A DNA stretch of 64,000 nt. Origin: Leucoraja ocellata (taxonomy: Eukaryota). The stretch covers positions 9,052,001 to 9,116,000 of the forward strand of contig JAWMAR010000013.1 of assembly GCA_036785375.1 (NCBI GenBank). Reading direction: 5' to 3'. Shown piece by piece: positions 1 to 64,000 of the stretch. The notes below the pieces were generated by a model. The model was not told where the DNA came from. It saw only the letters and a list, made by a program, of their open reading frames with translations, and did not search any database. Each line of letters opens with the position of its first letter. The stretch's first letter is position 1. The position numbers and the translations under genes were made by a program.

Positions 1-1532
1 CAGGAGGCACATTATTGCAATTGTAGAAAAACCTGTGTATGCATAACCATGCTGTATCACAGAGCCAGCAGTGCTAGTGTTTGCAGACAAACAAAATCTC
101 TCAGGCTGAAGCTATGACTGCCCTTTAGAAAATGCTCATCTCCAAACTAACTCAAAAGACCAGTGTTACACAAAACATAGGGCTGTTATGATTATACATT
201 ACAACATAAGATATTTAGACCTTGTGTTAAGTACACATATGCAGAATTTTATAAAGTAACGTCTTTGTCGTCAATGTGTGCAATATATTCAGCATTTCTG
301 TTATTTTACTGCGGGATAAGATCTTGTGCAAGCGCTGGTTTTTGAAACAAAGGAGCCTTGCCTTTTGTTTGAATGCACAGTTCAGACAAGTCCAGTGCAG
401 TGAAAAGACAGAGGTTACAATCCTAACAAACCTGACTAAATTGGAAAAAAATACTGAAAAAGTTTTGGAAACACAATCCATCAATTCTAATTTTTAAACT
501 TTCACTTTCAGTCAACAGAAAAAGGTCCCTTGGAACTTTTATCTTCACTACAAAGTGTTCTTATCTCATGGTGGTGTCAGGAGCTTTATCTCTCTTTCAA
601 CTGACACCACAGACAATTCAGTTAAAATTGGAAAAGAATCCCACTCCAGTTGAGTAAATAAATAATCAATACTCATCTAAATGCAAATGTGAAACTAGCC
701 CCCTCTGATAACAGGGTGCTTATCAAAGATCCAATTTTCTCCAGACAGTTGGATGCAACCAAATCACCATCATCCAGTCACAAACTAATGGATAAAAATC
801 GTAACTAAACTGAGCAGATCACTAGAGATCAACTTAGTTGCAGGCTTTGGCCACTTCACATTTAACTAGGTTCGCTATCACTCACTTCTGGTCAGCTTTT
901 CCTTGTTTGGATCATTCCAATCAACCGTGGCCTCCTTTTGTGGTTAATAATTATTACTTTAGGTCATTAAATCCACAGCAGCAAATGATTTAGAAGGCTG
1001 CTTGCTGAAATGAGGCAAATAAAATCTACAAACAACAATCTTCAAGGGAGAAAGCAAAGCAACACCATTTAGTTCAATTTCCATAAGCCGGGAATCTAAT
1101 ATTAAGAAAATAACCAAAATACATTTCTGTCACTGTGATTAAAATAACCACATGTGACATTAGTATGGCTGATGAATGTTATGGAAGGCAGCATGGATCA
1201 CAAAAATATGTACTGAGGTTTGCTGTTCAGTTGGTTGAGAACACATCTTAAACCATTCAATGGCAATGGTGGGACAGCAGAGATAAGGCCCCAATATGCT
1301 TGCGTGTGTCACTGCAGCTATACAAAAATCAGCCTGTGTAACATCTTGTGCTGAACCCAGAAGCAGCCCAGGTCCGGAAGATGGGGCCAGGAAATCTGAA
1401 GAAACAATTAAAGTGCCCTGTAATTTAAGTCCTAATCAAATACTTGCCACAAGGTGCATGCAAGTGGAGAAGTATGTTTGCAAGGTGAGGACACCTTAAT
1501 GATTTAAATTAATGATTAATGAATTAATGATT

Positions 1533-2467
1533 GAGAGGGATTTAAAAGTAACATTAGCAAATTTGCAGATGACAAAGTTGGGTGGCAGTGTGAACTGTGA
1601 GGAGGATGCTATGGGGATGCAGGGTGACTTGGACAGGTAAGGTGAGTGGGCAGATGCATGTCAGATGCAGTTTAATGTGGATAAATGTGAGGTTATCCAC
1701 TTAGGTGGCAAGAACAGGAAGGCAAATTGTTATCTGAATGGTGTCAAGATAGGAAAAGGGGAAGTACACCGCGATCAGTCACTGAAAGTAAGCATGCAGG
1801 TACAGCAGGCAGTGAAGAAAGCTAATGGCATGTTGGCCTTCTAATAAGAGGAGTTGTGTATAGGAGCAAAGAGGTCCTTCTGCAGTTGTACAAAGCCCTG
1901 GTGAGACCACACCTGGAGTATTGTGTGCAGTTTTGGTCTCCAAATTTGAGGAAGGACATTCTTGCTATTGAGGGAGTGCAGCGTAGGTTCACAAGGTTAA
2001 TTTCCAGGATGGCTGGACTGTCATATGTTGAAAGGATGGAGCGACTGGGCTTGTATACACTGAAATTTAGAAGGATGAGAGGCTATCTTATTGAAACATA
2101 TAAGATTATTAAGGGATTGGACACGCTAGGGGCAGGAAACATGTTCCAGATGTTGGGGGAGTCCAGAACCAGGGTCCCCAGTTTATGAATAAGGGGTAGG
2201 CCATTTAGAATGGAGATGAGGAAAAACGTTTTCACCCAGAGAGCTGTGAATCTGTAGAATTCACTGCCTCAGAAGGCAGTGGATGCCAATTCTCTGGATG
2301 CTTTCAAGAGAGAGTTAGACAGAGCTCTTAAAGATAGCGGAGTCAAGGGATATGGGGAGAAGGCAGGAACGGGGTACTGATTGTGGATGATAAGCCATGA
2401 CACAACTGGAAATGTCGGTGCTAGCTCAAAGGGCTGAATGGCCTACTCCTGCACCTATTGTCTATTG
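1533..2467 (+). mobile_element. CR1-clade LINE (HER1-like), 5'-truncated 3' end
   Basis: Encodes SKFADD(T)K, then YKALVRPHLEYCVQFWSP..IEGVQRRFTRLI..LGLYTL..RRMRG.LIETYKI. Has stops and frameshifts; ends in gaatggcctactcctgcacctattgtctattg. Confidence 0.93.
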
Positions 2468-4331
2468 ACACAGGAAAAGAACAATAAACTGTTTAATCTG
2501 ACTCCAAGAAACGCATTATATTTGAGTTTAGCAAGCTGTGATCAAAGCTAAATGTATGGCCAGTTTAGATACCTTTTGTTCTAAAGAACCTGAACTTGCT
2601 TTTCAAGCTTTCAGCACCCCACTTTTTTTCCCGCTGCTCTTTCTGAAATCAGTTCAATGTGATGGAAACAAAATGCAGAGTGACAGGATTTCCAGTTGTG
2701 TCAGGGGTTTCTGACACCTGCTCCAGTGCCGTAAAACAACTCCACTTTAAACCAATTCCAGCTAACAGTCTACTGACAGCTGAAGTGATCTAGGCTGAAA
2801 ACCTAACTCTCAGTAAATCTAATATAATGAATATTTTTAACATACATTATATTGCCTTGGGAAAGATACATTTCACGGTGTAAATGCTTCAACTTGCCGT
2901 GTTAATATCCAAGGAAAAAGAATTGGTTTTCACTGCCAAATCAAATACACTCATGATAGTCTGCTGCTGCCTTCCAATCTATTTCAGGTACGTGCCATAT
3001 ATCACTGTTCAAACAATAAGCCAAGTTTGAGACCATCTTGTGCATATAAAAACAAAGAGCTTCTCGTAATGATTTGTTTAAAATAAAATAAGCAGCAAAG
3101 TTATTTGTAACCAAGGGATTTTTTAAGAGAATGATAGGTAGATTACTAAACAGTATTGATGGTTCTGTATAATGCACAGGAGTGTTTTTATTTAAGGAAC
3201 ATCCATCTGGACTCTTGCGCACAGTGGGGAAAGAATCCCAACCTTCAGAAACCTCAGCACCTCAACTTTGTGCCGTTTATATCTGTTGGCAACAGCGAGC
3301 AAGACTAGAATAAAAATCTGACAGCAAAGTACAACAGTTGAGGTTAAAATATTAGATTTCATTTGCACAGTTGTGGAGAAAGGCATCACTCCAACACTTG
3401 GCAAAAGCTGGACAGAGCTGCAGAGTAAAGAGGTTAAAATGCCCTTTGCTGTAATCCCCCAACAAATCAGAAAAAGCAGTTGCTAACAATTTATTTCTCT
3501 AATGAAGTGTGACTTAATAAGGAAAGGAAAAGCCTCCCAACACAGGGCATATTATGTTCATATTTAACCAGCCCTCAAGCCAATTTTTGCTCCATATGTA
3601 GCTGCACATCAGCCTTTCTGGCAAACACACTTGGATCCAAGTCAACTCAGTAACTTAAATGTACGGAAGAGTCTTCAGCTTAACCTGCGCGCGAGAGCAA
3701 AAAGGAGAGGGTCGGAAAAGAGGAAGAAATTGGCCAAGATTAAAATTTACTCAAGAAAAGCCACAACTAGTTTTTGGAACTCATCTTTTGTTGCAAAAAT
3801 CTTAGGGGACAACAAGTCGGCCTGTGGCAAAAGGTTCAGTGGACAAATGTCAATCAATTCAAGCTGGGGTGGGAGGAGAAGACAAACAACAGCTGGTGCA
3901 ACAATCTATTGGTTCTGGAAGGATTTATTGTTTGTTTTAACTCATTAAATACCACCCATACTCAGGAAGGTGGTAACCCTTACACAAACCCTTTCTGCTA
4001 AGAGCTCCATTGTGTCCAATACTGTTGATGAAGCCTCCTTCCCCAAGTGCTTGACATGCAACAATATTATTATTTGAAGCACAAATTAGGAAATCACTAC
4101 ACTCAACAATCAGCTGTCAAAAAATTCTGATAATTGGTACTCACTGCCAGCGTCAGGTATGATGGTGCTGAGCGCCACATTCACAATGAATGGCGAGCAC
4201 AGAACGACCAAGGCACATGGGAATACAGAGCACAATGTAGGTCAAACAAGACCAAAGCTAATTTTACACATACAACAAGAATGCTAACTCTTACATCCTT
4301 TACACTGACTGCAAAGGAGAAGTCAAAGCAG

Positions 4332-4560
4332 GAAACAGGAAACTGCAGATGCTGGTTAATACCAAAGATAGTGCTGCATTAACTCAGTGGGTCTGGCAGC
4401 ATCTCTGGAGAATAAGGATGGATGACGTTTCGGGCAGAGTATGAAGAAGAATCCTGACCCAAAACGTCACACATCCTTTTACTCCAGAGATGCTGCCTGA
4501 CCTGCTGAGTTACTCCAGCACTATCTTTGGTATTAACCAGCATCTGCAGTTTCCTGTTTC
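4332..4560. mobile_element. Penelope-derived inverted-repeat (hairpin) short element
   Basis: Arms gaaacaggaaactgcagatgctggttaataccaaagatagtgctg... and ...cagcactatctttggtattaaccagcatctgcagtttcctgtttc are reverse complements. The arm sequence is the terminal repeat seen after GIY-YIG remnants elsewhere in the window. Confidence 0.8.
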
Positions 4561-4721
4561 TACGAAAAGGCAAAGCAACTGGTGCAAAAGATCAATGATT
4601 AAGAGTAAGAAAACAAAATACGAAACAATAGAGGAGAAAATTAAGTGCAAAGGCTGAAATGAGACAGTGCAGCATTTCGGAAGAGAAACAAGACCTCACG
4701 AATTAACAGACAATTGAGGTA

Positions 4722-6360
4722 CAGTGCCCTCCATAATGTTTGGAACAAAGACTCATCATTTATTTATATTTATTGCACAATTTGAGATTTGTAATAGAAA
4801 AAAATAAAAATTGGTTAAAGTGCACATTGTCAGATTAAAGGTCATTTTTATATATTTTGGTTTCACCATGTAGAAATTACAGCAGCGTTTATACATAGTC
4901 CCCCTCATTTCAGGGCACCATAATGTTTGGGACACAGCAATGGCATGTAAACAAAAGTAATCATGTTTAATATTTTGTTGCATATCCTTTGCATGCAGTG
5001 ACTGCTTGAAGTCTACGATTTTTTTCCTTTAATATAGAGAGAATTCTTCTGTCATCAGCTGTGGAGGTCTTCCTTGGCCTGCCAGTCCCTTTGCGATTAG
5101 TAAGCTCACCAGTGCACTCTTTCTTCTTTATCTTATGCTTGTTTTGGTGGTTAGTCCCCTTCAGTTTTCTCTTCAGCATATAAAAGGCATGCTCAATTGG
5201 GTTCAGATCAGGTGATTGACTTGGCCACTCAAGAATTGACCATTTTTTAGCTATGAAAAACTCCTTTGCTGATTTAGCAGTATGTTTGGGATCATTGTCT
5301 TACTGTAGAATTAACCTCCGGCCAATGAGTTTTGAGGCATTTGTTTGAACTTGAGCAATGAGGATGCGCCTATACACTTCACAATTCATTATGCTACTAC
5401 CATCAGCAATTGTATCATCAATGAGGATAAGTGAGCCAGTACTTCAGCAGCCATACATGCCCAGGCCATAACACCCCCACCACCGTGTTTCACAGATGAT
5501 CTTGGGCAGTTGCTTCTCTCCTCCATATTTTGCTCTTGCCATCACTCTGATATGTTAATCTTTGTCTCATCTGTCCACAAGACCTTTCTCGAGAACTGTG
5601 GTTGCTCTTCTAAGTACTTCTTGGCAAACTGTAACCTGGCCATCCTATTTTTGCGGCTAACCAGTGGTTTGCATCTTGCAAGTGTAGCCTCTGTATTTCT
5701 GTTCATGAAGTCTTCTGCGGACAGTGGTCATTGACAAATCCACACCTGACTCCTGAAGAGTGTTTCTGATCTGTCGGGCAGGTGTTTGGTGATTTTTCTT
5801 TATTATAGAGAGAATTCTTCTGTCATCAGCTGTGGAGGTCTTCCTTGGCCTGCCAGTCCCTTTGTGATTAATAAGCTCACCAGTGCTCTCTCTCTTCTTA
5901 ATGATGTTCCAAACAGTTGAATTTGGTAAGCCTAAGGTTTGGCTAATATCTCGAACAGTTTTAATTCTTGTTTCTCAGTCACATAATGGCTTATTTGACT
6001 TTCATTGGCACAACTTTGGTCCTCATGTTGATAAACAGCAATAAAAGTTTCCAAAGGTGATGGAAAGACTAGGTGCTGAGAGCTCTCTTATACCTGCATT
6101 AGGGAGGCATTTAAACACACCTGAACAATTACAAACACCTATGAAGCCATGTGTCCCAAATGTTATGGTGCCCTGAAATGGGGGGACTATGTATAAACAT
6201 AGCTGTAATTTCTACAAGTTATAAAAAAATACCTTAATAAAATCTGACAATGTGCACTTTAACCACATATGATTTTTTCTATTAAAAATCTCAAATTGTG
6301 GAGTACAGAGGCAAATAAATAAATGATGGGTCTTTGTCCCAAACATTATGGGGGGCAGTG
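4722..6360 (-). mobile_element. Tc1-family DNA transposon, near full length, transposase pseudogene
   Basis: TA|cagtgccctccataatgttt...aaacattatggggggcagtg|TA with ~215 bp TIRs containing inner and outer direct repeats (ccataatgtttgg). Minus-strand transposase from ATG near 6026 shows GTGRPRKT, VLWTDETK, DNDPKH and WPSQSPDLNPIEH, with stops and frameshifts. Confidence 0.95.
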
Positions 6361-6384
6361 TAAATCAGATTAAAACAAAAGTCC

Positions 6385-6648
6385 AATATGGGTTAATTGA
6401 TTCTGACCCTGTGCTGTTCGTGCAGAGTTTGCTCGTTTCCTGGGTGGATTTTTGCAGCGTGCTCCGATTTCCTCCCACAACAGGCATGTGTAGCTTAATT
6501 GACTGCTGTAAGTTACCCCTTAGTGCAGTTACGTGGCAATGGATGAGGAGTTGGACACGTGAAGGAGAATACTGGTAGGATTGCTCGGTTGGAAACTGAC
6601 ATTGGCCCAACGGGTCAATTAGTCTCCTCCTGAGATGTCGTAAGTAAT
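6385..6648 (+). mobile_element. Diverged HE1/V-SINE-like SINE
   Basis: V-domain-like gagtttgc...gggtggattt...gtgctccgatttcctcccaca...ttaattg..ctgtaagttacccctta gtg, followed by a CR1-like tail. Confidence 0.65.
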
Positions 6649-6867
6649 AGATGGTCACAGATGGAGGCAGCGTAATATGACAATCAATTCCGCATTTTTA
6701 GATAAAATCCTGTACTATTGAACCACAATTGTAACATTCTCAATTCAAATATCAGTGAGTGTATCTTTGCCATTTAAATATCAGTGAACATATTTGTGTG
6801 TAAAATTATACAAGTCTCACCAAATACATTTCTTGCCCAATTGCCCTATGCAACTACAAAAAATGTT

Positions 6868-7040
6868 GACACAAAATGCTGGAGTAACTCGGCGTGATAG
6901 GCAGTATTTCCAGGGACAGGAGGGTTTCGACCCGAAACATCACCCATTCCTTCTCTCCAGAGATGCTGTCTGTCCCGCTGAGTTACTCCAGCATTTTGTG
7001 TCTATCTTCGGTTTAAACCAGCATCTGCTGTTCCTTCCGA
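6868..7040. mobile_element. Penelope-derived hairpin short element
   Basis: gacacaaaatgctggagtaactc... paired with ...gagttactccagcattttgtgtc; central gggtttcgacccgaaac. Confidence 0.8.
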
Positions 7041-8449
7041 AACAGAAAGTTTTTGCTGTGATGGTTAGTAATTTGATAAATTATTTTTTTGGAAAAAAAT
7101 GATACCATAACCAATGAAACAAGATAATTACTCTGATTCACTTCCACGTCCTTAAAACTCGTCATCTCTTTCAGAATAAATATTTGTGTAAAAAAATAAA
7201 TGAACCTGCACATTCACGACTAATTTGCTTTAAATTTCCTGCAGTTGGCTTGTTTATCTCCAATGTTTAAAGGTCTTTTAGTTCCTTGGTTCTGGTTTAA
7301 GGAATATAAATACAAAGCAAAATATAGAGCAAAACCAATACTAACTCCATTTAGGAATTAATCTAGCTGTATTATTTTTCATTTTGCGAAAAGAACTTGC
7401 CCTTCCAGCTACAAATATTGGTGGCGTGTATTCATGGATGTAATTTAACAGCACAAATAAGGCCTGTTTATTCACTGTATCTCCAGGCACAAAGAATGGA
7501 GGATCATCTAACGTTCATGAACCAGCACATCTACACTATTGAATTTCAATGAATCCACTTTAGGCACTGACTGATATAACTATGGCTCTATCACATCAGG
7601 AGGGACCTGATGCAAGTTACTTCAGATGTTGCTGAAAATCTAATTTTCATATGCTTTAATTTTAAACTTCTTTACTTTCTCTTTCGGGCATGAGGATAGC
7701 GGTTACTTCCAATGGTAACATTTCATTTTGATTGGGATAATCTGGTGTTCACAAGCGAGATAATGAAGATCTGTTCACTCTGAACTTAGCCTCAAGTAAA
7801 TTCAGCAATTTTTAATTAAAAAGTGTTTTCCAAACTTTTTCTCCAGTTCCAATTAATCACAGAGATCGCATATGCCTCCAATCTGTAACATCAAGTACCA
7901 ACACTGGTAAATATTTCCGATAACAGCGGTAATTTCATAAATCTAGACCAAATTGGAAATGATGTGTTACACAATGGTTTTTAATGTACCATGGAAAGAG
8001 AAGAGGATTAAAGTGAACTCCCTGTAGGTTTACGAATAGTTTCAAAGCAATACTCTTTAAATTGAAGGGTTCTTCTTTTCTACACTTTTCTAAATTAATG
8101 ACATAGAGAAGATAGAATCTGTTGTTTATCAAAAGCAGATGTTTTATGTTACAACTGATGATATAAAAGGATTATTCATGTTGGGAGTGAAGATAGTTGA
8201 TTAGCCAGTTCATAACTATGGAAAATGCAGATCATGTCTCCAAAAAAGCTGGCTTCCAATCAAGACCGTATGTATTCATAATGTAACAATTCCTCATAAA
8301 TCTACGAGCTGCCTGACATTAAAATAAACTCTTAGCGCACTTATTCGAATACAAGATGCCATTAAATCCAGTCATAAAAGCTCAATGCAAATATATCCAA
8401 AGCTGGGCAAGAATCCAATGGAACACTGCACAAACAGGGCAAAACATTC

Positions 8450-8670
8450 AACTCCAGTGCCAAAAGTTTGGATAGAGCCATTAGTAGATCCGTGGAAGCA
8501 GTGTTTATGATTTTTAAAAGCAGAAGTAGATCAATCTGTGATAAAGGGGTTGGCGATTACTGGGGACAGAATAGAATGCAGTGTTGATGTTACGATCAGA
8601 ACAGCCACAATGGTATTAAACGGCAAAGCAGATTCAAGGGAATGAGTGGCTTGCTCCAGTCCGTAATTTG
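8450..8670 (+). mobile_element. Old CR1 LINE 3' fragment
   Basis: Degenerate gtggaagca...tttttaaaagcagaagtagat...gatcagaacagccacaatg..aaacggcaaagcagattcaagggaatgagtggc tail. Confidence 0.55.
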
Positions 8671-8940
8671 AATGTGTCAATGACTGTTCAGACTAGATGA
8701 ATAACTGGAAATCCCATCAACAAGGGTAATTTTATCATCTCTCAAATTTGAAAATGCCACTCAAAGCTTTGGGACAAGTTCCATCTTCGGGCTGGGGAAA
8801 CAGTGGGGCGGAATGGACATTCCTAAATGATTTTCTTTCAAAAAAGATTGGACAGATGAACAGATGTGATTTAAGAAAACTTTGGTCTTGGCCCTCTGCA
8901 CCAAAAACTTAATAATGCAAGGAAAATTTGTATTTTGACC

Positions 8941-8974
8941 TTAATCTAACTATGAACTTAATCTAACTATGAAC
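8941..8974. repeat. Perfect 17-bp tandem duplication
   Basis: ttaatctaactatgaac repeated twice. Confidence 0.9.
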
Positions 8975-9087
8975 ATTTTAACTCCCTTATGCAAGACAGG
9001 TCAGTAATATAACATATTTTTCATAATAATCATTCAAATTCCTCGAGTATTTGAAACACAGTTGAACTGAAGTATCTGATTTTAGAT

Positions 9088-9398
9088 CTGTAGGAAAGAA
9101 ATGCAGATGCTGGTTTAAAACAAAGAGACACAAAAAGCTGGAGTAACTCAGCGGGTCAGGAAGTGATGTTTCGAGTCGTGCCCCTTCTTCAGAATGAGAG
9201 TCAGGGGAAAGGGAAATTAGAGATATAGAACGAATGGAATATATGCAAAAAGTAACGATGATCAATGAAAGGCTATATCTCTCATTTCCCTTTCCCCTGA
9301 CCCTCAGTCTGAATATGGATCTCAATCCGAAACAGCACCTACTCCTTTTCTCCAGAGATGCTGTCTGACCCGCTGAGTTACCCCTGATTTTTGTGTCA
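9088..9398. mobile_element. Penelope-derived hairpin element with longer internal inversion
   Basis: Inverted arms include gagtcaggggaaagggaaa / tttccctttcccctgaccctc. Flanked by atctgattttagat (9074-9087) and atctggtttcagat (9399-9412). Confidence 0.8.
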
Positions 9399-9935
9399 AT
9401 CTGGTTTCAGATGCTCAATAAAGCCAATTCCCACCACTCATCAAAACTGAATACTCGTGCTGCACCACCACCTCCACCCATAGTCATCCCCATCACTACA
9501 CAAACCCTCAGCCATAGTTTTATCGAGAAGCTCACCTTCCACAACACCAGTTTCATCAGCATGCGTAAAGTACAACTTTTCAGTAAACTATTTTCACTTC
9601 GCAATTTAATTCCAAGCATTGTGACAAAGAAACTAAAATAATGTTTCTTCTGCCTAGAATCGATGAATCTTTGCAATTCCCCATTCTGGAGGGCTGTGCA
9701 GGCTGTCATGGAAGACATCAATAGGTTTCTGGACACTGAGGGAATCAAAGGATACGGGGATTGGGTAGGACAACGGATTCCAGTAAGAACTTTACCCATA
9801 ATCTACCCATTACCCACCATCAATTGCTGGCCAGACTCTCAGGTCACAATGGCCTTCTCCTGCTTCTGGTTCTTACACTTGAGAAACCTTCAAATGTCAC
9901 TTCAAAACCATTGTCCACATAAATGTCCTTCCTTA

Positions 9936-10245
9936 AGGGCCTGTCCCACTATATGAGTTTACCCAAGTGCTCCCACAAGTTAAAAAAAAAAAATCAAACT
10001 CGTGGTAAGTACGTAGAATGTACGTAGCTGGTACGTCGGAGCTCAGGACGTCTCTTAGCGGCTCCCAACGCTAACGGCAGGTACTCGGGAAACACGGTAA
10101 GCTCGTGAAGTTTTTTTTAACATGGTGAAAAATGTCCACGAGAGCCCCGAGTACCTACGAGCGGCTATTACCGTAATTCTCCGTGTTCGAATCAGGGGAA
10201 ACTCGGGGGAACTCTTGAATTACCTCGTACAGTGGGACAGGCCCT
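9936..10245. mobile_element. PIF/Harbinger-type MITE
   Basis: TIRs agggcctgtcccact / agtgggacaggccct, TTA duplication on both sides, CpG-rich non-coding interior. Confidence 0.88.
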
Positions 10246-11107
10246 TTACCCTTAATTCCAACCGATGCACTTTTCAGTGCAAAACACCGATATCTTTAAC
10301 TGAATTAAAAAAGTTATGGAAAAGTTGTTTTTCAAATGTTTGAAACTACAGTCACAGATTGGTACAACTTTTAAGATTTAAGAAACTTTTAAGAAAACAA
10401 AGGAACTCAAGTTGTAAATATTTTAATGCAAGCATAAACATTTCACGATACTTGAAGGATTGCTTGGAATAATGCAATTGGAATAAGCATTGCTACTGGG
10501 TACTGGTAAAAGTACAGCAGAGAATTGTAGTCACAGAACGGCACCTCTGCCTTCAGAGATGTTAACCTATAGGGAACCTCACTTTCAAAAGGGAAAAAAA
10601 AAAATCATTGAAACCTGCCAAAAAAAGCTTGAAAACATTCACCCTTGGGTACTGGATCACTTACATGACTGAAGTCACTCTCCCATTTATATTGCAAGAG
10701 GCTGTTGCTAAGCTGGGACAGTGCCAGCTCAAATTCTGCCAGGAATAAATCAGTGTCACCAGCTGAAGCACATAACTTTGTATCAATTTTCATTGCTATT
10801 ATTTGAAGTTATAAGGCTAGTAGAAAATGTCTAACGGGCTGGGATCAGCAGTTGCAGTGATGGTGAAAGCGGCAGAGTTTTCTGTCACCATGCCACGCTG
10901 CCGACTGTAAGCTCAGGATTTCCAAGCGTGCATAGTTTAATGCGGGAATCCCAATATTGCTGTCAGCTATTCAGTCTTCCTCCACGGGGCGCACAGCTTG
11001 CAGCCTTCACTACGTAATCATGGGAATCACCGAGATGACAAAAACAAACTAATCTCATTGTGAATTGCCCTTAAAATGCATTTTGCTTTGTTGTGATATA
11101 TAGAGTG

Positions 11108-11455
11108 GAGAACATAGAAAAGCACGGCGTAGGAACTGGCCCTTCGGCCCATAATGTCTGTGCTGAACACGATGTCAAGATAAACTAATCTCTGCCTACA
11201 CACGATCCCTTCATTCCCTGCGTATCCATGCACCTATCTAAAAGCCTCTTAAACGCCACTATCTTATCAACCTCCACCCACCACCTCGGGCAGTGCATGC
11301 TTGGCACCCTCCACCCTCTGTGTGTAAAAAAACAAAACTTGCCCCGCACTTCTCCTTCAAACTTTACCCCTCTTTTTAAAGCTATGCCCTCTAGTTTTTG
11401 ATATTTAAAGCTATGCCCTCTAGTCTTTGATATTTTCACCTTGGGAAAACGGCTC
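11108..11455 (-). mobile_element. CR1 LINE 3' end with internal ~29-bp tandem duplication
   Basis: Reverse complement of the SKTRGHSFK..G.KF.G.VRGKFF..R region and gggccgaagggcc tail; tttaaagctatgccctctagt(t/c)tttgata occurs twice. Confidence 0.85.
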
Positions 11456-11809
11456 CAACCGTCACATGAATTGAATGTCACATTGTTATTAACCTGCCAG
11501 CACCATGGCCTAAAATACTACATTCGTAAATTCATTTCCCTCGGGTAAAAAAAAATTGCAAAATGTTTTTTTTTTGGTGGAATTTCAGCTTTCAACAAAA
11601 GCTTATGTGCAAACTCTAAAATCAATTGAGATATATGTTGACATTTTTTCTTGATAATTTTCTGACTGATAATTCTTCAATCACAGGTTGTACAGTGACC
11701 TTGTTGAGGCCGATGTTGCTCTGCTGAAGGTTTTACAGCAACTGGTGCTGGACAAATGGAAGTCCGCTCCAGAAATCTAGCCTGTTCCTTACAAGGTGTC
11801 TGTACAGTT

Positions 11810-12187
11810 GAATAGATGGTTCAGCTGTTATCAGGCAACCAAACCATCCTTTCAACAACTAGAGAATGGTACTATGCTGCTATATATCTCACTGGAGACC
11901 CTTGGACTACCTTTAATAGGACTTAGACAAAAGTGCTGGAGAAACTCAGCGGGTGCGGCAGCATCTATGGAGCGAAGGAAATAGGCTACGTTTCGGGCCA
12001 AAACCCTTCTTTAATAGGACTTTACTAGACTTTATCTTGCACAAAATATTATTCCTTTTATTGTGTATCTTTACACAGTGGATGGCTCAATTGTCATGTA
12101 TAGTCTTTCCGCTGACTGGCTAGCATGCAACAAAAGGTTTTCCCAGTACCTCCTTACACAAGTGACAATAAACTAAACTGAACTAAA
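11810..12187 (+). mobile_element. Rex1/Babar-like LINE 3' end, interrupted by a Penelope-derived insert at 11925..12008
   Basis: cagctgttatcaggcaac...gtgacaataaactaaactgaactaaa tail, homologous to 39250-39485. The insert is flanked by ctttaataggactt on both sides. Confidence 0.7.
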
Positions 12188-12422
12188 GCTGCTTTGTCCC
12201 CAATCAGAAACTACAGACCAATCAATAGCACTAGTTGGGTTCTTGTGGTCACTGACTGCTCCTCAGCAAGAAGTTCTCCAATACTCCATGCTGCACAGGA
12301 GCCTCAGTCCCCCTCACTTTCCTTTGCTCTTCCACAATTCAACTGAGTACACATTTCCCCTTTCCCCACCACAGCTCCACTTCGAAATCCTTTATTTTCT
12401 CTCTGACTACTCAGTCCTTCAG

Positions 12423-12640
12423 TAAAACACAAAGTGCTGGAGGAACTCAGCTGGCCAAGCAGCATCTGTGGAGGGAACAGACAGGCAGCATTTCGGGTCA
12501 GGGCCCTTCTTCAGACCCAAGAGGAGTCCCGGCCTGAAACATCGTCAGTTGATTCCCTCCACAGATGCTGCCTGGCACGTTGCGTTCCTCCAGCACTTTA
12601 CATTCTACTCAAAATTCTAGCATCTGCCGTCTCGAGTCTC
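12423..12640. mobile_element. Penelope-derived hairpin element, older subfamily
   Basis: aaagtgctggaggaactcagc...gcagcatctgtggagggaa paired with ttccctccacagatgctgcc...gttcctccagcacttt. Confidence 0.75.
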
Positions 12641-12699
12641 TACTACTTCCTTTGTCACTGCCCAATCCACAATGTTACAAAACCTCACACAGTTGTATT

Positions 12700-14290
12700 T
12701 TCCTCCACCACACTCACCCAAAATGGCACAGGAGAAACATATTTGTTCACAATTGTACTGGTAGAAATGACCATCACTGTCTTCAAGGAGACCAAGTACC
12801 TTCTTCACTTCAAGATGATCTGCAACTGCACTATATGACATTTTAACCAGATAAAGTTGAATAGACTCGGAACAGAACGAGCAGATCAAAACTGGGCATC
12901 CATGAGGCTGCGAGGATCAGCAGCAACAATGTACACGGCACAATGTGTAACCTCATGGCTTGATGTGACCCATCATCCATCATGACTATGGAGCCAGGTC
13001 ATGAACCCTATTTCAATGAGTGCCAGAAGGCACGCAAGAAACATCACCACACACATCCAAAGCTGAGGGACCAAGCCCCCTGAGGCTGCACCTCAGGACT
13101 GTGAGAGAGTTAAGCATGGCACACAGTGGGGTGATCTCACAGCCAATTGATCAGAGTGACAATCTGCAGCTCTAACCCATTTGGGTTGTGAATGGTGGCA
13201 AATAATTAAAATGGTGACAGGATAAAGAGCCTCTAGAAATTATCCTTACCACCACACATTGGAAGGCAGTGCCCAGTGAACAGGGGAAGCTGAAGCACTG
13301 GCAACCATGTTCAGCCAAATGCCTGCTGAGATCTCTATGGTCGCAGAAGCCAGTCTTAGTCCCCCCACACAATATCACAAAGGAGGGGAATGCCAGTGTG
13401 ATAAAGGAACAGCATGGTTTGGCTCAAGGCACAGCTGGATTGATAGCTCTCACTGGATAGAGGCACAGCCCTGAAGACCAGTGCCCCACAACCAGGCCAG
13501 GCCAATCTGTGCCAGGCCAAGCCAAGTGGCTTCGTCATGGTACTGGCATTCACCTAACCATGCACAACGCTCTGTCCTGGTTACAAAGTGCAGAACAAAC
13601 GAATTCCAGCTCATTGCTACTCAATCAGTCCACACTCAGTCCTCAGTGATTGAAAATGATGTCAACAGGGATATCAGGTGGATTTTGGTTGAAATGTTCT
13701 CACCAATGTCCTGTTTGGCTTTCATCAGCATACACTGCGCCAGATATCATCGCATCCTCGGATCAAAGAACCAAACTCCAGAGATGAGGTGCGTGTGATA
13801 GCCCCCCGTCATCACGACAGAATCTAACCAAGCCTGGCACGAAGAATTCCTGGTTTAACTGATCAATGGGCCTCAAGCAAAAACTACATGAAATCATGCT
13901 GTACACAAGAGATGAATGCAGTTGTTGCAGTTGATCACTGCAGCCCAACTTCATCATGGCAAGGCTGTGACTACAAGCACAGGTGAGAGCATGTCACACA
14001 AGTCATGTCACTCAAAGCCTTTCCATCTTAAATTTGTCAACGGGAAGAATAAGGGCAGCAGGTACCAGGTAAGGATACCACATGCAAGTTCCCTTTCAAG
14101 ATACATTTCCAAGTCAGGATGATGACATACATCACTATTCATGCCCCCAGCAGCACTGTGCAAATACCTTTAGCAGAATAACTACTGCAGAAGTTGGCTC
14201 ACTACCATCACTAGAAGAGTAATTAGCATCATAAGAACAAGAACAAAAAGCCCTGGATTTTTCCCTAAAAGCCATGTCCTAAAATATGAA
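12700..14290 (+). mobile_element. Ancient CR1/Crack-like LINE, heavily decayed
   Basis: Degenerate RT-region sequence (gaattccagc...atcagtc...ccagagatgaggtgcgtgtgatagcccc) and a 3' tail resembling cagcactgtg...ctgcag...gctcactaccatc. Confidence 0.5.
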
Positions 14291-14724
14291 TATAGAAAAC
14301 AACAAATTACTAAATTAGCCTCTCCCTGTAGTGTACAACAAACTGCCTGTCTGAAAGCAGTGAGCCCTTTGTTCTTGCCTCTCCCCAATGGCATCTATTG
14401 AGATAACATAGTTGCTGGCTTATCAGTGAAAACCCCCCACTATCGAAGCATTTAAACACCAAATGTCAAAATAAGATCACTTCAATTTTAAGCAACTACT
14501 CAAAAACTCGAGTTTGAATCAAAATATGAAAAAAATTAAAATCTAGAATACTTTAGACTTCAATACAATTGGATACATTGTTACTCAATAACCACAACAA
14601 TTTGCTGAAACTCGCAGATCTCTATTGGAGGCAGGCTTCACCGCTGAAAGGAAGGAAACCCACTGAACTTCACTACCCGGGATTCCCCCACAGCACAATC
14701 ATTTGTGTAGGTTTTATATTGATT

Positions 14725-14727
<3 letters not shown>

Positions 14728-14803
<76 letters not shown>
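14728..14803. repeat. (TA)n microsatellite
   Basis: About 38 uninterrupted TA units. Confidence 0.98.
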
Positions 14804-14806
<3 letters not shown>

Positions 14807-16449
14807 TGCATTCCCTCGAGGGTAATTTGGCAACCACTAAATGCCATGAGATCAAAGCTTCTCTATATTTGTTAAAACATTAAAATACTTGTGCATATTT
14901 ATTTCTGAATCCCCAGCAGGTCTCTGCCGAACTTGCTTTCCATCACTGACTTCACCGAACCATGATGCAGTTTAGATCAGCACTTCTGCTTTATCTGTAA
15001 GCCATTTTCCACCAGTGACTGCCAGGAAAGCCATCAACCAAAAACCCAAACACGTCCACTGAGACAACACTCTTTGGATTTATCCAACGTGACTGCTTCT
15101 AATTAAATATCTGCCGTAACAGCTTCCTTTGCACATTCATCTTGTGCTGTAGAGAAGAGATCCCTGCAATTAGGTACCATTGTTCACTTTTTATTTAAAC
15201 TTCTCCCCCAAAGTTCTGACATAAGACATGTAGACTACTATGATACAGTACTTCCATTAACCCCCTATTGCTTTCACTGGTGTGGCTGTTGTTGTTTATA
15301 AAGCTGCTCCATGAAGTAATGATAGTTACAGATGCTTTCTTTGTCCTTACCTTTAGAACCAGGTTAAGAGAATCAATTTCAGGCATATAAAATGTTGAAG
15401 AATGCTTAGAAGTATAACTAAGCTTTAACTAAAAGTAATCATCCAACATAAATTTTAGCCACCAACATAATTTCATATAATCATAGTTGGTGGCTAAATT
15501 GAGAATTGACAGACAAACATCTTGCTACTGAGGTGTATTCCCCTTTGTAGAATATGCCTTTGCAGTACACAGAATGGCCCATTGTTGCAAACAATTGTGA
15601 GCTCTTACGTCACCAAGTCAAACATTTTGCAAGGGTTTATCCAATGTGTGGATAAATTAAGTTGTGGAGTTGAGGAAGAAATAAAATAACTTCTATTGAT
15701 ATGGAACCTTTTCAAAATAAAATCTGAAGAGACCATTGAATGATTGACAAATAGCTGAGGATGCATATTTATACCATTTAAATCTGTAATTTCCACAAAC
15801 GTTTTCTGGGCAAGAGCAATTGTATAATTGAGAATCAACATTCCACACATGGAGTCACATTTGAGAAATGATTCTGGGCCGGATTCTGTGCGGGTCAAAT
15901 CGCAGTCTAGAACCAGCTGGTCCCATGTGGAACCCACTGCACTTCCCACCTCAAGAACAATCAAGTTTGAATCTCCGCTGGTTACCCTTCCATGGTCTTA
16001 TGATGTCAGGGTACAGTGCAAACTTGCTCGCGTCTCATCACTCAAACACAAACGAGCATCTGCTGAACCTGCACCAGGCAAGAGCAGCACGCTCGTTGTC
16101 ATGGATAGGAATCGATTCAAGAAACAAGTGTGCTACTCAACAGGCATTTTTGAAGTAACTAAGCTTAAACTAAATCATGTTTCTTTCGTTCTTACATGTA
16201 GTGATATCTCAGATATAGTGAAAAACTGTTCTGCATGTTAACCAGACAAATCATACTATACTCAAGTACATGAGGTAGTGCCAAAAAATGTAAACAATGT
16301 ACAGAATATCATGTTACCGCTTCAGAGCATCATGTTACCTTGCTATCGCAAGGCTGCAACAAGGTAGATTGGATGATCAGAAATTCATCCATAGCATACA
16401 AATTGTTCGGTTTTAATTATTGTTCATTTGTAAGTTTACAAATGTTTCA

Positions 16450-17660
16450 TATATTAGCAAATGGTTAGGAGTTCCATGGTGTCTTTGTATGTGGCTTTAT
16501 ATGGGAAAGGTATTCTCCATTTACATTGTCTAGCCTAACAGAGGAGTTTAGGTGTGCTAAGGTGAGGTTAGAGTTGCAATTATCAGGGAGTAATGATACC
16601 TTAGTTAGAAATCTGGTGCTAAGTGTAAACAGAAGGAGGAAGTTGAACTCAAGGCAGGCAGTAGAAGAAGCAAGAGCAGCTCAGAGGCAAGGGAAAGGAG
16701 GCTTGGGGCTCAGCACAGTGAAACCAGTGTGGAGTAAGGCAGGTCCAACAGAGAGGAGGAAATTGATTGTAGAGCAGGTACGTTGTCAGTGAGCCTGCCT
16801 GTTATGGTCAGTTAGTCAGTGGATAGTGTATTTAATAGAACTGCCGGTGCCTTGGGAGAACTAAGTGGATGAGACTTATGAAAGGAAAAGGCTTAGATAT
16901 GTAGAGTTGGCAGCAGAAGTTCAGCAGCGAGGATGGAGAGCAAGAGTACGTCCTGCAGAGGTGAGTTGTAGAGGTTTCATAGAGATCGACCACCTCGCTA
17001 TTTGGAGTGCCAGGAATTCGTGGACAGAGTTGGTGTCAGACTATAAGCAAATGTCAGAGGCAGCAGAGCAAGGCAGTAGGTGGATTTGATGGAGAAAAAA
17101 GTGTCAAGAAGGAACTGCAGATGCTGGAAAATCGAAGGTAGACAAAAATGCCGGAGGAACTCAGCGGGTGCAGCAGCATCTATGGAGCGAAGGAAATGGG
17201 CAACGTTTCTGGCCGAAGAAGGGTTTTGGCCCAAAACGTTGCCTATTTCCTTCACTCCATCGATGCAGCCGCACCCGCTGAGTTCCTCCAGCATTTTTGT
17301 CTACCTAAGAAATAGTGTCAGTTGGGGGCAGAAAGGAAACGTATGACATTCAGTATGTGCATTTCTTTGTAATTGTAGTCTGTGCTAGTGTTAAGTCTTA
17401 TGCAAGGGCGATATCTGTGGTGTTACAAGTTTAATGTTGGGATAGGATTAGTGGAAGATAGGATGCAGGTGTTTAGAATGTGTTAGAGTGAGCTGATTGA
17501 CTGCAGCTTCCTTTATTTAGTAGATACAGTACTGGTATTGAGGGGGTTGGTCTGGGACATCAGAACCAACTGTTGAGCCTGTCCGAGGTGTTGAGGGTCT
17601 AACTCAACAAAACACCAATGAAGAGAGGTGCTCACTTGATAACCCCAATGATACACTTGC
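16450..17660 (+). mobile_element. HERO/R2-like non-LTR retrotransposon 3' fragment with restriction-like endonuclease
   Basis: Peptides ISKWLGVP, SSLTEEFRCAKVRL, GKGGLGL, ERRKLIVEQV and LIELPVPWE..DETYERKRLRYVELAAEVQQRGWRARVRPAEVSCRGFI. Internally deleted and interrupted by a hairpin element. Confidence 0.8.
17107..17305. mobile_element. Penelope-derived hairpin element nested in HERO-like fragment
   Basis: ggtagacaaaaatgccggaggaactcagcgggtgc / gcacccgctgagttcctccagcatttttgtctacc arms; near-duplication aa(a/t)agtgtca on both sides. Confidence 0.85.
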
Positions 17661-18567
17661 ATCTACAGGATTCGTTTAAAAAAAAAAGAGAATTAATATG
17701 TAGGTAGCTGGGGTTTTTTTTTTTGCATATGGAGTCATTTATTGTAAGTTGGTGTATTTAGTTAGATAATACTTTTGTTTTGGGCTTGGTTTTCTTAGTT
17801 GAGCGCTTATCCTGGAGTTATAGCATGTACTTTGTGTTTTAATTGTAATTCAGGGGGATAGTGCAAGAATGTAGCATTTAGCTACATTTCAGCCAACAAT
17901 GTATTGAATTGTTAAAGCAGTACAAGCAACTGACTGGTTTCTATTTCTAATGTTCTAGTGTTAAGTATTCACAGTGCAACATTTGGTAGCCAGCTAAACC
18001 TGAATGGTGGCTAAGCTGCCTGTCAATGTTTATCAGTGCTTCTGTGGCTAGTACATTCTCTGCTTCCACTTCTCCAACATCTCCCATCCCTATCGTACCA
18101 CAGGCTCTGCTACTTCGAATTGGGGATGCTCCAGGCAACAATCTGAATTAGATAGATCAGGTAAAGGCAAGTCTGTGATGAACACACGGGGCAGCACAGT
18201 TAACACATTCTGGTCAGAAGGTAGTACTTAACAGTACTTACAGAAGGTAGTATTAATAGCCATAAATATCAGAAATATTTAAAGAGTGTTGAGTAAAGCA
18301 CAGCTTTGTTTTCTGTTGAGCACATGTTGGTGATGAGTGGCCCATGATGGAGTCACTCCAGGGACCACAGCACCTGACAAGGTGTCAGGGACCAATGCAG
18401 TTAAACTTCTGCCACCAGCCCAAATGAGGCTGGACAGGCCGAGATCATTGTTGGCTTCACGACTGTCCCGCCAGTATTTAGATATGATGATCAGAAAGTG
18501 CAGTTGGTTAAAGAAAAAAGTTTGCTCTCCTTCACCACTGAGGTGAGATTACTCAAGGATATTTTGC

Positions 18568-18727
18568 TTCTTCACTTTTAGTGTGGTTACTCAGAAATAC
18601 TTGGTCAGTCATCTATGGCCTTAAACAATTGATGTAAACAATGGTTCACACCAATTGTTGAAGGCGATACATGACTGACCAAGTATTCATGAACAACCAC
18701 ACTTAAACTAGCACTAAAAGGGAAAAG
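18568..18727. repeat. Old ~150-bp palindrome (MITE-like)
   Basis: gtgtggttactcagaaatacttggtcagtcatctatggccttaaacaattgatgtaaac versus gttcacaccaattgttgaaggcgatacatgactgaccaagtattcatgaacaaccacac, with a 4-nt loop. Confidence 0.85.
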
Positions 18728-18871
18728 ACTTGCCAGCTACTTGCATGCTGAGACAGGACTTTTGTCAAAGTATGACTGAAGGAATGGGAAATTTAATAGA
18801 TCTGCACTGTAATCATAGTGTCTTTCTTGCTCTCTTTACCAGCAAAGTCATGAAGCAAATTCCAAAACGTA

Positions 18872-19050
18872 AAATTGCATATCTTTCATTCATTGTTCTT
18901 TATCTCTCCACATCACCATGTATATCTTTCGTTTCCCTTATCCCTAACCAGTCTGAAGAAGGGTCTGGACCTGAAACGTCACCCTCTCCTCTCCAGAGAA
19001 GCTGCCTGTCCCACTGAGTTACTCCAGCTTTTTGTGTCTATCTTCGGTTA
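18872..19050 (+). mobile_element. Penelope terminal-repeat fragment with intact minimal hammerhead core (18953..18980)
   Basis: CTGAAGA-A-GGGTC-TG-GACCT-GAAA-CGTC followed by the family arm ...gagttactccagctttttgtgtc. Confidence 0.8.
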
Positions 19051-21064
19051 AAAAATATTGAGAGAAGTTTGAGAGAACTTGTACAATTTTTATTCATAAA
19101 ATGGGATTATGAGTATCACTTTGAACTGCAGCATTTAGTACTGTTTGTGCTTTGCAATTTAAAGGGAAGTCAACATTCATCAACTGCGCTGTGGGCCTGG
19201 AGTTACATCGAAGGCAAACAATATACTTTCTTAAAGGAGATAAGAACAAGTGGCTAATTTCATCATTGATAACATGTGCTTGTTTTTTTTTTGTTTTTTA
19301 ATCATAGCACCAGTAACTGAATGTAAAGGGCCCATCTTGATGGTAACCAAATGTGCTTTAATCTCAAAGTCTCTCGACTTTGTTCAATGTTTGAATTAAG
19401 CAACAAACTAAGTCCATATTCTGGTATCTTTAAACTGTGTGCTGTTTGGTCACAAGTGCAACAATAAAAATTATCATTGTCTGAAAAACATTTTGGTTTA
19501 TTTTCAGATGGCCACATTTATTTGTACATATAACAACTTCCTACAGAATAAATTTCAGAGAAAATTCATTGTGGCAGTATGAATAACCAATAAATTGGTA
19601 ATGAGAATTTTAACCGAAAAATAAAAGTTGTTTCAAAGTAACAATCTTTACAAAACATTTCTAGGATGTCAAGGATTATTAAGCAATTAAATCACTGCTC
19701 TTTAAACAACTGTTATGAAATAAAACAAAAATCTCTTTCATAAAGGAAGTAAAACTGGCACTAAACAATGAAGCAATGTTCAGTGCAGCTTTGGTCAGGG
19801 TCAAATGGGCCAACATATCCTCCAGTACGAAACATATGCTCAAGGAAAATAAGTAAACTTTGAAATCATTGAACTCGATCATCACAGATCAATTAAACAT
19901 ATTGATTGCTAACCTCTGAGCCTTTAGTCAATAGGATTGAATGTCATTTAGTTTGTACAGGTTATTCGGAGAGGTGAACTTAGTATTTCACCCTGCAGTG
20001 AAGTGTTCATTTTAAGCTCATGAATTCAAATCCTTAAACTGAAGAACACCTTATGATAGCTCTGTGGATGAATTGATTGGGACATATAGACTACTATTTC
20101 ACCACATTTTGCACACTTCAACATTTTTTTTCCTTTCAGCTGAAGGACACCCAAGTGAGATATGAGCTTTTCAATGACACAGGACACACTTGGTGTTGTG
20201 AAAAACTGCTGGTCTCACTCTTTTCTTTGCCAGGACTGATGAAAATTATCACGAGGCTGACTGGCTGACTTGATTTTCTTTTTGAATGCTTTGAAAAAAC
20301 TTTTTTTTTTTTTTAAAAAGCTACATCAACAACAATCCTTAACAAGTTAATAGTCAGTTCATCATCTGAAATAATAAGCCTCAAAGCTGACCAACAAGTT
20401 TTGTTCTTTTCTCAGTCCTATATTGATAAATTCGCATCTGGATATTTCTTTGTAGCTTGAAAAGTTCAATAAAAACAAAAAGGTACTTTTTCGGGTTTCT
20501 TAGCAATATATTTAAGAACCTAGATGGAACTTATTCAATTAACAAAAGACAGTGATTATTCATTCTGTGTAACAAAGCCAAGAAAATGTAGGAATGCCAG
20601 ATACAGCTAAGCTCTTTTTGAAACTTTACATAAATGCATTTAACTTGGCAAACAGCTGCTTTTGGGTCTTTATCTGCTAGAATAACATGGCAATATTTAG
20701 ATTTAGATAAATGTATTATATAATAGGATATATTTTCATTTTATCTGACTGGAATTGCAGAATGTAGTTTATTCAGTAAGTGATGTTATCTGCTTACTGC
20801 AACCATCATAGATATTCAGATAGCCTTACAATTCTAGACAGAGTAACAAGTGAAATAAAAATGAATTAAAATTTATGTGGATTGAAATGTACAGGTTAAA
20901 TAATGTTTCTCTGGTCATAGCTGAGAGCCCTCTAATGCAAGAGAGCTGTTTAAGCATTACCCTGGCACAATGATCTAATCTCTCCCTTGCTAGGGAGATA
21001 ATGTGACCCCCAGAATGCATAAAGTCACCCAAAAAGCGAACAAAAGCAGGTCTAAAAAACATAG

Positions 21065-21276
21065 NNNNNNNNNNNNNNNNNNNNNNNNNNNNNNNNNNNN
21101 NNNNNNNNNNNNNNNNNNNNNNNNNNNNNNNNNNNNNNNNNNNNNNNNNNNNNNNNNNNNNNNNNNNNNNNNNNNNNNNNNNNNNNNNNNNNNNNNNNNN
21201 NNNNNNNNNNNNNNNNNNNNNNNNNNNNNNNNNNNNNNNNNNNNNNNNNNNNNNNNNNNNNNNNNNNNNNNNNNNN
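21065..21276. other. Assembly gap (212 N)
   Basis: Run of N. Confidence 1.
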
Positions 21277-22265
21277 GTTGGCACATCTGGACTGCAATGC
21301 CACAGCTGAGGGTGAACAATGACTCTTGGCAAGTGGCCAAATTGCTTGCAGATGCTAGCAGGTTTGATCCACAGCCACCCTACCGGCATTTTATGTGAAT
21401 CAGATTTCTAGGAGCTAAATGCTCCTCTGCCATATTTTTTTTTGCTGCTCTTATCAGCCCCACCGAATGTGGCCTTGAGACAGCTGATCCATGTCCTTTC
21501 CCACTTTATCTATTCAAACTTTTAATAAAACTTCACGTTTCATCTCCACAAAGTTAATTTAATCTTTGACAGATTTCACACTCGGAAAGGAAAATTGTTG
21601 GGTTTATAATCTGATGGCATTTTGTGGATCAAATGTCAACATCAAACTTTTACACTCGACAACTGTTGTTGGCTTTAAAGCTGACAGCAACCCGAGTAGG
21701 TTAGAAACTATTATCAGGCAAGAATAGAGGGGTAGACTTTACACATATCAGTGGGGATAGGGGTCAAGGAAAGAGCGTTCATGTCGCGGCCCTGTTTCCA
21801 CCAATCTTTCCACCACCACGTACAAGAAGCGCAAGTAGCGCAAGACAGACACCATTGTATGCAGATGCCGAGAAGTGTATTCAGCTCTGGCTGAACATAT
21901 TCTAATCTTGTGTGTGGATTCGATAAGAAGAAGTGGGGATAAGAGATCAGTTGTGAATTTTGTTTTCTGTTTGATAGTGGGATTTAAAATTTATAGTCCA
22001 AGACAAAAGCATATTCAGAATATAAACACCTTAAGCATTCTTGACCGTTTTACATGTGGCAGTAATTATTTATTTTTACTAATTTGCAATCGCTTGCAGA
22101 AAAATCATAATATCATCAATTTCTGATTTTCACATCCATACTTGTTGTGGACATTAGGATTAAACTGTCGGTTTTTGGTGAACAATTTAGTTTTCCATAC
22201 GAAGTAGTCTTATTGTCGAAAGGTACTCTGGAAATTGTACAAATAGTTACTGTTGAAAGAAAGGT

Positions 22266-22390
22266 GTCTGAAGAAGGGTCCCGACCTAAAACGTCACCTA
22301 TCCATGTTCTCCAGAGGTGCTACCTGACCCGCTAAGTTACTCCAGCATTTTGGGTCTTTTTTTGGTAAACCAGCATCTGCAGTTTCTCTT
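22266..22390 (+). mobile_element. Penelope terminal-repeat fragment (single arm)
   Basis: tctgaagaagggtcccgacctaaaacgtcacc...cagcatctgcagtttc; GAAA of the hammerhead core mutated. Confidence 0.8.
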
Positions 22391-22614
22391 TATTACAGCT
22401 CCAAGTCTTAATGCAGAAGGTGTTTTTGGACTCTCAACACATATTCCTGAAGGTGATCATCCCAAACTGCAGCCAACATGCACTGATGACAGTAACTGAA
22501 GGGATGTCCCTGGACTGCATTCACAGGCTCACACCACCAGCACTGCAGTGCTGTGCATTCAGGCCATGCAGAAGTAGTTTAGAAAATGTTGCCGCGCATA
22601 CTGTAGTCTCTCCC

Positions 22615-23712
22615 TTAGGACCACCCGGTTGCCAGCCATTTCAATTCCGTCCCCATTCCCACATCAACCTGTTAGTCCTTGGCTTCTTCCACTGTCAGAG
22701 CGAGACCAACTGCAAACTCAAGGAACAGCACCTCATATTCAACCTTTTGTACACTGCAATGAGACAGCATGAGCATTCAATTTCTAATTGGGTACTGATT
22801 GGGGATGATCAGCCATGATCACATTGAATGGCGGTGCTGGCTCGAAGGGCCGAATGGCCTATTGCTGCACCTATTGTCTATTGTCTAATTTTAGGTATCC
22901 TGCTTTCCTCGCTCTCTATCCACCTGGATCTTTCCATGAATACCATCCTTACCTCCATGCCCTTACAGTCCCATCGCTTTCAGTGCCGCTACTGTTCTGA
23001 TCGACCCACTCCACCACACCGTATTTGGTCCCAACTGAACATTCTCACATCAGATTCGATCTGCAGACCCTGATCTCTGTTGTTTTCGTCTCCATCTTTC
23101 TTGCCTCTCTCCGGTTCCATCCATTAATCCAGCCTTCATCTGGACCCACTTATCGCATGCTAGTTCCTGCCCCAATCTTTCACCTCTTTACTCTGGCCAT
23201 CTCCCCTCTCATTCTTTGAATCTGAAATGGTGTCAAGTTGGGAAAAGAGGAAGTACAATGAGATCTGGGTGTCCTTGTTCATTAGTCACTGAAAGTAAGC
23301 ATGCAGGTACAGCAGGCAGTGAAGAAAGCTAATGGCATGTTGGCCTTCATATCAAGAATAGTTCAGTATAGGAGCAAAGAGGTCCTTCTGCAGTTGCACA
23401 GGGCCCTGGTGAGACCACACTTGGAGTATTGTGTGCCGTTTTGGTCTCCGGATTTGAGGAAGGATATTCTTGCTATTGAGGGAGTGCAGCGTAGGTTCAC
23501 AAGGATAATTCCCGGGATAGCGGGACATTCATATGTTGATAGAATGGAGCGGCTGAGCCGAATCCCCTATTGTCTATTGTCTATAAATCAGAGGAAGGAT
23601 CTCAACCCAAAACCTCGATAGTGCACTTCCCCCCACAGATGCTGCCTGACCCACGGAGTACCTTCAGCAGTTTTTTTTACTCCAGATTGCAGCAACTGCA
23701 ATTTTTTGTCAA
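22615..23712 (+). mobile_element. Penelope 3' portion (GIY-YIG C-terminus plus terminal repeat) with two nested CR1 pieces (22790..22885 and 23219..23585)
   Basis: HSHINLLVLGFFHCQSETNCKLKEQHLIF is typical of the Penelope endonuclease tail. The short CR1 tail is flanked by tctaatt. The second CR1 piece (RALVRPHLEYCV) jumps directly to its ctattgt tail. Confidence 0.8.
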
Positions 23713-24259
23713 TCTTTTCAACCATATTCGTCTATTCTTTGAAAAATACCTCCAGGGACCACTTTCTCTTAATATCATTTGAAAACCCGTACCAATTAGT
23801 CCTGAAACGAACCAACTCAGCTCCCAACATACCAGCTCTTGGCTATGGTTTACTGGAATTGCCGTGATGGATGTTAAAGTAAGCTTGTTTGTCTCTTAAT
23901 GCACATGCAGACAATCTGCAGTCTGTCTTACAGGAAGAACTTTCAGAAGATTGATGAAATTACTTTCACCGTTGTATCATTTCTTCAAAAAGTCAATGGC
24001 ACGTTAAAATGAAAGAAAAGATAATTTCATAATCTTTCAGTCACTATTCTGAATACATTGGCTACACATTATTAACAGCTAAAGGAACCAATGCCTGGTT
24101 CACCGATGGACTTACTGGAGAATTATTCATCTCATTTTTCATTAACCCTTTTGCTAATTGATCAATGCAAGAGATCTGTACAAGAGTATTAAATAGCACA
24201 CTCAGTGACCAAATGACTGATAAATGACATAACCAGAGTGCCAGTTGAGGGCAGAATTA

Positions 24260-24585
24260 CATAAGACAGTACAGCACATGAACAGGCCTTTTGGCCCACA
24301 TTGGCTGTGCCAAACACGATGGCCAGTTAAACCATGTCCTCTGCCCACACGTGATTGATACCCCTCTATTCCCTGCATATCCGTGTACCGATCAAAAAGC
24401 CTCTACAATGTCACTAACATATCTGCTTCCACCACCATCCCCTGGCAGTGCGTTCCAGGCACCCACTAATCTTTGTAAAAAAAAAACGTGCCTCACAAAT
24501 CTCCTTTAAACTATGTCCCGCTCACCTTAAAGCTAAGCCCTCCAGTCATTGATATTTCCACCGTGAGAAAAAGATGCTATCTGCT
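24260..24585 (-). mobile_element. CR1 LINE 3' end
   Basis: Same family as 11108-11455 (aacaggccttttggcccaca...tctcctttaaact...ttaaagcta..ccctccagt). Confidence 0.8.
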
Positions 24586-24927
24586 AACACCAAAAACAAA
24601 GCTTTTATTCTGTTGGAATTCTGTTTTCTCCCCATGTTTGTTTTATACTTTTTCTAAAATGTTTACCCTCTTTACTTTTAGTATTAAAATCTTAGCTCTG
24701 GCAACTTTCTGTAGTACATTTAAGGCTCCAACAATTGCAGTGGGGAAAACATACAAGTGGTAATCAAGTTTGCCCTTCTCCACTCACCAGTGGATGTTGG
24801 TACCGGCCGAGCAAACACCAGAAAGTTCAGAGCTTCCCACAGTGAGGTAGATGTCCTGAACTTGCTCGCCGAGTTCTGTCTCTATCCTGGTTACACTCCA
24901 AGGTTGCAGTACAAACTATGCACATTA

Positions 24928-25220
24928 GTTAGAGTCATAACGTTATACAGCACAGAAACAGACCCCATGGTTCAACTTGCCCATGCTGATCAAAACGCCC
25001 CGTCCCACGTTTGGCCCATATTCCACTTAACCTTTCCTATCCATATAGCTGTATAAATATCTTTTAAATGTTATAGTAACTGCCTCAACAATCTCCTCCG
25101 CAGCTCGTTCCATATAGCCACCATGCCTCTGTGTGAAAAAGTTAACCCTCAGGTTCCTATTAAATCGTTTCCCCTCTAACCTATGCCCTCTGGTTTGAAT
25201 CCCCTGGTCTGGACAAAAGA
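24928..25220 (-). mobile_element. CR1 LINE 3' end, second subfamily
   Basis: agagtcata..atacagcacagaaacag...cagctcgttccata...gtgaaaaagttaaccctcagg; homologous to 54500-54850. Confidence 0.75.
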
Positions 25221-25949
25221 GCAGGTGTTTTGGGGGCAGTGGGTGTTTGCCATGCCTTTGCCGGGGAAGGAGACTGGTGTGAGCCAGGCAAGCACCAGAA
25301 GGTTCAGCGTTCCTCCACCCAAGAGGATGTCCTGAACATTATAGGGGAGCTCTAGTCTGAGTCCAGGCTTTGCTCCATGGGGACATGGAAAGCTGCCCAC
25401 AAACCTGCACAGCAAACCTGATCCCATTTACATGAAAATCATGGAACAGCTCTGCAGCACGTGGTAAATAATATCGCTGACATTTCAATGCTTCACAATA
25501 GCGTTATCATAGCCAAGCCACAGGAGGGCATAAGCCAAGTATTTAAATTTGAGCATTTTTGGCAAGGTACAAAAGGGCATACTGTATATTATATGCAAAT
25601 ACGTGCATCACTCATGTACAACATTATTTTCCATCTATTGTTGACGAGGGGTTAGACGTTGGAGGGGTTTGAAAATGGAGGATTAAGAGAGGCGGTGCAC
25701 AAGTAGAGATAACGGTCGGGCATGAATGAGAACATTTTATGTCAATACATTGCGAGTCAGAGAATCTGTTATTGCCACAGTGCCAAGTTGGATGGGGTTG
25801 AATGAGATAGAGGAAAAAAATGGAAACTTCTCCATGGTTAATTGCCTTTCAGTGACCACTTCTGGAGACTTAATGCAAAGTTTCGCTCAAGATAGTTATC
25901 CAGTCTCATATGGGATTTTGCCTGTTTTGTCCACAATACATTTAGTGCT

Positions 25950-26510
25950 AATATTCAACTTTGTTGCAGTTCTGCAACTATCAAACACTGTCCATCAATG
26001 ACGCACACCTTAACTTCAACCAGATCGCCTGCAGCCTTCTAGACATTGAATTGAGCTTCCAACCACACATCTTCACCATTAACGATGCGCTATTTCCCTT
26101 TCCAAATATCAGCCATCTCGGCCCATGCCTTGGCCATTAGGCCTAGCCCACATATTTGCGTTTGATGGTGCAGTAGCTCTCAGGCCCCCAATGACATGCA
26201 AATACAATTATTTTCCTCTTAACTCTCCATGACTATTCACAGAGGCCTCCTTCAGTCTGACATACCACTAACTACACTCCTCCAGTTTACACCTCTGTGC
26301 ATTGGCCATTCCCTTAGCTGTGTGTTTCAGTTGTGCTCTGAGCCATCTAGGTTGCAAGTTCTTGAACTCTACACTTTTGCAAGTCACCCTTGAGAACTTA
26401 CCTCATTGATAAAAAGCATTTGGTCAGCTATTCTAAGATCACGGTTGACTTAGATCCATTTTATATTTGATTACGCTTACGCGAAGAATATTTCCTACGT
26501 TAAAGATTTA
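25950..26510 (+). mobile_element. Old L2 LINE 3' fragment
   Basis: ELSFQPHI...YF...NISHLGPCL-like remnant and an L2-type tail (ctacgttaaag). Confidence 0.5.
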
Positions 26511-26961
26511 AGCGACCTGTCATGTATTTAGCACATCTCATTATTGATGACTTTGCCACCATTCCTTTTCACAGATTCTACTTTCAAATAACAGCTCAGT
26601 CAACATGCAGACCCTGTTCCTTTGAATCATCTCCCAAGTAAGGATTAGCAAAGAATGAAAGAAGTGGAAAATAAAATTTGGGATAAAAATATCAACCACT
26701 GAATAGAATATCCGATGGATATACTGTGACATGGCTCAAGTGCTTCAGTGTACAGAACGTAGAATGAAGCGGTATTTTACTACGATTAGAAATAATTGCC
26801 TTTTCCCACCAGTTACTTTCCTTAAGAATATATTTTTACATCACCCTCTGCAATTCAAGACACAATGATTTTACGAAAATGATTTTAAGAGTTTACCTGC
26901 CCAACATAGCAGACATGATGGCATTGAAAGGCAGAGCAGGTTTAACAGGCGGCTTGGGTTT

Positions 26962-27525
26962 AGATTTCTCATAGTCACATGTATCAAGGCATTTTGAAAA
27001 GCTTTGTTTTCTGCTTGCTATCCAATCAGATCAAATAATATTGAACATAAATACAATCAAGTCAAACTCAAGTATAATGGGTAGAGCAAAGGGAAGGAAC
27101 AGAGTGCAGAATATAGTTCTCAGCATTGTAGCGCATCAGTTCCATAGACAAAGTCCAATGTCCACAATGGGGTAGAAGGGAATCAGACAGTACCCTAACG
27201 GTCAGAAGGACTGTCAGAAGACTGGCAACAGAGGGGAAGGAGGTATTTCCGATTGTGGTGGTGCACACTTTCAAGGTTCTGTCCCTCTTACCTGACGGGA
27301 GCAGGGAGAAGGAGGAATGACGGGGTGGGACTTTGAATAAGTTGGTTGCTTTTCCAAGGCAGTGTGATATACAGATGGAGTTAATGGTGGAGTCTGGTCT
27401 GTGTGATGGACTGAGCGACATCTACAACTCTTTGCCAGTTCTTGCGGTCTTGGGCATCAAACCAACTGTGGTGCAACCTGACAGCATGCTTTCTATGGTG
27501 CATCTGTAGAAGTTTGTAAGAGACA
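26962..27525 (-). mobile_element. Rex1/Babar-like LINE 3' end
   Basis: HSSFSLLPSGKRDRTLKVCTT..NTSFPS resembles the Rex1 C-terminal FSLLPSGRRYR..TTR..NSFFP motif; tail homologous to 59640-59730. Confidence 0.8.
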
Positions 27526-27616
27526 CGGTCAACTCCTGCTATTTCGATGTAACCTTATTCTCATTCTGAGGCAATTCAATGACCGTGCTCCTTTTAGAGA
27601 CAGGATAATTAAAAAA

Positions 27617-27770
27617 AAGACAAGATGCTGGAGTAACTTTTCGGGTCAGGACCCTTCTCAAACTAAAACGTCATCTATCCATGTTCTCCAGGGATGCCAT
27701 GTGACCTGCTGAGTTGCTCCAGCACGTTGTGTCTTATTTTGTAAACCAGCATTTGCAGTTCCTTGTTTCT
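27617..27770. mobile_element. Penelope-derived hairpin element
   Basis: gatgctggagtaact...ttcgggtcaggacccttc...gagttgctccagcac...cagcatttgcagttcc. Confidence 0.75.
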
Positions 27771-27988
27771 TGGGTAATGTAAAGGTTTTTGCCATTGGAA
27801 GGAATCAGCTTTTGGTTACGCCAAAAACGAGATGCAAGTGAAGCCCACTACATCAGCAGGAAAGAACATTTAAAAATAGGGTCCTCAGTAAGAAAATAGA
27901 GTCACATTAACAATAACTAAAAAAAGAGGAAATGCAGGTGTCAGCATTCTGGAAGGAACAACAAAATGCCAGAAGCATTCCAGAGTTA

Positions 27989-28193
27989 AGGGCCTGTCCC
28001 ACTTTCACAACCTTTTTTACTCGTGGACATTCTTCATCAGGCTAGAAAAACTCCCTGACCTACTTGATGCCACGAGTACCTACAACTAGCATCACGACCT
28101 ACCTGGGGCCTCGTGACGACCAGGCTGTGAGTACGAGTCAAGGGCAAACTCAGCAGAGGTCGTGAATTAGGTCGTGAAAGTGGGATAGGCCCT
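27989..28193. mobile_element. PIF/Harbinger-type MITE nested in an old Penelope hairpin (about 27930..28290)
   Basis: TIRs agggcctgtcccactttcac / gtgaaagtgggataggccct with TTA duplication; shares its TIR with 9936-10245. Confidence 0.88.
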
Positions 28194-28660
28194 TTAAGGC
28201 AGCATTTATGGGAAGACTTGCAAAGTTGTCTCAATTTCCCTTTCCAAGGATATTGCCTGACCTGCTGAATTTTTACAATATTTTCTGTTTTAATTAAATT
28301 GAATAAAGAATGAGGGGAAGAGAACAAAGTAATTGTTTCCAATATTTTATGCACAATCATTATAATGCAAGTTTGTGTTTTGGGTTAATGCTGATACTTT
28401 TGGGTCAATGCATTACATTTTTCTTTACATCAATGAATTTGCTTAACACTTACAAATATGGACAAATCAAAAATCTGTACTGATGAACAAACTGAATGCT
28501 GTTGCATTCTAGTAATGTAGACCCCTCTACCTTCATGATCTAAACCTACCTAAAATGTTGCAAAATTATAACTGCTGATGCACGAGTCACAATTTACATA
28601 ACAACAATCAAATCACATTATGTACAGCTCATTTTTTAATTCTTGGTTTTTGATTTTTAC

Positions 28661-28773
28661 CTGTAGCCTTTTGTGAACCTTTTCTTCGTTTTAGAGCCTT
28701 CTGTAGTATCTCCTTCATCGTGACATTCATGCTGTCAACTTGAATAAGTGAGAATCCACTCTGTGGGGCATTA
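28661..28773 (-). CDS. MAPKAP1: MAPKAP1/SIN1 internal coding exon (start of Ras-binding domain; equivalent to human exon 7)
   Basis: Minus strand cctcttgcag|TAATGCC...GCTACAG|gtaaaa; 113 nt. The AT from the upstream exon plus T gives Ile, then [37 protein letters not shown](G), matching SIN1 [38 protein letters not shown]. Confidence 0.96.
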
Positions 28774-29867
28774 CTGCAAGAGGAACAAGCATTTCAATTA
28801 AGAAAATTTGAAACACCAGTTTAATTATTTCAAGTTTACACTGCATCAAGATCTGGATTAAAGAATTTCAGATGGTTGACATCGTTCTGTGAAATGTCAA
28901 GACATTTCACCATTAAACTCACCCAAAAAAATCATCAATGCGGGCATCGGAATTAATTACAGAATTAAGCCCAGCTTGATCTGAAGCAACTTATAAAATA
29001 ACAGGTAGGGTGAATTTTTATAATAAAGCAGTCTTCATTATACTGCAGGAAAGCATTATTATTTTCTAATAAAACAAATCTTTCATTCACATAAACACAT
29101 TCAAGTTGAACATTTCCAGTAGTTTTCCACAAAATAAATTTATGATATACAAGTAAAAAACATCCCCCACAAACAACAAGGTCCATATTCTACAAGGAAT
29201 TTTCAGACATCTGGCTAAATAAACAAACACTGACAGTCACATTGAGCCAATGTTTTCTCCCCAGAAGAAATTCATTTATCTTTTGGTTCAGCATCTGATT
29301 AGATGCTATTCTATGAAATACAATACAGATCTTAAGTAACAAAGGCACCAAGTATATTTGTTATTTAACTATTATATTGTAATAGTCTATTTTAAACTCG
29401 GTGTCAAAAAAGCTGTTATGGACTAAGGAGAGCTAAAACACCAATCTTTACTCATGTCACAATTCATGTCACGATCAGCAACTTTTTAGTACCAATTCCC
29501 TCTCCCTCTGGAATTTAAACAGAACGAGTCTGAGAATTTGCCAGATCAGCTATTCTTGACATCCGATGAAGATTGTAACATTTTTCTGCTTCAGATATGG
29601 ATACATCTCAAATCCATCTGAAGGTCTTGCAAAGAACTCCATCACCAGATATTAAACTTCCAAATCCACATTCTTAAAAGAAATGCGTCAGCTTGACAGT
29701 AATCCTCTACCATAACAAAGTATCAGGGCAGAAATATGCCCAAAGTCATTTTTCTTGTGATTTGTATATTTAAATTGAGAGCAAGCGACTTCTTGCTTGT
29801 CTGAACGCAATAGTTTGTTTGCTGATTTTGGTCTAATTTACGGAACTCAGAAGGTAAGCATATCAAC

Positions 29868-30455
29868 ACCGAATTGTTTAAATATAAACAGAATTAAAGT
29901 GTCATTTCAAAATATTTTACTCCTTGGAGGGAGGCTGGTTATAAATGTTGCAACTTTTCATTAACCGACAAAAAGCCTGCAGAGGTAACAATGAACTTGG
30001 GGATAAAACTTGGCATCGTGTTTAGCCCGGGCATTGTAGGCCGAAGGGCCTGTTTCTGTACTCACTTATATTCTCTGTTAAAACCGAAATCTAGCAAATC
30101 CCAAGGATCTAGCAAGGACCTTGACACCTCCCTCACTTCGTGTAGGAAAGAACTGCAGATACTGGCTTAAATTGAAGGTAGACACAAAATGCTGGAGTTA
30201 CTCGGGTCAAGACCCTTCTTCAGACAGATTCAGGGTCTTGACCTGAAAAGTCACCTATTCCTTCTCTCCACAAGATGCTGCCTGTCCCGCTGAGTGACTT
30301 CAGCATTGTGTCTACCTCCCTCACTTTTTTGTTTATCTACTTATGAACTGAACTGTTTAAACATAAATAGAATAAATTGTCATTTCAAAATATTTTACTC
30401 ATTGGAGGGAGGCTGGTTACAAATGTTGCAACTTTCATTAACCATCACAAAAGCC
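29868..30455. repeat. ~110-bp direct duplication (about 29868..29977 and 30347..30455)
   Basis: tgtcatttcaaaatattttactc(c/a)ttggagggaggctggtta(t/c)aaatgttgcaacttt occurs in both copies. Confidence 0.9.
30139..30313. mobile_element. Penelope-derived hairpin element with 13-bp TSD
   Basis: acctccctcactt at 30126-30138 and 30314-30326. Confidence 0.85.
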
Positions 30456-32315
30456 AGTTGCGATAGTGAGAATAAAGGACATTTTTAAAAACCTGCTTGG
30501 AGGTTGTGTTAAAGCTGAAATGTTGATTTTGAATTGGTCAGAGAAAGCTTCCAAATGGCCTTTGCCTGTGATTTTAAAACCTTTCCTTTCACCATTTTGC
30601 TGCTAATTCCAGGCATGGCTTTAAGTTCTACTATCAACACCTACAAGATGTAATAAGTCGTCAGCAACGTTGCAAAGTGAACCCGAGCCAGGGACCATCA
30701 CCAGCTTAAACCAACAGGAAGTCAGTGAACAGCACATTCGTAACCAGCTTGCTGAGCGCGAGCAAAAGAATCCTCGAGCTTTTGCCAATATGTTGGGCTG
30801 GTTTACCGTGGTCAAATCCTTCCCACCAAGCAGCCGGCTGAGAACTGTCAAACTAATCATACATTACACTCTGTCACCGAACCCATGCTGAACCACAGCC
30901 ATCACTTACATCAATATCTGGAGCAGGTCCCAGACTGCTCAGTGCAGACAGCTTTGCAAGCCAAACCACCGTCAGAATTCTCCTTTCAGTTACACAAGGA
31001 ATACCAAGATGATCATTTTTAAATTTCACTTAACATTGAAGGATTCAATTTAAAAAAAAAAATGTATTTGGTAAACTTTTCTTTACCAAGTTCTTGGAGA
31101 CAGGAGAAAATGGTGTATTAACAGATCGCAAACTGCAGTTAAACACCTTGGTTTTAATCTGACACCTACCTACCAAAGCTACAGATATGAATATTACTGC
31201 TAATTTCATGTGAGGAAATACAGATGGTTCAGTTTCAGCTTTTCATCCCTGTAAATTTATAAAATGTGCCGTTCCAAAATGAATTCTACAAACAAATTCC
31301 GATGGCACTTAAGCACTTACATTATAAAATGCACAGTACCAAGGAAGTCTTCCTAATGCTATCATTCACATTTGTCAACATAAAGACAGGGACTATGGAA
31401 TTTTTACTGTAATATTAGAATATGGCTGTTAGTTAACTTTCCTCTCTCATCTATCAGAGCAATTGCACCCAGCACAACAATCCCATCCAGAAGTGAAACT
31501 ACACGTGCCCTAATGTTTAAAACACAGAGTCAGGAATCAGAACATCACCCAGGTCCTTTGCTTCCAGCCACTTTAATCTTGCAGCCATGAATCTCTGAAA
31601 ATAATAAACCCACTGCAACATTACAAGAAATAATTGTGAACATAAATATTTTCATCAGCTGTCTATTAATGACATCTGATATCTACAAATGAATGTGAGG
31701 AGGTAACCCAAATACAGGGTTCAGTTGACAGCTGCTTCTGAGCTTATGAGATCATCGGCACCCCATAATTTGATTACTTATGAGCTGCACTCATTGTTTT
31801 ATGGATTATGACATCCCTAATTGCAAATACTTCCTGCTGGCTGACTAGCAACACTCGATGACAGGAACATTTTCAGCATCAAGGCTCATGCACTGAATAT
31901 TTGTCATGATCCTATTATTCAAGGCTACTTGCATTAATACTTATAATACATGCACAGATGATCACAGGTTGGGTTGCAACTGATTCCAGCTGATTGCAGA
32001 AGTTATTTCACCATGATTGAAGACCCATGTGGTTTATATAGTGTACAAACTAGCAGTGTATTCAAGTTGCAGGGCCTCACAAGCAGATTCTTATCCGAAG
32101 AGTGGAACAGGCAAGATTGTGAGCAGAGAATACTGAAGCCTCAGTGTGTTCCACAGGACAATGGGAGGTAGGTTAAGATCAAACTCTCTCACACTTAAAC
32201 CACGGTGCAATGGAGAGAAGTTATGTCCACACAGATAATTGTGGATGCTACTTTGGTGAAACCAGAAAATGTTGTGCAACTAACGAGGGCGGGGGGGGGG
32301 GCTCAGGGTTGAAAC

Positions 32316-32424
32316 AAATTCCAGAGAAATAGTTAAATAGTTTGATTAAAACAATGATTTAATTGAAATGAAATTCCAGAGAAATAGTTAAATAGTTTGA
32401 TTAAAACAATGATTTAATTGAAAT
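32316..32424. repeat. Perfect 55-bp tandem duplication
   Basis: aaattccagagaaatagttaaatagtttgattaaaacaatgatttaattgaaat(g) repeated twice. Confidence 0.95.
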
Positions 32425-34359
32425 TGTATCACATTTAACAGACAGCAATGTGTGGGTCAATGCATCGGTCGTGTTGGGCACAGCTAGCGCCTCACTGCTT
32501 TGTGTGGGACGGTGGCTTTTGTGTTTTTGGTGGCGGGAGACAAAAGAATATTGATAAGCTCACCAAGAAACTTCGCATTTTGTTTGAATTATGCCGCTTC
32601 ATCTTTCATTTCCACAGAAACTAATGAAGCAGAGAGCTGGGGCCCAGACTGAAAGAATACGCGGTACTCCTGCAATGGGTATTAGGCAGCGTTGTTGCTC
32701 ATATCCAAAAATATCTGATGTTCAGCCATTCAGAATCCCACTTGGTGTTCCGATTAAAACTCTGCTGCGGGGGAAGTGGTGAAGGGTAACCATCAGGGGG
32801 TCAAAATAACTGACCTTGGGAAGAGATATTCCCGATCCGTGGGTTTTCTATCACACATGAAACCGCCATATCTATTGGTTGGCTTTGAGTTGATGTTGTA
32901 TTATCACAGGTTTACGCATCTTATTTTTACATATGGGCAATATCACAGGATTAAAGTGGCTGAGTTTAAAAATAAACTCAATGGAACACTATTTAAGCAG
33001 CTGGAACATGGTCTGTCTGGGGAACACCGTTGCACAGGTCTTCATTCTAACGTCGCATTCAGGCATTCATTACAGTTATTGATCCCTACATTTAATTCCA
33101 AGCTTCATTAACTGCACCCATTTGCGATCTTCGAAACAGCCCGGACACACCAGGACATCACATGCCAGAAAACATGGCTCAGGCGAAGAACATCCAGATC
33201 GTAAGGCTAACGCAGATTTTTTTTAAAGTGCTCATCTTCTATGGACATTACTGACAAATAGTGTGGTGCAGGAATAAAGAATTACCCTCTGTATTTTTTC
33301 ATTAGACTTTTCTTTTGTAACCGAATACATAAATCCATTGTGGCACAATGTTATATGTATCATCTTGTTACACCTGCAGACGTTTCATAAAAAGGCTGCC
33401 ATGTCTCTGCAGTCAGAAATGATAAGTGAACCACCCGTGAATGTTAATGATAGTGATCATTCTGAGGTAACTGTGCTCTCCATCTTCCTCTACAGCTTCT
33501 GCAGCAGATAAAGGGTGGCAGGGTTTATTGGAGGAAAATGAAAATAACATAGAAGAGAATAGCCACAAAATGCAACAAAAAAGTTCTGATTATAGTAAGA
33601 CTATATGAAGGATCGCGTTGTCAACGTTAAAAATAAAAATGTAAAGCTGCCCATCTGTTAAAATTAACTGGATATTACAATGTTTAAATATGGAAAAAGG
33701 ATGAACTATTAACATACCCATCTTGGTTTTTTTTTAATAAACTTGCAAATCTAACGTTCCTTGATATTAAATTTTCTTGTCACAATGAAGCTTTCTCACC
33801 CCCTTGGAATGCAACCTCTGACACGAGATTCATTGCGTTGAATTGTTTATCCATTGGGAGGCAGTCCTGAGTTGATTGAATAGAACTGTATTTTGCAGTG
33901 CAAGCCTGTGAAACTCTCACCCCCCCCCCCAGAAACTAGGGAATGAATAACCAGGAGCAGAAAAAGTAACAATAAAAAAAGTCCTTATACAACCAAAGAT
34001 GTTGAATAAAGGTTCATAATTTGAGCTCAGTGTTGTGTAGAGTTCAAGAGCGATTATTAATATATTGTTTTTCTTGTTTATTATATATTTTCTGCAAGTA
34101 AGAATTACATTGTTGGTTCATAAGACAATTAAACACTTTGACATATTAATTTTAGGGCATTGTTGCCATTCTAGTTACCATATAAACCATTGGTTATGAT
34201 AATGTTTTAGAACATTCATCAGCATTCTGTTAATTTAGTTATTTCTAGAATCTTCCTTTTATTTAGATCATTTGATCGTACCGTGCAATGCACTCTTAAG
34301 ATTATGTTAATTGTTTAATGCAGAAAATGACCAAAGGACACTGGTTAGCTGTGATAATA

Positions 34360-36095
34360 AAGACATAAGAAATAGACGCAGCAATTGTCTATGCAGTCCT
34401 TTGAATTTGTTCCACCATTAAAATCACAGCTGATCTTCTACCTCTATGGTCTATCACAACACTGCCTTCACAATCCTCTATTCCCCAAATGTCCAGAAAT
34501 CTATTGATATCTATTTTGAATGAACATAATAACTAAACCTTCAGTCCTCTGATGAAGAAAGTTCCTAAAGTTCACCATTCTCTGTATCAACAAATCTGTC
34601 ATCATCTCAGTCCTAAATGACCTGTCCCTTGTTTGGAACTGTGCCTCAATCTGTCACTCTTCAGTCTGGAGCGGGGGAGCGGGGAGCGGGGGAATGTCCG
34701 TGCATTTACTCTGCCAAGCTCTTAATAATTTTCTACTTTCACAAAATCTTTTCTCATTCTTCTGAACTCTCGAGAATATAACCCCACAGTACCAAATTTC
34801 TCTTCATACAACAAGTCCACCATCCTTGGAACCAGTCCAGGGAACCATTCCAACAATGCCTTCTATGCCAAGTACATCCTTACTTTAGTTAAGGAGACCA
34901 AAACGACACAATACTCCGGGTATGGCCTCATCATACAATTGCAACGAGAATTACTTGCTTGTGAATTCAAATCCTCTTGTAATAACGGCTAATGTACCAC
35001 TTGTCCTCCTAATTGCTTATGCAGCTGCATTTTGGCATTTAGCGACTCGTGTACAAGCACACCTAGAACACCAGCACTATCCAAATTCTCACCATTGAAC
35101 AAATACTCTGCCTTTCTGTTGTGTACTGAAGCAGATAACCTCTCAGTGTTCCACATTGCAGCGCATGTGCCAAGATCTCACCCACTCAGTTTGCCTTCAT
35201 TGCCTTACATCTCCCCTGTGCTCACAGTCCAACCTCGTTTAGTGTTGTCAGCCAACATTGAAGTCTGACATTTGGCCCCTGGACGATTCAATGGCACAGT
35301 TTGTAAAATGCTGGTGCTTGTGCCCCAATGGCTGCAGTACCCCACCAGCTACTGCTCACCAACTCGACAACAATCCCCGAATTTCCACTTTTGGATTTCT
35401 GCTCAAAGACCAATTTTCAATCCAAGCCACCAATTTCAAATGATCAAACCTCATGCATATGACCATATCAAGCAACTTAACGATATCCAAGTCTACTATC
35501 CCCACTCGCACCCCCTTAAAGTTCAGAGTCACACAGCATGGAAATGGGTCCTTTGGACCACCAAACTCAGGCCGACCATCTATCACCCAGTCACACTAGC
35601 TCTTCATCATCCCACTTCTCCACACACTCGGGGACATTTAACCTACAAACACACACACGTCATTGGGATGTGGCAGGAAACCAGGGCACCAGGAGGAAAG
35701 CCATGTGATCACAGGGAGAAAGCGCAATCTCCAGACAGCACCTGAGGTCAGGGTCAAACCAGGATCTCTGGCCCTGTGAGGCACCAGCTCTACCAGTTGC
35801 ACACTCTGCCGCCAATATCAACTCTATTTGTCACAGCCTCAACTTCAGTAGATTCATCCAACATCATTTTCCTTTTAAAAATGTATGTTGGATCCATCCA
35901 TTATTCTCGTCAATGTCTTTTGCAATTCCATCCTTCAAATCATGAATAAATCCAGCATTTTCCCTGCCATTGACGACAGGCTAATAGGTTAGTGGTTCCC
36001 CGTTTTCTCTCTCCTTTAATAATGAAGATACTTTTGCAATCTTCCACTCCACTGGAACAAGTCCAGAATCTACAGAACTTTGGAAGGCGATGCAA
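34360..36095 (-). mobile_element. Old CR1 LINE, long decayed ORF2 remnant
   Basis: FQSSVDSGLVPVEWKIAKVSSLLK (CR1 G.VP.DWK.ANV.PLFK motif), ggagaccaaaac..acacaatactcc (LEYCV..WSP on the minus strand) and a cataagaaatag tail. Confidence 0.75.
35524..35813 (-). mobile_element. HE1-like tRNA-derived SINE nested in CR1
   Basis: Minus strand has a tRNA-like head (ggcggcagagtgtgcaactggtagagc...gatcctggtttgaccc), V-domain (ggtttcctgccacatccc) and a CR1-like tail. Confidence 0.85.
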
Positions 36096-37223
36096 AATCT
36101 TTTGTACTGGTCAAAGATATTATGTGAGGCAGCAAAATACACAGTTATTTCATTGGGGCTTTTTGCTTTAAAAGCAAATTGCAAACAAATCCAACCAAAA
36201 CTTTTACACCTTAAAAACTTTGAATTAGAACAACAATGAAATGTGCTTCTAGTTTGTAACTGGCTATTGTCACATCCTTGCTAAGTAACAGCACAAACTA
36301 TTCCCTGATTAGATGTTGTCTTATTAAGGATTTTTAATAATTAAAATCAGATTGCATATGTAAAGGTAATGAATGGTCAATATTATTGGGCCACATTGTA
36401 TAACAATTTGAAAGTGTTCAGATGGCAGATTTCCTTTATTATTTCTGACACCCAATTTGTCCATTCCCTCCATGGATGCTACCTGACCCACGGAGTTCTT
36501 CCCGCAGTTTGCTTTTTGCTAAGGAGTTCCTGTTTACAGGATATCCAATTGTGAAGAGATAACTTGAAAAGTAGTCGTATTGCTTTTTTCACACTGAAAT
36601 GCCAGAGCTAAAGTTCAAGTTCAATGAACGGGGCAACACTTAATTTGAGGGGATTAATAAATACAATAGAATAAGGGACAGCATTAATTGAAATGAATGG
36701 ATTCAAGACCAAATCAAATGTGGTGGGAGAAATAGAGAGGAAGTAAGAAAGACATAAAGGTGTTCAAGTCATTTTGTATTAAAATACATTTCCTTGGAAA
36801 TTCAAGGCTTGAAAGAATGAGAACACCTATTGTAAGACTTAATATCCAGTGTTTGGCAGGCATTACTGTCAGACACACTGTCCGTTTGCTCAACCCAATC
36901 AAGCACCCGTTTGCACGACCCCTGCACTTGCCCAGTGTTATTTATGAACACAGTGGTGCCCAATGTTCAGTTTGCTGGTTACATGCTGCCCACAGATGGG
37001 TTGCCTCAGTGAATGGTGAAATACATGCCCACACTCCCCAATTTGCAGTTACCTTTGGAAACAATTTGGTCCTCCAGACCATCTCCTGATGGGTCAAAAC
37101 ATTGAGTGGGGCAAGGCCCTCTTGCTGAAATGCAAGCTCTGCTGCTAAAAATGCTTTGACAACTGGCCAAGTCACATTGCAGACTCGAAGGCTGGTATTG
37201 GACTTAGAAGTCCATACATGTCT

Positions 37224-37562
37224 TTTTTTTTTAAATTATATTTTTATTTATTAGAAGTACAGTAAATTACAATAGTACAAGCCAGATATATCTTATTATA
37301 TTTATTGTACCCCTTCATTTTTAAGCTTTAGGGAAAGGTATAGATAAAGAAAGTAGAGAAAGTGAGAGAAAGAAAGTTGTGTTCGTGTAAAAGAGTGATC
37401 AATGAGAAAAAAGACAGAGACCCATTGGTTAGAGAAAATAATTAAGAAATAGACCCTAGAAAAGAAAGGCGGAAAAAGGAAAAAAGGACAACCCCCCCCC
37501 CCCCCAAAAAACAAACCCCCAAAGCTCTATTATAAAAAACATGCAAAAGGGATATACCAACT
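37224..37562 (-). mobile_element. Poly(A)-tailed retroinsertion (L1/Tx1-like 3' UTR) with 13-bp TSD
   Basis: tccatacatgtct at 37211-37223 and 37563-37575; T-run at the left end and minus-strand AATAAA just upstream of it. Confidence 0.8.
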
Positions 37563-39249
37563 TCCATACATGTCTGCCATACTCAAAAACATTGATGGCT
37601 GCGTTAAAAAAAAAAAACCCTGGAAAAGTGTAAGTTAAATAATTACAAACATTAAGAAACCAATATAATTAAATGCTTGCTATTTTACAAGAGTACAAGT
37701 ATTTAAGTTATCTGAAATGTGGCCCTCCCTTTCCACTGGAAATTGTAATGTTAATGAACCCGCAGCAGGGAAAAACTGTTGCAGAATCCATGCCCGAATT
37801 TCCCAGTGCAATTACACAGAGTTAACAGCTCACTGCTGGGTCCCAGGTCAGCCCTACCTCTTAATTCAGGATTCTCACATTTATACAAGTAATCTGTGCT
37901 GCCTTCATCACTGTCCCCACTGCTTTAACAATGATCAGATCATACAACTGTCCTACTAAAATGAGCTTTAGCTCTATATATCAGTTTAATTAAGCAGTAA
38001 ACAAAGTAATACAGAGTTTTTTTCTAATATTCTTACCATCATCGCCAACAGTTAGCCTTAATAACCGGCTAAAACTATCCCAATACCAAAGAACAATTAT
38101 ACCCATTCATCAACAGGCACATAGTAGTCTAATGAATAGGAAAACAATTCTCACACCTCAGTCAAGTCCAAGGTCACATAATCAGGCTTAGCTTTCTGCC
38201 ATCATCCTCCCCAAGGTGTGTTTTGAAAATACCTCAAAGTTACCAGATGGGGTGGTTCATTCTACAAAGTTCATTCATTTTTTTATGCACATGAAGTCCA
38301 AAGGCAACACAATTCCCTTGTCACCACTACCACCACCTTTGTGCTTCCCGACTGACTGGTCACAAGAATAAAACGCATTCTTGAAATGCTCGCTCATTAG
38401 TGAACTATCCTAGCAGTGACTTATGATAAAAGCGCACTCATGCCTTCCAGACATCTCACACCTGTTGTCAACCAATTATTTGAAAAACTGTAGATTTAGG
38501 TTTATTATTGTCACATGTGCCGAGGTACAGTGAAAAGCGTTGTTTTGCATGTGAAAAATTAGTCTTCACAATAACATTCAGATTCACAGTAACTTAAGTT
38601 GCAACAAACAATATCCAAGTAAAATGATGGAAATCTGACTGGGAAGAGAAAGCTGGGTCACTTTGATTTGACCTTTAATTGGCATTATTTTACCCACATA
38701 TTTTACTCAAATGCTGACTAATGATGTCTTGCCTTTCTTCTTCAGCAATATACATTCTGATTTAGACCCAAATAGGTCAGATGTTTTCTTCAAAATATAC
38801 CCCCAGTTTATAGATTTGATCACTAATTAGCTACTTAAGATCAACCATTACACAATCAAGGTTATGGCCCAGAATTTGTTGAGGTTAATTGCGTGATTAT
38901 CAGTACTCACTGTATCAAAATTTAATAAATCAATAAGAATTTCTGCAATACACCTGTGCACAATCAAGTACAAAGTCAAGATCCGTCAGTGTCCTTTTTA
39001 AATTCGGCAGAAATCAGTGAGTGGATGATATCTTCAAATTATCACCCTGTTAATGAGTGATAATGGTGAATGATCCACTGGGCCCTAACACATTGCCTGG
39101 CCTTGAAAGTCAATTGTGGGTCCTCGGGGGGGGGGGAGAATCGGGAGGCGAGAGGAGGGGGGAGAGGAGGGGAGGGACACGACACATCCAAGATCAGACA
39201 TTTAATAGGTATGTGATAGATGTACATCACACATTATTACAGCCAAACT

Positions 39250-40205
39250 CAGGCAAGGGAAACAGAAGTGTAAAACACACACCTTCAGATTCAGGAACAG
39301 TTTCTTTCCAGCTGTTATCAGGCAACTGAACCATTCTTTCAACAACCAGAGAGCAGGCCTGAGCTACTATCTACATCATTGGAGATCCTCAAACTATGTT
39401 TAATCGGACTTTACTAGACTTTATCTTGCATTAAATGTCATTCCTTTTATCATGTACCGGTGGATTGACTGCAATCATGCATTGTTCAGGAAATAACTGC
39501 AGATGCTGGTTTAAATCCAAGTAGCCACAAAATGCTGGAGTAATTCAGCGGGACAGGCAGCATCTCTGGAGAGAAGGAATGGGCGAAGTTTCAGGTCTAG
39601 ACCCTTGTTCAGACCGATGTCAGGGGAGTAGCGGGACAAAGATCGAATGTAGTCAGGGACAGTAAGACTGGTGGGAGAACTGGGAAGGGGGGAGGGGATG
39701 GCGAGAGATGCAAAGCAAGGGAAGTTAGAGAAGGTCAATGTTCATACCACTGAGGTGTAAACTATCTAAGTGAAATATGAGGTGCTGTTCCTCCAATTTG
39801 CGCTGGGGCCTCACTCTGAGAATGGAGGAGGCCCGACAGAAAGGTCAGATTGGGAATGGGAGGGGGAGTTGAAGTGCTGAGCAACCCGGTTGCTCTCATT
39901 CCCAATCTGACCTTTCTGTCCTCGGTTTTATGATGTAGCTTTAAGGCAAGTTTAAAGGAGACGTGCGGGGAAATTGTTTTATACAGAGGGGGGTGAGTGC
40001 TTGGAACACAATGCCGGGGTTGGTGATTGAGGTAGATACGATAGTGGCATTTAAGAGACTTTTGGATAGGCACATGGATATGCAGGGAATGGAAGGATAT
40101 GGTTTTATGTGCAAGCAGATAAGAGTTGGTCATGGCACCATGTTCAGCACAGACATTGTGGGCCAAAGGGCCAGTTCTTGTGCAGTACCGTTCTATATTC
40201 TATAT
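39250..40205. mobile_element. Nested cluster: Rex-like tail (+, 39250..39485), Penelope 3' end (-, 39487..39925, with a short terminal inversion), CR1 tail (+, 39935..40205)
   Basis: RFRNSFFPAVIRQLN; GLLHSQSEA..KLEEQHLIF on the minus strand followed by the terminal repeat; aaggtcagattgggaatg / cattcccaatctgacctt inversion; CR1 GKFKGDVRGNCFIQRGVSAWN. Confidence 0.8.
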
Positions 40206-42317
40206 AGAAATAGAATAAATGCAAGCCTTGCATAGAAATGAAACGGCCAATTCCAATTATACGCTCAACGTTCCATGCATGCATAACAAAAGGCAAACGT
40301 TTTACATCTGGCCCATGGCATAAATGAACAATCTATTTCCATCTAAAAAGTTATCAATTTACATTTTAAGTTGTCATAATTTTAATATAATATAGCAATT
40401 GCCTACTACTTTCATTCGTATTTTAAGCCAATTCTACTCTCCCTCCTAGGAATAAACTAGAGAACCCACAGCACCTCCAGCCAGCACTGCAATCAGGATG
40501 GAAAATGCAGTTACAACGACCCTTTAAATAGTTAGATGAAAGGAGAAAACAACCAGTTAAGACACATTTCATCAGGAATATCTATACCTTATTCAATTCA
40601 CTTCCTCTGAAAAAATGGATGGTTTTAACAAAGCTCTCAATGCACTAATGATGGCATACAGGAGCCAAGTAACTGCCCTCAGACTGTTCCTTAAAAGCAC
40701 TGCTGCATTACTTTGCCAAAGTCCCACAGAACTTGCCAAATTTGGTCATGCCTGCTTAGCTTGCTCGACTGATTGTGCCAGAAAAGAAAATAAGACACAG
40801 ATGTATTTGAGCTCTTTGTGGTGCCAGTAAAAGACAGTTAATGCTTTATCTCAACACCTCCCCCTCCAGCTGGGCACAGGTGGTGGATAATGAGGGCTCT
40901 CTCCCTATTCAAACTCAATTATTTACCAGTCATGATAACCAACATCTTGCACAGACAACCACATTAAGCTCGGCATCAAACACACACCAAGAACTATTTC
41001 CTCTGACAAGCTCTGAGCTTTGCTTACAAACTCAAGTGGGTAATAGTTTTCATTGGCACAAATTTAACTCTTGACATTTTCCCCAATGGTTTTCTGTTGA
41101 AATGCCAATCAGAAATAGTCTGATTTGAATATTTAAGATTCATCACATAATCCTGCCTTTCCCATTGGATTGTTAAAGGAGCCAACTTAGTCACCCGATT
41201 TTTCTTATTCGTGGCTCCGCCATATGAAGTAAAATGATGCCTACACATCTGGCAGTTTCAGAACAGTTGATAATGGATTCCATGGGGAGAAGTATATAAT
41301 TGAGCTAGGTTTATTTGGAATTAGATGCCATGGAGTATATCAGGAGTAAAAACACTGATTTGAAAAGGCATAGTGAACCTAGAACAAAAATTTGAAAGAA
41401 AGGTATAAATAAAAAGCAAACTAGGTCCTCCCTGTGTACAAAGTATAAATATACATAGACCAAGATCCAAATTAGTTCATAAATTTCTGTACATTGGACA
41501 CATTAAAATTATAATCTTACCATTTTCCTTTAATCAGCACAAATAATATCATCTCAGCTCTACACTTGCCCGATCACTATGTTTTAATGCGTACTGTGTC
41601 GCACCGTTACGGAATTTATTACATTGGTTACAAATGTAAAATTACTCAAAATCATGTTGGTTTCGTTTTTGGGATCAAGTTGCAAATTAACTGACGGGTG
41701 GTCACTCATAAAACTTGTGTATGTGCTTATAATCACTTCATCTAACAGACTAAACTGAGATGATTTTAAGTCATTAACATTTTGCAATCAGTGAACTAAA
41801 TTCTGTTAGGGTGCTGGACAAAACATTTAGAATTACAGCATTACAGAACTTGGGTCCAACTCGCAAAAGAATTGTTAACAAGGATCAATATAACTAAATA
41901 AGTCATCTCTTTGATGATCTGCCTCAACAATATGAAGGTACTGCATCAGACCAAGTGCTCTCAAGATCAAGAGAGATGCTTGCTCAAAGTAGAGCATGCA
42001 GTCTCCTTCCTTTTCCATAATGGAGTCACACAATTGCCTACCAGTCAAAACACTGATAAATACAACCATCCAACTGGTTTCAAGCACCACTACATGCTAT
42101 CAACCTAATATTTCACGACTAAAGTCTACCACTGGAGTACCCCCAGCAATATCTCCTGTTGTGCCTCTGCGCAATTCCTTCAGTAACTTGGCAATCATTC
42201 AGAATGTTTTCCCCATTTCCACCCCAACTATCAGCAGCTTCCTTCAAAATTCATCCTTGGTTACAGATCCACCAGTGACCACTTCCCCTCTTTTTCCATC
42301 TTGCCTGGTCTGCAGTT

Positions 42318-42368
42318 GCCCCCCCCCACCCCCCCCCCCCCCCACCCCCCCCCCCCCCCCCCCCCCCC
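42318..42368. repeat. Poly-C tract
   Basis: About 50 nt of C with two A interruptions. Confidence 0.95.
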
Positions 42369-42529
42369 GTCTCTTAGAACTTCAGCCAAATGACTTTAGC
42401 TGTTCATATTTTCTTTCACAAAAGACCATTGTGTAAATAAACAAAAGCAGTCTCAATGAACTTAATAGAAATTCATCATGGACTGGACATTACTAAATAC
42501 ATACTAAAAACCATCTGAAAGATCAGTAT

Positions 42530-43420
42530 CACGGAGTAATTACGAACAGAAGATGACCATGTGGCCCATCTAGTCCCTGCCAGCCCTGCTGTTGCAGCCA
42601 ATCAGTCCCTTTACACTGCTTTAATCTAAGGCCGTGCACAATTTGTTCTGCCTGTTCAATTTGCTTTCAAGATCTTTAACCGTTTCTCCTTCCACTCTCC
42701 TTGGAAGCACTAAGTTCCACGTCATTATCACTCACAACCACCCCGATATCACTTCACCTAAAATCTTAATTCTTTGTTCTTTGTCCTTGCACCATCAAGT
42801 TAAGGGCAACCTCACCTAAACCTACTGTAATCTTGCACATATCTCCTCAACCTTTTTTCTGCTGAGAAAACCACAAGCCTCTACAATTCCTCTTCGCTGA
42901 ACCATCCTGAAATCTACTTCTGCACCCTTATAATGGTCTTCACATCCTTCTTTAAGTGTGTGAACATAAATGGACAACTTACTCTGGTAACCATGCCAGA
43001 GCTTTTTCTAAATTCAATAATTTCCCTATTTCATTCCACACCTTGATTTATAAAACAGAACATCCCATGCGTTTTACCAACCAGTTTCTCAAACCAGTTT
43101 CTTAAACTGTCAAAGATCTCGGCATACGAATCCCCACATTCCTCTGCTCCAGCACTTTTGAACTGGGTCATTGTCTACATTCCCCCTCACACAGTCCTTG
43201 TGTCAAGAATGCATCACATCAGCCCATTTTTACTCTATGCAACGGCCCTTGCACTGACCCTCGTGACCACCCAACAGCATGCAAAACAACCATAATTTGC
43301 TGTTTTTAATCCTTCAGCCATTTTACAACAAATCTAACTGATGCTCACCCCAATACTTGATGAAAATCAACTTCACAAACCCGCCTGTTGTAGCACTTTG
43401 TCTGATGTTTTCTTAAAATC
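42530..43420 (-). mobile_element. Very old CR1 LINE remnant
   Basis: gaccatgtggcccatctagtccctgccagc tail and accatcctgaaatctacttctgcaccct...cacatccttctttaagtgtg (degenerate WSP/LERVQ region). Confidence 0.5.
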
Positions 43421-45584
43421 CACACAGACAATAAATACATCATATACTTACTTCCCTTCAAACCGTTCTGTCAACTTCACCTCTCAGCCCCCCCCCCCTT
43501 AAAAACCCTGGCTTTAAGCCATCCAGAAATAGGCAACTTGCCCATTCTAAAAATAGTCAGCCTTTTTAGTTAATCCTGCCGTTCACATTTCAACCCAATC
43601 TCTTCCAAATCAAACACTAGCCGTTAAATATCTCGTCTTGCTCTCGACCAATAATTTCCCACTCTCTTTGCCCCAAATGAACCATAGGTTAAATGCCAGA
43701 AGATATATCCAACGGGTCCCTTTTCACAGGTTTCAGAACAAGGAAGGAATATAGAGATTTAAAATAAAAAATTATCAAGTTGGAGCATGTGAATTCTGTT
43801 TAATAAAGTGGAAGTTACATTTCATACAAGTAGCACGTCTGGTGATCTGTGTGAACTAATATCAGGACAATGTAGAAAGACATCATTTAGTATGGTAACC
43901 AGATTTTGCAGGGCAGGGACATGGATTGATTTGGGGGGGAGCAGAGGGTGCACATATTCCATCTTGGCTTAAACATCCATGTTTTTTTAATATCATTTTT
44001 GACAAGAGTACTTCAAATATAACAGAAAACATTTTTGCATGCCCAGATGCTGTGTTTTGGGTTTTATGACCTTAACTTCAAACTCCTCTCTATTTTGCAA
44101 TGCTCATATCAAATTAAACATGAAAAAGAATAGCCTCATCCTATTTGTCATTTGAAAGTATTATACAGAACATCTGAACAGCATTCTCCAAGTTTCCAGA
44201 AAAGTAAAAACCTGAAAAAAAAAATCCCAGACAGTCTCCCCTGCCAAAAAGGAAACCATGTCAGGCTTACTTATTCTAAATCTCTGTTAAGTCCATATGT
44301 AAGATTTCTGACTGGAACAACAATCTGGCTTTAGAATAACAAACTATAGTAATACTCAAAAAATGTAAAGGGCAAGAACTTCAACTGGCACACAGCCAGA
44401 TCAAATACTGGTACACAATATAAAGCAGTATCAGCTCAAGGATAGACTTTACAGCTGCAATATGCAATTTGTCAAAGAAAGGAAAAAATGATCAATAAAA
44501 AGACATCAGAATATGGTATGCAGCATATTATTTAATTAATTTGTAGGGAAAAAAGTAAATAAATTGCTGAACAAATATACTGACCCTAGGGCACTAATCA
44601 GGCGGTAAACAAACTTCAAGAGCATTTAACAATGTTAACACTGTTTTTGTTAGGTATTCCACAATCTGTACCCTCATAAAACCTGGAAAAATCCATTTAC
44701 GGAGAAAAATTGAGGAATAAATTTTATCATGGGCACAAATGGCTCTCAGAAGTGATTAAGATGCACAGATTAATCTTATGTATAGATTTATAATCAGTGA
44801 AGGGTTAATTATGCGATATATTTCTAGTTATTGAGCATTCATTCCTCCACCAAACTATTTGCTGTGCCAACGGTGCTGTGGTTTATAGTGCATGTTTATC
44901 ATCAACCTGGTATTTTGAATCAATGTATACGAAAGATCTAATGTGGAATTAAAAGTGACATGAATACTTGGCAATTATACAAAAGCATGACCAACAACAG
45001 GGACAAAAATCAAGTGCAGCAAATGTTGATCTTAGTTTTGAGTTTGTAATCAGAGTCAAATTAGAAGGCTCATTTTGATTTCTTGAAGGAACCATGACTG
45101 CAGATATTTGTTTAGTTGTCTGCTGATCATTAAATAAACTGCACAGGCTCCTCAGAGAGTTCTCCAATTCTACAGCAACCAACAGTAGTAGTACTAACTA
45201 AACATTGCAGAGGAAACATGCGCAATTATAACTTTTAACAAAATAAAACATTCATTAGTATGGAATTACATAAAACATCCCCAGGTTAAACAAGATTTAA
45301 AAAAAAGGGGTATTTAATTGCCTTTTATCGTGTAATTTTTTTTTTTGTGAGTTTACGAAATGTTCACGGGGTTCTGTGAAATAGAATAAGGGTATTCAAT
45401 TGCACTTTATACTTCACACATGGAGCATCACTCAATTGGTTAACAATACACCTGAATAGTTATGAAATTTGATAAAACATACCAAACTATATCTTTTTGC
45501 AACACTGTCCATGTAAATGCTCTGGGTCAAAGTGGAATTAGTGTTCACGTTAAAATGAAAGTTAATTTTTTTAAATAAACTTAC

Positions 45585-45761
45585 ATGCGAACAAAGAGAG
45601 ACTGTTTTGCTGCCAGCTCAGGCGGTGAGTACTTCTCAACTAGTGCCAGTGTACTGAAGCCGAACTTATGAATTGGCTCATTGGAATCCAATGGTGGAAA
45701 ATCGCCATCAACTTCTCCATCATCCTCGGCAATATGAAGGCAGTAGACGTCCACTTTTTCA
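45585..45761 (-). CDS. MAPKAP1: MAPKAP1/SIN1 internal coding exon (CRIM domain C-terminal part; equivalent to human exon 6)
   Basis: Minus strand reads ccttcattacag|TGAAAAA...CGCAT|gtaagt; 177 nt (1+58 codons+2). Translation [58 protein letters not shown](I) matches vertebrate SIN1 [40 protein letters not shown] as I recall it. Confidence 0.97.
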
Positions 45762-46696
45762 CTGTAATGAAGGAACAGTGAGCATTAGAAAAAGTCAAAT
45801 CGGCAATGGTCAATTGGCGGCTGTGGTCTAGATTCTGGCCGCACTAACCTCCAGTTTATGAACAAAAGCCTGATTGGGCAAGAGAGTGCATTGGGGGGGG
45901 GAACGGACACACACACACACCAAAAAGTGGTTTGCTTCCAAAAAAAGGCAATAATTTTTGCAAAAAATAAAGCTTCAAATAAATGTAACAGCGCAAGAGC
46001 TTACATTTTAACACATTAGCTTTCCACTCATGTTTGTAAGCAGAACAGAGACTTTGGCAAAAAAATTGTGAAAACCCACCATGCCGTGGGTAGTTTTGCC
46101 AACATATCCGCTGGCGTTATTCTGATTCTCGTCTAAGCAAACAGCATCATGGTTCACAGGCTTGAAATGAAGGAACACTCAATTGCTAATAAGAAAATGC
46201 AATGTTCACCAGAGCACACATTTTTAAAACCTAATCTATTTAACCATGGACAAGTGCTTCCAAAGCAGTCCAGACTAATATTTAATGGTTAGTGGGAATC
46301 TGATTTTAAAGACGATTAAACATTTACATTCTTTTGGCTCTCGAGTGCAGCAGGCAACCAGAACACGAGAGACTTACAGAAGCATGCTGACAGATGAGAC
46401 AGACTAAAGCCAGAAGACAGCTTCAGAATGCTGTGGCCGGTGGTACAAAGAGACAGAAGCTGCAAGCTGAACAGGGAACTTGCAGTTAAGTTAAGGCACA
46501 GGGAATACAATTGCTCTCATAATTAGCGTCTTATTCCCAATGCACAAAGGAACATTCAAAGCAAAATGCAGCATCTGAAATAAGGAATGGTACAAATATA
46601 CAGAAGATATTACATATTATTTTCCATCAGGAATGTATAAATCATTTTAAATCGTACAGATGCATGCCGAACAAACCAAGCCATCAACAGCATATG

Positions 46697-46844
46697 GTAT
46701 GCAAAAATGCTGGAGAAACTCAGCGGGTGCAGCAGCATCTATGGAGCGAAGGAAATAGGTGACGTTTCGGGCCGAAACCCTTCTTCAGACTGATGGAGGG
46801 TGGGGGGGGGGGGGGGAGAAGGAAGGAAAAAGGGAGGAGGAAAG
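46697..46844 (-). mobile_element. Penelope terminal-repeat insert with 15-bp TSD and intact hammerhead core (46761..46788)
   Basis: catcaacagcatatg at 46682-46696 and 46845-46859. Minus strand reads CTGAAGA-A-GGGTT-TC-GGCCC-GAAA-CGTC. Confidence 0.9.
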
Positions 46845-47977
46845 CATCAACAGCATATGTTCACTGGATCTGCTTGAACTTCTGGTGTCTATTAATTTGT
46901 TTGGTTTTCTATCAACTATGAACAAAAATTCAGGCAGAGCGAATCTTCTTATGTACTTCCTCAGTTTCCATTTTTCACCATGTTCTCTCCCTCCAACCCC
47001 ATCCTGAGCAATGCGTAACAATATGCATTTTAAAAATTTAGGTATTTGATGAAGGAATATCTGATCCATCTCAACTGGCTAGCTGGAAAATTAGCAAAGT
47101 GCTAGGGTTTTGCTACTGGGCAAGGCCAAGACAATTAACAAGCATCACTGTGGTATACGAACACATTTTCGATCCAAAATATCCATCAACAACTAACAGC
47201 ATTATTTCAGCATCATCAATTATTTTCTCCATGTGCATGGTCTATCTTCATGTGAATGAAATACTGACACGTCTATATTTAACATAATTGGTATTTTTCC
47301 ACATCTTTATTACAATTTATAAATTAACTCCAATATAAATTAAAACGAAAATACTAGTGCGGAATCAAATTATTTATCCAATTTATTTTCTGCATTTAGA
47401 AGCAGCACAAACAAAATTATTTTTTAGATAACCATTAATCTTCACCAATGCTCCAGAGACTAAAAATACATTTATCCAAGCTGTGCATTAAGGGTAGGTG
47501 GCAACTCAAGGTCAAGGTAAGGCCCGATCATTGAACCTCCGTCAACAGAGTCATTTGATCCATCACGTCAGGAAATGAAAATACTGAGTTATCGTGATCA
47601 TTACGACATTCCCTGATCAGAGGGCATAATTTCAAGTATGAAGGTACCCTGAGAACTGATGAAAGTAGAACAACATTCTAACAGTTGGACAAAATGTAGC
47701 CTCTCAAAACTGAAATTTTCATCAATCTCGTTCAGGGGAACTTGCATTCCATCGCAATCAAGTGCACAGGAGTTCAACGTGTAAAGCCGCTACAGCAGCA
47801 TGATTTATTACACTAAAATATCCTTTGGAGTTATATTTCCAGTAAAACGGACTTCCATAATTTTGTAAAGTTCATTCATTCATATTGTTCAGATGAATGT
47901 CCATGGGTCTCCATGAGGAATCTACTGCAGGTCTAACCCCAACAACCACATCAATGCATCTACATCTGAAACATATC

Positions 47978-48350
47978 AGCCATGGTTCAGTGGTAACACT
48001 TTTCACCCTAGGTCAGAAATTTGAGAATGGAATCCAGGTCAATAAATCATTAGAGCACAATGCATTGCCTTTGGGGAAGACTCAGAACCAAAACCTCATT
48101 AGTTCTCAAGAGACCATCAAAGACCCCAGGGCACTTGTGGACAATAGGTTATGGAAAATGTCCGTGCATCCTTTCCAAGAATTATGCCTCCAATCAAACA
48201 GATTATAGTGTCATTTTTCTCATAAGATGCTTGTGGGAATTTGTTGTGTGCAAACAGGTTCTGCATGGAGCTGCACTATGATCTTGACTGAACGAAAAGA
48301 TGACCACTGAAATGCAAGCGCTTTCCAGATGCTCCGATGACACGAGGTGC
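47978..48350 (+). mobile_element. DeuSINE (SacSINE1/AmnSINE1-like), old
   Basis: tRNA-like head agccatggttcagtggtaacact...gtcagaa, Deu-domain-like aaagaccccagggcact...aaacagattat..tgtcatt...gcttgtgggaatttgttgtgtgcaaa, and aagcgcttt tail. Confidence 0.7.
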
Positions 48351-49296
48351 CACGGTGTAGTTACTCACTAATGGGCAAGTGGGAGGCAGATAACAAATAT
48401 TCAAAAGTTATTTTAACAATTGCAAAATGTCTCCTTTAAAATTTCAGAAGTCTCTCACACCTTTGTACCACTGTTTAGCATTCTGGAAATCGTCTGTGTT
48501 GATAGTTATCAATCTGAATGGTGATCAATACTACGCGACGATAAAATAATACTTTTACAGTAATTCAAAGCTGGATTTCACAAAATATATTGCCACGAGG
48601 GAGCGAGGATAATGTTTGAATTGGTTGGTTTTTATCTCTACTCTTCCAAGTATCAAATCCCTGCATGACCAAGCGGCATGATGGCATGGCATTTTACAAC
48701 AAAGCTGCACAATTCTTTAAGCTTATAATTTAGGTTTCAAATCATGTTTATCATATTAATATTTTGACTTGGTTCTATCCAACAATATTGAATTCAGTGA
48801 TGTATAAAATTGACAAAATTATAATATGTAATAACTACTGGGCCAGAAAATTAAGATGATGTACATTATCTTATTTGAATGTAGTAACTCAGTTGAAAAA
48901 TGTCTACATGCAAGTATTATACATCTACACTCTTTATAAAGCCTGGAAAATGGGACAAAAACTAGGAAAATTCATAAATATGTATGGCTGTCGTTTTGTC
49001 CAATCACATCTTGAATAAAATCCCATTTTAATTTCTCTTCATTTTCCAGTTTCTCTTCCATTTTTATTTATAAACATGTTTGTAAGATATTATGTGAACT
49101 GTTGTTGCTCACCAACTGCCTTTTCACAAGGTGCTCATTTCTTGATCTTTTGCTGTTACCTTTCCCTTTTGCCCATCTATGCCTGATCATGAAAAAGGAA
49201 GCCTTCTCAAAACATACAAGTCCAATCCCAGGTGTTTCTCCACAGCCACTGTTCATCTCCAGCACCTGGATGACTGAGGGCACTCCCAATTAACAA

Positions 49297-50665
49297 TAGA
49301 TAGACACAAAATGCTTGGGTAACTCAACAGGTCAGTCAGCATCTCTGGAGAAAAGAATAGGTGACGTTTCGGGTCGGATCCTTTCTTCAGTCTGAGTTAC
49401 CCCAGCATTTTGTGCCTATCTTCGGTAAAAAAACAGCATCTGCAGTCCCTTACTACCTGATTAACTATGACCATATGACCATTCCCCTCGCACCATGAAT
49501 GAATTGAACTAATTCTTGCATAGGACAATTTTCCATCAACACCACTCGGTTCCGACAGATAAAATACATCACCCTGGATGATTTTTAAGTGACCTGGCTT
49601 TAGGTTTTTTTTTTAAGGATTTTCAACACTCCTACCAACTCAACCAACTGGAGACCGAATTCACCAGTTTCCACACACTAACTATCAGCTTCCTCAAGTT
49701 TTGATACTTCCAGCTTGAATCTCACCACCATGTGCACCTTCCTCCTCTTTACTGACATTCCTTCATCAACATACTGCTTCACTCATCAATACCATTTTCC
49801 TTTCCCCACAGCATCTTCTTCCACAACTCTAATGATACATCATCTTTGCTCATTTCCATCCAAGGTCAAAGGCATTTTCAACATTAGAGTGAGTTACTTG
49901 CGCTTCTGATTTGTATACGAAAGAACTGCAGATGCTGGAAAAATCGAAGGTAGCCAAAAATGCTGGAGAAACACAGCGGGTGTGGCAGCATCAATGGAGC
50001 GAAGGAATAGGTGACGTTTTGGGTCAAGACCCGAAACGTCACCTATTCCTTCCCTCAATAGATGCTGCCTCACCCGCTGAGTTTCTCCAGCATTTTTGGC
50101 TAGCTGTGCTTCTGATTTAGTATGTTCTATTCGTTGTTCACAATGTAGCCTCTGATAATTGGAAAGGCGAATGAAGAAAGCAAAAGCAGCTCAAAATTAC
50201 CCTGAAACAAGGAGCTGCATATGCTGGTTAATAAAAAAAAAAAGATGAAGTGCTGGAGTAACTCAGCGGATTACAGCATCTTCAGCATCTCCGTAGAACA
50301 TGGATAGGTGACTCTTCGTTTAAAAATAGCTCTTCAGTTTGCAAGCCTAACCCTGGATGCTTGTCACTTCAGCCTTCTGTCCAACAAGCTCCAGTGCCAA
50401 GCGGTGATCATGGTTGCCCTTATGCATACCACTGGAACAAACTTTTATTTCTTTAGGATCACATTATTCTCTTCGGTCCTGTACATTAATACTTTGTCAT
50501 TTAATCTCCAACATTACATCCTATTAGACATTTCACTTTGTGGCCTGAGATTTGTTCCTTTAACTTCACAAAAGTTAACTGACTGGGCATATTGACCTCT
50601 TCCCCTTACACAGATGCTGCCTGACCTGCTAAACACTTCCTGCAATTTTTGTTCTTACTTCCAGA
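49297..50665. mobile_element. Cluster of Penelope-derived pieces (hairpins 49297..49455 and 49913..50104; arms near 50207..50310 and 50600..50665; decayed endonuclease-region remnants between)
   Basis: Family arms; tg(c/t)gcttctgattt duplication at 49899-49912 and 50105-50118; minus-strand hammerhead core at 49363..49390. Confidence 0.75.
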
Positions 50666-51299
50666 ACCTCTAGTAGCTTTTGATAAATCACTGCAGCTTA
50701 GATAACTGCTCCACTGTAACAAAGTTTTTTAAATCTTTCATCCAATTGCAGAGATAAATAATAAGATTAAACCAATGAAAAATCAACAACTTTTACCTGT
50801 TAAAGAACATTGATATTTTACAGCTAACAATTTTTTTTTTCGAAAATGCATTCCTCAAGCATCTAACAGTTTCATGTGCCACTCAATTTCCTCTAGTCCA
50901 GAAGTTAAAAAAATGAAATTGTCAAATTCAGAGTTGAATCTTGCAACATTAGGCCACGGGTATTCAAGGCCATTCAGAATGCAAGCTCTCAGAATAAATG
51001 CTCTCAGAAAGTATACTTTGCCATAAACTAAAATGAACATTTTCTTCTCTAAGTAGTACTGATAAAAATTATTAATAACATCCATTTTGCCATACTCTGC
51101 CCAGAAGATTCCCTTAGTGAATTCTGATGCAACACAAGACATTGTTTCATGAATACACAATGAACACCATCTACACATTGCAAATCAGAAGAGATAAGGA
51201 CACGATGGGAAATGCGTAAAAGAGGACAAGCTAACAATAAAATGTGCAGGATAAATGACTCTAAAAATGTAATTATTGTGGTCTTGTCAAACATAAGGT

Positions 51300-51560
51300 T
51301 TAGCACTCGACGCTATGAATCCCAGCTGTGGAGACACTGGTATCGTTGTCTTGTTGTAGGACATTGATCATTCTTTTATTCTGGATTTTAATTCATGTAT
51401 TGTGTTTTTTTTTAAATATATAATATATGATGCTTTTATGTGATATACTAAGATTTTATGTACTTTATGATATTTTTTAATATGCAATGCATTTTTATGT
51501 AATGTCACCCCTTGTCTGGACCTTGAGTCCAAAATAAAGTTTATTATTATTATTATTATT
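51300..51560 (+). mobile_element. LINE 3' UTR with (TAT)n tail
   Basis: AT-rich UTR ending ctggaccttgagtccaaaataaagtt(tat)n. Confidence 0.55.
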
Positions 51561-52003
51561 AAAATATCTTCCTAGATAATGGAAAACAAAACTTGAAACA
51601 AAAAAAAAAATTAAAGAGACAAAGGATGTGTCTTTGTCCTGCTCTACTCGCCCAATTATTACCAAGTGCATCAAAGCTGACCAAAATGTTCCAGCAGTCT
51701 AAGATACACCAAACCTCGGCCTGACTATTAAATTGACATGCTTTGGGGAAAGTGAAAGATTTTATAACCATACAACACTCCACGTGTCCCTGCTCCATCC
51801 CACTTTCCAGCCATGTCTCGCCATATCCTCAGACAACCTTATCTGCTATCTTTGGCTCCACCAATTTCAGTGTCGTCTGCAAACGTACTAATCAGACAGT
51901 TTACAATATCATCCAAAAGGTGCCAACACTGATTCTTGCAGTGCACCACTTGTTACAGACATCCAGGCAGAAACACACCCGTTGACCACAACTCTCTGCC
52001 CTC

Positions 52004-52782
52004 TATCCTATTAGGTGGCAAGAACAGGAAGGCAGATTATTAACAGAATGGTGTCAGATTAGGAAAAGGGGAGGGGCAACGAGATCTGGGTGTGCTTGTA
52101 CATCAGTCACTGAAAGTATGCATGCAGGTACAGCAGGCAGTGAATAAAGCCTTCAGTTGCCCGCCATTGCCAGAGAATTTAAGTTTAGGAGCAAGGAGGT
52201 CCTACTGCAGTTGGACAGGGCCCTGGTGAGACTGCACCTGGAGTATTGTGTGCAATTTTGGTCTCCTAATTTGAGAAGGGACATTATTGCTATTGAGGGA
52301 GTGCAGCGTAATTCCCGGGTTAATTCCCAGGATGGCAGGACTGACATTAATGAAAGAATGGGTCGAGTGTGCTTGTATTCACTGGAATTCAGAAGGATTA
52401 GAGGGGATCTTATAGAAACATATAAAATTCTTAAAGGATTGGACAGGCCAGATGCAGGAAAAAAATTCCCAATGTTCGGGGAGTCCAGAACCAGAGGTGA
52501 CAGTTTTAGAATAAGGGGTGGGTCATTTAGGGCTGAGATGAGGAAAAACGTCTTCACCCAGAGAGTTATGAATCTGTGGAATTCTCCGCCACAGAAGGCT
52601 GTGGACGCCAATTCACTGGATGTTTTCAAGAGAGAGTTTGATTTAGCTCTTAAGGAATCAAGGGATATGGGGAAAAAGCAGGAACAGGGGGTACTGATTT
52701 TAGATGATCAGCCATGATCATAATGAATGGTGGTGCTGGCTCGAAGGGCTGAATGGCCTACTAGTGCACCTATTTTTCTATG
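52004..52782 (+). mobile_element. CR1-clade LINE 3' end (same family as 1533..2467)
   Basis: RSKEVLLQL.RALVRLHLEYCVQFWSP...RRIRGDLIETYKIL...TRGDSFRIRG..FR.EMRKNVFTQRVMNLWNSPP. Confidence 0.93.
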
Positions 52783-52826
52783 CTAACATGGAATCCAGTT
52801 TACCAAGCTTCAGATCCCATGGGCTT

Positions 52827-53097
52827 TAATACTAGAGGACATAGCTTTAAGGTGAAAGGAGCAAAGTTTAAAGGAGATGTGTGGGGCAAGCTTTTGAACA
52901 CAGATGGCTGAGAGTGCCTGGTATGGGATGATGATGGTTGAAGCTGGTTTGTTAGTGGCATTTAAAAGATGTTTGGATAGGCAGGAAATGGAGGGATATG
53001 GGTTATGTGCAGATAGATAAGTGCTGGTCTTGACATCATGTTCGGCACAGACATTGTAGACCAAAGGGCCTGTTCTTGTACTATGCTGTTCTATGCT
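52827..53097 (+). mobile_element. CR1 LINE 3' end (family of 11108 and 39935 copies)
   Basis: TRGHSFKVKGAKFKGDVWGK and aagggcctgttc...gttctatg tail. Confidence 0.85.
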
Positions 53098-54499
53098 TTA
53101 AACTTCTGTACAAGTCTACCATATGCGATCTTGTCAATACCCTGCAGCCGTGAAGTTGGTAAAGTCACATCACTGAAATTGAAACTCCAAGTTTGAGCTG
53201 GTAACCAAATGCCTTATGCAGTAGCTGCCCAGACAATGCACCCAAACAAAAATCGAAACACTTTATTTTCCAGACAGGATGCCTGTGATAATGAATGACG
53301 CTAATGATTTAAAATAAATGTTCAGCATCTGTAGATTTTTAAGAAAGTTATAAACCAATAAGATTTTCAATTTTTTGCTGGTGACAGTGAATGGACAGGG
53401 GAGGGCAGAGACAATGAGCTAATGGATCAATTCAGTTCTCTCCCACCTCCCCTCCCGATGTCAAGGTATCACTGGCTTCAAAATGTTGGCACAAATAACA
53501 CTAGTGTAAAATATTATTCCATTATTCATATGCCATTATGTCTCTAAAATGTGTGGTTTAAATTTGGAATTTTAATTAAATGATTGATTTCTCAATTAAT
53601 AAATTACAAAGTGCATGCTAATTGTTTAATTGGTCACTTGATCTACAGATCATTTATGAATAAATTGAGTTGATTTACAAAGTTTATTGATTTGACTTGA
53701 CGATGAATTATTGAACTGACTAACTGATTTGCAATTTCACCAATTAATTCACAAATTTCCACAAATCAGTTCAAATATGACATTATTAATACAGAATATA
53801 AACTGATACGAGATCAGTTGTCATGACTCAGTTCTGCTTTAAATAATACAGATGTTACCACACCATTAATGATAATGTAAATAGCAATTTCAGAATGGTA
53901 TATGTTTGTAAACAAATTATAATACCAAAACAGAAACATGATTCATAATTCCTGTCTATCAAGGAAACCACGTGCAAGGTGTGCAGCCTTGAGGTTTTCT
54001 GTGTAAGTAGCATGGCTTGCCATTTATCTCGAAAGTTGCGTGGTATTTTAGAATTGGCCAGGGTGACTCTGCCCTCAGCTCCTGTTGCATGGGCAGTGAG
54101 GAAATGTTGGGAGAAACAGATACAAAGAATTTCAACCTAAACTACTCTGCGTGGAACAATAAATGTTTGAAAAGGTAGAAACAGTTTAGCACATGCGCCT
54201 TCTTAATTCCTGGAAGTATTTTAAAGTTCAAATAACATCCTTCACATTTCACTTCATTTTTAAATCTTCATATAAATCAAAATACAATGGAGCAGATGGA
54301 ATGTCTCTTTATAGCAACAAATAAAATTACATCTGGTGAGTGGGAGGAACGTTTTTGAAGTGATTATACACATTTAACTATTACTGGAAGCAAAAGGCAA
54401 ACGCACAACATCCCAAATATTACTTATTATTGCCAAATAAAACGCAAACTTCTCTTGCCATCTCTTCAACACCAGCTGGTGAAGAGCTATCCTGACTAA

Positions 54500-54850
54500 T
54501 CATAGAGTCAGAGTCACAGCCATGCAGCGTGCAAACAGGGCATTCGGCCCATGTTGCCCACACCGACCAACATGCCCATCCACACTAGTCCCACATTTGG
54601 TCCATATATCCCTATAAACCTATCCTATCCATGTACCTGTCTAAATGTTTCCTAAACGTTGCAATAATACCTGCCTCAATTACTTCTGGCAGCTCGTTCC
54701 ATACACCCACCACCCTTTGTGTAAAAAGTTACCCCTCAGGTGTCCATTAAATCTTCCCCACCTTAAACCTTTGTCCGCTGGTTCCCGATTATGCTACTCA
54801 GGGCAATAGACTGTGGGCCTACCCATTCTATTTCTCTCATGATTTTGTAT
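54500..54850 (-). mobile_element. CR1 LINE 3' end
   Basis: aaacagggcattcggccc...ggcagctcgttccatacacccaccaccctttgtgtaaaaagttacccctcagg. Confidence 0.8.
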
Positions 54851-55554
54851 GGATCACATGTAGGCAGATGAGAGTCTTGGGAACATGATTGATCCAGATA
54901 TTGTGCACAGAAGGGCCTGTTCCTGTGCTTTTCCATGTGCATTTACCTGAAGTCATGCTTTTTCTTCGAAGTTTTCCAGTTTACAGTACTCTAAATGTAG
55001 TTCCAATGGTTGAAAAATTCTGCATTCACCACCCATTCAAACAGTGATGTCCCTGCCAGGTCCCTGCCCATCCACCTCTGGGTATAGTTGATCTCACTCC
55101 ACCCCCCCCTCCCCCTCTCTAATCTTTCCACTGACACTTGAAAACTATGTTCCTCATTTCTAGGGTGCAGGATCTCATTCCTTCACAAATTTCATGTACC
55201 TCAGCCTTCCCTGCTCCAAAAACACATCCACTCTAGCCAATACTACTTCACAGCAAAAACGTTGCAATCCAGCAGCATCCTGATGAATCAATATTGCCTT
55301 TACTTTGTGGATGACTTCAAATGCATTACGTCGATATTCACCAGACTGAACTCCATTTGCCATTTCTGTCCATCTGCAAAATCCAGCGATATCCTGCAGT
55401 CTCCAGCTTCCTTCCTCAACATGCATTCTGCAAGCTTTAAGATGATGTCATTGATCAATATTAACAGGAAAGATATATCAACGCTGTCAGAAGAACTCAA
55501 AACATTATTAGCACTATTTTGCTAATTTTTCCGTGCAGTTTAATTTTCGCATGC

Positions 55555-56502
55555 ATCACATAGGATTTACACCCACCAGTCTCCGCATCCAACACATCTT
55601 TCTCCCACATTTCCGCCATCCTCAACGTGATCCCACTTCCTGTCACATCTTCCCAACACTGCCCCTTTAAGCCTACCACAGGGACCACTCCCTCCACAAC
55701 TCCCTGGTTCACTCATCCCATCCAAACCATCCCCTCCCCGGGTACTTCCTCTGCAACACCTGTTTCTATACCTCCTCCCTCACCTCCATCCAGGTACTCC
55801 GACAGTCCTTCCAGGCGAGTCAAAGATTCGCATACACCTCCGCTAAGCTCATCTACTACATTTGGTGCTCACAAATGTGACCTCCCTTACATCAGCATGG
55901 TGACTACATAGACTATGTGACTGTTTTGCCGAACACGTGCGCTCGGTCCACCAAGGCTTACTGGATCTCTGTTACTCATCATTTCAACTCCCCTTACCAT
56001 TTCCATTCTGACCTCTGTCCGGGGCCTCCTCCGTTCCTGGAGTGAGACTATATGCAAACTGATGGAACCGCACCTCATATTCTGCTCAGCTACCTAACTC
56101 CCAACGGTATGAACATTGAATTCTTCAATTTTAAGTAACTAACTTGCAAGCAACCACTCTTCCCTCCCCCCTTCCCTGTGCCCCACCTGGATGCACAACC
56201 ATTTATTTATTTTCCCTTTCATCTATTCCTTCCTCTGGCTTCACAGTTCATGTCTTTTCTATCCTTACCTCTTTATCTCACAGCTTTGTCTTTTCATATC
56301 TGGTCTTTGTCCAACCATCTGACTGTTTTCATCTATATCCTCCTGTCACTTGCTAGACTTTGTGCTGCCCCCATTCTCTTTCAGCTTTCTCACCTCTTCT
56401 ACAATCAGTCTGAAGAAGGGTCCCGACCTGAAATGGCACCAATCCATGTTCTCCAGAGATGCTGCCTCACCCGCTGTGTTACTCTACCACTTTGTGTCTT
56501 TT
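55555..56502 (+). mobile_element. Penelope-like element 3' portion: GIY-YIG endonuclease remnant plus terminal repeat
   Basis: QSFQ..QRF..TS.KLIYYIWCS..CDLPYI...FAEHVRSV...HFNSP...CKLMEPHLIF...NGMNIEF, then cagtctgaagaagggtcccgacctgaaa and the family arm. Confidence 0.88.
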
Positions 56503-57710
56503 AATAGTCTGGGTTTTATTTTCTAACATGTTAACATCCGAGATCTTGCTAAATGCCATGTGAAAACTCATACGGACCAGATCACACACACTTTCCTCAT
56601 CACATTTTCAAAAAAATGCAGCAAGTGACTTTCCAAAACAAACCCACACAACCCAATCCTTCCCAGCATTGCTGAAGGGTCGTTGACATAAAACGCTAAT
56701 TCTATCTGTCTTGCCACATAAGCAGTCAGGCTTCCCAAATATTTACAATATTTTCTTTGTTTTAGATTTCCAGCATCTGCCGTTCTTTTGATCTTTTAAT
56801 ACACATCATTTGTTTCCCAGGTCATAAAACAATCGACCCACTGGCAAAGCCTACGCTTCGCTCCGAAGCGCAACTTATTCGCTTGATAACAGACAGTTCT
56901 TGTCGGCAAGGCCATTAACATATTTGACCTCAAGAATGACCCCAGATGACCACAGATTGATTAAAACCAAACCAGTTCTAAGAGAGGTTGAAAGGAACAG
57001 TAAGAATGATTGATTATTCAATCAAATTGCATTTAAACATTGATTGCAATTGGATTAAGCATATCTGCAATATTCTAATAAGTGATATAAAACAAAAGAA
57101 GGCAAAATGGCATTGTAATGATACTGGATTTTCACAGGCAAAAGGGAAACTTGCAGAGGTTTCTTTAAAATGTGTGTTTTAAAACAGTGATTCCCTATCA
57201 AGGGTGTGTAATCTCACAGTGAAGTGGGCAGGGAGTGCAGGGAAAGTTAATAGGATGGTGATGTAGGTATGCAAGATTAAAGAGAATAGTTGAGGGTTTC
57301 ACCAGTGAGAAAATTCAGGTGTTATTGGCATGTCTGTTGCTCACCTGAGATAGATCCAGCTTAGATGCAGCAGCCCATGAGGATTTAAGATGATGATATG
57401 GGAGGGCATATTTGAATGAATTTGCACAAGTGATATAATTCCGTGTATGTGAATTAGGAGTGTGAGCAGGCTAACTATCTATTTAAGCATGACCCAATTA
57501 TAATTTTAACTCTACATTTTTGCATATCCAGAGTAAACTCTCTCCTCCTTGCTTATCACATACCTACTTGACTAAAAACCTTTCTACCATTTCAACCACC
57601 CTTTCAACCATTTCAACGAATTAAGTTTCAACAACTATTTCCAGTGAGAAAATGTCTTCTCATATCTCCAAAATTTCTGACACCATAATTCCAAAAGGTT
57701 CTGTATTTCA

Positions 57711-58540
57711 ATCAAGTGGTGGCGCCATTGAGTGTGGCAGCGTCGCCAGCAGCTGTCCGTCCTGTCACCCTTCTTGTTATCTTTAGTCTGTCTAAAAGTA
57801 TGTCTTTGGGAGGTCTTTTAGTCTTTTTTATGTGGGGCGGGGGGGAGGGAAGGAGGAAACCGTTTCCCAGTCACTACCTGGTCAAGGATGCGCCTTTACT
57901 CCGAGCCGCATCTTCACCCCCCCCCCCCTCCCTCAGCCTACCATCTGGATTGGAGCGGCCTTTCCTGCCAGAGACCGGCCAGAGCTTCAGCAGCAGTGCA
58001 ACACTTGGATTCCATCGCGGAGCAAGCGATGCCTTACCGGGAATCGCCGTGTTGGAGCTCCGGAGGGCCTGCCAACTTTAACACCGTGGAGCTGTGGTCT
58101 GCGGAGCTAACAGCCACGGGCGGCGCTGACTTTAACATCGTGGAAGCGTGAGATCTTTTGCCGAGGATCGCCAGTGTTGAATCTCCGCCCAGCTCGGGCT
58201 GTGGACTTTGGGAACCGCGGTCTCCGGCAAGATGTGGCCGATTCAGAACTCCAAGCCGCTGAGAGTGTTCTTCCGTTCCGACGCTTCGTTCATCCCGGCG
58301 AGAGGGCCTGAAACTTCGGGCCGCCGTTGCTGCGACTGCAAAGGGCTCAAAGACACCCCGACCATGGGTGAACAAGAGGAAGATGTCTGAACTTTATTGC
58401 CTTTCCTCACAATGGGTAACGTTGTTCATATCAAATTCTATAGTGTTGTGTTCATTTTATTTTATTTGTGAGCTGTATGGTAACTCAAATTTCACTGCAC
58501 CAATTGGTGTATGTGACAATAAATATAACTTGAACTTGAT
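57711..58540 (+). mobile_element. Young CpG-rich non-autonomous retroelement with LINE-type tail
   Basis: Starts caagtggtggcgcc, GC/CpG-rich body with internal repeats (actttaaca(c/t)cgtgga), ends gtgacaataaa...(cttgaa)n. Interrupts an older minus-strand CR1 remnant. Confidence 0.6.
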
Positions 58541-59227
58541 TTCCAAGTAAAAGGAAACATCCTCAGGACATAACCTCTTCAGATGTTGTGTTTGAATAAG
58601 TTTCCTCTCAATCTAAAAACTCCAGCAGATACAAGATCAGTCCACCCAATCTTTCCACACTATACCATTAGCTCTATTAGTCTTATCAACGCACTGTGAA
58701 CTAGTCGCAACTTATTAACTAGGAGACCAATGATGGTCACAGCAGGGCCTGTACAGATGCTGCCTGATCTGTTAAGTGTTTCTGGCACTTTCTATTTTTT
58801 TTACTGTACATGTTATCCCAGGTGTGATCTCAAAAATGCTCTATGCACCTTAAGCAGAATGTTTCTACTTTGTCTATCAGAAACAACTGATAACATGGGA
58901 CATTTCCCAATATCCTGCTGCAATTGTATAGTTACCTTCTGTGAATCAAATACAAGGACACACAGATCCCTCCACAGCTCAGCACGCTTTTAAACAATAT
59001 GTGAGCAAGCCATAGAACCCTAAAAAGTGACTCAAGGAATATTTAATTTTAACATTTTCAAATCTGCATGAGGGGTTGAGGAAAACAGTTCCAATGAGAT
59101 TAGGTATATTAATTCCACAATATATGGTGCTGTCCAACTCACTACCCCATTGTGGTCATTGGCCTGTCTATGGAATCGATGCGCTTCAATACCAGGAACT
59201 ATGTTCTGCACCCTGAATCTTTCCCTT

Positions 59228-59625
59228 ATTCATCATCGTTGAAAACATTAGCGACGCAGTGGTGCTGGTTTCCAAATGGGAACGGTGACTGACGCACCAC
59301 ACATCCCTGTCATTCAGTTCCTGCGGACTTCCGCCGCTGGAAGTATAGGATTTTGGTGTGTGCTCTAAATCATCATCCCTTACAATGCTATATACGACAG
59401 TGATCGCAACTTCTACTGAAATGTGGATGGGCCTTGGCTCATTAGAAGCTCTTCGCCCTTTGACGGGTTTTGGTCCTGCTGGGGGTCCACAGCCCCCTCC
59501 TCACCTGGCAAACCAGGTGGGGGAGACGGTTTAGTCGCCGACTATCTGACCAAGGAGCAGGTAGCACGGGATTACTTGGTACCCGTGGTGGGGGGGGGAC
59601 TCCCCCCCGACCTGACCATAAGGTG
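59228..59625 (-). mobile_element. RTE-related SINE-like insert within a Rex-like tail
   Basis: Splits the host tail (ttccctt | tacctattg, contiguous in the homologous 27068-27100 copy). Minus strand ends in gatgatg; the 5' part is highly structured and contains ggcgactaaa. Confidence 0.5.
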
Positions 59626-60949
59626 TACCTATTGCTCGGATTTGACGATTGTATTTATGTATAGCATATCTGATCAGTTAGGTTAGCATGCAAAACAAAG
59701 TTTTTCACTGTACCTCTGCACACGTGACAATAGATACGATGAAGATTTATAAATTGAGGTACTGCTGAATGAGGAGTCAATGCAGACCAGCTAGAGTGAC
59801 TGGTGAACAGGAGGGCAATGATTCAGGTGGACGCAAGACTACAGAAGGTGCTGTCAGCTGAAGAACAGCTAGGAACTTGTACATCCAATTCTCTATCATT
59901 GAAGTACAATGACTGTAATCATTCACAAGATCAAGATGATTTGGACCATTTGTACGTTTTGGGGACAATCTCACTGCAAATGTAAATGTTGAGAGAACAA
60001 ATTCAACCACGAGCCTTATTGTTACATATTATTTCTGTCTTTGGATGGACCTGATTCAATCAACTGAAACCACTGATTCTTCTCCATTGTCAGAGAATTT
60101 AGTTAAGAGGAAGAAATCTTTTCAAACACACCACAAAATGAGCAAGAATAATGTGGAGCTGACAGGGTGAGGTAGCTTGATGATCAGAAACACGAATAAG
60201 GACTGCGGTTTTTTTCAAAAGGAGAAACAGTGAAAAGGGTCATCGCAGGAACGACTGTATAGAAAACAGCATTTTTATACATTACAGATGTTAAACAACA
60301 ACGCTTTGCAAATCTAATTTTGATAATTTGTGACAGAATGCAAGGAAAACAAAAGGAATCATGTCACAGCAGACTATAATCAATAGCTTGGCGTATTTCA
60401 GCTATCACGAGCTGCAAAACCATGGGAAATTTTAAAATTCCTTATTCCATTTGGAAGTGTTATAAGACATGTCAGAAGACAATTAAATAAATTACTTTAC
60501 ATTAACAACATAAGAAATATCAACATCCAAGGACACACTTTCTCATTTTGAAGTCTTGTCCTGAAGCCACATATCAAAAGAGATAGAATTAATATCAGAG
60601 AATGAACTATTTTAACAATAACAGTGCTGTCTTTACTACCAATAAGCAATGTCAACTAGCCCGGTTACAATTCTGAGAAATGCATCTTTCCCATCACATT
60701 ATTCTACACGACTGACTGTGCCCAAAGGATATTATCAGCAGGAGAAACCAAAACAAAATTAGGCCTCATTCTCATCTCACCAAGCTCCTTCCCACATAAT
60801 GCATTTGCCTTTTACAATACTGGTAGGAATGACCATCACACTTGTGTATGTGAAGACATAGTATCATTTTCACGGTTGTCACCCTCCCTTGTGACATTTT
60901 GCACTACGAGCATGGCAGATACAAACAACCCAAAATCAGATCCAGCACA

Positions 60950-62640
60950 TCAAAACCAGGCAGTTTTGTACCTCAGTGCCCCAACCCCATATATCCCACT
61001 TCTTTCTGTTATCCAAGATCCACAAATTAGACTATCCTGGTAGCCACACAATTCTTCCTACTCTTGCCCCACCAAACTGGTCTCTTCATTCCTCAGCTCC
61101 AACCTGTCTTCCCTTATCCAGTTCTTTCCTACCTACATCTGGGACACTTTGCATGCCTGCCACCTTTTTGGCAATTGCCTTCAAAACCTTATCATCATTC
61201 TAGATGTCCACTTTTTACACACCTCCATCCCCCATGAGGAAGATGCCAAACCCTTCCACTTCTTTCTGCAACAAAGGTCCAACCAGATCTCCTCCACCAT
61301 CATACTCTTTTTTCACGCAGAGTGGTGAATCTCTGGAACTCTCTGCCACAGAGGGTAGTTGAGGCCAGTTCATTGGCTATATTTAAGAGGGAGTTAGATG
61401 TGGCCCTTGTGGCTAAGGGGATCAGGGGGTATGGAGAGAAGGCAGGTACGGGATACTGAGTTGGATGATCAGCCATGATCATATTGAATGGTGGTGCAGG
61501 CTCGAAGGGCCGAATGGCCTACTCCTGCACCTAATTTCTATGTTTCTTCTGCCTGGCAGAACTTGTTCTCAATTACTTGTCTTTTGATTTCTCTCACTTC
61601 TTACACATCCAGGCAGTCATATCGGCCATCACTCCCTCTGCCTTTTTGTTGGCTGTGTGCCAAATCTGATACAACTCCCCAACTTTCTTCAATACATTGG
61701 ACTGTGTTGGTACAGGACTCGGCAATTTGATCACCTTTGCTAACAACTTGCACCCCCTATTCAAATTCAAAAGTAATCTCCTTTGTCCCATAACATTCGC
61801 GTTGCTGAATCAGGCCACGATGCAACCTTTCAATATGCTCTCTATCCTACACCTGTAGAGGTTCACGAGTATTCATCGATGTTCCAAATCTCCTCAATCT
61901 TCTTTGGAAGTAGGGGTGATGATGAGCTTTTCCTTATGATTGCATCAATGTGCTGGGCCGGGGATGTAAGCAGAAGCCTTCACGTGGCGCATCCCGGGCA
62001 ATGCTGATGACAGAAACTGTACCACAGTAACTGACTGAAGTAGCCAATTCTGCAACCACCGTCAACCGTCACTGACCGGCCAGAAAGACGTGATATGGAA
62101 GATGGCCGGACATGAGGAAGAAGAATGTGCTGGGCCCAGGATAGATCTTAAGAGATATGCATGCCCATAAATTGTTGATTCTCTCCACTGCCAAACCATT
62201 GGTGAAGACAGTTCAAGCCTTACTCTTCTAAAATCATCAATCAGCTTCTTGGTCTTGCTGACGCTTAGTACAAGGTTGCTGTTACGGCATGATCCAATTC
62301 GATTATCAATCTCCCTCCAATACTCTGACTTATCATTACCCAGAATCAACCAGAATTGATCCATCGACGGTGGTGTCGCCTCCATTACCAATTCATTTGG
62401 AACGTTCCTTTTCTGGATGTGGCATCTCCATCTCAAGAAACAAACTTACTAATGACATTTAGTATAAACCCAACTACTCCCACATCTACCTCGACTACAC
62501 CTCTTCCCACCTTGTCTTCAAGGATATCATCCTTTTCTTCCAGTTTCTCCATTTTCAATCACGATGTTGCTGGATTCGTCACGTTCCTCCAGACGTTGCT
62601 TTTTTTTCTCCACATTCCAGCATCGGCTGTTCCTTCCTTC
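60950..62640 (+). mobile_element. Penelope reverse-transcriptase remnants with nested CR1 (61307..61547, +) and Rex1/Babar (about 61840..62380, -) fragments
   Basis: PQP..HFFLLSKIHK.DYPG and PFLD...KPT.SH.YLDYTSSH (Penelope RT); DKSEYWREI...CRNSNLVLSVSKTKKLIDDFRR (Rex1); young CR1 tail. Confidence 0.78.
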
Positions 62641-62986
62641 ATTCCCAGGCGGATATTGTGGCAATTAGTACCAAAACTCCCTTCACCACAATCTGCAAAT
62701 GGCAAAGAGGATCTGCCATTTAAGCGCAGCCTGAAGCTGCCCACCCAGGACCAGATGCAAGGTAGACAAAAATATTATGCCCTAGACAGAGCTAAGAAAT
62801 GTAACAATCCACAGATTAAATCAAAGATCCGGTCACAAATGGCGAGAGGTGATGAAAAACATGACAAATGTCACCCAATGAGAAACCAAATATGATAAAT
62901 GCTACACAATGACGACGCATGTGTGAGAAAGCCAAAATGAAGTGTATGCCATCATATTCAGGCAAGAATGTCAAGTAGATAATGGT

Positions 62987-63285
62987 GGGTCGGCACAGTG
63001 TTGCAGACGTAGAGTTGCTACTTTGCAACGCCAGAGACCCGGGTTCCATCCTGACTACGGGTTCTGTCTGTACGGAGTTTGTATGTTCTTCATGTGACTG
63101 CGTGGGTTTTCTTGGGGTCTCTGGTTTCCTCCCACATTCCAAAGGCAAACAGGTTTGTAGGTTTGAAGAAGGGTTTCGACCCGAAACATTGCCTATTTCC
63201 TTCGCTCCATAGATGCTGCTTCACCCGCTGAGTTTCTCCTGCAATTTTGTCTACCTTCAGGTTTGTAGGTTAATTAGCTTATGTT
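62987..63285 (+). mobile_element. HE1-like SINE 5' half, interrupted by a Penelope arm (63164..63257) with 14-bp TSD
   Basis: tRNA head ggcacagtgttgcag..gtagagttgc...gacccgggttccatcc and V-domain; caggtttgtaggtt at 63150-63163 and 63258-63271. Confidence 0.88.
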
Positions 63286-63297
63286 AATTATTGTCGT

Positions 63298-64000
63298 ATC
63301 ATCATATACTTATTAAAAGTCTGATCTTGTATGTGTGTATGTGTTTTTACATCTTCGCGTAAAAACTACATGGTAACGATAATATTTACATATTCCGGTT
63401 GACATTTTTCCCGTCGAGTCCAAAATCACCTTATCTGAAAATGTCATACTTTATTTCTCGACTTATTACTGAAAATGTTTAAAAATATCAAAAGACTATT
63501 AAACGAGCAGCTCTCGGTGATGGCGTTACAATGGGTCTGCTCAGCGCCCTCTCCCACACAGAAGGAGTGACGTTTCACACAGAATATTCCACAGCTTCCA
63601 GTCAGGTCAGGGGGAGGGCAGCAATTCCAGAACATTCTTCAAATGCTTCACCACCTCCCCAACGGTCATTCTCACTTTGCAAACGATGCTTCATGCTCAC
63701 TTCCACATCTTTAAAGCCAAGACTTTGCAATTTTTGTATTTTTGAAATTAACATTGCTTTTATTGTTCCTAAAAGACGGTTTTTCACTTCATTGTACTCA
63801 TTTCTTTACAATTTAAAAAGTTTAACTACACGTTTTTTTACTTCGTGATTTTTGACAGATTTTTGACAGCTTTCAAAATACTTTGTTGTTGATTTATATT
63901 TGTGCTGACTGTTTCAATCATACTTCGAAAATTTTAATACATTAACGTTGCTTTTATTGTTCTCAAAAGACAGCCCGGTTTTTCACTTAATTGTACTAAT
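63298..64000 (+). mobile_element. Possible non-autonomous Helitron-like element running off the window
   Basis: Truncates the SINE; begins atcatcatatacttattaaaa followed by a (tgtg/tatg) microsatellite. Contains ~55-bp direct repeats at about 63750 and 63944. Confidence 0.35.

What the first reader, a model, noticed from the sequence alone, without database searches (positions are those of the whole stretch)
4332..63271. Abundant short Penelope-derived inserts with 13-15 bp target-site duplications behave as a mobile family
Seen: about 20 copies of one arm sequence, as single arms or tail-to-tail hairpins of roughly 85-310 bp. Clear flanking duplications: ctttaataggactt (11911/12009, 14 bp), acctccctcactt (30126/30314, 13 bp), catcaacagcatatg (46682/46845, 15 bp), caggtttgtaggtt (63150/63258, 14 bp), plus near-perfect ones at 9074/9399 and 49899/50105. 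The same arm terminates GIY-YIG remnants at 55555-56502, 22615-23712 and 39487-39925. Established: Penelope elements encode RT plus GIY-YIG endonuclease and often carry inverted terminal repeats. Inference: the narrow TSD size reflects a fixed endonuclease stagger. The copies are either extreme 5' truncations with inversion or a non-autonomous retro-MITE, and some inserted more recently than the HE1, Rex and HERO copies they interrupt.
Basis: partly seen in the sequence, partly recalled or inferred. Interest (0 to 1): 0.72.

Follow-up and report, generated by a model that had tools for sequence, protein, structure and literature searches.

The report
Twin-primed Penelope stubs with 14-base duplications
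These short repeats are end pieces of a very common Penelope-type jumping gene, each pasted in separately and often head to head between duplications of about 14 bases, a pattern likely made when the element cuts both DNA strands a fixed distance apart and copies its RNA from both cuts, rather than by a separate mini-element.

Summary
All six named duplications are at the stated places, and the window has 27 arms in 18 loci. The arm is the hammerhead-to-tail end of a Neptune-type Penelope-like element (RT plus GIY-YIG), with about 310 loci per Mb in 1.2 Mb sampled. The duplications are made on insertion: paralogous empty sites carry one copy.

Hairpins are head-to-head, not tail-to-tail; 98 of 117 pair one tailed and one tail-less end, the two known RT start sites. 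Their duplication lengths fit a fixed 14 bp plus chance extension, as do kilobase copies with coding sequence. Single arms vary more (10-17 bp). Most arms stop just before the hammerhead core, at an initiator-like motif. Recurrent junctions sit on palindromes and recur across subfamilies, which argues against a clonal retro-MITE.

Likely mechanism (inferred): two nicks 14 nt apart, priming from both, and run-off at the RNA's 5' end. Inversion, tail and short duplications are published. The near-fixed stagger departs from the stated 'variable' view, and I found no report of it. This scan noted the same pattern before, in other genomes and in another piece of this one.

The parts
4317..4577 (.). 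Head-to-head hairpin, both arms tailed; degenerate 14-bp flanking repeat (2 mismatches, weak)
   Evidence: score 8; null 5 of 300 reach 8
6859..7043 (.). Hairpin, short plus tailed arm, no duplication found
9074..9412 (.). Hairpin (tailed plus short arm) with UTR-like spacer; duplication 9074/9399, 12 of 14 match
11911..12022 (-). Single short arm, exact 14-bp duplication, inside a multicopy repeat whose empty paralogs have one copy
   Evidence: 24 of 29 spanning hits with no net indel
12422..12630 (.). Old hairpin, short plus tailed arm, junction class 9
17096..17320 (.). Hairpin, tailed plus short arm; 11-bp flanking repeat with 1 mismatch (weak)
18950..19052 (+). Single short arm, no duplication found close by
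22266..22389 (+). Single tailed arm
22624..23710 (+). Endonuclease C-terminal remnant plus tailed arm (23587-23710), interrupted by other repeats
27619..27767 (.). Degenerate hairpin
30126..30326 (.). Hairpin, tailed arm (with internal deletion) plus short arm; exact 13-bp duplication
36460..36521 (+). Degenerate short arm
39484..39885 (-). Endonuclease remnant, 3' UTR and tailed arm (39484-39615)
46682..46859 (-). Young single short arm with about 50 nt of 3' UTR; exact 15-bp duplication
49293..49456 (.). Hairpin, short arm plus partial tailed arm
49899..50118 (.). Young hairpin joined at hammerhead stem II (class 38); 14-bp duplication with 1 mismatch
50204..50337 (-). Single tailed arm, old
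55566..56502 (+). Linker and GIY-YIG remnant, 3' UTR and short arm (56407-56502)
61053..62640 (+). Penelope RT remnants (61053-61322, 62409-62567) and a weak arm hit (62561-62640)
63150..63271 (+). Single short arm, exact 14-bp duplication, inside a SINE-like repeat whose empty paralogs have one copy
   Evidence: 149 of 177 spanning hits with no net indel

Best explanation
The inserts are separately integrated end pieces of a Neptune-type Penelope-like retroelement, likely made when the element's protein nicks both target strands 14 bases apart and primes reverse transcription from both nicks at its two internal RNA start sites, with the copies likely running off at a fixed RNA front end just before the hammerhead core. 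Shown: element identity, duplication on insertion, the 14-bp mode in inverted inserts, the tailed-plus-short pairing, the 5' stop zone and the palindromic junctions. Inferred: a dimer makes both nicks together (14-nt 3' overhangs). One nick primes at the tail site and the other at the short site, on the same or a sister RNA. The two cDNA ends anneal through self-complementary stretches (the first seven bases or hammerhead stem II), giving a head-to-head hairpin. If only one nick primes, a single arm results with a less exact duplication. Short inserts would dominate because a transcript that starts at the pseudo-LTR initiator has only about 100-135 nt in front of these start sites; longer copies would come from read-through RNA. 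Hairpins would form anew at each insertion and not spread as a unit.
For: (1) The arm ends long RT plus GIY-YIG copies and heads the body in partial tandems. (2) 3' ends are bimodal at columns about 96-106 and 129-134, matching the two RT starts that bound the tail in PMC11167929. (3) Of 117 classifiable head-to-head pairs, 98 are tailed plus short; among young pairs with a duplication and two classifiable ends, 33 of 34. Chance gives at most half. (4) 36 of 98 such hairpins have a flanking repeat scoring 9 or more, against 0 of 196 controls. Lengths 14/15/16/17 occur 12/5/2/1 times among the 28 scoring 10 or more, against proportions 0.56/0.28/0.11/0.04 for a fixed 14 plus chance extension. 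Targeted young sets agree: 21 of 26 and 18 of 20 have a duplication, mode 14-15. (5) Eight inverted inserts of 0.5-2.4 kb have 13-21 bp duplications (three at 14); five of seven measured have the longer side beyond the UTR. In four of seven the short-ended side is much longer than the tailed side, which self-copying of one cDNA cannot give. (6) Empty paralogous sites: 17 of 72 inserts testable, 12 with no net indel, none with two copies. (7) Dyad hint: A three bases left of the duplication in 14 of 18 and T three bases right in 12 of 18 14-bp sites; 17 and 18 of 36 single arms. (8) 24 of 51 duplication-bounded single arms start at columns -1 to 8; only 46 of 303 arms reaching column 5 continue into the body. 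(9) Junction classes 9, 21 and 38 recur in 3-5 subfamily clusters, and class 45 almost only in the one subfamily that has that palindrome. The two arms share a subfamily in 62 of 90 hairpins, 20% expected.
Against: No nick or transcription start was observed directly. RNA reads gave no pile-up of molecule starts. The extra-G cap signature is weak: 13 of 31 and 12 of 26, p 0.13 and 0.04. In D. virilis the start lies upstream of an intron whose end maps to the hammerhead's front edge, not at that edge (PMC2377424, PMC4209133), so the stop zone may be a stall or a splice-related site. 62 of 98 hairpins have no confident duplication, and at score 8 or more 21 of 50 are 8-12 bp, probably by decay. 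Single arms are broad (10-17 bp, n=36). The left-side A did not replicate in the second targeted set (1 of 5), whose query included target bases. In that set 7 of 9 hairpins with one variant carry it in the tailed arm only, as a clonal hairpin would; the query carried that variant and it lies on several backgrounds, so I read it as ascertainment. Mirrored variants may also come from conversion between arms: the duplicate pair L286/L291 differs in this way. 7 of 15 long young pairs had no duplication. Body continuation is under-called (2 of 20 young 'abrupt' arms are body by eye).
Confidence: 0.68

Rival explanations
1. Same twin-primed insertion, but the fixed 5' stop is an RT stall or detachment point (hammerhead fold, the C-rich tract upstream, or a splice-acceptor-related RNA end) on long transcripts, not a transcription start.
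For: The stop zone follows a pyrimidine tract ending in CAG. In D. virilis the intron ends at the hammerhead's front edge (PMC4209133). Very short PLE inserts by plain 5' truncation are known (median 128 bp, PMC9977147). No RNA start was seen.
Against: The zone is about 10 nt wide and matches an initiator-like pattern (consensus recalled). Copies that pass it run on for hundreds of bases. No spliced junction was found among the copies in hand (0 hits). There is a slight G excess at the first untemplated base.
Confidence: 0.3
2. A non-autonomous retro-MITE or SINE-like family: some hairpins or solo arms act as masters and are copied as units by the Penelope protein.
For: 36 of 114 tight hairpins fall into four junction classes. 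Dozens of near-identical hairpins exist genome-wide. One arm-specific variant appears in 7 of 20 hairpins. Non-autonomous PLE derivatives are known (PMC8557442; bioRxiv 2026.07.22.740005).
Against: Both outer ends sit at RT start sites, whereas a unit copied from one end should have a ragged far end. No column differs in majority between left and right arms. Three of the four classes recur across subfamilies, and about two thirds of junctions lie outside the four classes. Long coding copies have the same anatomy.
Confidence: 0.13
3. Hairpins arise by fold-back self-priming of one cDNA (or of an antisense template) at a palindrome, with sequential second-strand cleavage.
For: Proposed for rotifer Penelopes with palindromic junctions (PMC3846280). 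Junctions here do sit on palindromes. There is a slight microhomology excess at the short end (mean 1.6 vs 0.44 nt, n=28, inflated by chance extension).
Against: It cannot give a tail on one arm together with a much longer body on the other (L055: 274 vs 2106 nt; L012: 643 vs 1422 nt). It does not explain why the second end falls at the short RT start site.
Confidence: 0.12

Closest known systems
Insertion architecture of endonuclease-bearing Penelope-like elements (PMC8557442, PMC3846280, PMC2377424; passages read)
   Same: 5' truncation, partial tandems forming pseudo-LTRs, an adjacent inverted copy (head-to-head), a 30-40 bp tail at one end, palindromic junctions, short target-site duplications.
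   Different: Published duplications are 8-10 bp in rotifer examples and are described as variable. Here inverted inserts centre on 14 bp, most inserts are arm-only, and their 5' ends pile up at one place.
Neptune/Nematis-type PLE (CX2-5CxxC linker; PMC8557442)
   Same: C-terminal GIY-YIG with two cysteines between GIY and YIG, a DKG motif, and a CX4CxxC linker in L053 and L052.
   Different: No phylogenetic tree against named references was run. No (TA)n target bias was seen in the 18 sites listed.
Poseidon of the green anole, PAc (PMC11167929; parts 1-2 of 4 read, supplements not)
   Same: Two internal RT starts bounding the tail, both strands cut and extended, predicted dimer, hammerhead at the pseudo-LTR, AT-rich targets.
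   Different: A different clade. In the parts read the paper gives no nick spacing, duplication length, tailed-plus-short pairing or 5' stop. In this family the ORF appears to start after the tail (read by eye), not in stem II.
[quoted passage not shown]
   Same: Core motif with the extra base after position 9, a G-C closing pair and a palindromic helix III; a few short tandem arrays of the arm exist.
   Different: The inserts are dispersed monomers or head-to-head pairs with their own duplications, not tandem arrays, and their ends do not map to the ribozyme cut site.
L1 twin priming (recalled)
   Same: Inversion produced by priming from both nicked strands.
   Different: In L1 the two parts do not overlap; here both arms repeat the same sequence and start at two fixed element sites.

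Membership tests
EN+ Penelope-like element | Single ORF with RT and C-terminal GIY-YIG endonuclease | tested here: met
   L053 (815 aa) and L052 (970 aa): RVT_1 E 5e-6 and 1e-6, GIY-YIG E 1e-3 and 1e-2, all just under Pfam's cut-offs; DKG, YIDD and YIGET motifs
EN+ Penelope-like element | Partial-tandem pseudo-LTR and inverted 5'-truncated copy | tested here: met
   Partial tandems L085-L088, L092; inverted L012, L055, L094
EN+ Penelope-like element | Optional 30-40 bp tail at one end | tested here: met
   Bimodal 3' ends about 33 columns apart; 98 of 117 pairs have it on one arm
Neptune/Nematis clade | CX2-5CxxC linker between RT and endonuclease | tested here: met
   CX4CxxC at residue 682 of the L053 ORF, also in L052; definition from PMC8557442
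Neptune clade | RT phylogeny with named Neptune references | not tested
   No named reference set was fetched
Penelope/Poseidon clade | Absence of the linker zinc finger | tested here: not met
   The linker is present
Minimal type I hammerhead | Core boxes, extra base after 9, stem II, palindromic 15.2-16.2 | tested here: met
   Core intact in 158 of 333 arms; 4-bp stem II with one-sided changes only; Rfam gave no hammerhead hit at E 1
Minimal type I hammerhead | Self-cleavage | not testable with these tools
   No pile-up of 5' ends at the predicted cut site, column 33
Non-autonomous MITE-like family | One clonal structure with a fixed junction and arm-specific variants | tested here: not met
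   Many junctions, classes shared across subfamilies, no left/right majority difference; one contrary signal under ascertainment
Non-LTR retrozyme | Head-to-tail tandem units, each with a hammerhead | tested here: not met
   Only 28 adjacent same-strand pairs among 679 arms, of mixed spacing
True target-site duplication | Empty site carries one copy | tested here: met
   12 of 17 testable inserts with no net indel, none with two copies; window inserts 11911 and 63150

The most novel reading that the evidence does not exclude
Penelope-like elements integrate by a concerted mechanism unlike sequential LINE priming. A dimer cuts both strands 14 nt apart with a symmetric preference (nick, two bases, T), primes one strand at the tail site and the other at the short site, and runs off at a capped start just before the hammerhead. 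Roughly a million stubs in this genome would then record each step, and they would explain the inverted-plus-tail structure that the field lists as unexplained.
Probability: 0.4. Interest if true: 0.66.

Novelty: new member of a known kind. Interest (0 to 1): 0.42.

Why it matters
How Penelope-like elements make their inverted and tailed insertions is stated as unresolved (PMC8557442), and the one in vitro system (PMC11167929, parts read) gives no nick spacing. These stubs give numbers that such a system can test directly: 14-nt spacing, one start site per strand, junctions set by palindromes, and a fixed 5' stop. For annotation, about 5% of the sampled DNA is this arm; its hairpins drew weak microRNA-family matches and could be taken for MITEs or precursors. 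The element type and overall anatomy are not new.

Tried and rejected
Orthologous empty sites: contigs of two coded organisms laid on window 46300-50500 run into the 46682, 49293 and 49899 inserts, and no empty allele was among the joints shown (15 shown, 1591 not). The 19-kb duplicate of the window also carries all its arm inserts. RNA: no RNA holder on record was listed; three raw-read runs and one contig set gave no place where many molecules begin, and no canonical splice joint among the 15 shown, so this is uninformative, because most reads come from dispersed copies. Exact-match duplication search was too sensitive to decay and was replaced by mismatch-tolerant scoring. A 5-kb upstream search for single arms had too high a background (7-13% of controls) and was not used. 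Hammerhead cleavage as the source of the 5' ends was rejected (no peak at column 33). A spliced-RNA origin was not supported (0 junctions). One genome search with a young arm returned nothing because its words are too common. The window remnants could not be scanned with Pfam, as they contain stops; tblastn was used. A DNA-transposon MITE was rejected: unequal, ragged ends, 14-bp duplications and continuity with RT copies. Which side of a long inverted insert is longer was not constant (short end longer in 4, tailed in 2, equal in 1 of 7).
Full report
Observation. All six named duplications lie at the stated coordinates, four exact and two with 2 and 1 mismatches. A profile of the arm gives 32 hits in the window (27 at 25 bits or more, in 18 loci) and none in 364 kb of reversed sequence. 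The three endonuclease remnants are confirmed, and two RT remnants were added. The window is G000:C13:9052001-9116000 of a 3.44-Gb assembly; its repeats resemble those of cartilaginous fishes (recalled). In twelve 100-kb blocks that I chose arbitrarily from large contigs there are 624 arms in 375 loci, 5% of the bases, which extrapolates roughly to a million loci.

What the arm is. Long copies carry an RT plus C-terminal GIY-YIG ORF with a CX4CxxC linker, which marks Neptune and Nematis and is absent from Poseidon (PMC8557442). In partial tandems such as L086 the arm follows the 3' UTR and continues into the body, so it is the front of the transcription unit and the end of each insert. It opens with a minimal hammerhead core as described in PMC4209133, intact in 158 of 333 arms; Rfam does not detect it. 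The 3' ends fall into a short class and a tailed class about 33 nt apart, which matches the two RT start sites of the anole element (PMC11167929). Columns below count from the start of the arm profile; column 5 is the first base of the hammerhead core.

Duplications. Among 98 tailed-plus-short hairpins, 36 have a flanking repeat scoring 9 or more, against 0 of 196 controls; 62 have none at that level. Among the 28 scoring 10 or more, lengths are 10 (3), 11, 12, 13, 14 (12), 15 (5), 16 (2), 17, 20 and 21. A fixed 14 with chance extension predicts 0.56, 0.28, 0.11 and 0.04 for 14-17, which fits. Young pairs from all loci: 36 of 53 have a duplication, 33 of the 36 are 13 bp or longer. Two targeted sets gave 21 of 26 and 18 of 20; they include two and three duplicate pairs and overlap in part. 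Eight of 15 young pairs longer than 400 bp have duplications of 13-21 bp. Single arms are broader: 10-17 bp in 36. Removing an insert and one copy restores an unbroken paralogous repeat in 12 of 17 testable cases out of 72; the other five are off by 1-3 bases, and none needs two copies. For window inserts 11911 and 63150, 24 of 29 and 149 of 177 spanning hits show no net indel. PMC8557442 states that variable second-strand cleavage makes PLE duplications variable, and rotifer examples are 8-10 bp (PMC3846280).

Target preference. In 18 sites of exactly 14 bp, A lies three bases left in 14 and T three bases right in 12, a dyad pattern. The other 20 sites give 10 and 12, and 36 single arms give 17 and 18, though their flanks are generally rich in A on the left and T on the right. 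The second targeted set gave 1 and 4 of 5. I treat this as suggestive.

Hairpins. Head-to-head pairs number 149, against 35 tail-to-tail and 80 direct; 98 of 117 classifiable pairs join one tailed and one short end. Of 114 tight junctions, 36 fall into four classes that sit on self-complementary words; three recur in 3-5 subfamily clusters, and the fourth almost only in the subfamily that has the word. The arms of one hairpin share a subfamily in 62 of 90 cases (20% expected) and share derived bases more than random partners do (31% vs 11%; 16 vs 3.0; 8 vs 0.2). No column differs in majority between sides. Against this, one variant is on the tailed side only in 7 of 9 carriers; the query bore it and it lies on several backgrounds, so ascertainment is likely. 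Conversion between arms could also mirror variants. In long inverted inserts the short-ended side can be eight times longer than the tailed side, which needs two primings on RNA.

The 5' stop. Of 51 duplication-bounded single arms (258 tested; 15 of 516 controls pass), 24 start at columns -1 to 8. Of 303 arms reaching column 5, 46 continue into the body, 83 turn into an inverted arm and 174 stop; a second count gave 40 body-like of 171. The zone matches an initiator-like pattern (recalled) and is also a possible splice acceptor. It is not the hammerhead cut site. The cap-G test, a lead from earlier notes, is weak, and RNA reads were uninformative. The run-off step is therefore the least secure.

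Comparison and novelty. The element is a member of a known class, and inversion, tail, palindromic junctions, short duplications and very short inserts are all in print. Nine searches found no report of a fixed 14-bp duplication, twin priming or a fixed 5' stop for PLEs; the library lacks most subscription papers, and Dfam and Repbase were not available. What I saw of each paper: PMC11167929 parts 1-2 of 4; PMC8557442 the introduction and passages; bioRxiv 10.64898/2026.07.22.740005 part 1 of 5 and passages; PMC3846280, PMC4209133, PMC2377424, PMC8969392 and PMC9977147 passages. I read no supplements; those of PMC11167929 (cut sites, genomic ends) may bear on nick spacing. Eight earlier notes of this scan describe the same stubs, seven in other genomes and one in this genome; they are not independent support.

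Verdict. A real, abundant set of Penelope insertion products, not a separate mobile family. The value lies in the mechanistic numbers. Interest 0.42; new member of a known kind.

Noticed in passing
window 44848-64000: Segmental duplication about 103 kb downstream (G000:C13, about 9199.7-9218.8 kb), 332 mismatches in 19033 aligned bases.
   Followed up: yes
window 61307-61544: A 239-bp repeat piece is absent from the duplicate; it looks like the 3' end of a CR1-type LINE (name recalled), inserted after the duplication or lost from the other copy.
   Followed up: partly
window 21750-21811 and 61949-62054: Two sub-threshold matches to the CPEB3 (HDV-like) ribozyme model, 29.9 and 26.7 bits against a cut-off of 35.
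   Followed up: no
L297 and window 63150: An independent hairpin insertion lies at the same position of the same SINE-like repeat as the window's single arm, with essentially the same duplicated word.
   Followed up: partly
L059:231-442 and 7942-8242; G000:C10 block (L121-L130): Short tandem arrays of 62-66 nt units made of part of the arm, retrozyme-like.
   Followed up: no
L051:4916-8152: A LINE inserted in frame in a Penelope ORF gives a 1079-aa open frame with two RT domains; the Penelope sequence resumes at 8262.
   Followed up: no
L072-L077, L089: Seven loci share 1-1.5 kb of unrelated upstream sequence, by eye retroelement-like, joined to a truncated Penelope at 97-99% identity; the junction has been amplified.
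   Followed up: no
L059:3400-4050: A 27-bp tandem repeat of variable copy number lies inside the N-terminal part of the Penelope ORF region.
   Followed up: no
L286 and L291: Duplicate copies of one hairpin differ at a base that makes the two arms of L291 match, possibly conversion between arms.
   Followed up: partly
window 14715-14812 and 21065-21276: An (AT)n microsatellite, and a 212-base run of N.
   Followed up: no
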